In this document: one piece after another, positions 1 through 64,000 of the stretch | Position numbering within the stretch: the first letter of the stretch is position 1 | Layout of the letters: each line of letters begins with the position of its first letter | DNA from: Gammaproteobacteria bacterium | GTDB lineage: Bacteria > Pseudomonadota > Gammaproteobacteria > JABABF01 | Reading direction: 5' to 3' | Assembly: GCA_965237805.1 (NCBI GenBank) | Contig: OZ250153.1 | Location: forward strand, 256,001 to 320,000 | DNA: 64,000 bases | Program-made: the position numbers and the translations under genes | The notes under the pieces: generated by a model | What the model saw: the letters and a program-made list of their open reading frames with translations, nothing else | What the model was told of the DNA's origin: nothing | Database searches by the model: none

Positions 1-2441
1 CCCCGGCCACGCAATTCCTCGCGGCGCTCGCCCAAGCGCTCAGCCTGTCGGCGCAGACGCGTGGCGGCCTCAGCCAGCGCTTCGAGGCGGGCGCTACGGG
101 CGGCCTCGGCCAGCGCTTGCTGGCGCAATACCGCCTCCGCCGCCGATGCTCTGCGCTGCGAGTCGGACAGCGTCTCCCGACTACTCTGACACTGCTCTGC
201 CAGCTGGTCGCGCGCGCTGGCCTCGGCATCGGCTCGCCTCTGGGCGGCCTCGGCATCGACTTCCAATCGCGCCAGCTGTTCGGCCAATTCCCGCGCCACC
301 GCTGCATCCCGCTGCCGGCGTGCGTCCAGCTGCTGGTGTTGCTCGGCGATCGCCGCCGCCGCACTCGCCTCACGCAAGGCCTCGGCGCGCGATTCCAAGA
401 CCGATAGCGCGTCTTGGGCCTTATCGACTTCGCTCAGCGCCGCACTCTCCTCAGTCCGCGCCCGCTCCAGCTCGCGCCCCAGCTGCTCGCCGTGCCGACG
501 CAGGCGCAGCGGCCCCGCCTCGGTACCCGCGAGCTGTAGCCAGCCCGACCCCAGCCACAAGCCGTCGCGCGAGACCACCGATTGGCCGGGCTTGAGCCGC
601 GTGGCCAGCTGCCGTGCGGCGGCGGCATCCTCGGCGCAATAAACCCCCCAGAGCACGCTCTCCAAGCCCGCCGGCAGCAGCACTTTACTCAGCAGCATCG
701 CCTCGTCACAGCCGCTACTCCCCGCCTGCGTCTGCAATTGCAGCAGCTGCACCGGCTGTGACGGTTGCTGCTGCGTCGCCAAGCCCGCTGCCGCGCCCGC
801 CACATCCGCGACACACAGGGCATGCAGGCGCTCTCCCAAGACTAATTCCAGCGCCAGTTGCCAGCCCTCCTCCACTTCCAGTGAGGCGGCCAGCGGCGGC
901 TGTCCATCGAGCTGCGCCGCCGCCAGCCAACGGTGCAGCTGCTCGCTGTCCGGCAGCCGTTCGACAGCGGCGCATTGGCCAGCCAGCTCCTCAATGCGAC
1001 AGCGACAGCGATGCAGCTCGGCACTCGCAGAGCGGATGCGCTCGCGCGCCGAGGGCAAGGAGGCCAGCAGCACCGCCAGTGCGGTCTCGCGGTCGTCGAT
1101 GCCAACGGCCTCGGCGCTGCCAGCTGCCGGATCGCTCTCGAGCAGAGCTGGCAACTGGCTCGCTTCGCTCGCCATGCGCTGTAGTTCGGTCGCCAAGCGC
1201 TGGCTCTCGGCCCGCAGTGCCTCTACTCGCGAGACGAGCGCTTGCGCCGCGGTCGCCGCCGCCGCCGCCGAGGCCGCGCTGGCTTCCCAGCGCTGTTGCA
1301 GCTGCCACAGCTGCGTTTCGTCGCGCTGCCGAGCAGCAGCGCCCTCGCCCGCCTCGCGACGGGCATCGGCCAGCTCCTGTGCCGCACCCTGTAGCGCATC
1401 GCGCAGCTGCTGATCCTCATCCTCGTCCACCGCCAGCTGGCGCTCTGCGCTGAGCAAATCCTCGCCCAGCCGCTCAGCTTCCTCGCGCAGTTCGCCCGCT
1501 CTGCGCCGACGCTCTGAGCGCGCCGCCTCCAGTCGCGCCACCTCGGCCCCCAACTCATAGCAGCGCGCTTGGTTGCGCTCCAACTCTGTCGCCAAGTCGC
1601 GCGCGCTATCGACGAGGCGCTCACGCTCCTCGTCGATAGCGCGCAAACTGCTCAACTCGCCGCCGAGCCGATCCTCCACAGTTGCCAACTGCTGGTGCAA
1701 CAGCTCGGACTCGTCACTCAGGGCACGGTAGCGCGAGACGATGCCGCCAGCGCGCAGCCGCCGCTCTTCGCCGCGCAGCTCGGTGTGGCGGCGCGCTTGG
1801 CCGGCTTGGCGCGACAGCTGCTGCAAGCGCTGCGCCAACTCGCCGCGCAGATCATCCAGCCGCGCCAAGTGCTCGCTGGCGCACTGCAGTCGCAGCTCGG
1901 TCTCGCGCCGTCGCTCGCGGTAGAGGGAAATGCCCGCCGCCTCTTCCAACTGGGCGCGCAGCTCACGCGGGTGCGCCTCGACCAGCTGTGAGATCATGCC
2001 CTGAGCGACGATGGCGTAGCTGCCGCGTGTCCCCAGACCGGTACCGAGGAATAAATCGGCGACATCGCGCCGCCGACAGCGCTCGCCGAACAGCGAATAG
2101 TGCGACTCAGCATCGCGCTCCAGCTCGCGCCGCACAGAGATCTCAGCACGACTGGCATGGGGGCCACCAAAGCTGCCGTCGGCATTGTCGAAGAGCAGTT
2201 CAACCGAGGCCCGTCCGAGTGGCCCGCGGCGATCCGTGCCGCTAAAGATCACATCGTTCATCGCGCTGCCGCGCAGATGCCGCGGCGAACGCTCGCCGAT
2301 GACCCAGCGCACCGCATCGAGGATGTTGGACTTGCCACAACCGTTGGGGCCGACCACCGCCGCGAAAGGGTCGCGGAACTCTACCGATGTGGCCTCGGCA
2401 AAAGATTTGAACCCGCTCAGTCGCACACGCTTCAGGCGCAT
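1..2441 (-). CDS. smc: Chromosome segregation protein SMC (N-terminal part; runs off window start)
   Basis: Manual translation from ATG at 2441: MRLKRVRLSGFKSFAEATSVEF...VVGPNGCGKSNILDAVRWVIGE...LRGSAMNDVIFSG (Walker A, SMC N-terminus), followed by a long coiled coil. Absent from the ORF track because the stop lies outside the window. Confidence 0.95.
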   Translation of the reverse strand, partial: MRLKRVRLSGFKSFAEATSVEFRDPFAAVVGPNGCGKSNILDAVRWVIGERSPRHLRGSAMNDVIFSGTDRRGPLGRASVELLFDNADGSFGGPHASRAEISVRRELERDAESHYSLFGERCRRRDVADLFLGTGLGTRGSYAIVAQGMISQLVEAHPRELRAQLEEAAGISLYRERRRETELRLQCASEHLARLDDLRGELAQRLQQLSRQAGQARRHTELRGEERRLRAGGIVSRYRALSDESELLHQQLATVEDRLGGELSSLRAIDEERERLVDSARDLATELERNQARCYELGAEVARLEAARSERRRRAGELREEAERLGEDLLSAERQLAVDEDEDQQLRDALQGAAQELADARREAGEGAAARQRDETQLWQLQQRWEASAASAAAAATAAQALVSRVEALRAESQRLATELQRMASEASQLPALLESDPAAGSAEAVGIDDRETALAVLLASLPSARERIRSASAELHRCRCRIEELAGQCAAVERLPDSEQLHRWLAAAQLDGQPPLAASLEVEEGWQLALELVLGERLHALCVADVAGAAAGLATQQQPSQPVQLLQLQTQAGSSGCDEAMLLSKVLLPAGLESVLWGVYCAEDAAAARQLATRLKPGQSVVSRDGLWLGSGWLQLAGTEAGPLRLRRHGEQLGRELERARTEESAALSEVDKAQDALSVLESRAEALREASAAAAIAEQHQQLDARRQRDAAVARELAEQLARLEVDAEAAQRRADAEASARDQLAEQCQSSRETLSDSQRRASAAEAVLRQQALAEAARSARLEALAEAATRLRRQAERLGERREELRGR

Positions 2442-2519
2442 CGGGCAATCGCTATTGGATGTTCCTCAGAATCGCAAAGGCAGCGTCGGCAAGCCGAGCT
2501 GCGCCAACGCTGCTCGAAC

Positions 2520-5500
2520 TCACCACGGGTAGTCGAACCAAGCACGCACCATACTCTCAACATTCAGCAGCTCGTCCACATCGCGTTTGATGACCGCAGC
2601 GCGACCGCAGGCGGTCGGCGAATCCAATGCCAAGCGCACCGCATACAGCACCCGAGCGTCGGCGGTTTCCACCGCACCGATACCCACACGCACCGCGCCC
2701 AATCCCTGCGCGAGCAGCCGCTTGGCGGTGCGCTCGGCACTCTCAATATTGGCATAGGCCGCCACCTGCACATACCAGCCGCGGTTGCCGCGCACTGTGT
2801 CCAAGCAAGCACAAACCGATGCGCTCGGTCGCTTGCAGGGGGATGGTATCGAGGCGGAAACCAGCTGACGGCGCGACGGCGCTGACTGTTCAGTCCGCTC
2901 AGCGCGCTCGACCCGCTGCTCCCGGCGCCGACTCGCCGTCTGCGGGTCGCGGCGCGGCGCTGTCACAGCAGCGCTGGCATCATTGAAGCGATAGCTCAGC
3001 CCGGCACCGGCAAAAGCGGCACCAGCATCGTAGTCTTCGTAGAAGATTTTCAGCGCCAAACCGCGGGCCGGGTTACCAGCCAGATCCAACTCCATGCCCA
3101 GCCCCCAGTAGAGGTCATCGTCGTTCTTGACAGCTACCGCAAACTGTCTGGACTTGGCATCGCCGCTGCGCCAGCCCAGCGCAGCATAGGGCGACCAGCG
3201 GCGATCGCGGCCATAGGGAAACCAATTCACCCCCGCCCCGGCAGCCGTTTGCTCGACGCCGCCGCAGGCGGTCGCATTGCAGACTCTGGACTCGCCCAAA
3301 TCCGCCCAAAAACCTTCCAACCACAGATCTTCCAAGGTGATGACAAAAAGCGGCAGCTTGAATGGCAGCGCGTAGTCGACGCCAACACGGTAGGCAAAAT
3401 CCTCCTGATCATCCAAGCGGAAAGTGTTGCTCTGTAGTGAGGGCTTCAAAAAACTCTGCCCCACCGCTCCGCTGATGCCGAAGTCGAGGGCAGCGGCCGT
3501 CGCAGGCAGGCTCAGGCACAGCGAGAGCAAGGCCGCACCAGCCATCGCAACGCCGCGCCGATGCCACTGGCCGCTGCGGCCAAGGCTCAGGAGCAACATC
3601 AGTGCGAGCAGCGCCAACCAAGGCAGCCCAATCGTGCCGCCACCGCCGCGGAAAACCACCACCTCGCTACCGCTCGTCGCCTGCATTCCTATCGGGCTAA
3701 AGGAGTCGGACGTGCCGCTGACATGCACACAGCCGCCATTGGACAGAGCGCCGACCGCCAGCGACAGCAGCGGGAGATAGGCCGCATCGCCGGGTGCCGG
3801 GCAAGCCCTGCCGTTCGTTCCAGCGACGCTGAGATACGGCGAGAATGTCACCGTATTGACCACGATTACCGTCGCGCTGCTCGTGCCGGGGCCACTGTCG
3901 ATCGTGATCGTGCGCTGGCTGGTATCCACCTCGCACCAACTGGCCGTCGCCGCACTGGGGCAAGTGCTGGAATAGTGATACAACTTGTCAGTGCTGATCG
4001 CTCCATCGACCGAGAACACAAAGTTGATCAAGTCGCCAGCCGAAAAACAGGCTGCGCTATCACCGCAACTGAAGGACACATCGAGTACCAAGTTATCGAC
4101 GAGGCTCACTGGCAGCGGCGCGATGCCCAGTGCGGCAAACTCGCTCAGCGGCACACGGGGCGAGTTTGCCCCCGAGCGCCGCGCCGCGATATCACCCAGA
4201 CGCAGGATGATCCCCGGCGCAACGAGCATAAAGTGCGCGTTGGCTGTGCCGGCGCTGTCGCTGAACGGCAGGGCCGAGTTGATCAATGCCAAGCCGGGCG
4301 CTTCCAGCTCATCCGGAATCAAGTCGCCGTCGCTGTCCAACTGGCCAACGCTAAAGACTCGCTGCAAACTCTCGCCCGCGCTCACGGCCCCAATGCGATA
4401 CACCGCCGCGTTGCTGCCGAAAACACTGCCTGCCACACTGTAAGTGCCAGCCAACGCCACCTCCGGCGTCGCTGGTGTCGAAGAGCCGAGCACGCTGAGT
4501 GTCCAAGTGCGAGTGCCATTCACAACGCTGCCAGACACCGAGAACTCCACCCCCGCCGCAGGATCGGCAATGCTCTGCAACAGCGCGCTGCTCCCGCTCT
4601 GGCGCAGCTGGATCACCGGTGCATAGGCCGCCACCGCACGCAGCGCTGGCTGATAAACAATGCTATAAGTCGTGCTCGCCGAACAGCTGGCAGAAAAAGA
4701 GCACAGCGACACCAGATCGCGAGACGAAAGGTCCAGCTGCACGGTGGCCGCCACCGTCAGGGTCGAGGTGCTCACCGTGTAGCCCACCGCTTGCTCCACA
4801 GCACCCGACAGCGACAGGCTGCTCGCCATCAGCGCCAAACCAGAGCTGCTGAGACTCAGCGCCACTGCCCCGTCACCGTCGGGCTGCGCTCCCAATAACT
4901 GCAATCTCATGCTGCCCGAGCCGCCCGCTATCACCGAGAGATCGCCGCCTACCGACAATATTGGCCGCAGAGCCAAGCGCCAGATCACCGCATCGCTCGC
5001 TGCGCTGCCAGCGGACAGCCAGTGTGTGCCCGACACATAGTTGTGGCTGTCCGCTGCTGGCAGCACCCCACCCTGATAGACACCAGCGCTGATATGCACC
5101 ACCGAGTCCAGCGGCAGGCTCAGCGACGCCGTGCCAGAAGTGAATGAGGCAAAGTCCGTCAGCACACCGCGCGCGTTTTGGCGCGGCAAAACCGTCGCCG
5201 CGCTACTCAACTCGTCGCGACGACCGTAGTACAGCTCCACCACATCTGGCAAGCCGTCGCTATCGGCATCCGTCGCCGCAGAGGCCCCTGTCGTGTCCGA
5301 CAGATCGCTGTTCAGATAGGCTTCCAAACTGTCCGACAGGCCATCGCCGTCCGTGTCACAGCTGCTGGCAGCGCCCGGGCAGGCCACTGTCAAACCGCCA
5401 ACAGGCATGAAATCGTATTCCAAATCGTCCGACAAGCCGTCGTTATCGGCATCTGTCAGCGAGAATGCCGCCGTGTTCAGCAGCACTGGTGCGCTGGTGG

Positions 5501-8177
5501 CCGTACTGCCACCAGCATCCTCCACTACGAGGAAGACGCAATAGGCCGTGCCCTGCGAGAGCGCGTTGAGCTGCCCGCTACCGCCGGTGGCGCTCAAACT
5601 CAGCTGGGAGGACATCGTCGTGATCGAGGCGATGGCGCAAGTCGTGCCAGTGTGGAAGGCCAGCCAATAACTGGCGGCCGTGTCGATGGCCGTCGCCGCC
5701 TCGCTCAGCTGCGCGCGATCGCTGGCCAATTCGCTGAACAGCAGGGTCGCCGAATAAGCCCGCAACTCGGCGCTGTCCACCGATAGACACGGGCTCGCCA
5801 CACTGTCCAAGTCGCCATCGCAGATGCTCGGGGGCACCACCACTCCCAACACCGTGAAACTCGTCGGAATGGGCAGGACGATTTCAGCAGTCGCCGCGAT
5901 CGTTGCCGTGGACATGATTGCCAGCGTCAATGACGTACTCGATAGCCCCGTCGGCAGAGCGGGCAGCATGACGTTCAGCGAAAATTCGATCAGCGGGACG
6001 CTGATGCCACCAATCTGCACTGTATTCGCCGGTGCCGTGAGCGTCACAGCGCCAGCGACGGGCGCGCTGCAAGGAGAAGAGGAAGACTGGCATCCCAAAA
6101 CCCCAGACACCGCGAGCTCAATGGTGGCGGACACATCATCTAAGTCGTAGACATCAAGGGTAGAAGCCGCGTCGAGCCGCAGCTCGGCGACACTTAGATA
6201 ACTGCCCGCAAACACATAGCTGCGGTTGTGCAACAGCATCGCGGGATCGACCACGCTACCACCAAAACTGGCCGAGACCGCATCCCGCGTCGCCAACCGG
6301 CTGCCCGTCACATCCATACTGAGCGTGAGATTGACCGTGTTGCTGCCAGCAGAGCTGGGGGCGGGAATGCTCGCGACCACCGTGCCATGATCCTGCGAAG
6401 AATAATAGCTAATCTCTCTGACATAGCCAAAAGTGCCCGCCTCAGATGACAGCACACAAAAGGTCTCCGCCGGGGTCTCCGCCACGCCGCTGCAATTGGC
6501 AAAGCCTGCGTTGAACCCTGTATTCAGCGCCGAAGAGCTCAGGTCTTGGTTCAGATCGAACTGCAAATTCCTATCTCGAGCGGAGATAGTCAAGCGCAAA
6601 GTATTCCGCTCGATATTGGCACCATCTCGATAGCGATAGGTGGCCGCATACGGCGTGCTAATACCATCACCAGTCAGATCAATGGTGGCAAAGGAAGCAG
6701 TGACAGTCGTGATGGACTCCAAACGCAGCTCGGTGCCCACCACCGCCATGGTGACGCTGCCGACGGTGTTTGTTGCCGTCGCAAAGCGGCTGCTGATGAC
6801 ACCGGCAGGTTGCCCAATCTCTGAGGGGCGCAGCTCCAGCATCAGCCGCGAGCCGTCGACGATATCGTTGATATTCAGAGTGCTGACGACGTCAATCACC
6901 ACCGCAAAGACCCCCAAACGCTCGCTGCCACCGTCGGCGATGACCAGCGGCGTCGCCAACCCTAGGACAACAGTCGCTTGGCTGGAAGCGCGCGCTAGGA
7001 GCCGTAAACCTACTATCCCCGTCGCCAGTGCAGGGCCCACAGCAGCGCCCCCGGCATCGATGCGGAAAAGGTGGTAATTCAGACTTGGCACAGCCCGCTG
7101 GGAGTCAGCGGGGAGGACTAAAGCACTATAAAATGGCGTAATCGCCTCACTGCCCACACTCACACGCAGCGTCACTGTACTGATGCGGGTGACAACACCA
7201 TCACCACCACCATCGGCGATGGCCAGCGCCAATATCGCTGTCAAGCTGCTCGACACGCTGTCGAGCTCGATGCTGGTGCCATAGATCGCGCTCGTGAGAT
7301 CGCTGATCGTCGCCGCATCGTTGGCTGTCGCCACCGTAGCCGTCAGCGTTGAGCCCAATACCGTGAGCACAGCGGTTGACGCACCGCTGGTATAACTGTC
7401 AACAAAGGGATCTAGCAAGTCGGTGCCATCGCCGTCAGGCACCTCGATCGCATGATAGAGCTGGCGTGCGTAGCTGGGCGCAAGCTCCAAATTGACTGCA
7501 CGCAAGCGCAGCGTCAACAAATCCGGGTACGTGCACAACTTGCACTGCAACCTGGAATTAGGATTCGACGGCGCTTTCAGAACCAATGTGTTCTGCCACA
7601 AACTCACCATATCCGTCTCACCACTCGGGGTGATCGTGACCAGCGTCGTCGAGTAGCTCGCCGACGCAAAGATATCCTCAAGCGATCCCTCACCGCTGAG
7701 CGACACGCTGGCATCCGTGCTGAAACTGCGCGCCGTCGTATCCGTCAGCTCGCCTGTGCCCGCAATGATCGCACCGCCTGCGCCCTCCACCACAAAACCA
7801 GCTGCCACACCGTGCCCATCTGCGCCCGGCACCGAATACCACGACAGCGCCATGCCCCAAGTCAGCACACCATTGGGTGTGCCCGCCCCCAATACAGTAT
7901 CACCAGCATCGGTGGAGACATGTTGCAAGCCGATATCGAGCTCAAAAGCACTGTTGTCCAAGACCGAAAAAGTGCTGTCGGTGGCAGTGGTCACCGAATC
8001 TTGGGTCGCCGATGCCCCCAATAGCAACCGATAAGTGGATGCCTCGGCTGTGCCAGACATCAATCCCAAGCACAATGCCAACGCCAACGCCAATGCCCGT
8101 GTCAGCGCCAGTGAAAAAACCGCGGCCTGCGGTGCCAATAAATCGTGGCAGCTGCGCCCTAACTGTTGCAGTTTCAT
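2520..8177 (-). CDS. Giant secreted/surface protein, copy A (1885 aa): Ser/Thr-rich modules, TSP3-like repeats, internal GlyGly-CTERM-like segment, OMP beta-barrel, C-terminal SPOR domain
   Basis: ORF 2520..8255. Start placed at MKLQQLG (8177) from the GGAG RBS and identity with the copy B start. Signal peptide ending ...GTAEA; DADNDGLSDDLE/DTDGDGLSDSLE/DADSDGLPDVVE motifs; GGGGTIGLPWLALLALMLLL; barrel-like ...GLSYRF; SPOR-like GWYVQVAAYAN..SAE. Confidence 0.85.
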   Translation of the reverse strand: MKLQQLGRSCHDLLAPQAAVFSLALTRALALALALCLGLMSGTAEASTYRLLLGASATQDSVTTATDSTFSVLDNSAFELDIGLQHVSTDAGDTVLGAGTPNGVLTWGMALSWYSVPGADGHGVAAGFVVEGAGGAIIAGTGELTDTTARSFSTDASVSLSGEGSLEDIFASASYSTTLVTITPSGETDMVSLWQNTLVLKAPSNPNSRLQCKLCTYPDLLTLRLRAVNLELAPSYARQLYHAIEVPDGDGTDLLDPFVDSYTSGASTAVLTVLGSTLTATVATANDAATISDLTSAIYGTSIELDSVSSSLTAILALAIADGGGDGVVTRISTVTLRVSVGSEAITPFYSALVLPADSQRAVPSLNYHLFRIDAGGAAVGPALATGIVGLRLLARASSQATVVLGLATPLVIADGGSERLGVFAVVIDVVSTLNINDIVDGSRLMLELRPSEIGQPAGVISSRFATATNTVGSVTMAVVGTELRLESITTVTASFATIDLTGDGISTPYAATYRYRDGANIERNTLRLTISARDRNLQFDLNQDLSSSALNTGFNAGFANCSGVAETPAETFCVLSSEAGTFGYVREISYYSSQDHGTVVASIPAPSSAGSNTVNLTLSMDVTGSRLATRDAVSASFGGSVVDPAMLLHNRSYVFAGSYLSVAELRLDAASTLDVYDLDDVSATIELAVSGVLGCQSSSSPCSAPVAGAVTLTAPANTVQIGGISVPLIEFSLNVMLPALPTGLSSTSLTLAIMSTATIAATAEIVLPIPTSFTVLGVVVPPSICDGDLDSVASPCLSVDSAELRAYSATLLFSELASDRAQLSEAATAIDTAASYWLAFHTGTTCAIASITTMSSQLSLSATGGSGQLNALSQGTAYCVFLVVEDAGGSTATSAPVLLNTAAFSLTDADNDGLSDDLEYDFMPVGGLTVACPGAASSCDTDGDGLSDSLEAYLNSDLSDTTGASAATDADSDGLPDVVELYYGRRDELSSAATVLPRQNARGVLTDFASFTSGTASLSLPLDSVVHISAGVYQGGVLPAADSHNYVSGTHWLSAGSAASDAVIWRLALRPILSVGGDLSVIAGGSGSMRLQLLGAQPDGDGAVALSLSSSGLALMASSLSLSGAVEQAVGYTVSTSTLTVAATVQLDLSSRDLVSLCSFSASCSASTTYSIVYQPALRAVAAYAPVIQLRQSGSSALLQSIADPAAGVEFSVSGSVVNGTRTWTLSVLGSSTPATPEVALAGTYSVAGSVFGSNAAVYRIGAVSAGESLQRVFSVGQLDSDGDLIPDELEAPGLALINSALPFSDSAGTANAHFMLVAPGIILRLGDIAARRSGANSPRVPLSEFAALGIAPLPVSLVDNLVLDVSFSCGDSAACFSAGDLINFVFSVDGAISTDKLYHYSSTCPSAATASWCEVDTSQRTITIDSGPGTSSATVIVVNTVTFSPYLSVAGTNGRACPAPGDAAYLPLLSLAVGALSNGGCVHVSGTSDSFSPIGMQATSGSEVVVFRGGGGTIGLPWLALLALMLLLSLGRSGQWHRRGVAMAGAALLSLCLSLPATAAALDFGISGAVGQSFLKPSLQSNTFRLDDQEDFAYRVGVDYALPFKLPLFVITLEDLWLEGFWADLGESRVCNATACGGVEQTAAGAGVNWFPYGRDRRWSPYAALGWRSGDAKSRQFAVAVKNDDDLYWGLGMELDLAGNPARGLALKIFYEDYDAGAAFAGAGLSYRFNDASAAVTAPRRDPQTASRRREQRVERAERTEQSAPSRRQLVSASIPSPCKRPSASVCACLDTVRGNRGWYVQVAAYANIESAERTAKRLLAQGLGAVRVGIGAVETADARVLYAVRLALDSPTACGRAAVIKRDVDELLNVESMVRAWFDYPW

Positions 8178-8367
8178 GGAATGTCTCCAGTGGCTAAACG
8201 CTAGATGGGCTGGCGTGCCTGCAAGAGCGCAACGACGATCACCAGCTCTTGCCAAGCGCCTATTCTAACAAATTCAGTATGCTATTCGCAATACGGCGAT
8301 GCGTAGCAAACGCGATGCTGTGCCAAAGTCGCGATCTGCCTCTGAGCGAGGAGCCTGTAGCGCTCGC

Positions 8368-9627
8368 TCAGAGGCCGGCGCGCTGCTCGATGCGCACGAT
8401 GATATTGAGCTCTTCGTCGATCAGGGCCGGAATGCCAGCCACCACGACACCAGAAAAGGTGCCGTTCTTGATCAAGGTGCGGAAGGACGCCGTAAAGCCC
8501 AGTGTGCGGAACATCATCAAGGCATCCGTTTGGTCGACATCGCCGTCGAGATCAATGTCCAAGACACTGTTGGAGCTGGCCTCAAGAGCCTCAATACGCT
8601 CAATGATATTGAGCTCTTCGTCGATCAGGGCCGGAATGCCAGCCACCACGACACCAGAAAAGGTGCCGTTCTTGATCAAGGTGCGGAAGGACTCCGTAAA
8701 GCCCAGCGTGCGGAACATCATCAAGGCATCCGTTTGGTTGACCGTGTCGCTGAGATCGATATCGAGCTGCAGGAGGTCGAATACCAGCAGTTCGACGGTG
8801 CCGCTCAGCGTGCCATCGCTCACCGTCAACACGATCGTGCTGCCGTCGCTCAGCCCCTCCAGCTGCAGGCTGAGGCTGGTGGAGGATGCCTGCGACAAGG
8901 CGCTCAGAGTCCCCATCGAGATGCTCACTGTCACCGTGTTGGGAAGCACGTAGCCCGAATCCACATTCGCGGCGGCATCGACAGCAAATATCTGCACCGT
9001 CAAGGGCGTCTCTACAAGTACCGGGGACGGCGCTGTCAGGAGCAAGGCGACGGGCAGCACGATCAACATGGTCTGTGCCACCGCGCTCAGCGAGCCGTCG
9101 ACCACTGTCAAGCTCAGCAGCTGGGCGCTAACTGCCCCGCTGAGAGACAAGCTCAGACTGCTGGCCGTGCGCGCGTGCTCCATCAGCGCACCGGATGAGG
9201 GCGTGACCGTCGCCGCGGGCGACAGGCGGTAGTCGCTGTCCTCGTTGTCGTCGTTGTCCACGCCGCGCACGCTCAGCGCAAAAGTACTATGGCCGCTCAC
9301 AGTGGCCGGCAAGCCGAGGCTCAGGCGGCGCGTTTGCACAGTGAACTCTAAGTCTAGCTGCCCCGACAGCACACCGCTGCTGAGGCTGAGGCGCAAGCTG
9401 GTGTTTTCCACCACCCCACCCCCAAGCCGCACCGTCAAGGCATTGCTCGTGCTGGCATCCACCACCCAGCGCACGGGGCCCGGCACCACTTGCGCCAGCG
9501 CTGGCGGGATGGCAGCCAGTGCCAAGGCCAAGCTCAGAGCCGATGCCATGAGCCAGAGGATGCCGTTGCCGTGCGTGGGGCAAGCCCTGCTGGCGCTGCG
9601 GGGCTCAGAGGGGGCGAATCGATGCAA
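8368..9627 (-). CDS. Secreted protein with Ig-like repeats and two C-terminal dockerin/EF-hand-like repeats
   Basis: 419-aa ORF; signal-like ALSLALALAAIPPALAQ; twice-repeated LDIDL(S/D)xxV(N/D)QTDALMMFRTLGF. Start uncertain. Confidence 0.7.
   Translation of the reverse strand: MHRFAPSEPRSASRACPTHGNGILWLMASALSLALALAAIPPALAQVVPGPVRWVVDASTSNALTVRLGGGVVENTSLRLSLSSGVLSGQLDLEFTVQTRRLSLGLPATVSGHSTFALSVRGVDNDDNEDSDYRLSPAATVTPSSGALMEHARTASSLSLSLSGAVSAQLLSLTVVDGSLSAVAQTMLIVLPVALLLTAPSPVLVETPLTVQIFAVDAAANVDSGYVLPNTVTVSISMGTLSALSQASSTSLSLQLEGLSDGSTIVLTVSDGTLSGTVELLVFDLLQLDIDLSDTVNQTDALMMFRTLGFTESFRTLIKNGTFSGVVVAGIPALIDEELNIIERIEALEASSNSVLDIDLDGDVDQTDALMMFRTLGFTASFRTLIKNGTFSGVVVAGIPALIDEELNIIVRIEQRAGL
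8399..8738. repeat. Intragenic direct repeat, ~136 bp near-identical, 204-bp period (8399-8534 / 8603-8738)
   Basis: ATGATATTGAGCTCTTCGTCGATCAGGG...GGCATCCGTTTGGT occurs twice. Confidence 0.9.
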
Positions 9628-9749
9628 TGGCAGCTGCCAGTGGGTGGACGGGGATCATTTTAAGCGATGCGAGCGCTGCGATAGCGGGACTGCGGGCGGC
9701 GCGACTGCGGTGCGATGCGCCGGACACACGACACTCGCTAGGCACGCTG

Positions 9750-10190
9750 CTATGTACTGCTGCTGGTGGCACCGCCGTCGGTGGCGGGCACCAAGCGCAG
9801 GGAGGCAGAGTTGATGCAATAACGCAGGCCAGTGGGTGGCGGGCCATCGTTGAAGACATGCCCCAGATGGGCATCGCAGACCGCGCAACGCAGCTCCTCG
9901 CGCGCCATGCCGTGGCTGGTGTCGCGGTGATTGCTCAGGCGAGCTGCTGGTGCCGGGGAATGGAAGCTGGGCCAACCCGATCCCGAATCAAATTTGCCAG
10001 CCGAGTCGAATAGGGGCGCATCACAACAGCGGCAACGGTAAGCACCGGCTGTCTTAGTCTCCCAATAGCAGCCGCTGAAAGCTGGCTCTGTCCCCCCTTG
10101 ACGGCAGATCCGATAGCTGTTGTCGTCCAGCTGTGAACGCCACTGCTCGTCGCTTAGGGCACGCGGGTCGCCAGCGGGAAAACTCTCCAT
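9750..10190 (-). CDS. msrB: Peptide-methionine (R)-S-oxide reductase MsrB
   Basis: C-terminal part of ORF 9750..10967: [43 protein letters not shown]. Start at MESF. Confidence 0.93.
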
Positions 10191-10352
10191 AGGCAGAATT
10201 ATACGCATAAGCACTGCGCCTCTTGCGGCTGCCAGCTGCTCGGCGACACCATACAATAAGCGTGGCTGAGGGCGGCTCGGCAACGGCTCGGGCGTCGCAG
10301 CCAGCCGCAGCGCAGCTCCCCGGCCCCACCACCGCAGAGCGCAAGCCAAACC

Positions 10353-11582
10353 GTGTCCCAACAACAGCCCACAAGCCTGCGCAAATCTTCCCTGCTCGAC
10401 GATATTTGCTACGATCTGCGCGGCCCCCTGTTGCAGTGCGCCAGCTCGATGGAGGAAGAGGGGCACACGATCCTCAAGCTGAACATCGGCAACCCCGGTG
10501 TCTTCGGCCTCGATGCGCCCGATGAGATACTGCGCGATGTCATCGCCAATCTGCGCCAAGCACAGCCCTACAGCGAGTCGCACGGTCTGTTTCCGGCGCG
10601 CAAGGCGATCATGCAGCACTGCCAGCAACAAGGGGTGCAGCAGATCGATGTCGAGGACATCTTCTTGGGCAATGGCGTCAGCGAGTTGATCCAGATGGCG
10701 GTGCAGGCGCTGCTCAACCCGGGCGATGAGTTGCTGATACCATGCCCGGACTACCCGCTGTGGAGCGCCGTCACCAGACTGGCCAATGGGGTGCCACGGT
10801 ATTACCGCTGCGTCGAAGAGGCTGGCTGGCAACCCGATTTGGATCATCTGCGCGCACAGATTTCGCCGCGCACCCGTGGCATCGTCGTGATCAATCCCAA
10901 CAATCCCACCGGCGCAGTCTATTCCGCTGAGCTGCTGAGGGGGATCGTCGAGCTGGCCCGCGAACATGACTTGCCGCTATTCGCCGACGAGATCTACGAC
11001 AAAACCCTCTACGAGGATGCCGAGCATGTGCCGCTGGCCAGACTGGCGGGCGAGCTGTGTTGCCTCAGCTTTAGCGGGCTGTCAAAGAACTACCGCTTGG
11101 CTGGCTTCCGCAGCGGCTGGATGATCGTCAGCGGCGATCGCCGCCGCAATATCGACTACCGAGAGGGGCTGCTACTGTTGGCATCGATGCGCCTATGCGC
11201 CAATGTGCCAGGCCAGCTGGCCGTGCAGACCGCCTTGGGCGGGCACCAGAGCATTGCGGATTTGGTCGCGCCCGGCGGTCGCCTGCGCGAGCAGCGCGAC
11301 CACGCTTGGCGGCGCATCGATGCCATGGAGGGGGTCTCCTGTCACCGGCCACAGGGGGCGATCTACCTGTTTGCGCGCTTTGACAGCGAGTATTTCGGCA
11401 CCGTCGATGACGAGCAGCTGGCGCTGGCTCTGTTGCGTGAGGAGAAGATGCTACTGACCCCAGGCAGCGCTTTCAACTGGCCACATCCCGACCATCTGCG
11501 GCTGACTTTCCTGCCCACCATCGATGTGATGGAGGACGCGATGAACCGCCTTGAGGGCTTCCTCAGCCGACGCGGTGGCTGA
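10353..11582 (+). CDS. alaA: PLP-dependent aminotransferase (AlaA/AlaT type)
   Basis: [54 protein letters not shown]. Confidence 0.9.
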
Positions 11583-11651
11583 GGGGGCGAGGCGTCGATC
11601 AAAGCCTGGGCAGCAGCTCACTTAGCCCAAGCTGCGGGGGTTAACGGGGGC

Positions 11652-11680
11652 TTGACAGTGGCGGAAAAGTGCAATAATTT
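11652..11680 (+). promoter_or_regulatory. Putative sigma70 promoter upstream of decayed gene
   Basis: TTGACA (11652-11657), 17-nt spacer, TAATTT (11675-11680); ATG at 11693. Confidence 0.5.
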
Positions 11681-11692
11681 CAAGAAAATCTC

Positions 11693-12331
11693 ATGATAAA
11701 CGCCCTTCTGACATGGTCGCAGACTAATCCAGCTCCCAGCTGGGCGTTGCTTGCGGTTTTCACAGTGATCGCTACCCGTTTTATTGATCGATGGATCGAT
11801 GGTTTGTTGAGCACAACACCGAGCATCGCGAGCTGGCACAGCTACATAGCAAAATGGTGCCAGCACTAAGCGAGCTCATTGGGTTGGCACCATTGCTAAG
11901 GCGCATTGAAGCACAATTTGTTGCTCGGGATGCCAGCGCGTTTGTCAGCGCGCCCGGCCCCTTGTCTCTTGGCGAAAAAGGGCAGGAAGTCAGCAAGGCG
12001 ATCAAAGCGGACGACTTGGTGGCATGAGCCTCCCCGATTCTGGAAGACTCTGTCAATCTCCCTGAGCCAGCTGCGACAGCCTACGATCTACCAAGCAAAA
12101 GTACGCAGGGCTGGGAGTTGTTTGGTCTGATGGAGGCCGCAGGGAGAGACCAATCAGAGGAATATCAAAAGTATTTTAAACTGCTAAAAGATGTTGCTTA
12201 GAAGAATGGAGCAACGCAAACAAGCATACTCGCGATAGTCGGCATCGCGAGACCGCATTTTGGACGAGCGGGGCATGGACATCATGCAAGCGGATCAAAG
12301 CTTGCCGGCTGACAGCCAGTCAGCAGAATAA
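11693..12331 (+). pseudogene. Pseudogene of a hypothetical membrane-anchored protein
   Basis: Reconstructable frame MINALLTWSQTNPAPSWALLAVFTVIATRFIDRW/FVEHNTEHRELAQ...PLSLGEKGQEVSKAIKADDLVA*ASPILED...LLKDVA*KNGATQTSILAIVGI/RDRILDERG. Broken by an 8-bp duplication (GATCGATG x2 at 11786-11801), two in-frame stops and a late frameshift. Confidence 0.65.
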
Positions 12332-12342
12332 TTGCTCTGTTG

Positions 12343-12897
12343 GCTGGCTATCACCAAGCACTGCCCGCTCCACCGCCACCCACACCCTCGTCGCTTGCCC
12401 CGTTGCCGCTCGGCCGGTGCAGACTGGCCCCTAGGCTTGGCAACAACAGTCACCCGCTGATTGTCGCTCTATTTGCTTCTGCCAGCTCAGTCCCTCAGCC
12501 ACTCATAGATCATCGTCTTGCCGCTCATGGCGGTAAAGAGCGCATGGGTCTATGGCTGCCAGCGCACAGCACCCAGCATTGAGCCTTGATGCGAACTCAA
12601 TAGCGCCCGCAGTGCTGCTGGCTATCACCAAGCACTGCCCGCTCCACCGCCACCCACACCCTCGCCGCTTGCCCTGTTGCCGCTCGGCCAGTGCAGACTG
12701 GCCCCTAGGCTGGGCAACAACAGTCCCCCGCTGATTTGCCCGCTCTATTTGCTTCTGCCAGCTCAGTCCGTCAGCCCCTCATAGATCATCGTCTTGCCGC
12801 TCGGCGGTAAAGAGCACATGGGTCTATGGCTGCCAGCGCACAACACCCAGCATTGAGCCTTGATGCGAACTCAATATCGCCCGCAGTGCTGCTGGCT
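12343..12897. repeat. Non-coding tandem duplication, 2 x ~274 bp, hairpin-rich
   Basis: GCTGGCTATCACCAAGCACTGCCCG starts at 12343 and again at 12617; the copies differ by scattered substitutions and small indels. Confidence 0.92.
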
Positions 12898-12938
12898 CCC
12901 GTTGTGGTAGCTGTCGTTGGCAGCGCAGTCATGCCCCT

Positions 12939-14153
12939 CTATTTTGCTGCTGGCAATGACGGTGTCAGTTGCAAAAAGCCAGCGGCGCGCAGCATGCGCT
13001 GGGTGGCGAGGGGCAATGACTGCGCCAGCAGCGGCAACTCGGAGAACTCCAGCCGCGGTGGCGGCGCGGCGCGGGCGGCGGCGAAACCCTGTGCAGTATC
13101 GTCTGGCGTGGCTGCCAGCAGCGTGCGCAACTGGCGATCCAGCTCCTCTAGTGGGCAACAATAGGCGCTGAGCCGCTGCAGCAAAACCGGGAAGTTCTGA
13201 GCATCCTCCGCGCGCAAGCATAGCGGCTCCACTGCGGGGATCACCGGAGCTGGCTCGGCTGCTGTCTGTGCCCCGCTCGCCCCTGCCGAGCTCAGCGCTG
13301 AGGGGTCTGGTGCCCCTAAATGCTGGCAAGCGGCCTCGTAGAGTAGCGCCAGCGCACGGCGGCGGGCACTGGCGGTGTGGCCAGCGATGTGGGGGGTCGC
13401 CAGATGGACGCAGGCCAGCAAATCTGAGTCGATGGCCGGTTCGCCCTCCCAGGTGTCCAGCGCCAATCGCGGTGCGCCAGGGGCAGCTGAGCGCCGGAGC
13501 AGTGCCTCGCTGTCGATCAGCGCGCCGCGGGCGCTGTTGATCAGCAGCGCCCCAGAACGCAGCTGCGCCAAGGCCTCAGCCCCGATCAGATGGCGATTGC
13601 CATCGCTTAGCGGCAAATGCAGGCTGATCGCATCCGCGGCGGCCAGCAGCTCCGCCAAGGGCCTGCTGGGTAGCTCGGCGGCGCGCAGTGGGTCGCAGAT
13701 CAGGCAGCGCAACCCCAATGCCTCAAGGCGACGGCGCAGGCGGTCGCCGCTGTGGCCGCAGCCGACGATGCCCACCGTCAGTTGCGGCGGCGCCGATGGA
13801 AATCCCGGCAGCTGGTGGCACAGCACCGACAGCACATAATCCACCACCGCTTCGGCATTGCAGCCCGGAGCCGCCGCCCAAGCGATGCCGCGCTGGCGCA
13901 GACAGCGCACGTCGATGTGCTCGACCCCGCTGGTCGCGCTACCGACAAAACGCAGGCCCGTCGCCCCGTCCAGCAAGGCATCGTCGACCCGTGTGACCGA
14001 GCGCAGGATCAACAGTCTCAGCGAGGGCGGCAAGGGGGCGACGATGGCCGCCGCCGGGCGGGGCTCTACCGGGCCAAAGGCTGCGAAGCGCTGTGCTGCG
14101 CCCGGCAAAGCCTCATCGACCACCACCCGCGGGCCCGCGCCGTCGGCGCTCAA
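12939..14153 (-). CDS. pdxB: Erythronate-4-phosphate dehydrogenase
   Basis: LRSVTRVDDALL, FVGSATSGVEHID, APGCNAEAVVDYV, INSARG, LDTWEGEP, ATPHIAGH. Confidence 0.88.
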   Translation of the reverse strand: MSADGAGPRVVVDEALPGAAQRFAAFGPVEPRPAAAIVAPLPPSLRLLILRSVTRVDDALLDGATGLRFVGSATSGVEHIDVRCLRQRGIAWAAAPGCNAEAVVDYVLSVLCHQLPGFPSAPPQLTVGIVGCGHSGDRLRRRLEALGLRCLICDPLRAAELPSRPLAELLAAADAISLHLPLSDGNRHLIGAEALAQLRSGALLINSARGALIDSEALLRRSAAPGAPRLALDTWEGEPAIDSDLLACVHLATPHIAGHTASARRRALALLYEAACQHLGAPDPSALSSAGASGAQTAAEPAPVIPAVEPLCLRAEDAQNFPVLLQRLSAYCCPLEELDRQLRTLLAATPDDTAQGFAAARAAPPPRLEFSELPLLAQSLPLATQRMLRAAGFLQLTPSLPAAK

Positions 14154-14174
14154 GGTGGCGGCAAAGCCATGGCT

Positions 14175-14480
14175 TCAGCTGTGCGACGCTGCGGGGCCGC
14201 CCTTGCGGATCAAAAAATACAGCTTGCGGTCGCGCTGTTGCGAGGGCTGCGAGGCGCTGAGCAATTGATGCCCCAAATGGTGGCAAAATCTCTCCACATC
14301 GCGCTGGGTCGAGGGATCGGTGGCACAGAGCCGCAACAGCTCGCCGCGACGCAGGCGACGGATCTCGCGGTGCAATAGCATCAGTGGCTCGGGGCAGGAC
14401 AGACCGCAGACATTGAGCTGGTGCACCGCCTGCGCCGTTCCATCGCTGCTGTCGGACTGTTTGTTGGCTGCGCTACTCAT
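14175..14480 (-). CDS. tusA: Sulfur carrier protein TusA
   Basis: LNVCGLSCPEPLMLLHREIR...ATDPSTQRDVERFC (CPxP motif). Confidence 0.9.
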   Translation of the reverse strand: MSSAANKQSDSSDGTAQAVHQLNVCGLSCPEPLMLLHREIRRLRRGELLRLCATDPSTQRDVERFCHHLGHQLLSASQPSQQRDRKLYFLIRKGGPAASHS

Positions 14481-14560
14481 TGACTGTAGCTCGCCAAAAG
14501 TGCGGCGTCGAGCTGGCGCAAGCCCCGCCACAGACCACAGATTTTAGTGGCTACTCGAAC

Positions 14561-17500
14561 TCACCACGGGTAGTCGAACCAAGCACGCACCACACTCTCA
14601 ACATTCAGCAGCTCGTCCACATCGCGTTTGATGACCGCAGCGCGACCGCAGGCGGCCGGCGAATCCAATGCCAAGCGCACCGCATACAGCACGCTACCAT
14701 TATCCCTGTCCACCGCGCCGATGCCGACCCGCACCGCGCCGAAGCCCTGTGCCAAGAGCTTCTGGGCGGTACGCTCGGCGGCCAAGACATTGGCATAGGC
14801 CGCCACCTGCACATACCAGCCTTGATGGCCGCGCACTGTGTCCAAGCAAGCACAAACCGATGCGCCCGGTCGTGTGCAAGGAGAGCTCAGCGCCGAGATA
14901 TAGCTGGGCCGCTGGCTGGTGGGCTCGGGCCGCGTGCGCTCTGGGCGACGGGGGAGCTCCTCCCGACGGCGTGCGCTCGCCTGTGGGCGGCGGCTGGGCG
15001 CGGCATCCTCGGCAGCGCCATTGAAGCGATAGCTCAGCCCGGCACCGGCAAAAGCGGTGCCGAGGTCGTAATCTTCGTAGAAAATTTTCAGCGCCAAACC
15101 GCGGGCCGGGTTACCAGCCAGATCCAACTCCATGCCCAGCCCCCAGTAGAGGCCATCGTCGTTCTTGACAGCTACCCGCCACTGTCTGGACTTGGCATCG
15201 CCGCTGCGCCAGCCCAGCGAAGCATAGGGTGACCAGCGGCGATCGCGGCCATAGGGAAACCAATTCACCCCCGCCCCGGCAGCCGTTTGCTCGACGCCGC
15301 CGCAGGCGGTCGCATTGCAGACTCTGGACTCGCCCAAATCCGCCCAAAAGCCTTCCAACCACAGATCTTCCAAGGTGATGACAAAGAGCGGCAGCTTGAA
15401 TGGCAGCGCGTAGTCGACGCCAACACGGTAGGCAAAATCTTCCTGATCATCCAAGCGGAAAGTGCTGCTCTGTAGTGAGGGCTTCAAAAAACTCTGCCCC
15501 ACCGCTCCGCTGATGCCGAAGTCGAGGGCAGCGGCCGTCGCAGGCAGGCTCAGGCACAGCGAGAGCAAGGCCGCACCAGCCATCGCAACGCCGCGCCGAT
15601 GCCACTGGCCGCTGCGGCCAAGGCTCAGGAGCATCATCAGTGCGAGCAGCGCCAACCAAGGCAGCCCAACCGTGCCGCCACCGCCGTGGAAAACCACCAC
15701 CTCGCTACCGCTCGTCGCCTGCAATGCCAGCGGGCTCAAGGAGTCGGACGTAGCGCTGACATGCACACAGCCGCCATTGGACAGAGCGCCCGCCACCAGC
15801 GACAGCAGCGGGAGATAGGCCGCATCGCCGGGTGCCGGGCAAGCCCTGCCGCTCGTTCCAGCGACGCTGAGATACGGCGAGAATGTCACCGTATTGGCCA
15901 CGATTACCGTCGCGCTGCTCATGCCGGGGCCACTGTCGATCGTGATCGTGCGCTGGCTGGTATCCACCTCGCACCAACTGGCCGTCGCCGCACTGGGGCA
16001 AGTGCTGGAATAGTGATACAACTTGTCAGTGCTGATCGCTCCATCGACCGAGAACACAAAGTCGAGCAAGTCGCCAGCCGAAAAACAGGCTGCGCTATCA
16101 CCGCAACTGAAGGACACATCGAGTACCAAGTTATCGACGACGCTCACTGGCAGCGGCGCGATGCCCAGTGCGGCAAACTCGCTCAGCGGCACACGGGGCG
16201 AATTTGCCACCGGGCGCTGCGCCGCGATATCACCCAGACGCAGGATGATCCCCGGCGCAACGAGCATAAAGTGCGCGTTGGCTGTGCCGGCGCTGTCGCC
16301 GTACGGCAGGGCCGAGTTGACCAATACCAAGCCGGGCACTTCCAGCGTATCTGGAATCAAGTCGCCGTCGCTGTCCAACTGGCCAACGCTAAAGACTCGC
16401 TGCAAACTCTCGCCCGTGCTCTCGGCCCCAATGCGATACACCGCCGCGTTGCTGCCGAAAACACTGCCTGCCACACTGTAAGTACCAGCCAACGCCACCG
16501 ACGGCGTCGCTGGTGTCGAAGAGCCGAGCACGCTGAGTGTCCAAGTGCGAGTGCTATTCACAACGCTGCCAGACACCGAGAACTCCACCCCCGCCGCAGG
16601 ATCGGCAATGCTCTGCAACAGCGCGCTGCTCCCGCTCTGGCGCAGCTGGATCACCGGTGCATAGGCCGCCACCGCACGCAGCGCTGGCTGATAAACAATG
16701 CTATAAGTCGTGCTCGACGAACAGCTGGCAGAAAAAGAGCACAGCGACACCAGATCGAGAGACGCATTGTCCAGCTGCACGGTGGCCATCACCGTCAGGG
16801 TCGAGGTGCTCACCGTGTAGCCCACCGCTTGCTCCACAGCACCCGACAGCGACAGGCTGCTCGCCATCAGCGCCAAACCAGAGCTGCTGAGACTCAGCGC
16901 CACTGCCCCGTCACCGTCGGGCTGCGCTCCCAATAACTGCAATCTCATGCTGCCCGAGCCGCCCGCTATCACCGAGAGATCGCCGCCTACCGACAATACT
17001 GGCCGCAGCTCCAAGCGCCGGATCACCGCATCGCTCGCTGCGCTGCCAGAGGACAGCCAGTGTGTGCCCGACACATAGTTGTGGCTGTCCGCTGCTGGCA
17101 GCACCCCACCCTGATAGACACCAGCGCTGATATGCACCACCGAGTCCAGCGGCAGGCTCAGCGACGCCGTGCCAGAACTGTTGGTGAATGAGGCAAAGTC
17201 CGTCAGCACACCGCGCGCGTTTTGGCGCGGCAAAACCGTTGCCGCGCTACTCAACTCGTCGCGACGACCGTAGTACAGCTCCACCACATCTGGCAAGCCG
17301 TCGCTATCGGCATCCGTCGCCGCAGAGGCCCCTGTCGTGTTCGACAGATCGCTGTTCAGATAGGCTTCCAAACTGTCCGACAGGCCATCGCCGTCCGTGT
17401 CACAAGCAGCGTCCGGGCACACTGTCAAACCGCCAACAGGCATGAAATCGTATTCCAAATCATCCGACAGGCCGTCGTTATCGGCATCGGTCAGCGAGAA

Positions 17501-20500
17501 TGCCGCCGTGTTCAGCATCACCGGGGCGCTGTACACCGTACTGCCACCGGCATCGCGCACTGCGAGGAAGACGCAATAGGCCGTGCCCTGCGAGAGCGCG
17601 TTGAGCTGCCCGCTACCGCCGGTGGCGCTCAAACTCAGCTGGGAGGACATCGCCGTGATCGAGGCGATGGCGCAAGTCGTGCCAGTGTGGAAGGCCAGCC
17701 AATAACTGGCGGCCGTGTTGATGGGCGTCGCCGCCTCGCTCAGCTGCGCGCGATCGCTGGCCAATTCGCTGAACAGCAGGGTCGCCGAATAAGCCCGCAA
17801 CTCGGCGCTGTCCACCGATAGACACGCGTTCGCCACACTGTCCAAGTCGCCATCGCAGATGGTCGGGGGAACCAGATCGGCGCTGAGGGTGAATTCGCTC
17901 GGCGCGGGGATGCTGCTGTAGGCGCTCCCAGACTGGAGGGCGATCGTCAAACTCAGGGTGCTGCTGAGCAGCCCGCTCGGCAACTGCGCAAAAGCAAAAC
18001 CTCCACTGGAGGGTGCCGTGAAACTGATCACGCCGCGCTCAGCAGCAGCAGCCACCGTCACCATCGCTGTCGTCGTCGCACTCAGCGGAGAGAGCGGCGT
18101 ACAGCCGCCGCCATCGCTGGTGCAGGATAGCTGCGGTGTCACTGTCAGCGATAGTCCGGATGGATCGCGATCGTAGACCTTGGCCGTGGAATCGTTGAAA
18201 GCGGGGCTAGTGCCGCTCAAATCAACGTTCAGAAAAGCGTGATAAGTGCCACTAAAGCTGTAACTGGCGTCGTGGATCAGCGAGCTGCCCGCCACCGCGA
18301 TGCCCGTGCTGCTGTTCCGCGCCGTCACCGCCGCCAAGGTCTCCAAACTGTCGGCGCTAACATTCATGGTGACCGTCACTTGGTTCTCAGCAGTCGTGAA
18401 CACCCTTTGACGACCATCAATCGGGGAGAAATACAGATTCCGGACATGGCCAGATGACAGGATCTCCTCCTGGTGCTCCACATCCGTATCACCGCTCACA
18501 ACGAGAGCCTGCGCAGACAGATCCGCGTTCAGATCAAGCTGCCCGCTGGCATCTCGGCTACGCAGGTTCAACACAACAACATTGGCAGTCGACGCCGCGC
18601 CGCTGCCGGCGCGGAAGTCGGTTTGCACCGCAAAACCTGCAGCGGTGCTGCCAGTGACGCTGGGGGCACTGCCAACACTGACGCTGTCGATCGCCACCGT
18701 CGTGCCAATCACCTCCATGCTGAGCCTGTTCTCCAGCGTGCCGCCACTGAAAGCGCCACTGCCGAAGACGCCAGCAGTTGCCGGTGATACCCGCAGCCGC
18801 AGCTGCCCTGCATCCACCGCATCGCTACTGAGCAATGCGCTGTGGTTGGCCACCGCAGCCGTCAACAGCAGCTGGGCCGTGCCGCCCTCGGCAATGCTCA
18901 GCGGCGTGCCGAGCGTCAGGCGAATCATCTGCTCGCCAGAGGACACGCGCGCCAAGGCCGTGACTGTCGCCGCCAGCACTGCCCCCGTGGCGTTGCCAGC
19001 GGCATCCGCCGCATACAGATTCAAAGTCAGCGCCGGCACCACACCGCGCGTCAAAGCGCTGTCGATGCCAGCAACGATGGGTGCAATGCCGCTGTCTTCA
19101 GCCAACAGACTCAATAACACGGAACTGATCGCGACACCCATACTGTCCCCCGCACCCTCGGCAAAACTCAGCGCCATCACCCGCTGCTCTGTGCTCCCCA
19201 AGACATTGCTCAGCGTCGCCTGGCCGATGTCGATCAAACTCACCGTCGTGGGCACCACTCCCAACACCGTGAAACTCGTCGGAGTAGGCACTGTCAGGGC
19301 GATGCCACCAGTCGCCGTGGACATGATTGCCAGCGTCAATGGCGTGTCCAATAGCCCCATCGGCAGAGTGGGCAGAGTGATGGCCAGCGAAAATTCGATC
19401 AGCGGGACGTCGATGCCGTCAATCTGCACTGTATTCGCCGGTGCCGTGAGCGTCACAGCGCCAGCGACGGGCGCGCTGCAAGAAGAATCTAACTCGCATC
19501 CCAAAACCCCAGACACCGCGAGCTCAATGGTGGCGGACACATCATCTAAGTCGTAGACAGGAAGGATAGTAGCCGGGCCGGTCTGCAGCTCGGCGAAACT
19601 CAGATAACTGCCCTCAAACATATAGCTGCGGTCGTGCAACAGCATCGCGGGCTCGACCGCGCCACCACCAAAACTGGCCGAGACCGCATCATGCGTCTCC
19701 AACCGGCCGCCCGTCACATCCATACTGAGAGTGAGATTGACCGTGTTCTCGAAGACAACATGGGGGGAGGGAATGCTCGCGACCACCGTGCCATGATCCT
19801 GCAAAGAATAATAGCTAATCTCTCTGACATAGCCAAAAGTGCCCGCCTGCAATGACACCGCACAACGGGTCTGCCCCCCGCCGCCGCTACAACCGGAAAA
19901 ACCTGTGTTGAACCCTGCATTCAGCGCCGAAGAGCTCAGGTCGCTGTCCAGATCGAGCTGCCCTTTACTATCTCGACTGACCACAGTCAAGCGCAAAATA
20001 TTCTGCGCGACAGTGACACCACCATCTCGGTAGCGATAGGTGGCCGCATACGGCGTGCCAATACCATCACCAGTCACATCAATGGTGGCAGAGGAAGGGA
20101 CAGTCGGCATGGAGTTCAAACGCAGCACGGTGCCCACCACCGCCATGGTGACGCTGCCGACGGTGTTTGTTGCCGTCGAAAAGCGGCTGCTGATGACACC
20201 GGCAGGCTGCACAATCTCTGAGGGGCGCAGCTCCAGCATCAGCTGCGAGCCGTCGACGATATCCGCTCTACTCTGCAGCCCATCCAAGGAATCCGGAAAC
20301 GCAAAGAGCCCCAAACGCTCGCTGCCACCGTCGGCGATGACCAGCGGCGACACCAACGTGACAACAAGCGATTGGGTGGGTCTGCGCACACTGAGCGAGT
20401 CAGCAGTCAGCGTCGCCAGTGCAGCACCCACAGCAGTGCCCCCGGCATCGATGCGGTGAAGGTTGAAATCCAGACTTGGCACAGCATGCTGGGAATTTTC

Positions 20501-21559
20501 GGGGAGGGCTAAAGCACTATAAAGTGGCGTGACCACCGCACTGCCCACACCCACACGCAGCGTCATTGAACTGATGTGGGTGTCAATGCCATCACCACCA
20601 CCATCGGCGATGGCCAGCGCCCATATCGGTGTCGCGCTACTCGACGCGGTGTCGAACTCGATGCTGGGGCCATAGATCTCGCTCGTGATATCGCTGATCG
20701 TCGCCGCATCGTTGATCGTCGCCACCGCAGCCGTCAGCGTTGAGCTCAATCTCGTGAGCGTAGCAGCTGACACATTGTTGGTATAACTGTCAACAGAGGC
20801 AACCAGCAAGTCTGAGCCATCGCCGTCAGGCACCCTGACCGCATGATAGAGCTTGCGTGCGTAGCTGGGCGCAGACTCCAGATTGACTGCACGCAAGCGC
20901 AGCGTCAACAAATCCGGGTGCCTGCAAAACTTGCACTGCAACATGGAAGTAGCATTTTGCGCTGCCAGAACCAATGTGTGCTGCCACAAACTCACCATAT
21001 CCGTCTCACCACTCGGGGTGATTGTGACCAGCGTCGTCGAGTAGAGCACAAAAGGAAAGATATCCTCAATCGATCCCCCACCGCTGAGCGACACGCTGGC
21101 ATCCGTGCTGAAACTGCGCGCCGTCGTGGACGTCAGGAATACTGTGCCCGCAATGATCGCACCGCCTGCGCCCTCCACCACAAAACCAGCTGCCACACCG
21201 TGCCCACCAGTGCCCGGCACCGAATACCACGACAGCGCCATGCCCCAAGTTGTCACAAGATTTTCGTCACTCGCCCCCAATGCAAAGTCACCAGCATCGG
21301 TGGAGACATGTTGCAGACCGATATCAAGCTCAAAAGCACTGTTGTCCAAGACCGAAAAAGTGCTGTCGGTGGCAGTGGTCACCGAATCTTGGGTCGCCGA
21401 TACCCCCAATAGCAACCTATAAGTGGATGCCTCGGCTGTGCCAGACATCAATCCCAAGCACAATGCCAACGCCAATGCCCGTGTCAGAGCCAGTGAAAAA
21501 ACCGCGGCCTGCGGTGCCAATAAATCGTGGCAGCTGCGCCCTAACTGTTGCAATTTCAT
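14561..21559 (-). CDS. Giant secreted/surface protein, copy B (2332 aa); paralog of 2520..8177 with one extra ~460-aa module
   Basis: Same start, RBS and domain order as copy A; C-terminal ~1100 aa nearly identical; extra module at ~17873-19250. Confidence 0.85.
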   Translation of the reverse strand: MKLQQLGRSCHDLLAPQAAVFSLALTRALALALCLGLMSGTAEASTYRLLLGVSATQDSVTTATDSTFSVLDNSAFELDIGLQHVSTDAGDFALGASDENLVTTWGMALSWYSVPGTGGHGVAAGFVVEGAGGAIIAGTVFLTSTTARSFSTDASVSLSGGGSIEDIFPFVLYSTTLVTITPSGETDMVSLWQHTLVLAAQNATSMLQCKFCRHPDLLTLRLRAVNLESAPSYARKLYHAVRVPDGDGSDLLVASVDSYTNNVSAATLTRLSSTLTAAVATINDAATISDITSEIYGPSIEFDTASSSATPIWALAIADGGGDGIDTHISSMTLRVGVGSAVVTPLYSALALPENSQHAVPSLDFNLHRIDAGGTAVGAALATLTADSLSVRRPTQSLVVTLVSPLVIADGGSERLGLFAFPDSLDGLQSRADIVDGSQLMLELRPSEIVQPAGVISSRFSTATNTVGSVTMAVVGTVLRLNSMPTVPSSATIDVTGDGIGTPYAATYRYRDGGVTVAQNILRLTVVSRDSKGQLDLDSDLSSSALNAGFNTGFSGCSGGGGQTRCAVSLQAGTFGYVREISYYSLQDHGTVVASIPSPHVVFENTVNLTLSMDVTGGRLETHDAVSASFGGGAVEPAMLLHDRSYMFEGSYLSFAELQTGPATILPVYDLDDVSATIELAVSGVLGCELDSSCSAPVAGAVTLTAPANTVQIDGIDVPLIEFSLAITLPTLPMGLLDTPLTLAIMSTATGGIALTVPTPTSFTVLGVVPTTVSLIDIGQATLSNVLGSTEQRVMALSFAEGAGDSMGVAISSVLLSLLAEDSGIAPIVAGIDSALTRGVVPALTLNLYAADAAGNATGAVLAATVTALARVSSGEQMIRLTLGTPLSIAEGGTAQLLLTAAVANHSALLSSDAVDAGQLRLRVSPATAGVFGSGAFSGGTLENRLSMEVIGTTVAIDSVSVGSAPSVTGSTAAGFAVQTDFRAGSGAASTANVVVLNLRSRDASGQLDLNADLSAQALVVSGDTDVEHQEEILSSGHVRNLYFSPIDGRQRVFTTAENQVTVTMNVSADSLETLAAVTARNSSTGIAVAGSSLIHDASYSFSGTYHAFLNVDLSGTSPAFNDSTAKVYDRDPSGLSLTVTPQLSCTSDGGGCTPLSPLSATTTAMVTVAAAAERGVISFTAPSSGGFAFAQLPSGLLSSTLSLTIALQSGSAYSSIPAPSEFTLSADLVPPTICDGDLDSVANACLSVDSAELRAYSATLLFSELASDRAQLSEAATPINTAASYWLAFHTGTTCAIASITAMSSQLSLSATGGSGQLNALSQGTAYCVFLAVRDAGGSTVYSAPVMLNTAAFSLTDADNDGLSDDLEYDFMPVGGLTVCPDAACDTDGDGLSDSLEAYLNSDLSNTTGASAATDADSDGLPDVVELYYGRRDELSSAATVLPRQNARGVLTDFASFTNSSGTASLSLPLDSVVHISAGVYQGGVLPAADSHNYVSGTHWLSSGSAASDAVIRRLELRPVLSVGGDLSVIAGGSGSMRLQLLGAQPDGDGAVALSLSSSGLALMASSLSLSGAVEQAVGYTVSTSTLTVMATVQLDNASLDLVSLCSFSASCSSSTTYSIVYQPALRAVAAYAPVIQLRQSGSSALLQSIADPAAGVEFSVSGSVVNSTRTWTLSVLGSSTPATPSVALAGTYSVAGSVFGSNAAVYRIGAESTGESLQRVFSVGQLDSDGDLIPDTLEVPGLVLVNSALPYGDSAGTANAHFMLVAPGIILRLGDIAAQRPVANSPRVPLSEFAALGIAPLPVSVVDNLVLDVSFSCGDSAACFSAGDLLDFVFSVDGAISTDKLYHYSSTCPSAATASWCEVDTSQRTITIDSGPGMSSATVIVANTVTFSPYLSVAGTSGRACPAPGDAAYLPLLSLVAGALSNGGCVHVSATSDSLSPLALQATSGSEVVVFHGGGGTVGLPWLALLALMMLLSLGRSGQWHRRGVAMAGAALLSLCLSLPATAAALDFGISGAVGQSFLKPSLQSSTFRLDDQEDFAYRVGVDYALPFKLPLFVITLEDLWLEGFWADLGESRVCNATACGGVEQTAAGAGVNWFPYGRDRRWSPYASLGWRSGDAKSRQWRVAVKNDDGLYWGLGMELDLAGNPARGLALKIFYEDYDLGTAFAGAGLSYRFNGAAEDAAPSRRPQASARRREELPRRPERTRPEPTSQRPSYISALSSPCTRPGASVCACLDTVRGHQGWYVQVAAYANVLAAERTAQKLLAQGFGAVRVGIGAVDRDNGSVLYAVRLALDSPAACGRAAVIKRDVDELLNVESVVRAWFDYPW

Positions 21560-21751
21560 GGGATGTCTCCAGTGGGTTTTGATGTGTATTGGCTTTGAAT
21601 ATCAACGATGCAACTAGCGCATATGTTCGCACTGCAACACATTGGATTGCTGACAGCCATATGAAATCATAACATCCCAGCCGCTGGCTGTCCATCTCGG
21701 CTTGCCGCGACACCATGATCGCCAGCGCCAGACAGCTGCTCGATTAAGCGC

Positions 21752-21782
21752 CTGATGCCCCCCGCAGACAGAGGGGCATCAG
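21752..21782 (-). terminator. GC-rich hairpin, possible terminator
   Basis: CTGATGCCCC...GGGGCATCAG perfect 10-bp stem just past the stop at 21787; weak U-tract. Confidence 0.4.
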
Positions 21783-21786
21783 CGCA

Positions 21787-22700
21787 TCAATAGATCGCTT
21801 CCAAATACGGGGTGTAGCTGCTACGCGTGGATAGCTGTACCACTGCGGCCACAAAGCGTTCCGCCACCACATCGATTTCCGGGCCAACGATGCTCGCCGC
21901 CTCAAGGGACAGGGCAGCTACCGACACCATCAGGGTTGAAGCTGCTGTGGTCGCTCTGCGGCCAGTAGCGCAGCGACAGTGTGGCGATGTGATTGGCACT
22001 CGAAGTGCTGGACAGCAGCGGTGCCACCACGCGCCCGAGATCAGTATTGATCGTCAGCAGATCCCCCAGATCGCTGAAGTCGACATCGCTGTCCACAACG
22101 CCCGCGTCATTCTCGCCCTGCAGCGTATCAGTCAATGCTGCGCCGCCGTCCGCGCTGCGTGCCACCACCGTGGTCGAGGAGAAGTTTGCCCGCAAGGCTA
22201 GGCGCGTGGCCACCACATCCACACTGAGCTCCAGACTGCCAGAGCGCGAGCCGTCCATCACTGTCAGCAGCACTGACTCACCGTCGCTGAGCCCGCTCAG
22301 GCTCAGCGTGATCGTGTTTGCTGTCCGTGCGGCGAGCTCGTTGAGCGTCCCCACCGAGGACAGCACGGTCGCCGAGGCAGGCAGGACATAGTTGCTATCC
22401 AGCTCGCCAATATTGGTCTCGCCCGGCACCGTCAACACGAAGCTCTCGCCCGCCACCACCGTGCTCTTCAGCGAAAAGCTGCTGTTCTCGGCCACTTGGT
22501 AGCTGGCAGTGGTGCCGCTGGGCAGGCATTGGAAGTCTGGCCAATGAGCCCTCCGCTCCCTCGAAGGACAGCGTATCCGCATAGGGCAGCACCACGCCTT
22601 GATAGGCCGCGGTCGTCGTGGCATCGGCGATGGGCGATGCCGCCAGTGCGACGGCTGTGGCCAACGCTGTCAACAAGCCACCGAAAAGCGAGCCCCGCAC
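21787..22700 (-). pseudogene. Frameshifted secreted protein, paralog of the 8368..9627 protein
   Basis: Three overlapping ORF pieces (22395..22700 with signal peptide; 21902..22624; 21787..21999) join by shifts near 22530 and 21965. LDSNYVLPASATVLSSVGTL...LSLSGLSDGESVLLTVMDGSRSGSLEL matches VDSGYVLPNTVTVSISMGTL...LQLEGLSDGSTIVLTVSDGTLSGTVEL. Start uncertain. Confidence 0.65.
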
Positions 22701-23081
22701 AGGTCATTGCAAGGGCGCACCCGATGTGGCGAGCGCAGACTGCCCGGAGCGACATCGCCATCGTCCAGGGTTCCGGATTGTCACCGGGGCTGATCAATTT
22801 GCTGCGTTTATGTGATGGCGGGTGTCGCTACAAAACATCGTGTGGATGATCGCCATCGCCAGGATCGCTCCGCGACAACTAGGATGGTCAATGTTGCACC
22901 AAGTCCGAACCCGGCAAAAAGCCGAGTAAAAACCCAAATGAATGTCAGCATGATCAACGGCCAACTGCCACTATTTGGGAAAAATCCACACGCAAGGCAA
23001 CCGGTCTAGCGCCACTCCAGCTCGAGTGGCTAAATTGGCGCGAAAACACGCTGCTGGGATGCTCCCGCCCAGCCGCAAGGC

Positions 23082-23600
23082 TCAACCGACCCGTTGGCGC
23101 TCGCGAATTTCGGCCTCAGATTTGCAGTCGATGCAGAGAGTGGCCGTGAGGCGAGCCTCCAGCCGCTCCAAGCCGATCTCCTCACCGCAATCGGTGCAAT
23201 AGCCGTATGCACCGCGCTCCAACAACTCTAATGACAACTCGATTTTGCGGTTCAATTTGCGCTCGCGGTCGCGCGCACGCAACTCGACGCTCAGCTCTTC
23301 CTCGCGAGTCGCTCGATCGGCATCGTCGGGACAGTTGCGGGTCTCGTGCTGAATGCGACGCATGGTGGTCGCGGCTTGGTCATCCAAACGATCACTCCAT
23401 GCCAACAGGGCATTGCGGAAATAGCGGCGCTGTGGTGCGCCCATATATCTGCCCGCAGGCGGAGTGCGGGCAATGGACGGCTGCCGCACCGCCTTGACCT
23501 TGGCGGCTTTGACGCTGGTAGTGCTGGCGACGCGCGCATTGCCGGATGCTTTTGTTGTACCCGTCACCTTCGCTGTTACCTTGGCCGCTATCTTCGACAT
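23082..23600 (-). CDS. dksA: RNA polymerase-binding transcription factor DksA
   Basis: DDADRATREEE..ELRARDRERKL, YGYCTDCGEEIGLERLEARLTATLCIDCK. Start MSKIAAK assumed. Confidence 0.92.
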   Translation of the reverse strand: MSKIAAKVTAKVTGTTKASGNARVASTTSVKAAKVKAVRQPSIARTPPAGRYMGAPQRRYFRNALLAWSDRLDDQAATTMRRIQHETRNCPDDADRATREEELSVELRARDRERKLNRKIELSLELLERGAYGYCTDCGEEIGLERLEARLTATLCIDCKSEAEIRERQRVG

Positions 23601-23647
23601 TTGCCACCACGCACCGAGGCGCGCCGCCGTTTTGCTGAGGAGGGGAA

Positions 23648-24004
23648 TTATCGCCATATCGCCGTGCAAGTCAATGCGCCGCCGCTGGCGGCGTGGTCCA
23701 CAGTAGCTCGTCGCGCCGAGTGCAGAGCCACGACTGGAGTCCCCAGCGCAGGGGCCGAAGACGCAGTGGCCGTCGTCGATGCGAAAGCGAGCCCATCGTG
23801 CCCCTTGCACTGCAGGAAAGCGCCAGCAGCATCGAGCAAGCCGTCTGGCACCCAGTTCAGCGGGCCGCCGGTATGGCGGCAACGATTCAGATCGAGATGA
23901 AGCGCCCCGTCACCGCGCACAGCGAGCAACCGCTCAGCAGCCAAGCCGCGCGCCGAGCGCAAGGGCAGCGCATCGAGACGACACAGGGCAAACTCGACGG
24001 GCAT
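23648..24004 (-). pseudogene. Rieske (2Fe-2S) ferredoxin, frameshifted
   Basis: NRCRHTGGPLNW...FLQCKGH continues as GARFRIDDGHCVFGPCAG only if the 2-bp AT at 23795-23796 is removed. Confidence 0.7.
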
Positions 24005-24013
24005 GGCACCGGA

Positions 24014-26002
24014 TCAGAGCAACGGCGCAATGACTAGGCTGACGATGGCCATCACATTGATCAGGATATTCATTGAGGGGCCGCAGGTGTCCTTGAAGGG
24101 ATCGCCCACCGTATCGCCGACGACGGCGGCTGTGTGGGCATCGGAACCCTTACCGCCGAGATTGCCTTTCTCGATGAACTTCTTGGCATTATCCCAAGCG
24201 CCACCAGCGTTGGCCATCATCAGCGCCAACAGCACACAGGTCAACAATGCGCCGCCCAGCATACCGCCCAGCGCCTCGGCGCCGAGGCCGAAGCCGACCA
24301 GCGGCGGCGCGATGATGGCAATGGCGCCGGGAAGCAACATGCGCTGCAGAGCCGCCGTGGTGGCGATGTCCACGCAGCGATCGGTGTCCGGCTCGGCCTC
24401 GCCCTCAAGCAGGCCTTTGATCTCCCTGAACTGGCGGCGGATCTCGTGGATCATCTCAAAGGCAGCGTCGCCGACTGCCGTCAGCGTGATCGATGTAATC
24501 AAGCAGGGAATGGCGCCGCCGATGAACAGGCCGAGCAAGACCAAGGGATCGGATAGCGACAGCACGAAGTGCTGATAAGGCACTGTCTCGGCGAAAGCGG
24601 CGATGATCGCCAGCGCTGCCAGCGCCGCCGCACCGATGGCAAAGCCTTTGCCGATGGCGGCAGTGGTGTTGCCGAGTTCGTCCAAAGAATCAGTAATCTC
24701 GCGGACATCTTCACCCATAGCAGCCATTTCGGCGATGCCGCCAGCATTGTCGGCCACCGGACCATAGGCGTCGATGGCCATCGTGATACCGACCGTGGAC
24801 AGCATGCCGACGGCGGCGATACCAACACCGTAGAGGTCGGCCTGACGGGTGGCGACATAAATGATGACGCAGATCATCAACACTGGCAGCACCACCGATT
24901 GCATGCCCACGGCCAAGCCGGAAATCATCACCGTCGCCGGCCCGGTTTCGCCCGCTTGGGCGATTTTTTGCACCGGCGCGCCACCGGTGTAGTACTCCGT
25001 CACCAAGCCGATCACCATGCCACCCAATGAGCCCACCAAGACCGCCACCCACAGATCGGCGAAGAGCCCCAGCGTCCATAGCAAAACCCCAGCGACGACA
25101 ATGAAGAGTATGGGGGCGCCGAGGGTGCCGATACGCATCGCCTTGGCAGGCTGGGTGTGGGCCCATCGACGCACCAAGGCAATGCCGACTAGCGAACACA
25201 GCAAGCCCCCCGCAGCCAACAGCAGCGGCACCAACATCAGCGCTGCCTGTCGCTCATCGCCGTACAGGGTCGAGGCAATGGCCAGCGTGGCGATCATCGC
25301 ACCGCAGTAGGATTCGAAAATGTCCGAACCCATGCCCGCCACATCGCCGACATTGTCGCCAACATTGTCGGCGATGACACCGGGGTTGCGCGGATCATCT
25401 TCGGGGATGCCAGCCTCAATTTTGCCCACCAAATCGGCAGCAATATCGGCGCTCTTGGTGAAAATACCGCCGCCGACACGCGCAAATAACGCCACGGTGG
25501 AAGCCCCCATACCAAAGCCGTGAATGGCGTGGGCAGTGGCCGGATCACCACCGAACAGCAGATAGAGGATGCCGAGGCCGATCAGCCCCAAAGAGGCCAC
25601 GCACAAGCCCATGACGGAACCGCCGAAAAAAGCCACGGACAGTGCCTCCGGGGCACCGTGCTCGCGGGCGGCAACGGCGGTTCGCACATTGGCGCGGGTG
25701 GCCGCCATCATACCGAGCCAGCCAGCAGCGGCCGAGCACAGCGCACCGACCACAAAAGCCAGAGCCGTGCCAAAGCCCAGTGGCGAGATCAATATCAAGA
25801 ACAGCAGGACAGCTGAGAAAATCGCCAGCAGCTTGTATTCACGCCGCATAAAAACCATCGCGCCGCTGTGGATGCGCTCGCCGATTTTGCGCTCCAAATC
25901 TTGGCCTTCAGGATAGCGGAGAATGAGCTGATACAGCCACCAAGCACAGCCCAAACCAACCAGACCCAGCAACAATGGAATATAACTCAGGGGGTGCAAC
26001 AT
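24014..26002 (-). CDS. hppA: Membrane-bound ion-translocating pyrophosphatase (K+-dependent type, probably Na+-pumping)
   Basis: [46 protein letters not shown] (Ala at the K+-dependence position), [11 protein letters not shown]. Confidence 0.95.
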
Positions 26003-26102
26003 CGCAATTTTCTCCTGCTTTTTTCTGTCAAGAACGCATTATTTTAGCCCGCTGCAGATGTTGCAGTCAAAAGTACTCGCAGCAACGGCGGCGACTGTCG
26101 CT

Positions 26103-27359
26103 CTAAGCGACCCACGGCGGCAGTTTGCGGCGCACGCGGCGCAGCCGCAGCTCAGCGTGCAACGGCAGACCGTGACGGAACGGGGACAAGGCCTCACCTT
26201 GGATCAGCGGTGCCAAGTAGCTGCGCGCACGGGCAGTGATGCCGAAACCGTCGTTGCGTATGTAGGAACGCGGCAGCTGGCGCTCGGTATTGGCCACCGA
26301 GGACAGCGGCACCGCAGCCACCTCCCAGCGGTAGACTCGCCCCGGCAGGCGGCGGATAACCGGCATCGCCAAGTGCTGTCCGGCAAGGGCGAAGTTCACT
26401 GCCGCACGGCCCATCTCGGCGGCCTGCTCCAAATCCACTGCCGAGGCCAAGTGGCGCGCCGAGCGCTGCAGGTAGTCGGCCACTGCAAAGTGGCATTTGA
26501 AGCCCAGCTGCGAGTTGACCAGCTGCGCCAAGCGCGGCGCGACCCCGCCCAACTGGCTGTGGCCAAAGGCGTCACGTGTGCGGGCGGCGCTGAACAGACT
26601 GCCGTCAGCGTTGCGCAGGCCCTCTGAGGCGACGATCACGCAGTGGCCGCGACGCGCCACCGAATCGCCAACTGCGGCGAGGAAGCGCTCCGGCGCAAAT
26701 GGTCGCTCAGGGAATAGGATCAGCTGCGGCGCGTCGCCGCGTCGCTTGGCGGCGAGGCCGCCAGCCGCCGCAATCCAGCCGCTGTGACGACCCATCACCT
26801 CAAGTAAGAAGACCTGAGTCGATGTGGCGCACATCGAGGCCACATCCAGCGCCGCCTCGCGCACCGACACAGCAACATATTTGGCCACCGAGCCAAAGCC
26901 GGGACAGCTATCGGTGCCCGGCAAGTCGTTGTCGATGGTCTTGGGGATGCCGATGCAACACAGTGGATAGCCGATGCGGTCGAAATGACAGGCAACTTTC
27001 TCAGTGGTGTCCTGAGAGTCGCCGCCACCGTTGTAGAAAAAATAACCGATGTTGTGGGCTGCGAATACCTCCGCCAAGCGCTCGTAGACTGCTGCGCCGG
27101 ACACGGGCGCAGGCAGCTGGTAACGGCAGGAGCCAAAAGCTCCCCCCGGTGTGTGGTGCAGCGCCGCGATGGCACTGCGGCTCTCTGCACTGGTGTCGAA
27201 TAGCTCTTCGCGCAGGGCACCGAGAATGCCATTGTGGCCAGCGTAGACCCGGCCGATGCGCCGCGTCTTGCGGGCGGCTTCGATCAAGGCAGCGGCAGTG
27301 GCATTGATGACCGCCGTGACGCCGCCGGACTGGGCGTAGAAAGCATTGCGGGCAGACAC
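26103..27359 (-). CDS. pfp: Phosphofructokinase, probably PPi-dependent
   Basis: NAFYAQSGGVTAVINAT, NGGGDS, PKTIDND, EVMGRHSGW. GTG start assumed. Confidence 0.85.
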   Translation of the reverse strand: MSARNAFYAQSGGVTAVINATAAALIEAARKTRRIGRVYAGHNGILGALREELFDTSAESRSAIAALHHTPGGAFGSCRYQLPAPVSGAAVYERLAEVFAAHNIGYFFYNGGGDSQDTTEKVACHFDRIGYPLCCIGIPKTIDNDLPGTDSCPGFGSVAKYVAVSVREAALDVASMCATSTQVFLLEVMGRHSGWIAAAGGLAAKRRGDAPQLILFPERPFAPERFLAAVGDSVARRGHCVIVASEGLRNADGSLFSAARTRDAFGHSQLGGVAPRLAQLVNSQLGFKCHFAVADYLQRSARHLASAVDLEQAAEMGRAAVNFALAGQHLAMPVIRRLPGRVYRWEVAAVPLSSVANTERQLPRSYIRNDGFGITARARSYLAPLIQGEALSPFRHGLPLHAELRLRRVRRKLPPWVA

Positions 27360-27433
27360 GATGGCGAGTGCTCTTTGACGGCGCAAGCGGTGTGCATTAT
27401 AAAGGGCGGCCATAGACCACTTGGCAAGTTGCC

Positions 27434-28819
27434 ATGCGGATCCACATCTTGGGCGTCTGCGGCACTTTTATGGCTGGCATCGCCCTGCTCGCCCGTGAGG
27501 CCCAACACGAGGTCAGCGGCTCGGACCTACACTTCCACCCACCGATGGGCGAGCTGTTGCGCGAGGCCGATGTGAGATTGCATGAGGGCTACGACACCGC
27601 CGCGCTGCGCCCGGCACCCGATTTGGTGCTGATCGGCAATGCCCTCTCGCGCGGCAATCCGGCGGTGGAATACACCTTGGCTCAAGGCATCGCCTACTGT
27701 TCCGGGGCAGAATACTTGGCGCGCGAGCACTTGGCCGGACGCTGGGTCATCGCCATCGCCGGCACGCACGGCAAGACCAGCACCGCTGCCATGCTGAGCC
27801 AAATGCTGGATCGCGCAGGGCTGTCTCCGGGTTTTTTGATCGGCGGCCTGCCACTGGGCTTCGGGGTCTCGGCACGGCACGGCCAAGGGCCGTTCTTCGT
27901 CGTCGAGGCCGACGAATACGACACCGCTTTCTTCGACAAGCGTCCCAAATTTATCCACTACCGACCGCTGAGCCTGATCCTCAATAACCTCGAGCACGAT
28001 CATGCCGACATCTACCCAGATCTAGACGCAATCGAGTTGCAATTCCACTACTTGGTGCGCACCGTGCCACCCACTGGACGCATCTTCACACCGAGCGGCG
28101 ACAGCGCCTTGGAACGTGTCATGGCACGCGGTTGTTGGAGTGAGCACGAGCACTTTGCGCCACCCGGCCATCGCGATGCCGAGGCCCGGTGGCGAGCCGA
28201 TGGCTTGGTGCCAGACTATTCGCGCTTTTTGTTGACGCCACCAAAGGCACTGGGCTCAGCGGTGGATATCAGCTGGCCGCTGTGCGGCCAATACAATGTG
28301 CACAATGCGCTGGCGGCCGCAACCGCGGCGGCGGCAGCCGGAGTGGCGCTGGACGATATCGTCGCCACCCTCGGCAGCTGGCCCGGGGTGCGTCGCAGAA
28401 TGGAGTGTATCGGCGATGTGCGCGGTGTTTTGATCTACGACGATTTCGCCCACCATCCGACGGCAATGCGCAGTGCCACCGAGGCACTCAGCAGCCGCTT
28501 GGCTGGCAAGGGTCGCTTGCTGGCCGCCATCGACCCCGTCTCGGCTTCGATGCGCCGAGGCGTACACCGCGAGCAATTGGCCGAGGCACTGGCCGCCGCC
28601 GATCATGTCTGGTGGCACCAAGCGGCGACGCTGGAATGGGAGCTGGCCGCATCGATAGATAGCACAAAGACGAGCGTGTGCCGCAATATCGACGAGATTG
28701 TCGACGGCATTTGTGCCGTGGCACAACCGGGGGACAGTGTGCTGATGATGAGTTGCGGGACTTTCGGGGCGCTGGGATCGCGCCTGTTGCACGCCTTGGG
28801 CAAAGTTTCCGGGCACTGA
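27434..28819 (+). CDS. mpl: Murein peptide ligase Mpl
   Basis: MRIHILGVCGTFMAGIA, AGTHGKTST, EADEYDTAFFDKRPKFIHYRP, DDFAHHPTA. Confidence 0.93.
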   Translation: MRIHILGVCGTFMAGIALLAREAQHEVSGSDLHFHPPMGELLREADVRLHEGYDTAALRPAPDLVLIGNALSRGNPAVEYTLAQGIAYCSGAEYLAREHLAGRWVIAIAGTHGKTSTAAMLSQMLDRAGLSPGFLIGGLPLGFGVSARHGQGPFFVVEADEYDTAFFDKRPKFIHYRPLSLILNNLEHDHADIYPDLDAIELQFHYLVRTVPPTGRIFTPSGDSALERVMARGCWSEHEHFAPPGHRDAEARWRADGLVPDYSRFLLTPPKALGSAVDISWPLCGQYNVHNALAAATAAAAAGVALDDIVATLGSWPGVRRRMECIGDVRGVLIYDDFAHHPTAMRSATEALSSRLAGKGRLLAAIDPVSASMRRGVHREQLAEALAAADHVWWHQAATLEWELAASIDSTKTSVCRNIDEIVDGICAVAQPGDSVLMMSCGTFGALGSRLLHALGKVSGH

Positions 28820-28828
28820 ACGGAACCG

Positions 28829-31354
28829 GTGATGCTGCGCACGCTGACTCGGAGCTTGTTGCAGGGCTACGATGCCCTGACGCTAAGGCGACCGCGGTGG
28901 ACTCTGGTACTGCTGGCACTGGCGCTGGTGCTGTCAGTGTTGCGCTTTGGCGAGCTGTACATCGACACTTCCAGCGACAGCTTGGCGCTGGAGAACGACG
29001 AGGCGGTTCACTTCTTCCAAGCGCTACAGAGCCGCTACCCGTCGGGCGGCGATGAGCTCTATGTCAGCTACCGCCCACTTGCGGGTGGCTTGCTGGAGCA
29101 GCAAAACCTCGACGGCTTGGCCGCGCTGGCGACGGAGTTGCGCGCCTTGCCCGGGATCGCATCGGTACTGAACCTGCTCGATGTGCCGCTGTTGTTCAGC
29201 CCGCCGCGCTCGGTGGGCGATCTCCTCTCCGGACGCCTGAAGACGTTGCGCGACGCCGACACCGATTTGGCCTTGGCGAGCGACGAGCTGCGCGACAGCC
29301 CGCTCTACAGCGAACTGCTCAGCGACCGGCAGCTGAGTGTCGCCATGATGCTGGTGCAGCTGGTCCCCGACACCACACTCGAGGCGCTGAGCACAGAGCA
29401 CAGCCAACTGGCCGATGCCACCGGAGCAGGCAAGCAACGCACCCAAGCTGCGCTGAACCGTGAGCGCCGCCAGCTGCAGCGCGCAGCAGACCAGCGGCGC
29501 TCGCAGCAGGTAAGCGATGTGCGTGCCACGCTTGAGCGGCACCGAAACCGCGCCGAGATCTTCCTCGGCGGCGTGCCGATGATCACCGCCGACATGGTCA
29601 GTTTCGTCGAGAGCGACTTGCGGGTCTTCGGCACTGTGATCGCACTGTTGATCCTGATCCTGCTGGGGCTGATTTTCCGCCACCCGTTCTGGGTGCTGTT
29701 GCCACTGCTGAACTGCACTGCCACCGTGCTGTCGGCGGTCGGGCTGTTCGCCTGGATAGGCTGGCCCCTCAGCGTTGTCTCAGCCAATTTCATCGCCCTG
29801 CTGCTGATCCTGACGCTGTCGCTAACGATGCACCTATTGGTACGCTACCGCGAGCTGTTGGTGCGAGCACCCGATATCCACCGCATCGAGCGTGTGCGGC
29901 AGCTGGTGCGCTTCATGTCGCGCCCCTGCCTGTGCATGACACTGACGACAGTGGCCTCCTTCTGTTCACTGGCCTTCAGCAATGTGCGTCCGGTGATTGA
30001 TTTTGGCTGGATGATGGCCAGCGGCTCAGCGCTGGCCTTCCTGTGGTCTTTCTCCCTACTGCCCGCCCTGCTGGTGCTGTTTTCGGCACCACAGCCGCCA
30101 GCCTCAGCTGCCGACCCCGGTACCGCCAATACCCGACACTTCGCCATGGCGGTCGAGCGTCACGGCAAGGCGATCGCCGTGCTCACCCTCGCCGGATTGG
30201 CCTTTGGACTCAGCGGCCTGCCACGTATCAGCGTTGAAAATCGCTTCATCGACTACTTCAAGCCACACACCGAAATCCATCGCGGCATGGCGTTGATCGA
30301 CAGCCAGCTGGGCGGCACCATCCCGCTGGAGCTGTTGCTACAACTGCCCGAGGCCCCAGCCATCGTGCGCGACGCGGAGAGCGACGGGGAAGCGCTGGAC
30401 GACTTCGACGACTTCGGCGACTTCGACACCGGGGCTGAGAGCGGTGGGGCAAGTGAAGACGAGGGCTGGTTTAGCAGCGTGGGCTTGGCGCGCTTAGAGC
30501 GCGTGCACGACATGCTCAATGCCTATCCGGAGACCGGCAAGGTGCTCTCGCTGGCCACCATCTTCAAACTGAGCCGCAAAGTGTTGGGACACACGCCGAG
30601 TGCGTTGGAGCTGGAGCTGGTGCGACGTGAGCTGCCAGAGGAGCTGCGCGACTTGCTGCTGCGTCCTTATCTGTCGGCGGACGGGCGCGAGGCGCGCATC
30701 GTCATCCGCGTGCGCGAGGCGCGCCGGGAGCTGCGCCGCGATGCATTCCTGCAACAGGTGGCGGGGGACATGCAGGAGCAACAGGGTTTTAAGCCGGGGC
30801 AAGTGCACTTATCCGGCCTCTTGGTGTTGTACAACAAGCTCCTGCAAAGCCTCTATCAATCGCAGTTGAAGACGCTGGGGGCGGTGCTCGCCGCCATCCT
30901 AGTGATGTTTTTGGTGCTGTTCCGCTCACTGTCGCTGTCACTGCTGGGGCTGGCTCCCAACTTGGTGGCGACGCTGGTGGTACTCGGCGGCATGGGCTGG
31001 TTCGGCTTGCCATTAGATCTGATGAATGTGACGATGGCGGCCATCGTGCTCGGCATCGGCGTCGACAACACCATCCACTACATCTGGCGCTTCAGGGTGG
31101 AATTTGCCCATGACCACGACTACAGCGCCGCCATCCGGCGCAGCCACGGCAGCATCGGCCGCGCCATGTACTACACCTCGACCACCATCATCATCGGCTT
31201 TGCAGTCTTGGGGTTGTCGAACTTCCTCCCCAGCGTCTGGTTCGGCGTGCTGACGGCGCTGGCGATGCTGCTCGCCCTGCTCGGCGCACTGCTGTTGCTA
31301 CCGCTATTGCTACGCACCCTGCGCCCGCTGGGCGCGGACGCAGGGAGTCGGTGA
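28829..31354 (+). CDS. MMPL/RND family transporter
   Basis: 841 aa with two multi-TM halves; GGVPMITADM, GIGVDNTIHY. Confidence 0.85.
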   Translation: MMLRTLTRSLLQGYDALTLRRPRWTLVLLALALVLSVLRFGELYIDTSSDSLALENDEAVHFFQALQSRYPSGGDELYVSYRPLAGGLLEQQNLDGLAALATELRALPGIASVLNLLDVPLLFSPPRSVGDLLSGRLKTLRDADTDLALASDELRDSPLYSELLSDRQLSVAMMLVQLVPDTTLEALSTEHSQLADATGAGKQRTQAALNRERRQLQRAADQRRSQQVSDVRATLERHRNRAEIFLGGVPMITADMVSFVESDLRVFGTVIALLILILLGLIFRHPFWVLLPLLNCTATVLSAVGLFAWIGWPLSVVSANFIALLLILTLSLTMHLLVRYRELLVRAPDIHRIERVRQLVRFMSRPCLCMTLTTVASFCSLAFSNVRPVIDFGWMMASGSALAFLWSFSLLPALLVLFSAPQPPASAADPGTANTRHFAMAVERHGKAIAVLTLAGLAFGLSGLPRISVENRFIDYFKPHTEIHRGMALIDSQLGGTIPLELLLQLPEAPAIVRDAESDGEALDDFDDFGDFDTGAESGGASEDEGWFSSVGLARLERVHDMLNAYPETGKVLSLATIFKLSRKVLGHTPSALELELVRRELPEELRDLLLRPYLSADGREARIVIRVREARRELRRDAFLQQVAGDMQEQQGFKPGQVHLSGLLVLYNKLLQSLYQSQLKTLGAVLAAILVMFLVLFRSLSLSLLGLAPNLVATLVVLGGMGWFGLPLDLMNVTMAAIVLGIGVDNTIHYIWRFRVEFAHDHDYSAAIRRSHGSIGRAMYYTSTTIIIGFAVLGLSNFLPSVWFGVLTALAMLLALLGALLLLPLLLRTLRPLGADAGSR

Positions 31355-31989
31355 GCGCGGCAGCAACGGCACCCGGAGCAGAGCGCATGGCGCTGTTCCC
31401 CTTGGGTGCTGTGCTGATGCCCCACGCACGCCTGCGCCTGCGGCTGTTCGAGCCGCGCTATCTGCGTTTGGTGCGAGATTGCCTGCGCGAGCAGAAGCTG
31501 TTCGGCGTGGTGCGCATCCGCCGCGGCTCGGAGACGCTGCGCGAGCCGCACGACCGCCTGCGGCCACCCGATTTGGAGGCGCTCGGCGTCACCGCGCAGA
31601 TCGTCGACTGGGACGCGGTGCCCGGTGCCGAGGGGCAGCTGCAGATCGTGGTCGAGGGGGGACTGAAATTCCACCACAACGGGGCGCACTTTGCGCGCAA
31701 CATGATTGTCACGGCAGCTGCCGACTACCTGCCCGCCGAGCAGCAGGGTGCCGAGCACAGCGAATTGGCGCAGTTACGGGCACTGCTTAGCTCGCTGCCA
31801 AAACCGCGCTTGGCAACGCCGGCGACGGACAGCCCGCAGCCCGTGCCAGCACTACAATTGGGCTACCAGCTGGCACAATACCTGCCGTTGCCCGAAGCGG
31901 AGCGCTACCGACTGCTCGAGCTGGACTGCACGGCGGCGCGGCTGGCCGCCATCAAGCGGCTACTGCTCGATGCTGGTGCCATCAGCTGA
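31351..31989 (+). CDS. LON peptidase substrate-binding domain protein
   Basis: LFPLGAVLMPHARLRLRLFEPRYLRLVRDC...FGVV. Confidence 0.8.
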   Translation: MSAAATAPGAERMALFPLGAVLMPHARLRLRLFEPRYLRLVRDCLREQKLFGVVRIRRGSETLREPHDRLRPPDLEALGVTAQIVDWDAVPGAEGQLQIVVEGGLKFHHNGAHFARNMIVTAAADYLPAEQQGAEHSELAQLRALLSSLPKPRLATPATDSPQPVPALQLGYQLAQYLPLPEAERYRLLELDCTAARLAAIKRLLLDAGAIS

Positions 31990-32045
31990 GCCCGGTCGCA
32001 GCAACACAGCGGGGCGGTGTCGTTTAGCCAACCAGATGCAGCCGA

Positions 32046-32085
32046 CTAGATTCAGCTAGCTAGATTCAGCTGGCTAGATCAGCCA
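32046..32085. repeat. Short 14-bp tandem repeat (~2.5 copies)
   Basis: CTAGATTCAGCTAG-CTAGATTCAGCTGG-CTAGATCAGC. Confidence 0.6.
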
Positions 32086-32516
32086 GTTATGGCGGCCAGT
32101 TGATCCTGCACTGCCTGATAATCCCAGAATGCGCGCAGGGATTGGATCAGGCCGTCAGCATTGACTTGGTAGATGACGATCATGTCGAGTTCGAAGGAGA
32201 GCTCCTCGCTAATCTGATTGCGCATGGTGACGAAGACCGCGCATTGGTCGGCGCGCGGGATGCGGCTTTTGACCGCAAAACTCTGGCTACCGCCAGCGAT
32301 GACATCGTCCCAGAAGCCAGCGATGGCCGCAAGCCCTTGACGGCCGTTACCGCTGGGATCCAAGGGCGAGATGCCGACTGGATCTTGCACCACGGCATCG
32401 GCAGCGAACAGCGCCAGCCAAGCGGCCCGGTCGTGTGCCTCGACGGCGGCGAAAGAGCGGTAATTGGCGAGTGCGGCGGGGTGCTCTGGGGCTTGCGAAA
32501 AATCAGCAGCACTCAT
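32079..32516 (-). CDS. NTF2/SnoaL-like (ketosteroid isomerase-related) protein
   Basis: DRAAWLALFAADAVVQDPVG...GLAAIAGFWD...IQSLRAFW. Confidence 0.8.
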   Translation of the reverse strand: MSAADFSQAPEHPAALANYRSFAAVEAHDRAAWLALFAADAVVQDPVGISPLDPSGNGRQGLAAIAGFWDDVIAGGSQSFAVKSRIPRADQCAVFVTMRNQISEELSFELDMIVIYQVNADGLIQSLRAFWDYQAVQDQLAAITG

Positions 32517-32908
32517 GAATCGGCCTCGACCAGCTCCATGCAGCTGTCGTCCCAATAGGCTTGGCCATGCTGGATGCGCCCCTCGTCGTTGAAGACGAAG
32601 CGATCCACCGCTTTGAGATTGACGCCGCCGCCAGCCGGCATGCGCACCACCATGGTGAAGACCAGCAGACCCTCTGTGCCGCAGACGACAATGCGTTCGG
32701 CCTTGGGCGCTAATTTGGCACCGTCAGTGTGTGCGAATTCCCAAAATTTGCGGATGCCGTCGTGCCCCAAGTGCGGCGGGGTGCCGACCGGATCTTCCCA
32801 CACGCAATCTTCGGCGAAAACTGACAGCAACAAATCCAAATCGTCGCTGTTGTAGGCCCGCACATAGGACTCGATCGCCACGCGGATCTGTTCGGATGTG
32901 ACCGCCAT
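32513..32908 (-). CDS. NTF2/SnoaL-like steroid delta-isomerase-like protein
   Basis: YVRAYNSDDLDLLLSVFAEDCVWEDPVGTPPHLGHDGIRKFW...VDRFVFNDEGRI. Confidence 0.8.
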   Translation of the reverse strand: MAVTSEQIRVAIESYVRAYNSDDLDLLLSVFAEDCVWEDPVGTPPHLGHDGIRKFWEFAHTDGAKLAPKAERIVVCGTEGLLVFTMVVRMPAGGGVNLKAVDRFVFNDEGRIQHGQAYWDDSCMELVEADS

Positions 32909-33042
32909 CGCTACACTCCTGCACTTTGCTAGGTATTTAAAGCAAGCTTTGACAGTCTTACCAACATGGTAGCAGATTGTGCTCAGCACCGTGACTGTGC
33001 CTTAGAATGACGGGCTGATACTAGCGAATACGGAGATTTCTC

Positions 33043-33942
33043 ATGTTGCGATTTGCCTACACTGAGAGCATGTGCGATCCGGCACTCTACCTCGAACTCG
33101 CGCAAGCCGCCGAGCGCAATGGCTTCGACAGCTATTTAGTGCCGGATAGCATCTGCTACCCGCGCCAATCTGATGCCAAGTACCCCTACACCGTCACCGG
33201 TGAGCGAGAATTCCTCGACGGTTGCCCTTTTATCGACCCGCTGATCCAGATCGCCGCCATGGGGGCAGTCACCGAGCGCATTAAATTTTTGACCTTCGTC
33301 CTCAAGGCACCGATTCGCAACCCCGTGTTGCTGAGCAAGCAAAGCACTTCAACGGCGGTCATGACTGGCAACCGCCTGCTACTCGGCATCGGTCTCAGCC
33401 CGTGGCCGGAGGATTACCAAGTTTGCGCTCAGCCATGGGAACGCCGCGGCGCGCGCTTAGACGAGATGATCGAGATCCTGCGCGGACTGGAGAGCGGGGC
33501 CTATTACAGCCACGAGGGCGAGTTCTACCAACTGCCCGAGATCAAGCTGTGCCCGGTGCCGTCGAAGCCGACGCCGCTACTGATTGGCGGCCACTCGGAT
33601 GCCGCATTGCGCCGCGCCGCACGACTCAGCGATGGCTGGGTACACGCCGGTGCTGGCGGGCGCGACGACACGGTTGAATTGGAGCAGATGGTCGTGCGCT
33701 TGCATGAACTGCGCGCCGAATACGGTGTCGAGGACCAGCCCTTCCGTATTTTTGCCTTATCGGCCTTGGCCTACACCCCCGAGGGGCTGAGCCGTTTGGA
33801 GGCGCTGGGTGTCACCGATGTCGGTGTCGCCTTTCGCGATCCCTACGCCGGTATAGACCAACAGCCGATATCGCAAAAACTGGACTTGATGCAGCAATAC
33901 GCCGAGGGTGTCATGGTGCCGTGGCAGCAGGCCAACAGCTGA
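33043..33942 (+). CDS. LLM-class (probably F420-dependent) oxidoreductase
   Basis: AQAAERNGFDS..VPDSICYP, RNPVLLSKQ, PLLIGGHSDAALRRAARLSDGW. Confidence 0.85.
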   Translation: MLRFAYTESMCDPALYLELAQAAERNGFDSYLVPDSICYPRQSDAKYPYTVTGEREFLDGCPFIDPLIQIAAMGAVTERIKFLTFVLKAPIRNPVLLSKQSTSTAVMTGNRLLLGIGLSPWPEDYQVCAQPWERRGARLDEMIEILRGLESGAYYSHEGEFYQLPEIKLCPVPSKPTPLLIGGHSDAALRRAARLSDGWVHAGAGGRDDTVELEQMVVRLHELRAEYGVEDQPFRIFALSALAYTPEGLSRLEALGVTDVGVAFRDPYAGIDQQPISQKLDLMQQYAEGVMVPWQQANS

Positions 33943-33978
33943 GCGACAGCTGGGTTGAGCAGTGCTGTGCAGCGTCGG

Positions 33979-34380
33979 CTAAACATCAGCTAAGGGGCTT
34001 GATCCGCCCTCTAAGATCACCGCTGCCAGCACGAAATCGCCCTCATCGCTGAGACTCAAATGGCAGCGCGAAACGCCGCGCTCGTGCGCCAGCTCGATGG
34101 CGCGACCATGTAGCAACAGCGCTGGCGCTCCGAGGGCATCATGGCGCAGCTCCATGTCACGCCAACCCAAGCGGGCACCGATGCCAGTGCCAAAAGCCTT
34201 GGCAGCCGCCTCGCGAACAGCGAAACGACTGGCCAAAAAGCGCGGCGATGAGTGGCGTTGCAGGAAAATCTCAAACTCCCGCGGGCGCAACACGCGCAAC
34301 GGCAAGCGCTCGCCACTACGAGACAATGCCCGCTCTATACGGGGCACCGACACCATATCGATGCCGAAGCCAACAATCAC
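33979..34380 (-). CDS. acpS: Holo-[acyl-carrier-protein] synthase
   Basis: VIVGFGIDMV..RI, LASRFAVREAAAKAFGTG, HLSLSDE. Confidence 0.92.
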   Translation of the reverse strand: MIVGFGIDMVSVPRIERALSRSGERLPLRVLRPREFEIFLQRHSSPRFLASRFAVREAAAKAFGTGIGARLGWRDMELRHDALGAPALLLHGRAIELAHERGVSRCHLSLSDEGDFVLAAVILEGGSSPLADV

Positions 34381-35096
34381 CGCGCCGCACTCGGCAAGGC
34401 GGCAAACAGCTGATAACTGGCGAGGGGACGCGGGCCGAGCAACGCCGAGAGGGCGTGCCGGGTCACGCTGCGCGCCACCCGGCACAGCTCCGTAGTCTCG
34501 AGCTCACCAGCCGCCAGCTGGAGCAGCACCGCACCGGCAACGCCCCCCCGCTCCAGCTCGCTACTGATAAAACCAACCCCGGCTTCAAAACGGTACCAAG
34601 CAGTGGCGCAGACCGCTACCTCGGCACCGGCATCGAAGCCAAAATCGACACCGTAGCCAAGCGCCCATAGCAAACGCAGCTCGAAACGGCGCAAGGCGAG
34701 TGCCACGTCGTCGCTGTCGACAGCTGCGGCCAGCGCCGCTAGGGCTGTGCCGTAGTCCTCGAACAGCTGTGGCAAGGGGTCGTGCAACGGCAACAGTCGG
34801 TAGAGCAGCTCATTGAGGTAGAGTGCGGCGAGCAATGCGCGTCCACCGAGGCACGGCGCGCTGGCATCGTCGCGCTCCAAAGCGCCCAGCGTCAACAATT
34901 CTCCACGACCGCTCCACGAAGCCAGCAGCGGGTGGAAAGGCTCGGCACAGGCGCCGCGGTGACGCGGGCGACGGACGCCGCGGGCGACGCCTCGCAGGCG
35001 GCCCCGCTCGGCGACAAATAGGTCGACCAGCAGGCTGCTGTCGCGATAGGCTCGTGTATGCAAGACCCAACAGCGCGCCAAGCGCACCCGCTCCAC
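34377..35096 (-). CDS. recO: DNA repair protein RecO
   Basis: WVLHTRAYRDSSLLVDLF..GRLRGVARG, LYLNELL, LRRFELRLL; lies downstream of era. Confidence 0.92.
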   Translation of the reverse strand: MERVRLARCWVLHTRAYRDSSLLVDLFVAERGRLRGVARGVRRPRHRGACAEPFHPLLASWSGRGELLTLGALERDDASAPCLGGRALLAALYLNELLYRLLPLHDPLPQLFEDYGTALAALAAAVDSDDVALALRRFELRLLWALGYGVDFGFDAGAEVAVCATAWYRFEAGVGFISSELERGGVAGAVLLQLAAGELETTELCRVARSVTRHALSALLGPRPLASYQLFAALPSAAR

Positions 35097-35105
35097 GCCA
35101 ATTCC

Positions 35106-35981
35106 TTAGCGCTTGGCCACGCCGGCACTCGCTGGCATGGAGGCGACCCTCACCCACAAACGCAAATCGACGCGCCGACCGAGTAAGGGCTCTAGGTCGA
35201 GGCGCGCCGCTGTACCGATAGCCTTCAGCAAGCGGCCACCGCGACCGATGACGATCGCGCGCTGGCGCTCTCGCGGCACCTCCAGTAGCACGTGGATGCG
35301 GCACAGCCCATCGCACCATTCCAGCTGCTCAACACGGGGGAGCACAACGTAGGGCAGCTCATCGCCCAAGCGACGCATCAATTGCTCACGCAACATTTCC
35401 TCGACCAAGAACTGCGGTTCACAGTCGGTATGACAACCCGGCGGGAAACGGTGCGCGGCCTGAGGCAAGTGGCGCTTAACGCACTGCTGCAGGCGCTCGA
35501 TATTGCTATCTTTGAGCGCTGAAACCGGCACCAAATCAAGGAAATCGGCGCGTGTGGCCAAGCGTTCCAACTGCGGCAACAAGGCCGCACGGTCGGCCAG
35601 CTGGTCGATTTTGTTCAACACGGCCAGCGGTCGCGCGTCGCAGCGCTCGAGCAGACGCCGCAGCGCCCGATCATCGTCATCACCCCAACGCCCCTGCTCG
35701 CAGATGAACAGCGCCAAAACCGCACCGTCCAAGCCGCTGTCCACCGCCGCCGACAAGCTGCGGGCAGCCTCCCCTTGACCCGCCCCAATGCCGGGGGTGT
35801 CGATATAGATCGCCTGCGATGCACCGTCGGTGCTGATGCCCAGCACCCGGTGGCGAGTGGTGCGGGGGCGGCGCGAAGTGGCGCTGAGTTTGCGCCCGAC
35901 CAAGCGGTTGAGCAAGGTCGATTTGCCGACATTGGGACGTCCTACAATGGCGACGCAACCACAGCGTGGCGGCTCGCTCAC
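35106..35981 (-). CDS. era: GTPase Era
   Basis: VAIVGRPNVGKSTLLN, DTPG, NKID, ELPY, VIGRGG KH domain. Confidence 0.93.
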   Translation of the reverse strand: MSEPPRCGCVAIVGRPNVGKSTLLNRLVGRKLSATSRRPRTTRHRVLGISTDGASQAIYIDTPGIGAGQGEAARSLSAAVDSGLDGAVLALFICEQGRWGDDDDRALRRLLERCDARPLAVLNKIDQLADRAALLPQLERLATRADFLDLVPVSALKDSNIERLQQCVKRHLPQAAHRFPPGCHTDCEPQFLVEEMLREQLMRRLGDELPYVVLPRVEQLEWCDGLCRIHVLLEVPRERQRAIVIGRGGRLLKAIGTAARLDLEPLLGRRVDLRLWVRVASMPASAGVAKR

Positions 35982-36655
35982 GACACCGATGTGCCCTCCA
36001 ATTGCACCAGCAAAGCCACCGCCGCCCGCTGCTCGGCTTGGCGCTTGGTGCGACCGATGCCAGTGGCGCACTGACCGGCGGCGTTGCAGCAGACGCTGAA
36101 AGCGCCATCGTGGTGTCGACGCTCCGTCAGCACGTACTCAGGTAGTGGGAGAGCTCGGCTTTGCTGGTATTCCTGCAAGCGCGTCTTGGCATCTTTGGGC
36201 AGGGGCAACTCGGCGGGCAAGGCCGCCAGCTGCGGCTCCAGCCAAAGCAGCACATAGGGCTTGGCGCGCTCCATCCCGCCATCTTCAAACAGCGCGCCGA
36301 TCAGCGCCTCGACGGCATCGGCGACCATGTTGTCGGTGATCTGGCGCACACCGGGGCCGAGCTGCAGCTCGGTGGCCAAGCCGAGCTGCAGACCGAGGGC
36401 AGCCAAGCGCTCGCCGCACACCCAGTCGGCGCGCACCCGGCTGAGCGCGCCCGGATCAGCCTCGGCAAAACGCATACAGAGCAGCTCGGAGACGATCAAC
36501 TGCAACACTGCATCGCCGAGAAATTCCAGCTGCTCATTGTGCGGAGAGCCGCAGCTGCGATGGATCATGGCTTGATCGAATAAGGCGGGGTTGCGGAATG
36601 CCGCCCGCACCGTAGCAAGTGATCCACCACCCTCGCTGAGACGACGCAAGCCCAT
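35978..36655 (-). CDS. rnc: Ribonuclease III
   Basis: HNEQLEFLGDAVL, ADAVEALIGA, KDAKTRLQEY dsRBD. Confidence 0.92.
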   Translation of the reverse strand: MGLRRLSEGGGSLATVRAAFRNPALFDQAMIHRSCGSPHNEQLEFLGDAVLQLIVSELLCMRFAEADPGALSRVRADWVCGERLAALGLQLGLATELQLGPGVRQITDNMVADAVEALIGALFEDGGMERAKPYVLLWLEPQLAALPAELPLPKDAKTRLQEYQQSRALPLPEYVLTERRHHDGAFSVCCNAAGQCATGIGRTKRQAEQRAAVALLVQLEGTSVS

Positions 36656-36665
36656 CGATCGCCCC

Positions 36666-37430
36666 CTATTGCACTGGACCGACGCGATCCAGATTGAAGA
36701 AGCCACCCGGCGCTTTGCTCAGCCACACGCGCGTGACCGCACCCACCATATTGTTGTAGCCCACCGTACCCCAGACACGACTGTCTTCGCTGTTGCCACG
36801 GTTGTCACCCATCATGAAATAGCTGTGTTCCGGGATCTCTACAGTGTAGAGATTCAGGTGCGGATCCAACAGGATGCGGTGTCGGCTGTCGCTGCCGGGC
36901 AGCTGCTCCCACACAACCGAACTGGCCGGGCCATCCAAACCCTGTAAATAATAGTCATCCTCCCCCTCTGCCTGCACATAAATAGCAGGCTCTCCATTGA
37001 TCGCCAGCTGCCCCCCCGCATACTGCAAGTGATCTCCGGGCAAGCCGACCACGCGTTTGACATAGTAGCCCCGCCCCCGGTGCGGGGGATAAAAGACGAC
37101 GACATCGCCTCGCTGTAGCGGGCGACCGCTGATCAGCGGCTTAGAACTCAGCGGCGCACGCACACCGTAGGCATATTTCTGCACCAAGATGTAGTCCCCC
37201 TCAAACAGCGTCGGCACCATTGAAGCGGAGGGGATGTACGAGGGCTCTACCACAGCCGTTCGCACCACCAGCACCGTGAAGAAAACCAGCAGCAAAGTCC
37301 GCACCCACGGTGCCCACGGCGGATGCTCGCGGTAAGGGTGGGCAATCTGGGCTTGAGCGGTCAGCACCCACACCAAAAATAACAGGCCGGTGATGACGAC
37401 CAGCAGCAATTGGATAGTGTTGGCGTTCAT
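36666..37430 (-). CDS. lepB: Signal peptidase I
   Basis: [32 protein letters not shown]. Confidence 0.93.
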
Positions 37431-39226
37431 TTGGGCTGGTGATCGATGCGTAAAAGCGCCATGAAAGCCTCTTTGGGCACATCAACACGCCCTAGTTTTT
37501 TCATGCGGCGCTTTCCTACGCGTTGTTTTTCAAGCAGTTTCTTTTTGCGGCTGATATCGCCACCATAGCATTTGGCAGTGACATTTTTGCGTCGCGCACG
37601 CACAGTCTGCCGGGCGATGACGCGAGAGCCGACCACTGCCTGCACGGCGATGTCGAACATCTGCCGCGGCAACAACTCCTTCATGCGCTCGACCAGCTGA
37701 CGCCCGCGCTGTTGCACTTGGCTGCGATGCACGATTGCAGCCAAAGCATCTAAGCGATCGCCATTGAGCAACACATCGACCCGCGCTAACGGAGCAGGCT
37801 GGTAGCCATCGACACTGTAATCTAGTGAGGCAAAACCGCGACTGATCGATTTCAAACGGTCGTGGAAATCCAAAATCACCTCGCTCATAGGCAGGCGGAA
37901 CTCTAAGCAGACTTGATCGCCGACATATTGTAGCGATTGCTGCACACCTCGTCTACGCACACACAATTCCAACAAGGCCCCGAGATAGGCGCGCGGGCTC
38001 AGGATAGAGGCGCGCACCATCGGCTCAAAGCTGGTGGCGATGCGGGCAGGATCGGGCATGTCTGCCGGGGTGACGACCGCTAAGTCCTCACCGCTGGTCG
38101 CCGTGATGCGGTAGGCCACATTCGGCGCGGTAGCAATCAATTCGAGGGCGTATTCGCGCTCGAGGCGGGCTTGGACTATCTCCATATGCAACAAACCGAG
38201 GAAACCACAGCGGAAGCCGGGGCCGAGCGCCTCCGAGGAAGTCGGCTCGTAACGCAGGGCGGCATCGTTGAGTGACAACCGCCCCAAGGCCTCGCGGAAA
38301 GCATTGAACTGATCGGTTTCCAGCGGGTAGAGACCGGCGTAGACACGCGGCTCGGCGCGGCGGAAACCGGGCAGCGCCACCGTGTCGGAATCGGCAACCA
38401 AGGTGTCGCCAACTGGCGCGGCGTGGATGTCCTTCACACCGGCGATGACAAAGCCCACCTCGCCAGCACCCAGCTGCTCGACAAATTCGCGCCGCGGCCG
38501 GAAGCGGCCAAGCCGTTCAACTTGGTGCGCGACACCAGTCGACACGACGATGGTGCGAGCGTTGCGACGCAGCTGGCCGTGTACAACCCGAACCAGCGAT
38601 ACCACGCCCAGATAACGATCGAACCACGAGTCAATGATCAGCGCCTGTAGTTTGCCCTGTGGATCACCGAGCGGCGGCGGCACTGAACGCACCACCGTTT
38701 CCAACACCGAGCGCACATCGGCACCGGTCTTGGCGCTGATACGGCAATGCACGCTGGTATCGAGGCCGATAATCTCCTCAATTTGCTCCAACACCTGATC
38801 GGGTGCGGCGGAATCCAAATCCATCTTGTTCAACACTGGCAACACCGTGAGACCCTGATCCACCGCCGTGTGGCAGTTGGCCACCGACTGGGCCTCGACC
38901 CCTTGGCTGGCATCGACCAGTAGCAACGCTCCCTCGCAAGCTGCCAAAGAGCGCGAGACCTCGTAGGAAAAATCGACATGACCGGGCGTATCGATCAGGT
39001 TGAGGTGGTAGTGGCGGCCATCTAGAGCACAGTAGTCAAGCGCCACACACTGCGCCTTGATGGTGATGCCGCGCTCGCGCTCCAACTCCATGCTGTCCAG
39101 CACTTGGCTCGACATCTCGCGCTCGCTGAGTCCGCCGCAGAGCTGGATGAAGCGATCCGCCAGCGTCGATTTGCCGTGATCGATATGGGCAATCAAGCTG
39201 AAATTTCGAATCGACTCCAAGTCCAT
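37427..39226 (-). CDS. lepA: Elongation factor 4
   Basis: [49 protein letters not shown]. Confidence 0.97.
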
Positions 39227-39726
39227 CAGCGATCGCTGGCGAGCGGTGCGTCGCCAGTTCCTCCGACGGAGGACGACGGCACGAGGGGCGGCAGCGTGCG
39301 CAACAGCTGGGGGGATGCGGTGGCCAGCCGGCGGTGACTGCCGGCGCGAGCCAGCACGACACCAGCAGCGAAGCCGATCAAGCCCACCGCCAGCTGCCAG
39401 CCCTCGGCACTGCCCGCTGGCAGCCAGTGCACGGCCAGCATCAGAGCGGACAAAAAACCCAGCAGCGGTGCCAAATAGCTCAACAGAGCCGCAACGAGCA
39501 ACGGCGCGGTCTCCAGCCCGATCTCGACCCGCTGCCCGGAGCGCAAAGCCGCAGCGCTACCGGGCGGCAACGGCACGCGTAGGCGGCGCTCAGCGGCGCA
39601 GCGGGAGCTGCGACCAGCGAAACCGCAGGCACCATTGCAGGAGGCACAGCGCAGCTGACGCTGCTCCATGTCCAGCCACATGCAATCCTTGGCCAGTTCG
39701 ACGATGCGTCCAGATTCTGTCAACAC
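39226..39726 (-). CDS. rseC: RseC/MucC family membrane protein
   Basis: MLTESGRIV...CASCNGACG...GQRVEIG...ALLSYLAPL plus two TM segments; lies upstream of lepA. Confidence 0.8.
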
Positions 39727-40010
39727 AGCGCAACTCCCGCCCGGATGCGAGCGTGCTCGCGCACCGCGCGCACCACCGATGCCAATAGGGTATCGGATAC
39801 CGCCTCACCACGCACCAGCCATGAGTACAGCTGCGGATCCTCGCAGTCCAACAGACTGCGGTAGTCCGCCTGTGCCTCAGCCGACAGGCCGGGCAACAGC
39901 TCTTCGGAAAAAGGCAGCAGCATCAAATCTAATTCCAGCATACCGCGGCGACTGTGCCAACACAGGCGACGCAACAGGGCTGGGGACGCATCGTGCTCGC
40001 GGTCGACCAT
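39720..40010 (-). CDS. sdhE: FAD assembly factor SdhE
   Basis: RRLCWHSRRGMLELDLMLLPF...LLDCEDPQLYSW. Confidence 0.9.
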   Translation of the reverse strand: MVDREHDASPALLRRLCWHSRRGMLELDLMLLPFSEELLPGLSAEAQADYRSLLDCEDPQLYSWLVRGEAVSDTLLASVVRAVREHARIRAGVALC

Positions 40011-40130
40011 CGTGCAATCCAGAACGCAGCTGGCAGCGCACAAAACGGCTCATATTCTAGCAAATGGCCGCGCTGGTCGAGCGCTCACGGCAATTTGCCA
40101 GCTTGGGGAATCGATGATAATGACAGGACT

Positions 40131-41165
40131 ATGCAACACTCCGACCCCATCTTGTCCAACTGGTGGGAACTGCTGGCTCCGGAGATCGGATCGGATGACG
40201 GCCTGCGAAGCGACGAGAGCCCAGAGGATTGCGATCGGCTGGCGGAGGCTGGGACGCAACCGCTGTTGGCAGCGCTGCCCAGCCGCGGCGTGCTGTCCTT
40301 GGAGGGCGCGGATGCCACCCGCTTCCTACAGGGGCAATTCAGCTGTGATGTGAGCACCGTGGCGGTGGGCGAGAGCCTGCCCAGCGCCTGCTGTACGCCC
40401 AAGGGACGCGCAGTGGCCAATCCGAGGCTATGGCGCATCGACGAACAGCGCTGGTTGTTGGTTTTGCCACGCGAGGCCATCGCAGCGCTGAGCGAGTTCC
40501 TCAGCCGCTATCTCGTCTTCTCGCGCGCCGAGCTGCGCGATCTCAGCGATGAGCTGCTCGCCTGCGCCAGTTTCGGGGCAGTGGACTGCACCGGGCTGGA
40601 TGCGCTGGCCGATGTGCCAGACAACAGCTGGGGTGGCGCAGCGGAGCACGGCTGGTGGCGGCGCGTCGCCCCACAGTGGCGCGAGCTGTGGCTACCGGCG
40701 GAGCGGGCCGCCGAACAGTGGTCCCAGCTGGTGGCCAACGGGGCGCAGCCAGTGGGCGAGGCGGTGTGGCAGCTGAAGCTGATACGGCGCGGCGACGGCG
40801 AGCTGAGGCAGCGGACATCCGGTGTCTTCCTGCCACAGATGCTCAATCTGGATGCCCGCGGCGGTATCGATTACGACAAGGGGTGCTACACCGGGCAAGA
40901 GGTGGTCGCCAGAACGCATTTTCGCGGCCAGCTCAAGCGCCGCATGTATCGCGCCGAGCTCGAGGCCAGCGCACTGCCGACACCCGGCACAGCACTGCAC
41001 GATCCGAACGGCCTGAGCTGTGGCCAAGTACTGTGCGCCGCACCAGTAGCCACTGGCAAATGGGAGCTGTTGGCGGTGTTGCGCTGCGAGGCGCGAGCAA
41101 CGGCGCAACTGGACGGCGCAGCCTTGCGCCTATTGCCGCTACCCTACCCGCTCGACGAGGACTGA
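40131..41165 (+). CDS. ygfZ: Folate-binding Fe-S repair protein YgfZ
   Basis: GADATRFLQGQFSCDV, KGCYTGQEVVAR. Confidence 0.92.
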   Translation: MQHSDPILSNWWELLAPEIGSDDGLRSDESPEDCDRLAEAGTQPLLAALPSRGVLSLEGADATRFLQGQFSCDVSTVAVGESLPSACCTPKGRAVANPRLWRIDEQRWLLVLPREAIAALSEFLSRYLVFSRAELRDLSDELLACASFGAVDCTGLDALADVPDNSWGGAAEHGWWRRVAPQWRELWLPAERAAEQWSQLVANGAQPVGEAVWQLKLIRRGDGELRQRTSGVFLPQMLNLDARGGIDYDKGCYTGQEVVARTHFRGQLKRRMYRAELEASALPTPGTALHDPNGLSCGQVLCAAPVATGKWELLAVLRCEARATAQLDGAALRLLPLPYPLDED

Positions 41166-41851
41166 AGCGGCGGTAGCGCCCAATCGATGGCCGTGCCGCC
41201 TCGTTGGCACAGCCAATCATTGGCTCGTGAAAAATGCCCACAGCCCAGAAAACCGCGATCGGCCGAAAAAGGCGACGGGTGTGAAGTCTCCAGCACGAGG
41301 TGGCAATCGCGCTCGATCAGTTGCCCCCGCTCGTGGGCAGCGTTGCCCCACAGCATGAACACCAATCCCTCGCGTTCGCTGTCGAGCACTTGCATCACGC
41401 GGTCGCTGAAGCGCTCCCAACCGCGCTGGCGGTGGCTGCCGGGACTGCTGGCCTCCACCGTCAGCACACTGTTCAACAGCAGTACCCCCTGCTCTGCCCA
41501 ATAGCGCAAACAGCCGTGCGTGGGCAGCGGCGCACCGACATCGCGCTGCACCTCGCGCTGAATGTTGCGCAGCGACGGCGGCGTGGCAACACCGGGCAAC
41601 ACCGAAAAACACAGGCCGTGTGCCTGCCCCGCACCGTGGTATGGATCTTGCCCCAGCAACACCACCCGCACCGCCTCGAAGGGCGTCAGTTCAAAGGCCT
41701 CAAAGATATGCTGTCCGGGTGGATAGATACTGGTATGACGGCGGCGCGCACGCAGAAAATCGCCCAGCTCGCGCATATAAGGTTGCGCGAATTCCGCCTC
41801 CAGATGCCGTAGCCAAGACGCTGGCAGACGCGGGCGACGAGGCGTGCTCAA
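41144..41851 (-). CDS. ung: Uracil-DNA glycosylase
   Basis: GQDPYHG, PPSLRNI, QGVLLLN, HPSPFS. Start uncertain. Confidence 0.93.
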   Translation of the reverse strand: MSTPRRPRLPASWLRHLEAEFAQPYMRELGDFLRARRRHTSIYPPGQHIFEAFELTPFEAVRVVLLGQDPYHGAGQAHGLCFSVLPGVATPPSLRNIQREVQRDVGAPLPTHGCLRYWAEQGVLLLNSVLTVEASSPGSHRQRGWERFSDRVMQVLDSEREGLVFMLWGNAAHERGQLIERDCHLVLETSHPSPFSADRGFLGCGHFSRANDWLCQRGGTAIDWALPPLQSSSSG

Positions 41852-42303
41852 CCCAACGGCACAGCTGCGCCTACACCCAGCTCCCAAGTGTGTTCCCAGT
41901 CCACCTGCAGCTCCCTACGGGCAAAGCGCCAGACGCCATTCTCACGGCGCATCTGATCTTGATAGCGGATGCACATATCGTAGCGCTGCCGGCCACCGTC
42001 GCGCGAGCTGAAGTGCAGGGCGATACAGTAAGTCTCGCCGCTGGCGGTGTCGCCCTGCAGCTCGATCAACTGGTTGTGAACGGCGTGGAAAGTCGCGTCG
42101 AAGAAATCATCGATTTGACCGATGACTTTGACGATGGCTGCGCGCCCGTTGTGAGTCTCTTGCCGATAGGGCAGCGACAGCTCGGCATCTTCACAGAACA
42201 CATCCCCCAAGCGCTCGAGATCAACTTTGTCGACAGCCGAGGCATAGCGGCAGGCCAAATCGCGCAAGGCGATGCGATCGCTCAGCTCACTGGTATCCAT
42301 CAC
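41848..42303 (-). CDS. NTF2/SnoaL-like protein
   Basis: DRIALRDLACRYASAVD...FHAVHNQLIEL.GDTASGETY...RYQD..RRENGVWRFARR. Confidence 0.8.
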   Translation of the reverse strand: MMDTSELSDRIALRDLACRYASAVDKVDLERLGDVFCEDAELSLPYRQETHNGRAAIVKVIGQIDDFFDATFHAVHNQLIELQGDTASGETYCIALHFSSRDGGRQRYDMCIRYQDQMRRENGVWRFARRELQVDWEHTWELGVGAAVPLG

Positions 42304-42391
42304 TCTAAAACTCCATTGTTAGGCGCGGTGAAGCGAGCTTGTCATCTGCTCGGTTTGACAGCAGTAGCATTGCTCGCAATCGCCGCAACCA

Positions 42392-44827
42392 TCAAGCTCG
42401 GTGCCGGGTCACCGCCTGAACCGAGCCACCACTGGAGGCCAGCAGGGGAGCGGCGGCGCGGGCTTGGGTCACGCGTTCGACGGGGGCGTCGGCGTACAGA
42501 GTGGTGCGCACATGCGGGCGGCGTCCCAGCGCACGGATCCAGCGGTCCATCTCGTCCGGCGGGAGCTCTTGGCCATGATCCGCACCGGCGGCGCGGGTGA
42601 TGCTCTCATTCATCAAAGTGCCGCCGAGATCATTGGCACCAGCCTCCAAGCAGGCGGCAGTGCCCTCCTCGCCCAACTTCACCCATGAGGTCTGGATATT
42701 GGACACCAAGGGGTGCAACACCAAACGGGACACCGCATGCGCCAACAGCACTTCGCGGAAAGTCGGGCCGGGACGGGCAGCACCATGGCGATAAATCGGC
42801 GCCTCGCGGGCGACAAAGGGCAAGGGCACGAACTCGCTGAGCCCACCAGTGCGCTGCTGCAGCTGGCGCAGGCGCAACAGGTGACGCGCCCAGTGCTGCG
42901 GGCGATCGATGTGGCCGAACATCATCGTCGCCGTGCTGCGCAAGCCGATCGCGTGCGCCGCACGCATCACTTGTAGCCACTGTTCGGTGCGGATCTTATC
43001 GGGGCAGAGCCGCTCGCGCACCTCGTCGTCGAGAATCTCGGCCGCCGTTCCGGGCAGGGAATCCAAGCCAGCCTCGCGCAGCGCGACGAGGAACTCGCCC
43101 AGCGGCAATCCCAGCGTCTGCGCGCCCTGCCAAATTTCCAGCGGCGAAAAGGCATGCAGGTGGATTTGCGGTACCGTGCGCTTGACGACGCGGCAGATGT
43201 CCAAATACGTCTGACCCGTGTAATCGGGGTGTATTCCCCCCTGTAGACACAGCTCGGTGGCACCCCGCTGCCATGCCTCAGCGGCGCGTCTAGCGATCTC
43301 ATCCAAGCCGAGATTGTAGGGCTCACCGCGCAGCGACGATGCCGTCCGGCCACGCGAGAAAGCACAGAACTTGCAACCAAAATAACAGATGTTGGTGTAG
43401 TTGATATTGCGGTTCACCACATAGCTGACGGTATCGCCGCAAACCTCCGCGCGGAGCGCATCGGCGGCTTGGCACAGATAACTGAAATCCGCACCGCGGG
43501 CGGCGAATAGCCGGCACACGGCGGCCTCGGGCAGATCGCGGCCACTTTGGGCGGCCGACACCACAGCGCGCAAAGTCGCATCGACCTGTTGCGGCCACAG
43601 GCTGAGTCGAATACTGCCGCGCACCGCCAACGGCACCGGCAATCGCTCGCCAGCACGCCATTGTTCCCCGCGCACCAAGCCGTCGGCATCCAGTGCTCGC
43701 AACACCGGCGCGCGCAGCTGCTGGTCGAGCCAGCGCTCTGGTTCCAGCGCGTAGTGCGGGTAAATCGTCAGCCGCTCGCACAGCAATTTACCGCTCAGCG
43801 CCGTCTCGCGCTCCAGCTGCTGCAGCTGCGGCCACGGTGCCTCCGGATTGACATAGTCCGGAGTGACCGGCGAGATGCCGCCCCAATCACTGACACCGGC
43901 CGCCACCAAGGGAGCCAAAGCACCGGGGCTCAGGTTGGGCGGCACTTGGATCGCGGTTTCTGGGCCGAACAACAGGCGCGCCAGCGCCACCGTCCACAGC
44001 AACTCCTCCAGTTCCGGCTCCGGAGCCTGCGCCATCAGCGTGTTGGGCTTGGCGCGAAAATTCTGGATGATGAGCTCCTGCAGATGGCCGTGGCGCAGCT
44101 GCAGACGGCGCAGGGCGAGTAGTGATTCGAAGCGCTCGGCGCGGGTCTCACCGATGCCGATCAGAATGCCGGAGGTGAAGGGAATCTGTTGCGCTCCGGC
44201 GCGCTCGATGGTCGCCAAGCGCAGAGCGGGAGATTTGTCCGGCGAACCGTAGTGCGGCATGCCCTTGCCACACAAGCGCTCGGCGACCGATTCCAACATC
44301 AGCCCCATGGATGGGGCGACGCAGCGCAGCGCGCTCAGCTCCTCGGCAGTCAAATTGCCAGCGTTGATATGTGGCAATAGGCCAGTCTCTCGCCACACCG
44401 CCTCGGCGGCATGGCACACATAGTCGATCGTGCTGGCAAAGCCCATCTCCGCCAGCGCTTCCCGCGCCTCGCTGTAGCGCAGCTCGGGTTTCTCACCCAA
44501 GGTGAACAGCGCCTCGCGACAACCGGCCTCGGCACCGCGCCTCGCTTCGCTGAGCACTTCCTCCAGCGCCATGTACGGCGCTGGCACGGCACGCGGCGTC
44601 ACTGCGAATGTGCAGTAATGGCAGACATCGCGGCACAGCCGCGTCAACGGCAGGAAGAGCTTGCGCGAATAGCTGATGCGGCGACCGAAGTAAGTATCGC
44701 GCAGCTGGGCGGCTGCCGGTGCCAAATCCGCCGACGACTCGATGGCGGCGAGACGGCGGCTCAGCGGCTCGTCTGGCACGCTGCCAGACGCGGCTACCCG
44801 TAGCGCTTTGGCGACGGGATCAATCAT
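42392..44827 (-). CDS. fbiC: Bifunctional FO synthase (CofG-CofH fusion)
   Basis: Two radical-SAM motifs, CRDVCHYC and ICYFGCKFC; NDLGGTLMNESITRAAGA. Confidence 0.93.
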   Translation of the reverse strand: MIDPVAKALRVAASGSVPDEPLSRRLAAIESSADLAPAAAQLRDTYFGRRISYSRKLFLPLTRLCRDVCHYCTFAVTPRAVPAPYMALEEVLSEARRGAEAGCREALFTLGEKPELRYSEAREALAEMGFASTIDYVCHAAEAVWRETGLLPHINAGNLTAEELSALRCVAPSMGLMLESVAERLCGKGMPHYGSPDKSPALRLATIERAGAQQIPFTSGILIGIGETRAERFESLLALRRLQLRHGHLQELIIQNFRAKPNTLMAQAPEPELEELLWTVALARLLFGPETAIQVPPNLSPGALAPLVAAGVSDWGGISPVTPDYVNPEAPWPQLQQLERETALSGKLLCERLTIYPHYALEPERWLDQQLRAPVLRALDADGLVRGEQWRAGERLPVPLAVRGSIRLSLWPQQVDATLRAVVSAAQSGRDLPEAAVCRLFAARGADFSYLCQAADALRAEVCGDTVSYVVNRNINYTNICYFGCKFCAFSRGRTASSLRGEPYNLGLDEIARRAAEAWQRGATELCLQGGIHPDYTGQTYLDICRVVKRTVPQIHLHAFSPLEIWQGAQTLGLPLGEFLVALREAGLDSLPGTAAEILDDEVRERLCPDKIRTEQWLQVMRAAHAIGLRSTATMMFGHIDRPQHWARHLLRLRQLQQRTGGLSEFVPLPFVAREAPIYRHGAARPGPTFREVLLAHAVSRLVLHPLVSNIQTSWVKLGEEGTAACLEAGANDLGGTLMNESITRAAGADHGQELPPDEMDRWIRALGRRPHVRTTLYADAPVERVTQARAAAPLLASSGGSVQAVTRHRA

Positions 44828-45494
44828 GGCGGCGGACGAGGCGGGCGGCGAGCTCGGCCGCGCGCATGAAGCGCATACTATGGGCGGCAGTGCCGGTGCG
44901 GCGCAACAACACCCGCAGATCTGCGGGGGTGTCGATATCCAAGCTCAAGCTGGGTATGCGCAACCAAAGTGCCTCGACCGTGCCAGTGGTAGCGGCCATT
45001 ATATGACGGTGGGCACTGTCCGGCCCAAAGGCCGCGGCCAGCGCCGATGGCGGGCTACACCACAGGGCATTGGTGCCGCGTGCGTGTCGGTCTGGGGCAA
45101 TCGCCACCGAAGGCCGGGGCAAGGCAGCGCAGCGGGCCAGTAGACGACTGCACTCCGCCGCAGCCAAACAGGGCAGATCGCCGGGCAACAACAACATGGC
45201 ATGTGCGCCGCGCTGCTCCAACCAAGCCGCCGCCGCCGCCACGGCTCGGTTGAGCCCGCCGCCCGGATCGTCGAGCAGCTGTGCACCCCGCCGCTCGGCC
45301 AATGCCCGCAGCGCGGTATCCGAGCAGACCACCAGCAAGGGTAGGCACAACGGCGCTAGCGCAGCGAGCATATCCTCGAACATCGCCACCACCAAGTCGC
45401 TGCGTTCGGCTGGTGAGAGCAGCGCTGCCAAGCGCCTTTTGGCCTGTGGCCTGCGCTTGAGCGGCACCACGATCCAAGGGCGCACATCAGACAC
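44820..45494 (-). CDS. cofC: Phospholactate/PEP guanylyltransferase
   Basis: VVPLK..QAKRRL..LSPAER, GLNRAV, PGDLP, GTNAL, FGPDS..RH, LDIDTPADL. Confidence 0.88.
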   Translation of the reverse strand: MSDVRPWIVVPLKRRPQAKRRLAALLSPAERSDLVVAMFEDMLAALAPLCLPLLVVCSDTALRALAERRGAQLLDDPGGGLNRAVAAAAAWLEQRGAHAMLLLPGDLPCLAAAECSRLLARCAALPRPSVAIAPDRHARGTNALWCSPPSALAAAFGPDSAHRHIMAATTGTVEALWLRIPSLSLDIDTPADLRVLLRRTGTAAHSMRFMRAAELAARLVRRHD

Positions 45495-46455
45495 GAGCGC
45501 GAGCCAAGTCGGCGGCGAAATCGAGCACGGCGCTGGCCAGCTGACGGCGGATGGCCGGATTGTGCATCCGTATCTCAGTGCGCAGTAGCCGCAATGCACC
45601 GTCGGTGGCCAAGGCATCGGCATCGGCGACATCACCCTGATCGAGTACAAAGCCATCGATCAGCCCGCCATAGTGGCGCGCCACCGCCGCCGCCCCAGCG
45701 CCCAAACCCAGCTGCGCCATCAGCTCCGCCGCTGGTCCCTTAACCGCACGACCGGCGATGATCGGACTGATCGCTAGCACCGGGACGGGGCTGTTCCGCA
45801 GCGCTTCGCGCACTCCGGGCAAGGCCAGAATCGGGTCGATACTGAGCAGCGGATTGGACGGGCACAACAGCACCGCAGACAGCTCGCCATCCCGTAGCGG
45901 AGCGAACCAAGCGGGGTGTGGGGTGGCGGCCTCGGCACCGCTGTAGTCCAGTGCCGAGACCGTCGGGGCGCAGGACTCGCGCACAAAATACTGCTGGAAA
46001 GACAGCCTGTCACCAGCTTTGGTGTGCACTTCCGTGCGCACGTCATCGTCGCTCATCGGCAGGATCTTGGAGGCGATGCCCAGCTGCTGACACAGCTGCG
46101 CGGTGACGGCGGATAGCGGCTCGCCAGCTGAGAGCGCCGCGCCGCGCAACACATGGGTGGCCAAATCCTGATCGCCCAGCTCGAACCAATCCTCGCCACC
46201 CAAGCGTCGCAGCGCCGACATGAAGCGACCGCTGTCGTCACCGTCCAGCCCCCAGCCGCGCTGCGGCGACTCCAAACCGGCCAAGCTGTACATCACCGTA
46301 TCGAGATCGGGACAGATCGGCAGCCCCAAGTGCTCAAAGTCATCTGCCGTATTGACTGCGATGAGCAATTTCCCCGGGGGCAAGACGGCGTCGAGACCAG
46401 CGCAGAGGCGGGCACCGCCGACACCGCCGGAGAGCGCCAATACCGGTCCCTTCAC
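45487..46455 (-). CDS. cofD: 2-phospho-L-lactate transferase
   Basis: LSGGVGGARL, NTADDFEHLGLPICPDLDTVMY, WFELGDQDLATH, CPSNPLLSIDPIL. Confidence 0.92.
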   Translation of the reverse strand: MKGPVLALSGGVGGARLCAGLDAVLPPGKLLIAVNTADDFEHLGLPICPDLDTVMYSLAGLESPQRGWGLDGDDSGRFMSALRRLGGEDWFELGDQDLATHVLRGAALSAGEPLSAVTAQLCQQLGIASKILPMSDDDVRTEVHTKAGDRLSFQQYFVRESCAPTVSALDYSGAEAATPHPAWFAPLRDGELSAVLLCPSNPLLSIDPILALPGVREALRNSPVPVLAISPIIAGRAVKGPAAELMAQLGLGAGAAAVARHYGGLIDGFVLDQGDVADADALATDGALRLLRTEIRMHNPAIRRQLASAVLDFAADLARARV

Positions 46456-47255
46456 CGGAACAAATCCTCGGCGGCAGGGCGCTGTAACACCGTGGCAGCA
46501 GCCTCGCCCGGGGGCATGCTCAAACCGCTGAGCAACACCGCTGGCAAGCCCTCCCCCGCCTCGCCCATCAGCAGCCCGGCCGCAGCGGCGACTTGGTCGG
46601 CCAAGGCGACCTCGGTGACAGCCAGAGCGCGGCCCGCCAAATCGCGTTCGCCGACGCGATCCCACAGCGCGACAAGGCCGGAGCAGCCGATGGCTATCGA
46701 CACGACGCCGTGGCGAAACGCGCGCCCGGTGCTGTCGCTGATGACCACGGCAGGAGCCGCGCCACAGGCGGCGGCCAAACGCTCGCGCAACGCGGCGGCA
46801 CTGGCATCGGGATCCACCGGCAGCAGCAGCGCCGCCGGCTCGTCGCCCGGCTCGAGGTTGGACTGATCGATGCCAGCATTGGCGTGCACCAAACCCAAGC
46901 GGTGCTCGACAATCAAGCGGCCGGGTGCAACCCGCAACACGGCGCGGGACTCGCGCAACACCAATTCCACTAGCCGCGCATCCTTGCCGCTCTGAGCGGC
47001 CAACTGCAATGCCCGCGGTGACGGTGATACCGAGGCCAGCGGCACCAAGCGCCCCTCGGCCTTGGAGACCACCTTCTGCGCCACCACCAACACATCATCG
47101 GCAGCTGGCGACAGCCGTGCACGCCGCAGCGCCGCGATCAACAAGGCGGCGAGATCATCGCCAGCGCGCACCCATGGCAGGGCTGGCAATGCCCGCAGGC
47201 GCAGTGAAGCTGCGGCTTTGGATCGCGCCGCTGGCGGGCGGGTGGCCTGCGACAT
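46452..47255 (-). CDS. cofE: F420-0:gamma-glutamyl ligase (single domain)
   Basis: GDDLAALL, VVAQKVVSKAEGR, ANAGIDQSN, LLPVDPDASA, ISDSTGRAFR. Confidence 0.92.
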   Translation of the reverse strand: MSQATRPPAARSKAAASLRLRALPALPWVRAGDDLAALLIAALRRARLSPAADDVLVVAQKVVSKAEGRLVPLASVSPSPRALQLAAQSGKDARLVELVLRESRAVLRVAPGRLIVEHRLGLVHANAGIDQSNLEPGDEPAALLLPVDPDASAAALRERLAAACGAAPAVVISDSTGRAFRHGVVSIAIGCSGLVALWDRVGERDLAGRALAVTEVALADQVAAAAGLLMGEAGEGLPAVLLSGLSMPPGEAAATVLQRPAAEDLFR

Positions 47256-47272
47256 GGCGCGGTGCTGGGAAC

Positions 47273-47971
47273 TCAGTCGGTCGGTGACAAGCCGGTGATG
47301 CGCAAGCCGGCATGGCAACGGTGGCGACGGTTGAGCTGGAGCAGCACCGAAGTCAGCGCCTCTGCCGCCGCCGCATTGGCCAGCGGCCCGGCATGCAGGC
47401 CGCGCAAGCCAGCATCGCGCGCCAATGCGATCACCTCTTCGCGCGCCGACGGATCGTCGCCACTGACCAAGACATCGCAGTCCAGCACGGCCTCAGCACC
47501 CTGCAGATGGTGCGCCGCCACATTCTGAAAAGCGGACACCACCCGCACCTCCTCGCCGAGGATGCGCTGGGCGATCAGCGCCGCCGCGCCCTCCTCAGGC
47601 AGCTGCACCCGCCCGACCTCGGGCGGTCGTAGCGGCACGCTGGCATCGATCAAAATCTTGCCCTGCAAGGCTTTGCCCAACGGACTGAGCACCGCCTCTT
47701 GATGGGCGAAAGGCACCGTCAACAGGGCGATATCGGCGGCGGTGGCGGCGGCCTCATTGGCCATGCCTGCAAGCATCAGCGGGGCCGAACTGCGCTCGGC
47801 CAGCAACTCGCGCAGCTCGTCGGCGGCCTCGGCGGCGCGCTCGGCTCTGCGCGAGCCGATCAACACTCGGTGGCCAGCCAGTGCCCAACGACCAGCGAAG
47901 CCAGGCCCCAAGTCGCCAGTGCCACCCAAGACAGCGATGATGCGTTTTGCCACGATATTTCTGCTCTCCAA
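47273..47971 (-). CDS. npdG: NADPH-dependent F420 reductase
   Basis: IAVLGGTGDLG..A.RWALAGH.VLIGSR, VVSAFQNVAA, AEALTSVL; lies in the cof operon. Confidence 0.88.
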   Translation of the reverse strand: MESRNIVAKRIIAVLGGTGDLGPGFAGRWALAGHRVLIGSRRAERAAEAADELRELLAERSSAPLMLAGMANEAAATAADIALLTVPFAHQEAVLSPLGKALQGKILIDASVPLRPPEVGRVQLPEEGAAALIAQRILGEEVRVVSAFQNVAAHHLQGAEAVLDCDVLVSGDDPSAREEVIALARDAGLRGLHAGPLANAAAAEALTSVLLQLNRRHRCHAGLRITGLSPTD

Positions 47972-48024
47972 GCCGCTGGTGGCGGCGTAATAGCTCAGTT
48001 TAGCGCAGTGGCCACCCGGAACCG

Positions 48025-49116
48025 CTAGAGCAGAGACAACTGCCCGCCGCGCGGTGGCGGCCTGAACAGATCGCAGCGCAGGGACGGCAGTGGGCGATCC
48101 AAGCCGAGTTGGTGACAGGCGCGCTCAAAGCGCCGTGTCAGCAGATCGGCCAGCGGACCACTGCCGCGCATGCGCTGGCCGTACTCGGCGTTGTAGAGCT
48201 GCCCGCCGTGCAGCTGACGCAACAGCGACAACACACGCTTGGCGCGACCGGGATAGTGCTCGCGCAGCCAAGCCGGAAACAACTCGCGCAGCTCGTGCGG
48301 CAAGCGCAGCAAGATAAAGCCGGCACCGATGGCACCGGCGGTCGCGGCGCGCTCGAGAATATTCTCCAACTCGGCATCGCTGAGCCCGGGAATCACTGGC
48401 GCGACCAAGACCGACACCGGCACTCCGGCGGCAGCCAGCTCGGCCATCGCCGCGAGACGACGAGCAGCGGTGGCGGCGCGTGGCTCCATACGACGCTCCA
48501 GCTCGGCATCCAGCGTGGCAATGGAAAACGCCACCTCCACCAACCCCTCGCGGGCCATCTCTGCCAACAACTCGCGATCTCGCAGGATCAATGTCGAGCG
48601 CGTGATGAGGCTGACAGGGTGACGACATTCCCACAACACTTCGAGCAGCTCGCGCGAGCTGCGCAGGCGGCGCTCGACTGGCTGCCAAGCATCGGCGTTG
48701 ATGCCAAAAACAATCGGTCGCGGGCGGTAGCTGGGACGAGCCAACTCCTCGCGCAGACGCGCCGGGGCATCGCGCTTGGCAAATAGACGGGTCTCGAAGT
48801 CCAAGCCCGGCGAGAGCCCCAGAAAGGCGTGACTGGGGCGGGCGAAGCAATAGACGCAGCCGTGCTCGCAACCGCGGTAGGGGTTGATGGAGCGGTCGTG
48901 CGGCGTATCCGGCGAGTCGTTGTAGCTGATCACGCTGCGGGCACTGTCCCATTCGACCGTGGTCTCGGGACGCTCGTCGCGCACGGCGGCGATGGTGCCC
49001 CAGCCATCGTCAAGCTCGATGGCTGCCCGCTCGACATCGCGCCGCTCAAAGCGACCGGAGGGATTGGCCACAGCGCCGCGGCCGGGGTGGCACTTAGTGG
49101 GAGCTGTGGGTGCCAC
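48025..49116 (-). CDS. Radical SAM protein, PA0069/Rv2578c family
   Basis: GRGAVANPSGRFE, SINPYRGCEHGCVYCFARPSH. Start uncertain. Confidence 0.88.
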   Translation of the reverse strand: MAPTAPTKCHPGRGAVANPSGRFERRDVERAAIELDDGWGTIAAVRDERPETTVEWDSARSVISYNDSPDTPHDRSINPYRGCEHGCVYCFARPSHAFLGLSPGLDFETRLFAKRDAPARLREELARPSYRPRPIVFGINADAWQPVERRLRSSRELLEVLWECRHPVSLITRSTLILRDRELLAEMAREGLVEVAFSIATLDAELERRMEPRAATAARRLAAMAELAAAGVPVSVLVAPVIPGLSDAELENILERAATAGAIGAGFILLRLPHELRELFPAWLREHYPGRAKRVLSLLRQLHGGQLYNAEYGQRMRGSGPLADLLTRRFERACHQLGLDRPLPSLRCDLFRPPPRGGQLSLL

Positions 49117-49127
49117 TCTCACAGACT

Positions 49128-49405
49128 CTATGCAACAGCTACCACAAGATTCAAAAGATCGCGAAATAGATGGATCTCTCCAAAATAGTTTGGGCAAGCT
49201 GATTGCAACTCCTTCACATCTTTGCCAGCGACCAATACGATGTTCACTGCCTGATCATTGCTGGATTTTGCTTGCCGTGCCCGGCACCCCTCAACCGCCA
49301 AGCCTTTTTTGGACAACGGGGCAACCGAAACTTGATGATTTGGCATCTCAGCAGTTAGCAAATAATATTTGCCCCGTGCCAATGTGTGTTGTGTTGTCCA
49401 CAATC
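49128..49405 (-). pseudogene. Gene remnant resembling the C-terminus of RelA/SpoT-domain (small alarmone synthetase-like) proteins
   Basis: AT-richer intergenic segment encoding KYYLLTAE...VSVAPLSK...NIVLVAGKDVKELQSACPNYFGEIHLFRDLL. Family call is from motif memory only. Confidence 0.4.
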
Positions 49406-49407
49406 GA

Positions 49408-50535
49408 TCAGAGCTCCGGCAACAGCCCGTGCAGGCGCTCGGTGGTGTCGACATATTCGCCGAGCAGGCGAGCCATCACATCGCGACAGCTTTCGGTCTG
49501 CTGAATCTGGCCGACCACTTGGCCGACGGCGTTGAAAGAAACTTGCTGTGCCGTGCCAGCGGCGGCATAGGTCTTGGTGCGGCGCATGGCATCGTAGCTG
49601 ACAAAACCCTGCAAGGGCATCGGCAGGGGATCCGGCGTGTCCTCGCGCGCCCACGCCTCGGTCCAATCGTTGCGCAACATGCGGCAGGGCTTGCCAGTCC
49701 ACGAGCGTGAGCGCACCGTATCCTCGCTGGTGGCCGCAAAATAGGATTCGCGCTCGGCTGGCTGGGCGGTCGCCTCGTCCACCGCCAGCCACAGCGAACC
49801 AGCCCAGACACCTTGGGCACCAGCGGCCAGCGCGGCCACTATCTGCCGCCCACTACCGATACCGCCAGCCGCCAGCACCGGCGTCGGTGCCACGGCGTCC
49901 ACCACCTGCGGCCACAACACGATGCTGCCAACCTCACCGGTGTGTCCGCCACCTTCGGCACCCTGCGCGATGACGATGTCGACACCCGCATCGCGGTGGC
50001 GCACCGCCTGACGCACACGCCCACACAGCGCGGCCACCAGACGACCGGAAGCATGAATGCGGTCGATGACACCCTTGGGCGGCGTGCCCAAGGCATTGGC
50101 GATCATCACGACATTCTTGTGCGTGAGCGCCTCGTCAACCAAGGGCTCGGCAGTGGGGCCGGTCCAGCCCAACAAGCGGACTTCCATTGGTTCCGGCCAC
50201 TCCGGCACGCCGTGCTCGCTGAGCAGCTGGTTGGCGAAGTCGAGGTGCTGCTGCGGCACCATCTCTTTGAGCTTCTGCTCCAAGGCATCGGCATCAGTCT
50301 CGCCATCAGAGCCTTCATAGCGTTGCGGGATGACCACATCCACCGCATAGGGCTTGTCGCCGATACGCTCGTCGATCCACGCCAATTCCTGTTGCAGCTG
50401 TTCGACCGAGAAGCCGACCGCGCCGAGCACGCCGAGGCCCCCGGCTTTACTCACCTCCACCACCACATCGCGGCAGTGGGTAAATGCGAAAATGGGATAC
50501 TCGATCCCAAGACGCTCGCAAATTTCAGTACGCAT
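49408..50535 (-). CDS. Nitronate monooxygenase family FMN oxidoreductase
   Basis: MRTEICERLGIEYPIFAFTHCRDVV, QGAEGGGHTG, LAAGGIGSG. Confidence 0.85.
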   Translation of the reverse strand: MRTEICERLGIEYPIFAFTHCRDVVVEVSKAGGLGVLGAVGFSVEQLQQELAWIDERIGDKPYAVDVVIPQRYEGSDGETDADALEQKLKEMVPQQHLDFANQLLSEHGVPEWPEPMEVRLLGWTGPTAEPLVDEALTHKNVVMIANALGTPPKGVIDRIHASGRLVAALCGRVRQAVRHRDAGVDIVIAQGAEGGGHTGEVGSIVLWPQVVDAVAPTPVLAAGGIGSGRQIVAALAAGAQGVWAGSLWLAVDEATAQPAERESYFAATSEDTVRSRSWTGKPCRMLRNDWTEAWAREDTPDPLPMPLQGFVSYDAMRRTKTYAAAGTAQQVSFNAVGQVVGQIQQTESCRDVMARLLGEYVDTTERLHGLLPEL

Positions 50536-50713
50536 GACGCAATCAGCTCCTGTTGACTCGATACTAGGCGACTTTGGCTGGCCCCACCCACGGCGCAACG
50601 CACAGTCGATGCCTTGGGGGCACGAGCAATGCGCAAGCGCTGTAGCCGAACGCCCGCCTGATTTGCATCATACAATAATCGGTTGCCACAAGTGACGCGC
50701 TCTAGGCCGCACC

Positions 50714-51493
50714 ATGTCGAAGCAACTCGATCTCTCCGGGCGCGCGGTACTGGTCACCGGCGGAACCCACGGCATCGGGCACGGCATCAGCGAGTGCTTT
50801 CTCGCCGCTGGTGCGCAGGTGCTGGTCTGCGCCCGTAGCGAGATTGACGCAGATGAGCTGCCGAGCGCCGACGGTCGGCGCGCCCTCTTCCTACGCGCCG
50901 ATGTGCGTGACCCGGATCAGGCGACGGCCTGCACGGCGGCAACGGTGGCACATTTCGGACGGCTCGATGTGGTGGTCAACAACGCTGGCGGCAGCCCGGC
51001 GGCCGACAGCGCCGATGCATCACCGCGCTTCTCGGAGGCGATCATCCGTCTCAACCTGCTGGCCCCGCTATTCATCGCCCAAGCTGCCAATATGATCATG
51101 CAAGAGCAGGAGGATGGTGGTAGGATTATCAATATCGCCAGCGTCAGTGCCGTGCGCCCCTCGCCGAATAGAGCCGCCTACGGTGCCGCCAAGGCTGGGC
51201 TCGTCAACCTGAGCAAGACACTGGCCGTGGAATGGGCCCCTAAAGTGCGGGTCAACGCCATCATCGCGGGCCTGATCCACACCGAAACGGCGGCGCTAAA
51301 CTACGGCGACGAAGACGGCATACGCGCCACCGCCGCCAGCATTCCGGCCGGACGCATGGGGACGCCAGAGGACATTGGCAACGCCTGCCTGTACTTGGCC
51401 TCACCACTGGCCAGCTTCGTCAGCGGCAGCGCTTTAGAAGTGCATGGCGGCGGCGAAAGCCCGCGCCATCGCGATCCGAACAACACGCGCTAA
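50714..51493 (+). CDS. Short-chain dehydrogenase/reductase
   Basis: VTGGTHGIG, NNAGG, YGAAK. Confidence 0.88.
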   Translation: MSKQLDLSGRAVLVTGGTHGIGHGISECFLAAGAQVLVCARSEIDADELPSADGRRALFLRADVRDPDQATACTAATVAHFGRLDVVVNNAGGSPAADSADASPRFSEAIIRLNLLAPLFIAQAANMIMQEQEDGGRIINIASVSAVRPSPNRAAYGAAKAGLVNLSKTLAVEWAPKVRVNAIIAGLIHTETAALNYGDEDGIRATAASIPAGRMGTPEDIGNACLYLASPLASFVSGSALEVHGGGESPRHRDPNNTR

Positions 51494-51501
51494 CACTGGC
51501 T

Positions 51502-52761
51502 ATGGCCTGTCTGGTACACAAGTACGGCGGCAGCTCGCTGGCCTCCCCAGCCCACATCAATGCGATCGCAGCCCGGGTGCGGGACTGCCGTGCCGCTGGC
51601 CACCGGGTCGCGGTCGTCGTCTCCGCTATCAACGAGGAGACCGATCGCCTGCTGGCGTTGGCCGCAACGCTGGGTGCAGCCAGCGCCAGTATCGAACTGG
51701 ACACCCTGCTAGCCACCGGCGAACAAGCCAGCGCGGCACTGCTCTGCCTCGCCTTGCAGCGCATCGGTGTCGAAGCCGCATCGTTCAGCGGCACGAGACA
51801 GCCCATCCAGAGTGGCGGTGAGGCTGGCAGGGCGCTGATCACCGCAGTGCATGCCGATGCGCTGCGCGAGATGATGGCGCGGAACGCGGTACCAGTGGTC
51901 GCCGGATTCCAAGGCATCGCGGCCGACGGCACCCTGCAAACCCTCGGTCGCGGTGGCTCGGATACCAGCGCCGTCGCCGTGGCGCTGGCCTTGAATGCCG
52001 ACGAGTGCCGTATCTACACCGATGTCGACGGCATCTGCTCGGCCAACCCCAAGCTGGTGGCGCAGACGCAACTGCGCCATCAGCTGGACTTTGAAGAGGT
52101 GCTGGAAATGGCCAGTTCCGGTGCCAAAGTGTTGCAATACCGAGCCGCCGCGCTGTCCGGGCGCCATGGCCTCAAGCTGCGGGTGCTGTCATCGATGACC
52201 ACTGGCGACGAGTCGCATGATGCGAGCGCGGGTACACTAGTGGCAAAGCGCAACCATCGCAGCTTTGCTGCCGACCACGACATGGAACAACCCGACCCCG
52301 AGGAAAAATACCAAGTGGTGGAAAATGCCAACGAGGCACAAGTGGCGATCAGCGGAGTACCCGATCAACCCGGGGTCGCCGCCGACATTCTCAGCACCAT
52401 CGCCGCGCGCGGCATCCAAGTCGACCTGATCGTCCAAAACACCGGCCACGACCGCATCAGCGACCTCAGTTTCACCGTGCCGCGCAGCGAGGTGGAACAG
52501 GCAGAGACGCTGGCGCAACAGGCGGTGAACCAAATTGGTGCTGGCTCTGTGCAAACTGATTGTAGAATTGCCAAGGTCGCACTGGTAGGATATGGCTTGC
52601 GCTCACAGGCTGGCGTGGCGGGCAAGATGTTCGCGACGCTGGCAAAACACAAAGTCAATATCAAAATGATCGCAACTTCGGAGGTGCGGATAGCCGTCAT
52701 CGTGCAAGAAGACGACCTCAAAGCAGCTGTGCGTGCGCTACACGCCGCGTTCTGCGAGTAG
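51502..52761 (+). CDS. lysC: Aspartate kinase
   Basis: VHKYGGSS, TLGRGGSDTSA, IYTDVDG, two ACT domains ending IATSEVRI. Confidence 0.92.
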   Translation: MACLVHKYGGSSLASPAHINAIAARVRDCRAAGHRVAVVVSAINEETDRLLALAATLGAASASIELDTLLATGEQASAALLCLALQRIGVEAASFSGTRQPIQSGGEAGRALITAVHADALREMMARNAVPVVAGFQGIAADGTLQTLGRGGSDTSAVAVALALNADECRIYTDVDGICSANPKLVAQTQLRHQLDFEEVLEMASSGAKVLQYRAAALSGRHGLKLRVLSSMTTGDESHDASAGTLVAKRNHRSFAADHDMEQPDPEEKYQVVENANEAQVAISGVPDQPGVAADILSTIAARGIQVDLIVQNTGHDRISDLSFTVPRSEVEQAETLAQQAVNQIGAGSVQTDCRIAKVALVGYGLRSQAGVAGKMFATLAKHKVNIKMIATSEVRIAVIVQEDDLKAAVRALHAAFCE

Positions 52762-52936
52762 CCATCGTGGCCGCTATGCTTTGCCAAGCACGATCTGACA
52801 GCACCGCCAACTACAGGGTGCTGGCGACTCAAACTGATACCCAGCTCGGATTGGGAAGCCACATAATGAGACCCAGCTCAGCGAGCGTGAGCTGGCAAGA
52901 TTAATAGGAGATATAGGCCATTAGGAGGTGTAGCCC

Positions 52937-53161
52937 ATGTTGGTACTGACTCGTCGGGTCGGCGAAACCATCGTCATCGGCGACGATGTGCGGGTCACTG
53001 TGCTCGGCATACGCGGGCAACAAACCAAACTGGGCATCAGTGCGCTGCCGCATATCCCCATCTACAGAGAGGAGCTGAAGCCCGAAGCAACAAACCCAGA
53101 CAACCGCGCCCCAAGGGCACCCGCCCAACAGCGCGATGCGGCTCAGCAAGCTCTGATATAG
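52937..53161 (+). CDS. csrA: Carbon storage regulator CsrA
   Basis: MLVLTRRVGETIVIGDDVRVTVLG...IYREE; lysC-csrA-tRNA-Ser synteny. Confidence 0.93.
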   Translation: MLVLTRRVGETIVIGDDVRVTVLGIRGQQTKLGISALPHIPIYREELKPEATNPDNRAPRAPAQQRDAAQQALI

Positions 53162-53237
53162 GTGCCCGCAGTGCTTGCGCTCCGCGCCAGTGCTGTGGCA
53201 TCAAGGCGCTTGGATTAAACTTTAAGGGCAGATGATC

Positions 53238-53328
53238 GGAGAGGTGGCCGAGTGGCTTAAGGCGCTCCCCTGCTAAGGGAGTATGGGCTAATACCCCATC
53301 GAGGGTTCGAATCCCTCCTTCTCCGCCA
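53238..53328 (+). tRNA. tRNA-Ser(GCT)
   Basis: GGAGAGGTGGCCGAGTGG...CCCCT-GCT-AAGGG...long variable arm...GGTTCGAATCC...CTCCGCCA. Confidence 0.95.
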
Positions 53329-53432
53329 GCGGCGGATACGATGCGCAGACAGCTGCGGCACAGGCAACCCTAGCCCCTTGTCGCAGCGAGGGTAATCACC
53401 TTATAATCTAAAAAGATTTATGTACAGTTCAG

Positions 53433-53497
53433 GGGGGCACCACATGGGGGCACCACATGGGGGTGCCACATGGGGGTGCCACATGGGGCACCACATG
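53433..53497. repeat. 13-bp tandem repeat x5, GGGGG(CA/TG)CCACAT
   Basis: Read directly; the last unit has 4 G. Confidence 0.9.
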
Positions 53498-53552
53498 ATG
53501 TTGCCACCGACTTGCCCTTGATCATTAAACCCTGAAAACATTATTTAAAATT

Positions 53553-55133
53553 TTGGGGAGCATCACTGTGATCATCCCTCTTGTTGCTTGGGCAGCTGGT
53601 GTCATCCCCGGCATCCCCTCACCGCAACGTGCCCTGCTGATCGCCCAATCTGCCAATGCTAGCAGCAACCGGGACGATGCGAGTGGGCAACCGCGCATCG
53701 TCCTCGCGTGGATGGACAACGACTACCACGGTCGTCTGACCCACCGGATCCGCGGCGATCTCACCGGCTTGCTAGATGCCGAGCTGATCATCGATCCGAC
53801 CATCTTGCGGCATCGCAACCATGATGCACTGTGGAAACTTAACGCATGCCGCCAAACCAAGCCGCTGCGCGACAAATGGAAAAGCGACCTGGTCGTCAGT
53901 GGCAAACGCTCTCTGCAAGGAATACAGTTCTATCTGAGCGGGCAGGAATGTGAGCATGCCCCAGCCTATGACGAGCACCTGTACACACTGGCGCACAACT
54001 TTGAAACCCCGAAGCGCTATGGCAAGAGCACGAAACTCTATCTGAACACCAAAGTGGTGCTCGCTATGCCGACCCCGCCAGCTGACAGCAACCAATTCTA
54101 TTTGATGTTGCGCAACTTGGGAGCGCTGCACAAATTGTTGGGGCAAGCCATCGCCGACCCGGCACTCAACCAGCAGCTAACTTGGCGTCTATCACTACAA
54201 GATCTCCAGGCTCAAATCAATATTCGGCTGGGACATCTGGAGAATGATACGACGCAATACCAAACCGCCTACAAACTCTATTCCAAGGCCCTAGAACAAC
54301 TGCCGCCGGTAGCCGATGCGGCACGCGACGCCGACTCGAACAAAACGCTGGCCATCGTGCTCAATAACTACGCTGCCGTCATCGGTTTGCTACTGGAGCG
54401 TGGAGCGCGCAACAAGAGCCAGCTGGAACTCGCACACCAGGGTATGGAGTACTTGCAGCAATCGCTCAAACAACAAAATCAGGCTCAACACGCAATGCTG
54501 TGGGGGACGTCCATGACCAATCTCGGCTATATGCAGATATACATTGCCAGACTGACGCGCGATCCCGAGCTGCTGGGCAAGGCACGCGAATCGCTCCAGG
54601 CCGCCAGCACCCTGCAACGACGCATGACCCTGCAAGCCGAGCGGTCGCGCTCTGAAATCGGGCTGGCGATGGCGGCGGCGCAGGCCGCGCTGTGGGACAA
54701 GAGTCTAGAACTCTACCAAGAGGCACTGGACAGCCATCAAGCAGCGTTGCAGTTGACCTCGCAGTCGCTCTCGCCCTTCCGTTGGAGCCTCGCCAAGCAG
54801 TCCATCGCCTTGCTCTTGGCGCGGCTCGGCAAAGATGAGCGAAATGCCGACCATCTGCGCAAGGCAGTACAACACTTCCGCGATGCCCTGTCGACCAATA
54901 GCTGGGGGAAAACACCTGTCAAGTGGAGCAGGGTGCAACTCAATCTCGCCAGCAGTATGGTGCTACTCGCCAATATAGTGGGACAGGAGGAACGCGCCAA
55001 GCTGCTCGCTGAAGCCCGCCAACGGCTGGATCAGACCGAGCAGAGACTGCGCCTCAGCGAAGTCCAAGATCCACGCTTGACGAACAACATCCAAGCCATT
55101 CGAGATCTGTTGCAGAAGGTTTCCTTGCGCTGA
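53553..55133 (+). CDS. TPR-repeat protein with N-terminal hydrophobic segment
   Basis: Helical repeats WGTSMTNLG, PFRWSLAKQSIA, PVKWSRVQLNLA. Start (TTG) uncertain. Confidence 0.65.
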   Translation: MGSITVIIPLVAWAAGVIPGIPSPQRALLIAQSANASSNRDDASGQPRIVLAWMDNDYHGRLTHRIRGDLTGLLDAELIIDPTILRHRNHDALWKLNACRQTKPLRDKWKSDLVVSGKRSLQGIQFYLSGQECEHAPAYDEHLYTLAHNFETPKRYGKSTKLYLNTKVVLAMPTPPADSNQFYLMLRNLGALHKLLGQAIADPALNQQLTWRLSLQDLQAQINIRLGHLENDTTQYQTAYKLYSKALEQLPPVADAARDADSNKTLAIVLNNYAAVIGLLLERGARNKSQLELAHQGMEYLQQSLKQQNQAQHAMLWGTSMTNLGYMQIYIARLTRDPELLGKARESLQAASTLQRRMTLQAERSRSEIGLAMAAAQAALWDKSLELYQEALDSHQAALQLTSQSLSPFRWSLAKQSIALLLARLGKDERNADHLRKAVQHFRDALSTNSWGKTPVKWSRVQLNLASSMVLLANIVGQEERAKLLAEARQRLDQTEQRLRLSEVQDPRLTNNIQAIRDLLQKVSLR

Positions 55134-55253
55134 TCCCACCATCACCACCAGCGGCTCTAAACAGCTTGGCTTAGGTTACAATTTTGATTGCGGTATTATC
55201 AGCTGCGGATGCGCTGCCGACCAAGCGCTGGTGCGCACCTTAAGAGGTCTCTC

Positions 55254-55535
55254 ATCATACTTAGCAGATCACGCAGCTCGGCGCCGATCGCCAGGTTCCC
55301 CCTCGCCGCAACCGTCTCGCGCAGCTCGGACAACAGCGATTTAAAACATATCCCGGGTCATGACGGCCTGCCACTGAGCGGCCAGACACCGCGCAGGCTC
55401 AGCGAACCCTTGGCGCTATTCGACGCATACGATCAAAAATACGGGGCCGTCTGTAAAATGGGGATGACCATGCAGCACATGCCTTTCCCCAAAGTCAGGG
55501 ACGAGCTCCCATTGCGCCTGCATGCGCTGCATTGA
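55254..55535 (+). pseudogene. Internally deleted cytochrome P450 paralog
   Basis: RFPL...KHIPGH.G.P..GQ...KYGAVCKMGMTMQ joined directly to HMPFPKVRDELPLRL; these match the N- and C-termini of the adjacent P450. Confidence 0.8.
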
Positions 55536-55538
55536 GCG

Positions 55539-56954
55539 ATGCCCCCAGCAACCGACAAGCAAGCCACCTTAGCGGGGCGCTTTCCACTTTCTGCAGGAGT
55601 GGGATTGGGCAAGCCCAACGCCAATTCGCGCTCAATCAAGCACATCCCCGGACATTTTGGCAAACCCATAGTCGGCCAAATTGCACGCAATATCTCCGCA
55701 CCCTATGAGCTCTACGACGAGTACTACAACAAATACGGCCCGGTCTGCTCGATGGGAACCATCATGCAGCGTATCGTGGTGCTGCTGGGGCCAGAATTTG
55801 TCCAAGAATTGACCCTTGATCCGGAGCAGAACTACTCACTGCGCATGGGCTACCACGCCAGCGCCAAAGATTTCTTCGGCGGCGGCCTGCTGATGATGGA
55901 TTTCGACGAGCACCGCTTCAACCGACGCATCATGCAGACGGCCTTCAAGTTCTCTTCGATGCGCCACTATATCGGCAAGATGTCGCCGCTGATTGACGAG
56001 CAGACCAGCGCATGGGCGCTCCAAGGCGATGACTTCCTGTTCTATCCTGCCATCAAGCGGTTGCTGCTCGACATCGGTGCCCGCGTCTTTGTCGGCGTCG
56101 ACTTGGGCCAGGATGTCGAGCGGCTGAACCAAGCCTTCCTCGATATGATCGCGGGCGTACTGGCCATCGTCCGACGCGACTGGCCCGGACTGCTCTATCA
56201 CAAATCGATGAAGGCCATGCGCACCCTCAACCAATTCCTAGGCGATCAAATACAGGAACGACGACGCTCGGATAGTGATGGCCAAGACATGATGAGCCAC
56301 CTGTGCCGCGAGCGCAGCGAAGACGGCGAGCTGTTCGACGACGCACAGCTGATTGATCATATGCGCTTTTTGCTGCTGGCCGCTCACGACACCACCACCA
56401 GCGCGCTGACAATGGCCGCCTACGAACTGGCGCGCAACCCCGAGTGGCAGGAGCGCCTGCGTGCGGAGTATGCTGCACTGGGAGAAGCACTGGTCTACGA
56501 CGATCTCGACAAGATGCCGCTCAGCGATTTGCTCTTCCATGAGACCGAGCGCCTCTACCCGGCGGTGACCGGCCTAGCTCGCCGCACGGTGCGCGACACC
56601 GAGCTCGGCGGCTACCATATCCCTGCTCACACTCAGCTGACGACCTCGATCCTCTATATGCACCGCATGAAGGAATGGTGGAGTGATCCCTCGCGTTTCG
56701 ACCCGGAACGCTTTTCGCCGGAGCGCGCCGAGCACCGGCAGCACAAGTTCTTGTGGTCGCCCTTCGGCGGCGGTGCGCACAAGTGCATCGGCCTACATTT
56801 TGCGCAGATGCTGTTCAAGTGCACGCTGTTCGGGATACTGCGCAAATACCAGCTCGAGCTGCCCGAGGACTACCCGGAGCGACCCGCCATGCAATTCATG
56901 CCATTCCCCAAGGTGACGGACGACTTAGCGCTGCGCCTGCGCCCCATCCAATAG
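55539..56954 (+). CDS. Cytochrome P450
   Basis: AAHDTT I-helix, ETERLYP (ExxR), FDPERF, FGGGAHKCIG heme motif. Confidence 0.95.
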   Translation: MPPATDKQATLAGRFPLSAGVGLGKPNANSRSIKHIPGHFGKPIVGQIARNISAPYELYDEYYNKYGPVCSMGTIMQRIVVLLGPEFVQELTLDPEQNYSLRMGYHASAKDFFGGGLLMMDFDEHRFNRRIMQTAFKFSSMRHYIGKMSPLIDEQTSAWALQGDDFLFYPAIKRLLLDIGARVFVGVDLGQDVERLNQAFLDMIAGVLAIVRRDWPGLLYHKSMKAMRTLNQFLGDQIQERRRSDSDGQDMMSHLCRERSEDGELFDDAQLIDHMRFLLLAAHDTTTSALTMAAYELARNPEWQERLRAEYAALGEALVYDDLDKMPLSDLLFHETERLYPAVTGLARRTVRDTELGGYHIPAHTQLTTSILYMHRMKEWWSDPSRFDPERFSPERAEHRQHKFLWSPFGGGAHKCIGLHFAQMLFKCTLFGILRKYQLELPEDYPERPAMQFMPFPKVTDDLALRLRPIQ

Positions 56955-57086
56955 CCGCCCAAAAGCCACGCAGGGGGTGCCGATGGGGGGCTGTGAAGCC
57001 AGCGGGGATACTCTCTGGCAGCACACGCCAATCAGGCCTTGGGCGCGGCGATACGCTATCATATATACGGTGTGGCAATTGTCGAT

Positions 57087-57160
57087 GCGCCCGTAGCTCA
57101 GCTGGATAGAGCATCAGGCTACGAACCTGGGGGTCGGGGGTTCGAATCCCTTCGGGCGCG
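57087..57160 (+). tRNA. tRNA-Arg(ACG)
   Basis: GCGCCCGTAGCTCAGCTGGATAGAGC...CT-ACG-AA...GGTTCGAATCC..CGGGCGCG; CCA not encoded. Confidence 0.92.
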
Positions 57161-57233
57161 CGCCTCGACGGCGGCACAGTGCAAGGAATAGCGCCACCAG
57201 CACTGGCATACAACACGGCACAAAGGGGCTCTC

Positions 57234-58085
57234 ATGTCGCAACTAGGCTCCCTGCTCCGCCTCGACGGAAAGTCGGCGCTGATCACTGGCGGCTCGCGTG
57301 GCATCGGCTTGGCCATCGCCTGCGCCTACCGCCAAGCTGGTGCCAATGTCTGCATCACCGGGCGCAAGCAGCAAGGTCTGGACAGCGCACAGCGCGAGCT
57401 GGAACGGATCGACGCTCCGGGTCGGGTGCTGTGCCAGGCGGCCTCGGTGACCACGGCAGCGGGTAGCGAAGGTGCCGTCGCCCACCATTGCGAGGTGCTG
57501 GGCTCGCTGGACATCCTCGTCAATAACGCTGGCACCAACCCCGCGCTGGGGCCGCTACACGACATTGATCTCGGCGCTTGGCGCAAAACCTACGAGGTCA
57601 ATCTACAAGCGCCGCTGGCGATGGCACAGGCCGCATGGCGCGCCTCGATGCGCAAGCACGGCGGTGTCATCATCAACATCGGTAGCGTCGGTGTGCATGT
57701 GCCCACACCCTTCCTCGGTGCCTACACCGGCAGCAAAAGCTCCCTATTGCACCTCAGCCGCCAACTGGCCGGAGAGATGGCCCCCGACGTGCGGGTGCTG
57801 TGCATTTCTCCCGGCTTGGTCAAAACCCAGTTGTCGCGCGCACTGTGGGAGGGACGCGAAGAGGAAATGGCTCGCACCACGCTGATGCACCGCTTGGGCA
57901 CCCCCGAGGATATCGCCCACGCAGCGTTGTTCGCCGCGTCGAAAATGGCCAGTTGGATGAGCGCTGTGGAGCTGATCATCGACGGAGGATCGCGGCTGAT
58001 CGCGCTGGATCCACAGGCACAGCAAGCTGGTATCGGCGGCCCCTTAGCACCACTGGCACCGCCGGGGCCCGGCCAGTTGGCATAG
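57234..58085 (+). CDS. Short-chain dehydrogenase/reductase
   Basis: ITGGSRGIG, NNAGTNP, YTGSK. Confidence 0.88.
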   Translation: MSQLGSLLRLDGKSALITGGSRGIGLAIACAYRQAGANVCITGRKQQGLDSAQRELERIDAPGRVLCQAASVTTAAGSEGAVAHHCEVLGSLDILVNNAGTNPALGPLHDIDLGAWRKTYEVNLQAPLAMAQAAWRASMRKHGGVIINIGSVGVHVPTPFLGAYTGSKSSLLHLSRQLAGEMAPDVRVLCISPGLVKTQLSRALWEGREEEMARTTLMHRLGTPEDIAHAALFAASKMASWMSAVELIIDGGSRLIALDPQAQQAGIGGPLAPLAPPGPGQLA

Positions 58086-58109
58086 CACGCACGACGGACT
58101 ACACGACTG

Positions 58110-58367
58110 ATGCTAGATAGCGATGCAACATTGATGACGCAAGCGCTAGTGCTGGCAGCCTGCGGCATGGGCTTGGTCTTCGTGCTACTCGGCCTGCTGG
58201 TTGGTTGTATCAGCCTATTATTGCCCCGCTTCGCCAGCCTGCCCGCCACAGCGGCAGAGCAGGCAACGGATGGACAACAGAGCAGCGCGGACCAAACTGC
58301 ACGCCGCGCCGCCCGCGCCGCGGCGATCCACCACCACCGCCGACAGCAGCATCAGACCGGGCGATGA
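58110..58367 (+). CDS. oadG: Oxaloacetate decarboxylase gamma subunit
   Basis: Single TM GMGLVFVLLGLL, C-terminal AAAIHHHR; lies upstream of oadA. Confidence 0.8.
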   Translation: MLDSDATLMTQALVLAACGMGLVFVLLGLLVGCISLLLPRFASLPATAAEQATDGQQSSADQTARRAARAAAIHHHRRQQHQTGR

Positions 58368-60163
58368 GCGAGCAGAGTGCCATAGAGCGCCAGCCCTTGG
58401 GGCTAACCGAACTGGTGTTGCGCGACGGCCAGCAGTCCTTGCTCGCCACGCGCCTGCGCTTGGACGATATGCTGCCGGTGGCGGCGCAGCTGGACAGCGT
58501 GGGCTACTGGTCGATGGAAAGCTGGGGCGGGGCGACTTTCGATGCCGGGCTGCGCTTCCTCGGCGAGGATCCGTGGCTGCGCATCAGGGAACTGAAAGCA
58601 GCCATGCCCAACACCCGCCAGCAGATGCTACTGCGCGGCCAGAACCTGCTCGGCTACCGCCACTATGCCGACGATGTGGTGCGCCGCTTTGTGGCCTGTG
58701 CTGCCACCGCTGGCGTCGATGTGTTCCGCGTCTTCGACGCTCTCAACGACCCGCGCAACTTGGCAACCGCCATCGACGCCGTGATCGCCGAAGACCGGCA
58801 TGCCCAAGGGGCCTTGTCCTATACCATCAGCCCAGTGCACACGCTGGCTGGCTGGGTCGATCTGGCACGCCGCATCGAAGATATGGGTGCCCACTCGGTG
58901 GCGATCAAAGACATGGCGGGCTTGCTCAGCCCGTACGCCGCTTCCGAGCTGGTGAGCGCGCTGCGCATGGCTGTGAGCGTGCCGATCCACATGCAGTGCC
59001 ATGCCACCACCGGCTTCTCTGTCGCCACCATCCTGATGGCGGTGGAGGCCGGGCTGAGCAATGTCGATTGCTCGATTTCCTCGCTCAGCATGAGCTACGG
59101 GCACGCGCCGACCGAGACTGTCATCAGTATGTTCCAGGGGCACGGACGCGACACTGGCTTAGCTTTGGAAGCGCTAGAGCCGATCGCCGCGCATTTCCGC
59201 ACCGTGCGCCGACGCTACGCCGCCTTTGAGGGAGAGTTGCGCGGCGTCGATGCGCGCATCCTCTCGGCGCAAGTGCCGGGTGGTATGTTGAGCAATCTGG
59301 AGCAGCAGCTGCGCGAACAGCGGGCGCTGGATCGCTTCGACGAGGTGCTACAGGAGATTCCGCGGGTGCGCGAGGATCTTGGCTTCCTGCCGCTGGTAAC
59401 CCCGACCTCGCAGATCGTCGGCACCCAAGCGGTACTCAATGTATTGCACGGTGAGCGCTACCAGACGATGGCGCGCGAGACCACCGCCATCCTGCGCGGC
59501 GAATACGGGAATACGCCAGCACCGGTAAACAAGCAGCTGCGTGAGCGTGCTCTGCGCGAGGCCGGTGAGGCGGTGGAGCTAGACCACTCGACGCCAGAAA
59601 TGGGTTCACTGTTGGAGCGGTTACTGGAGCGGGGCAGCGCACTGGACTTGCACTTCGACAGCGGCGAACCCAAGGAAGAGGAGCTGCTGAGCTACGCGAT
59701 GTTCCCGGAGGTGGCCCTGAAGTTTTTTCAACACCGCGGCGATGCATCGGCTTTCGAGCAAGCACCCGGTGCCGAGCCAGCAGCGATGGCGACATCCCCA
59801 GAAACGGGTGCCGAGAACGGGGCGAGTGAGGTGCGTGCAGTGGGTGCCAACCAGTACCAAGTCACGGTCGACGGCCAGCACTTCCGGGTGCAGGTGCAGC
59901 CGGACGAGGCCGATGCCGAAGATAGCCAAGCGGTGACAACCCGGGGCGACGGAACCGTCGTGGCCGCACCGATGGCCGGCACCGTGCTGCGCGTGATCGC
60001 AGATGAGGGCGATGTGGTGGCGGCGGGGGAAGTGCTGTTGGTGATGGAGGCGATGAAGATGGAAACCGAGGTGCGTGCGCTCCAAGGCGGCGTGTTGCGC
60101 CGCTTCTTGGTCAGCACCGGGGATGCCGTGTCGGTGGGCGATGCCCTCGTGGAAATCGGCTGA
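58364..60163 (+). CDS. oadA: Oxaloacetate decarboxylase alpha subunit
   Basis: LRDGQQSLLATR, WGGATFD, IKDMAG, LVTPTSQIVG, biotinyl EAMKME. Confidence 0.93.
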   Translation: MSEQSAIERQPLGLTELVLRDGQQSLLATRLRLDDMLPVAAQLDSVGYWSMESWGGATFDAGLRFLGEDPWLRIRELKAAMPNTRQQMLLRGQNLLGYRHYADDVVRRFVACAATAGVDVFRVFDALNDPRNLATAIDAVIAEDRHAQGALSYTISPVHTLAGWVDLARRIEDMGAHSVAIKDMAGLLSPYAASELVSALRMAVSVPIHMQCHATTGFSVATILMAVEAGLSNVDCSISSLSMSYGHAPTETVISMFQGHGRDTGLALEALEPIAAHFRTVRRRYAAFEGELRGVDARILSAQVPGGMLSNLEQQLREQRALDRFDEVLQEIPRVREDLGFLPLVTPTSQIVGTQAVLNVLHGERYQTMARETTAILRGEYGNTPAPVNKQLRERALREAGEAVELDHSTPEMGSLLERLLERGSALDLHFDSGEPKEEELLSYAMFPEVALKFFQHRGDASAFEQAPGAEPAAMATSPETGAENGASEVRAVGANQYQVTVDGQHFRVQVQPDEADAEDSQAVTTRGDGTVVAAPMAGTVLRVIADEGDVVAAGEVLLVMEAMKMETEVRALQGGVLRRFLVSTGDAVSVGDALVEIG

Positions 60164-60166
60164 ACC

Positions 60167-61333
60167 GTGGCACTATTGCTGGAGCTGTGGCATGGCACCG
60201 GGCTGAGCCAGGCCGAGAGCGCCCAAGTGGCGATGGTGGTGGTCGGCTTAGGTCTGCTCTATCTCGCTATCCACCACCGCTTCGAACCCCTGCTGCTATT
60301 GCCCATAGGCTTCGGCGCGATCCTCGTCAACATCCCCGGCGCTGGCTTTGCCGACGCACCGGTCTACGACGAGCTGGGCAAACTAGCTGAGCCTGGCGGC
60401 TTGCTCTATTACATCTATCAGGCGGGCATCGCCAACGGCCTGTTCCCGCTGGTGATCTTCATGGGTGTCGGCGCTCTGAGCGACTTCGGCCCGCTGCTGG
60501 CCAACCCACGCACCTTGCTGCTCGGTGCCGCCGCGCAGTTCGGCATCTTCGCCACCGTGCTCGGAGCCATCGCGCTGAACAACACCGGGCTGGTCGAGTT
60601 CAGCCTGCAGCAGGCGGCAGCCACCGGTATTATCGGTGGGGCCGACGGACCGACGGCGATCTTCGTCGCCAGTCGCCTCGCGCCGGAGCTGCTCGGGGCC
60701 ATCGCCGTGGCGGCCTATTCCTACATGGCGCTGGTGCCGATCATCCAGCCACCAATCATGCGCGCCCTGACCACCCCGGCCGAGCGCGGCCTGCGGATGA
60801 CACAGCTGCGCACCGTCAGCCAGCGCGAAAAGATCATCTTCCCACTGTTGCTGTTGGCGTTGGTGGCGATGCTGTTGCCAGCCGCCGCCCCGCTGATCGG
60901 TATGCTGTGCTTGGGCAATCTGATGCGCGAGTGCGGCGTGGTCGATCGGCTCAGCGAGACCGCCCAAAACGCCCTCATCAACATCACCACCATCTTCTTG
61001 GGGCTGGGCGTGGGCTCCAAGATGAGTGCCGAGGAGTTCCTCGACCTGAGCACTTTGGCGATCCTGTTATTGGGGGCGATGGCCTTCTCAATCGGCACCG
61101 CCGCCGGAGTGCTGATGGCCAAGCTGATGAACCGGTGGAGCGCACAGCCGATCAACCCACTGATCGGTGCTGCCGGGGTGTCGGCAGTACCGATGGCCGC
61201 ACGCGTGGCGCACCGTGAGGGGCTGCGGGCCGACCCGCATAATTTCCTGCTGATGCACGCGATGGGGCCCAATGTGGCGGGCGTCATCGGCTCGGCGGTG
61301 GCGGCCGGGGTCATGCTGAGCCTATTGGGCTGA
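60167..61333 (+). CDS. oadB: Na+-translocating decarboxylase beta subunit
   Basis: [47 protein letters not shown]. Confidence 0.93.
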
Positions 61334-61458
61334 GGCCCGGCACAGAGCGATGACCCTAGCGGTGTCGAGTGATGCCGTTATAATGCGGCGGCTGTCAGGA
61401 TATTGACGGCTTGCAGGGACAACATCCAAGAGCCGAGAGAATACCAGAGGAGCAAATT

Positions 61459-61662
61459 GTGAGTGAAGCACAGACGGCAGATGCCCCCTTTCGCAAGTGG
61501 GAATGTGTGATATGCGGCTTTGTCTACGACGAGGCCGAAGGCTGGCCCGACGACGGCATCGCCCCCGGCACCCGCTGGGCGGATGTGCCCGAAGACTGGG
61601 AATGCCCCGACTGCGGCACCAGCAAATACGACTTCGATATGCTCGAAATCGAAGCGGACTGA
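61459..61662 (+). CDS. Rubredoxin
   Basis: [40 protein letters not shown]; GAGGAG RBS before the GTG. Confidence 0.93.
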
Positions 61663-62002
61663 GGGGCTTGCCCGCCCGCGGTGGGTGGGTTGATGGTGGA
61701 TCTCCACTTGGTCGGACAGCTGGGATGCCGCCAACATCGCGCAGAGCCAAGCGGACAGTGCTGTGTCGCACCAGCTTGGCATTAGGCCGCCCAGCATGAA
61801 ACTGAGCTGCATTGCTGTCGATTAGCGGCAACAGCCCAATTCCCTTAGCAAGAGCTTGAGCCAGCTGCAACGCTCGCGTATAAAATCCCGCCATTTCCCT
61901 ACCAGCAGCTAGCGACCCTAAGGCCCACCTAGGAGATATCCGCCCCACCCCTATAATCAGCCCTCCCCCTCTGTGCCCTCCCCCACTAAGGACCCCTCCC
62001 CC

Positions 62003-62887
62003 ATGAAAATCGGTATGTGCCTGCCCTATATGAAGCCCAACATGGATCGCGAGACCCTGCACCAGTGGTGCAAGCGCCTCGACGAGGGGCCTTTCGACAG
62101 CGCCTCCTGCGGCGAGCGCATCACTGGCCCCACTTGGGATATGAGCATGATGATGAGTACCGCTGCCGCGCTCACCGAGCGTATCCGGCTGATCCCCTCG
62201 CTCTATGTGCTGCCGATGCACAACGCCGTCTGGGCCGCCAAGGAGATCGCCACACTGGATCAGCTGTCCAATGGACGGGTGACAGTGACGGTGGGTGTCG
62301 GCGGGCGACCGCGTGACTACCGCGCCGTCGGCGCGCCGTGGGCCAAGCGCCACCAGCGCATGGATGAGCAGATCGCCGAGATGCGGCGCATCTGGAGCGC
62401 TGAGCCACCCTTTGAAAAAGCCGACCCAGTGGGGCCGCCACCGATGCAGGAGGGCGGGCCGCCGATCCTGATCGGCGCGATGGGGCCTAAAAGTATGCGC
62501 CGCGGTGCCGAGTGGGCCGACGGTGCCTATGTTTTCTCCTGCAACGGCGAGCGCGGCGAGCTCAAGGGCATGCTGGACATGGCGGAGAATGCCTGGCAAG
62601 AGGCCGGGCACGGCAAGCGCCCCTACCGCATGGTCGGCTTTTGGTACTCGCTGGCGGACGACGGCTTGGCGCGACTCAAGAAATATGTCTACGACTATAT
62701 GAGCAACCAGAGCCCCGAGATCGCCCAGCTGATGGCCGACAGCGTCGGGCGAGCGACACCAGATGCGGTGCGCGAGGCCATCGATATCGCCGAGGAGATC
62801 GGTGCCGACGAACTGGCGCTCAATGCGGCCACCGCCGACATCGAGGAAGTGGATCGCATGGCGGAGCTACTGGCCAAGCGGGGCTGA
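62003..62887 (+). CDS. LLM-class flavin/F420-dependent oxidoreductase
   Basis: MKIGMCLP, AAALTERIRL, AKEIATLDQLSNGR, PPILIG. Confidence 0.85.
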   Translation: MKIGMCLPYMKPNMDRETLHQWCKRLDEGPFDSASCGERITGPTWDMSMMMSTAAALTERIRLIPSLYVLPMHNAVWAAKEIATLDQLSNGRVTVTVGVGGRPRDYRAVGAPWAKRHQRMDEQIAEMRRIWSAEPPFEKADPVGPPPMQEGGPPILIGAMGPKSMRRGAEWADGAYVFSCNGERGELKGMLDMAENAWQEAGHGKRPYRMVGFWYSLADDGLARLKKYVYDYMSNQSPEIAQLMADSVGRATPDAVREAIDIAEEIGADELALNAATADIEEVDRMAELLAKRG

Positions 62888-62904
62888 GCGCCCCCACCGA
62901 GGGG

Positions 62905-63504
62905 CTACTGCCCGAAGCGCCCTCCACCCCCCTCCAAGTAGGCGACTTCCTCCGGGGTGGATTGCCGCCCCAGCACCGCATTGCGATGGGGGAAACGCCC
63001 GAAGCGGGCGATGATATCGCAGTGCTGGACAGCATAGTCGTGGGCAGTCTGCAAGAGCTCGACGCGCTCTGGTAGGCTATCGCGCAGAGCGGCGGACAGC
63101 GCCACGCAGCGCTCTTGGTCAGCCAGTGACTCACTGTGCTCCAGCGGCAGATAGAAAAATGTCCAGCACACTGGTGGCAGCGCTTGATCCTGCCCACTCC
63201 GCAGCCCCGCATGGCAGGCTGCAAGCGCCAGCGGGTCGCCAGCGAAGGCCGCCGCCGCGCCGCGGCGGGTGGCGCGGGTCATCTGGTCGAGCAGCAGGAT
63301 GTAGGCCAGCGCTCCGGTGGGTTCCTCGCGCCAAGCCTCCAAGTCCCCGGCCAGTGCCGCATCGATGGCCGCACCGAAGCGCTCGGACATCTCGGCGTCG
63401 TCCTCGGGGCGGCCCGCAAACCACAGGCGGCTTCTGTCCTCGGCGATCCAGCCGTCGTGGCACTCGCCGAACCAGTAGTCGAGGATGGGAGTGGGAGTGG
63501 GCAT
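62905..63504 (-). CDS. DUF924 family protein
   Basis: ILDYWFG, ILLLDQMTR, FFYLPLEHSE, IIARFGRFPHRNAVLGRQSTPEE. Confidence 0.88.
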   Translation of the reverse strand: MPTPTPILDYWFGECHDGWIAEDRSRLWFAGRPEDDAEMSERFGAAIDAALAGDLEAWREEPTGALAYILLLDQMTRATRRGAAAAFAGDPLALAACHAGLRSGQDQALPPVCWTFFYLPLEHSESLADQERCVALSAALRDSLPERVELLQTAHDYAVQHCDIIARFGRFPHRNAVLGRQSTPEEVAYLEGGGGRFGQ

Positions 63505-63526
63505 GGGGGCGATGGCGGCAAGGGTG

Positions 63527-64000
63527 TCAGGGGCGCAGTCGGGATTGTAATGCCAGGGCCTGTTGCAGGGCCTGTTCAGCTACCGCTATACGCGCTTCGA
63601 TGTGCGCCGCCCTGAACACTTCCAGCGCTAAGGTGAAGGCGTTGACCGCCTGATCCGCATAACCCACAGCTTCAGTGCGCTCAGCTAACACATAAAAAGC
63701 CCTCCCCAAATTGTTCTGGGTTGCCGCCCAGTCCAGCGGCACCCGCTCCCGCGTCCTTTCCTGCAACGCCTCGCGATACGCCGACACCGCCTCCTCCAAC
63801 CGCTCCGACGCCCCCTCCCTTGACCCCAGCTCGCTCAGCGCAACGCCCAAATTGTTCTGGGTTGCCGCCCAGTCCAGCGGCACCCGCTCCCGCGTCCTTT
63901 CCTGCAACGCCTCGCGATACGCCGACACCGCCTCCTCCAACCGCTCCGACGCTCCCTCCCTTGACCCCAGCTCGATCAGCGCATTGCCCAAATTGTTCTG
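63527..64000 (-). CDS. TPR-repeat protein (C-terminal part; starts beyond window)
   Basis: 47-aa repeats RERVPLDWAATQNNLG...LEEAVSAYREALQE. Confidence 0.85.
   Translation of the reverse strand, partial: QNNLGNALIELGSREGASERLEEAVSAYREALQERTRERVPLDWAATQNNLGVALSELGSREGASERLEEAVSAYREALQERTRERVPLDWAATQNNLGRAFYVLAERTEAVGYADQAVNAFTLALEVFRAAHIEARIAVAEQALQQALALQSRLRP
63705..64000. repeat. Near-identical 141-bp intragenic tandem repeat (>=2 copies)
   Basis: CCCAAATTGTTCTG at 63705, 63846 and 63987. Confidence 0.9.

Follow-up and report, generated by a model that had tools for sequence, protein, structure and literature searches.

Short amino-acid-divergent patches within the near-identical framework of two giant cell-envelope paralogs from a gammaproteobacterium

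A window of 64,000 nucleotides (the whole stretch of DNA analysed here) carries two genes for giant proteins, A and B, in which near-identical blocks alternate with short, heavily changed patches, and the question raised by this locus is how a single gene pair could become so alike over most of its length and so different in the patches. A first-pass annotation had described two paralogs with this alternation and had proposed diversifying selection or segmental gene conversion on exposed loops, in the manner of antibody CDRs or of antigenic variation. Both minus-strand reading frames (Table 1) were found to be free of stops, over 1885 codons in A and 2332 in B, with the frame of A open 5' of its ATG as far as a TTG at 8255. 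The mosaic was confirmed, and the three pairs of patches quoted in that annotation were recovered exactly as given. The explanation that we favour, at somewhat better than even chances, is that gene conversion has homogenised two old paralogs, A and B, while selection has favoured amino-acid change in the N-terminal part.

Table 1. Features of the two giant genes and their surroundings, in positions of the window.
Feature	Position	Strand	Remarks
Copy A, giant envelope protein	2520..8177	minus	1885 aa, ATG at 8177; P0003 in the protein database
Copy B, paralog of A	14561..21559	minus	2332 aa; ancestral locus; TusA and PdxB come next, as in L001
N-terminal variable region of A, aa 48-780	5838..8036	minus	holds about 27 patches
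N-terminal variable region of B, aa 46-769	19253..21424	minus	counterpart of A 5838-8036
Middle region of A, aa 781-1497	3687..5837	minus	counterpart B aa 1230-1945, window 15725-17872
Diverged tail of A, aa 1708-1857	2607..3056	minus	charged linker and most of the SPOR domain
Extra module, B only	17873..19252	minus	460 aa, B aa 770-1229
Two hydrophobic helices, about aa 1517-1531 and 1538-1561	3495..3629	minus	low-confidence model and sequence reading
Match to outer-membrane beta-barrel profile PF13505	2985..3536	minus	full profile length, below cut-off
Gene upstream of A	8368..9627	minus	419-aa secreted protein; Ig-like segments, two dockerin-like repeats
Gene upstream of B	21902..22700	minus	orthologous to the gene that precedes the L001 giant gene
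Promoter-like site upstream of A	8262..8291	minus	9/12 matches, TG extension; consensus match alone
Promoter-like site upstream of B	21666..21694	minus	10/12 matches, TG extension; consensus match alone

Identity between the copies changes sharply from segment to segment. The signal peptides are identical at 45 of 45 residues. The variable region that follows (A residues 48-780) matches B at 537 of 723 residues (74.3%; 85.8% of nucleotides), the middle region at 667 of 714 (93.4%; 96.6% of nucleotides) and residues 1498-1707 at 201 of 210. Similarity then falls to 102 of 149 residues (68.5%; 73.2% of nucleotides) in the tail, aligned with B residues 2156-2304 (window 14648-15094), and is regained at the very end, where 27 of the final 28 residues agree. 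The C-terminal stretch of about 1100 residues that had been called almost identical is thus so for about 930 residues (93-96%) and not for the 150-residue linker and SPOR tail (68%). The module found in B alone is a diverged, old internal duplicate of the preceding module of about 450 residues and is 33% identical to A in a four-sequence alignment. All 14 short indels in the whole A/B alignment are multiples of three, in line with what had been noticed beforehand, and compensated frameshifts are thereby rejected as the source of the patches; together with the absence of stops, this indicates that both open reading frames are under selection.

The family to which A and B belong is very rare. 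Searches of roughly 5.8 billion protein clusters, of 1.84 billion representatives and of 185,579 species genomes left three known members, namely A, B and one outgroup (protein P0005 at locus L001), and the clusters of A and B in the protein database have one member each, both on one contig. Over the BLASTP alignment, A and the outgroup share 37% identity; in a three-way alignment, identity to A is 84% for B and 42% for the outgroup. At 170 columns where the copies differ, the outgroup agrees with A at 19 and with B at 21, and neither copy is therefore drifting by itself.

The surroundings of the two genes have a different history from the genes themselves. Homology between the loci begins 16 nt 5' of the ATG and stops about 11 nt past the stop codon, and divergence in the flanks and upstream genes far exceeds that of the giant genes. 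The gene upstream of A is a distant paralog of that upstream of B, with a single common domain (30 of 61 residues identical), and the promoter-like site of B stands in sequence unrelated to the upstream region of A. The gene upstream of B appears frameshifted and truncated and matches its L001 counterpart, which likewise precedes the giant gene, at 65 of 130 residues; B and L001 also have the same gene order (small gene, giant gene, TusA, PdxB). Judged by this synteny, B occupies the ancestral locus and A a second one. Given that the sequence may be metagenomic, A and B might be thought to be strain alleles of one locus that the assembly misplaced at two sites. Nothing speaks for such an artefact, and we consider it very unlikely, as the flanks are unrelated all the way to ribosome-binding site and stop codon, each copy has housekeeping neighbours of its own, the 460-residue module is present in B alone and both proteins lie on one contig of 1,725,584 nt in the database.

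The copies are nevertheless more alike than their loci and orthologs allow. Silent divergence at four-fold sites is heterogeneous along the genes, with 19 of 71 sites differing in the tail versus 14 of 523 in the middle region (p=6e-11), and this mosaic is combined with the sharp borders of homology described above. Both features are those expected under concerted evolution. Of the two processes named in the first-pass annotation, segmental gene conversion is therefore supported as a probable homogeniser of the framework and not as a demonstrated source of the patches. A and B would then be old paralogs in a lineage-restricted family of giant cell-envelope proteins. Repeated conversion between the coding regions would have kept them near-identical over most of their length, and the tail, with its linker and SPOR domain, would be a part left unconverted.

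The other process, diversifying selection, finds support in the N-terminal region, where the Nei-Gojobori method gave 249 nonsynonymous and 63 synonymous differences, as expected from the earlier remark that changes are mostly nonsynonymous. Nonsynonymous divergence (dN) is about five times higher there than in the middle region (0.162 vs 0.033), while silent divergence is equal, with 16 of 350 four-fold sites differing in the N-terminal region and 14 of 523 in the middle (p=0.18). Pairwise maximum-likelihood omega, from one sequence pair, is 1.63 for the N-terminal region (likelihood ratio against omega=1 of 10.2, p=0.0014) and 1.70 for its mature part (p=0.0007), compared with 1.04 in the middle region, 0.93 in the barrel and 0.36 in the tail. 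The excess of amino-acid-changing differences is limited to the N-terminal 730 or so residues. The value near 1 in the middle suggests that weak purifying selection on recent changes may supply part of the signal.

A further caution concerns multiple hits. Codon models that leave out multinucleotide mutations can inflate omega, as reported in one study (10.1101/165969), and of the 723 codons compared in the N-terminal region, 80 differ at two or three positions. An exported part under weak constraint might then have tolerated clustered mutations, arising as multinucleotide events or by error-prone conversion or repair synthesis, without any selection for change. The omega of about 1 in the middle region is compatible with such tolerance, and so is the distribution of differences over the three codon positions in patches defined by nucleotide density (47, 48 and 36), which by our own reckoning shows no clear departure from uniform. 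However, when the codons with more than one difference are dropped, 106 nonsynonymous and 22 synonymous changes remain, and omega is still 2.0 (p=0.0018, with a neutral nonsynonymous fraction of 0.706). Several patches are changed at codon positions 1 and 2 alone (in alignment columns 668-676 the differences by codon position number 4, 5 and 0), the in-frame indels and intact frames argue against relaxed constraint, and the clustering is limited to the N-terminal third, even though conversion reaches the whole gene. Mere tolerance of clustered mutation is accordingly a serious but unlikely alternative. Over the first 730 or so mature residues, amino-acid replacement has outpaced silent change, in at least 27 short patches and in both copies, with the frames kept intact, and the most likely cause is selection for A and B to differ in this part.

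The patches themselves bear on this choice. The N-terminal differences crowd into about 27 short patches along some 730 residues, and this patchiness far exceeds chance: 141 adjacent differences were counted among 341 in 2345 aligned nucleotide columns, whereas 2000 random placements averaged 50 and never exceeded 75, and 11 identical runs of at least 40 nt were observed where random placement averaged 0.6 and gave no more than 4. Among codons with different amino acids, the third position differs in 36% of cases in the patches, compared with 68% in the tail and 71% in random codon pairs, and the 95 patch codons whose nucleotide identity is 50% or higher show 0.38, 0.45 and 0.17 differences at the three codon positions. 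By these counts, most patches are not old saturated sequence. In 10 patches, however, about 63 codons are close to random in nucleotide identity (0.65, 0.67 and 0.51 differences at the three codon positions, compared with 0.72, 0.74 and 0.70 in random codon pairs) and look like replaced or very old segments and not like the product of point changes. These near-random patches are almost equal in length in the two copies, as in the 36/36 nt at A residues 426-437 and the 21/21 nt at residues 99-105 and 606-612.

Such segments could be imports, that is, short conversion tracts from diverged donors, whether alleles in the population or silent partial copies elsewhere in the 1.7-Mb genome. Besides the 10 near-random patches of nearly equal length, this is favoured by the silent differences, which are raised in the patches (pS of 0.26 vs 0.065 in the framework). 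Yet each patch sequence is unique to its own place in the 64-kb window, where searches with whole patches at 1-4 mismatches returned self matches only and a search with 11-mers returned 33 non-self matches, within the range of shuffled sequence (mean 24.3, maximum 49). Nor was any other match to the N-terminal region found in the 5.8-billion-cluster database among proteins of 30-1281 aa or, beyond the known members, of 1282-4081 aa. The third positions of the 95 more similar patch codons, of which a fraction of 0.17 differ, would not have been kept by diverged donors. Taken together, we regard import as rather improbable. Shorter proteins resembling the C-terminal region were likewise not found in the protein database. 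The second module of B was tried as a patch donor and set aside; at 121 differing columns it agrees with A at 20 and with B at 21, which is unbiased.

Two further sources of localised variability can be weighed. A diversity-generating retroelement (DGR) that rewrites the patches would account for the localisation and for nothing more. Differences fall on all four bases of copy A (G 82, C 78, A 69 and T 61 of 290 positions, with 149 transitions to 141 transversions) and show no bias to adenine; the 27 patches are dispersed and do not form a single C-terminal variable repeat with a template copy; and no reverse transcriptase family appeared near the giant genes in a Pfam scan of 32 ORFs (chosen from those of at least 250 aa, plus one of 118 aa and one of 240 aa). 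A retroelement can be given hardly any credence. Targeted diversification of another kind, by templated micro-conversion from hidden short donors or by localised hypermutation coupled to conversion, is kept in play because 10 patches are near-random in identity and conserved in length, and we hold it to be a long shot. If it were true, an uncultured gammaproteobacterium would possess some 27 CDR-like variable stretches in a giant envelope protein.

Two parts of the first-pass annotation are not supported, the exposed CDR-like loops and the antigenic variation. The AlphaFold model of the N-terminal 761 residues, from a four-row alignment, has a mean pLDDT of 33 and is unusable. Relative to the sole outgroup and the internal module copy, the patches show no enrichment at indel positions (14 of 27 patches, 15.1 expected), and they are not enriched outside predicted strands (62 of 167 patch positions in strands, compared with 215 of 566 elsewhere); this indifference to indel sites and strands is what tolerated mutation would also predict. 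Agreement with the outgroup is only moderately lower in the patches (32 of 136 columns) than in the framework (169 of 534), and among sequences flanking the patches the best 4-mers and 5-mers fall inside the random range. As for antigenic variation, only two full-length copies are present and the 64-kb window holds no donor fragments.

The architecture of the proteins gives some indication of where the patches may lie. The variable part of the family is without recognisable domains. The middle region of A carries calcium-binding, Asp-rich repeats resembling TSP3; a Pfam match to Binary_toxB, considered as a sign of a toxin, was rejected since it is limited to 27 residues within a loop of this Asp-rich, calcium-binding type. 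The two hydrophobic helices are separated by a basic loop, the first is preceded by a GGGG motif and the pair is conserved in the outgroup. The second helix, with Ala-Ala-Ala at its end, resembles a signal peptide. By eye alone, the Gly run, hydrophobic helix and basic cluster also resemble a sorting signal, in a segment that is internal and not C-terminal. Among GlyGly-CTERM, PEP-CTERM and MYXO-CTERM, the best match was MYXO-CTERM at E 2.4 and 8.6 bits against a 20-bit cut-off, and NCBIfam gave no significant match to the whole protein or to this segment.

Beyond the helices, the PF13505 profile is covered in full both in A (E 1.4e-5, 25.8 bits) and in L001 (E 6.5e-6, 26.9 bits), below the curated cut-off of 28.7 bits, and SPOR (PF05036) exceeds its 21-bit gathering score in A (26.4), B (25.1) and P0005 (27.2). 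A model of the C-terminal 406 residues (three alignment rows) has a mean pLDDT of 36; its SPOR part, at 60-77, has the order beta-alpha-beta-beta-alpha-beta, and its barrel part, at 20-35, does not recover the fold. No Pfam match to an autotransporter barrel, RTX repeats or a type 1 secretion signal was obtained (E<=0.1 for whole proteins, <=10 for pieces). In the ESM Atlas the best score was 0.82, under the lead level, and a family-profile sequence search of the PDB gave weak matches only (a segment of metalloprotease Mcp02, E 0.004, and the RlpA SPOR domain, E 0.3). The combination in one ORF of an exported giant region, two membrane helices, an OmpA-like barrel and a SPOR domain is unusual and suggests a precursor that might be cut by signal peptidase into two envelope proteins. 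From such an architecture, a role as surface adhesin or receptor may be supposed. The N-terminal part is probably farthest from the membrane anchor and is thus likely to be the end that faces a ligand, phage or predator. On the favoured reading, this part would be exposed at the surface, its patches would contact a ligand, and conversion events that erase them would be selected against.

Should the reading of homogenised paralogs under N-terminal selection hold, two forces would act on one gene pair, with conversion uniting the paralogs and selection separating them in many short stretches. The N-terminal 730 or so residues would be marked as the part that meets a variable factor of the environment, be it a ligand, a phage or a grazer, and the pair supplies a defined set of positions for testing.

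Several known systems resemble this pair in part. The variable stretches of the Neisseria Opa proteins are named semivariable and hypervariable regions, and A and B are similar to Opa in having short hypervariable stretches in a conserved frame and more than one copy in a genome. One account of Opa describes multiple copies per genome, recombination among them and positive selection (PMC5020929). Opa proteins, however, are small eight-stranded barrels with three variable loops in about 11 copies, whereas here two giants carry at least 27 patches along 730 residues of no recognised fold; phase variation and a host are features of Opa without evidence for the A/B pair. In Wolbachia Wsp, four hypervariable regions lie between conserved ones and are attributed, in the account consulted, to recombination and diversifying selection (PMC2843615). 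Variable and conserved stretches alternate there in an envelope protein as they do here, but Wsp varies between strains at a single locus and A and B vary as two paralogs in one genome. Treponema pallidum TprK is described with seven V regions (PMC10269439), and TprK, Borrelia VlsE and Neisseria pilE/pilS all place discrete variable regions in a conserved frame, like A and B; these systems need an expression site and many silent donors, and none was found for A and B in the window or the protein database.

The C-terminal 340 residues are reminiscent of an OmpA-type anchor, with a sub-threshold OMP_b-brl profile followed by an above-threshold SPOR peptidoglycan-binding domain, except that SPOR replaces the C-terminal domain of OmpA and that the whole is fused, behind two hydrophobic helices, to an exported region of 1500 residues. 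We know of no described counterpart for a barrel-SPOR fusion to a giant exported region in a single ORF. Among bacterial paralogs, tuf and babA/babB are subject to concerted evolution. Homogenising and diversifying gene conversion have been distinguished in at least one treatment of the subject (PMC3924843). A and B share with paralogs evolving in concert a similarity greater than their loci are young enough to explain, homology confined to the gene and a mosaic of silent divergence; what sets them apart is that many very short stretches divergent in amino acids occur alongside the homogenisation.

Copies A and B were compared through a global protein alignment and a codon alignment, which were split into segments numbered after copy A (table). 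The first-pass annotation had described a near-identical framework interrupted by hypervariable patches, and this mosaic is borne out by the segment identities and by the clustering of the differences; the three pairs of patches that it quoted are found exactly so in the alignment. In the N-terminal DNA, perfect runs of at most 75 nt alternate with 5-47-nt stretches that differ at about half of their bases. Adjacent differences number 141 of 341 (mean 50, maximum 75 in 2000 random placements) and identical runs of at least 40 nt number 11 (mean 0.6, maximum 4 in random placements), a clustering far beyond chance. The 14 short indels all have lengths divisible by three, in keeping with the in-frame indels already reported for the patches, and this rules out that the patches are stretches translated in a different frame. 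Copy B carries in addition a 460-aa insertion (B aa 770-1229), a diverged copy, by internal duplication, of the ~450-aa module just before it. The signal peptide of A has one more TTGGCG unit than that of B, within its hydrophobic core; the extra Ala-Leu pair is apparently due to repeat slippage. Amino-acid changes also cluster, on a smaller scale, in the middle of A, for example in the 30-codon windows that begin at A aa 871, 1139, 1289 and 1469, so that the patchiness extends there at lower density.

Features of the two loci and the window, with the A/B alignment segments (window coordinates unless marked)
Feature	Position	Strand	Particulars
Copy A	8177 to 2520	minus	very long ORF, 1885 aa, N-terminus MKLQQL
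Copy B	21559 to 14561	minus	very long ORF, 2332 aa
Signal peptide			45/45 aa identical; nt 97.8%
N-terminal region	A aa 48-780		537/723 aa identical (74.3%); nt 85.8%; omega 1.63 (LRT 10.2, p=0.0014)
Mature N-terminal part			omega 1.70 (p=0.0007)
Middle	A aa 781-1497		667/714 aa identical (93.4%); nt 96.6%; omega 1.04 (not significant)
Segment after middle	A aa 1498-1707		201/210 aa identical (95.7%); nt 97.6%
Helices and barrel			omega 0.93 (not significant)
Tail	A aa 1708-1857		102/149 aa identical (68.5%); nt 73.2%; omega 0.36 (p=1e-5)
Last 28 aa			27/28 identical; nt 98.8%
Variable N-terminal regions	5838-8036; 19253-21424
Middle region of A	3687-5837
Helices-barrel-SPOR part	copy A 2523-3695; copy B 14564-15736; L001 about 6389-7801		joined in one ORF to 1500-aa exported region
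TTGGCG unit	8088-8093		6 nt
A-upstream gene	8368-9627	minus	419-aa secreted protein
Duplication in A-upstream gene	8386-8559; 8590-8763		174 nt, 91% identical, start-to-start spacing 204 nt
B-upstream gene	21902-22700	minus	signal-peptide-bearing ORF (22395-22700) overlaps 240-aa ORF (21902-22624) in a different frame
Tandem repeat	12343-12897		274-nt unit x2, 96-97% identical; intergenic, aminotransferase/pdxB
F420 cluster	42392-47318		FbiC-like radical SAM fusion, CofC, CofD, F420 ligase
Low-G+C stretch	52000-56000		G+C 57-58%
tRNA-Ser	53238-53328
ORF in low-G+C stretch	53553-55133		526 aa; no family match
Tandem repeat	63705-63986		141-nt unit x2, 97% identical; close to window end

That the changes in the patches are mostly nonsynonymous, as had been seen in the one patch compared codon by codon, agrees with the Nei-Gojobori estimates, in which dN (0.162) exceeds dS (0.113) over the N-terminal region; dS and dN are 0.038 and 0.033 in the middle and 0.50 and 0.23 in the tail, which comprises the linker and most of the SPOR domain. 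The omega values in the table were obtained from pairwise maximum-likelihood codon models (F3x4) and tested against omega=1. The 27 patches (168 alignment columns) were set by amino-acid differences, a definition that pushes omega upward, so their value of 2.6 is not relied upon. Amino-acid-different patch codons carry a mean of 1.62 nt differences, with the third position differing in 36%, compared with 2.0 and 68% in tail codons and 2.27 and 71% in random codon pairs. Two kinds of patches can be told apart: 10 (63 codons), about as long in A as in B, show near-random identity, the differences at the three codon positions being 0.65/0.67/0.51 per codon, and 17 (95 codons) have 0.38/0.45/0.17, several of these being changed at positions 1 and 2 only (4, 5 and 0 in columns 668-676). 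In a weak AlphaFold model (four-row alignment, mean pLDDT 33), predicted strands are as frequent among patch residues (62/167) as among framework residues (215/566). Relative to the outgroup giant protein, P0005, and the internal module, 14 of the 27 patches lie near indels, against 15.1 for random placements, and the outgroup matches 32/136 patch columns and 169/534 framework columns. These comparisons lend no support to the exposed loops put forward by the first-pass annotation.

The chief finding not in favour of selection comes from patches defined by nucleotide density only, in which the differences by codon position are 47/48/36. Such a distribution would suit mutational clusters tolerated without selection, a reading that we consider unlikely given the behaviour of codons with exactly one difference. 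Multinucleotide changes are described as able to inflate omega estimates (10.1101/165969), and for this reason the test was redone on those codons, with a neutral nonsynonymous fraction of 0.706 for the N-terminal region. There, 106 nonsynonymous and 22 synonymous changes still give an omega of 2.0 (p=0.0018); the counts are 36 and 13 in the middle (omega 1.15, not significant) and 11 and 23 in the tail (omega 0.20). The share of four-fold silent sites that differ is 16/350 for the N-terminal region and 14/523 for the middle (p=0.18), which indicates that the two are of the same silent age and that amino-acid change alone differs; in the tail, 19/71 differ (p=6e-11). Third-position G+C is 0.66-0.67 in the variable N-terminal regions and 0.75 in the middle regions of A and B, and most neighbouring housekeeping genes, at 0.70-0.85, also lie above the variable regions.

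The two copies are not in tandem, with MsrB, aminotransferase, PdxB and TusA genes in between, and homology between their loci starts 16 nt 5' of the ATG, at the ribosome-binding site, and stops ~11 nt past the stop codon. A promoter-like site is predicted at each copy from consensus matches only, in unrelated upstream sequences. A small gene for a secreted protein lies upstream of each copy, and these two genes have one domain in common (30/61 residues identical). The searches yielded a single further relative of the giant protein, P0005 (2030 aa), which is encoded on a 9-kb Gammaproteobacteria MAG contig (locus L001). Its identity to A is 29% over matched N-terminal stretches, 37% over the BLASTP alignment and 42% in a three-way alignment, in which B is 84% identical to A. 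The order at L001 (small gene, giant gene, TusA, PdxB) matches the B locus exactly, and its small gene is identical to the B-upstream gene at 65/130 residues and matches the A-upstream gene over 34 residues only, which places B at the ancestral locus. Both loci appear to date back about as far as the split from the MAG lineage, and the 84% identity of A and B despite this age is the hallmark of concerted evolution through gene conversion. We lean, with somewhat better than even confidence, toward a combination in which gene conversion would homogenise the old paralogs and selection would drive amino-acid divergence in their N-terminal region; the tail is a segment that escaped conversion. Neither copy looks like a decaying duplicate. 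Both are free of internal stops, all indels are in frame, and the outgroup agrees with A in 19 and with B in 21 of the 170 columns at which they differ, an evenness which indicates that change is spread across both copies.

The pairing of small and giant genes is also kept at L001. Through its internal duplication, the A-upstream gene codes for a pair of dockerin-like calcium-binding repeats (Dockerin_1 in Pfam, E 1.3e-4, slightly below the cut-off). The B-upstream gene looks broken, and its product is ~270 aa shorter at its end than the L001 ortholog.

The gene conversion put forward by the first-pass annotation finds its support as a homogenising force (A/B 84% vs outgroup 42%), and no donor patches were found in the window. 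Import from unseen donors is improbable, as the patch sequences have no second occurrence in the 64-kb window, 11-mer matches there are not in excess (33 vs a shuffled mean of 24.3), and no other protein of 1282-4081 aa or 30-1281 aa among 5.8-billion protein clusters matches the N-terminal region. The second module of B showed no bias as a patch donor, and no motif was found at patch flanks. The A and B clusters have one member each, on one contig of 1,725,584 nt; that the two copies are an assembly artefact is very unlikely. A species-genome scan returned L001 alone. We give almost no credence to a diversity-generating retroelement, considering that the bases of copy A at differing positions (n=290; G 82, C 78, A 69, T 61) have no adenine bias and that no reverse transcriptase family was found in the 32 ORFs scanned. 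Transitions and transversions among the A/B differences stand at 149:141.

No Pfam family was returned for the 761 N-terminal residues, even with the E limit relaxed to 10. The middle region contains calcium-binding Asp-rich repeats, with sub-threshold TSP3-like matches and 27 residues that match a calcium-binding loop profile. Past ~aa 1510 there are two hydrophobic helices separated by a basic loop, the first preceded by a Gly run and the second terminating in Ala-Ala-Ala. The OMP_b-brl profile is then matched full-length and slightly below its threshold of 28.7 bits (A, 25.8; L001, 26.9), and the C-terminal end consists of a charged linker and a SPOR domain above threshold. This one-ORF arrangement also occurs in P0005 and is consequently not a sequencing accident. 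The second helix could be an internal signal peptide, cleavage of which would free an OmpA-like barrel-SPOR anchor, and the giant exported part could then be retained by the first helix. Judged from its sequence, the arrangement suggests a precursor that signal peptidase would cleave to give two envelope proteins, the N-terminal part probably being surface-exposed. Curated sorting-signal models gave no match.

The window (G+C ~63%) resembles an ordinary gammaproteobacterial chromosome, its genes including SMC, MsrB, aminotransferase, PdxB, TusA, DksA, H+-pyrophosphatase, PFK, Mpl, Era, LepB and LepA, along with P450, oxaloacetate decarboxylase and F420 biosynthesis genes, the last forming a cluster in otherwise gammaproteobacterial-looking surroundings. 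The low-G+C stretch beside tRNA-Ser may be a small island.

The protein family described here is essentially unknown, and the kind of pattern it displays is already known. Opa, Wsp and TprK are described as paralogous or allelic envelope proteins that combine a conserved frame with hypervariable stretches, and copies A and B are of the same kind.
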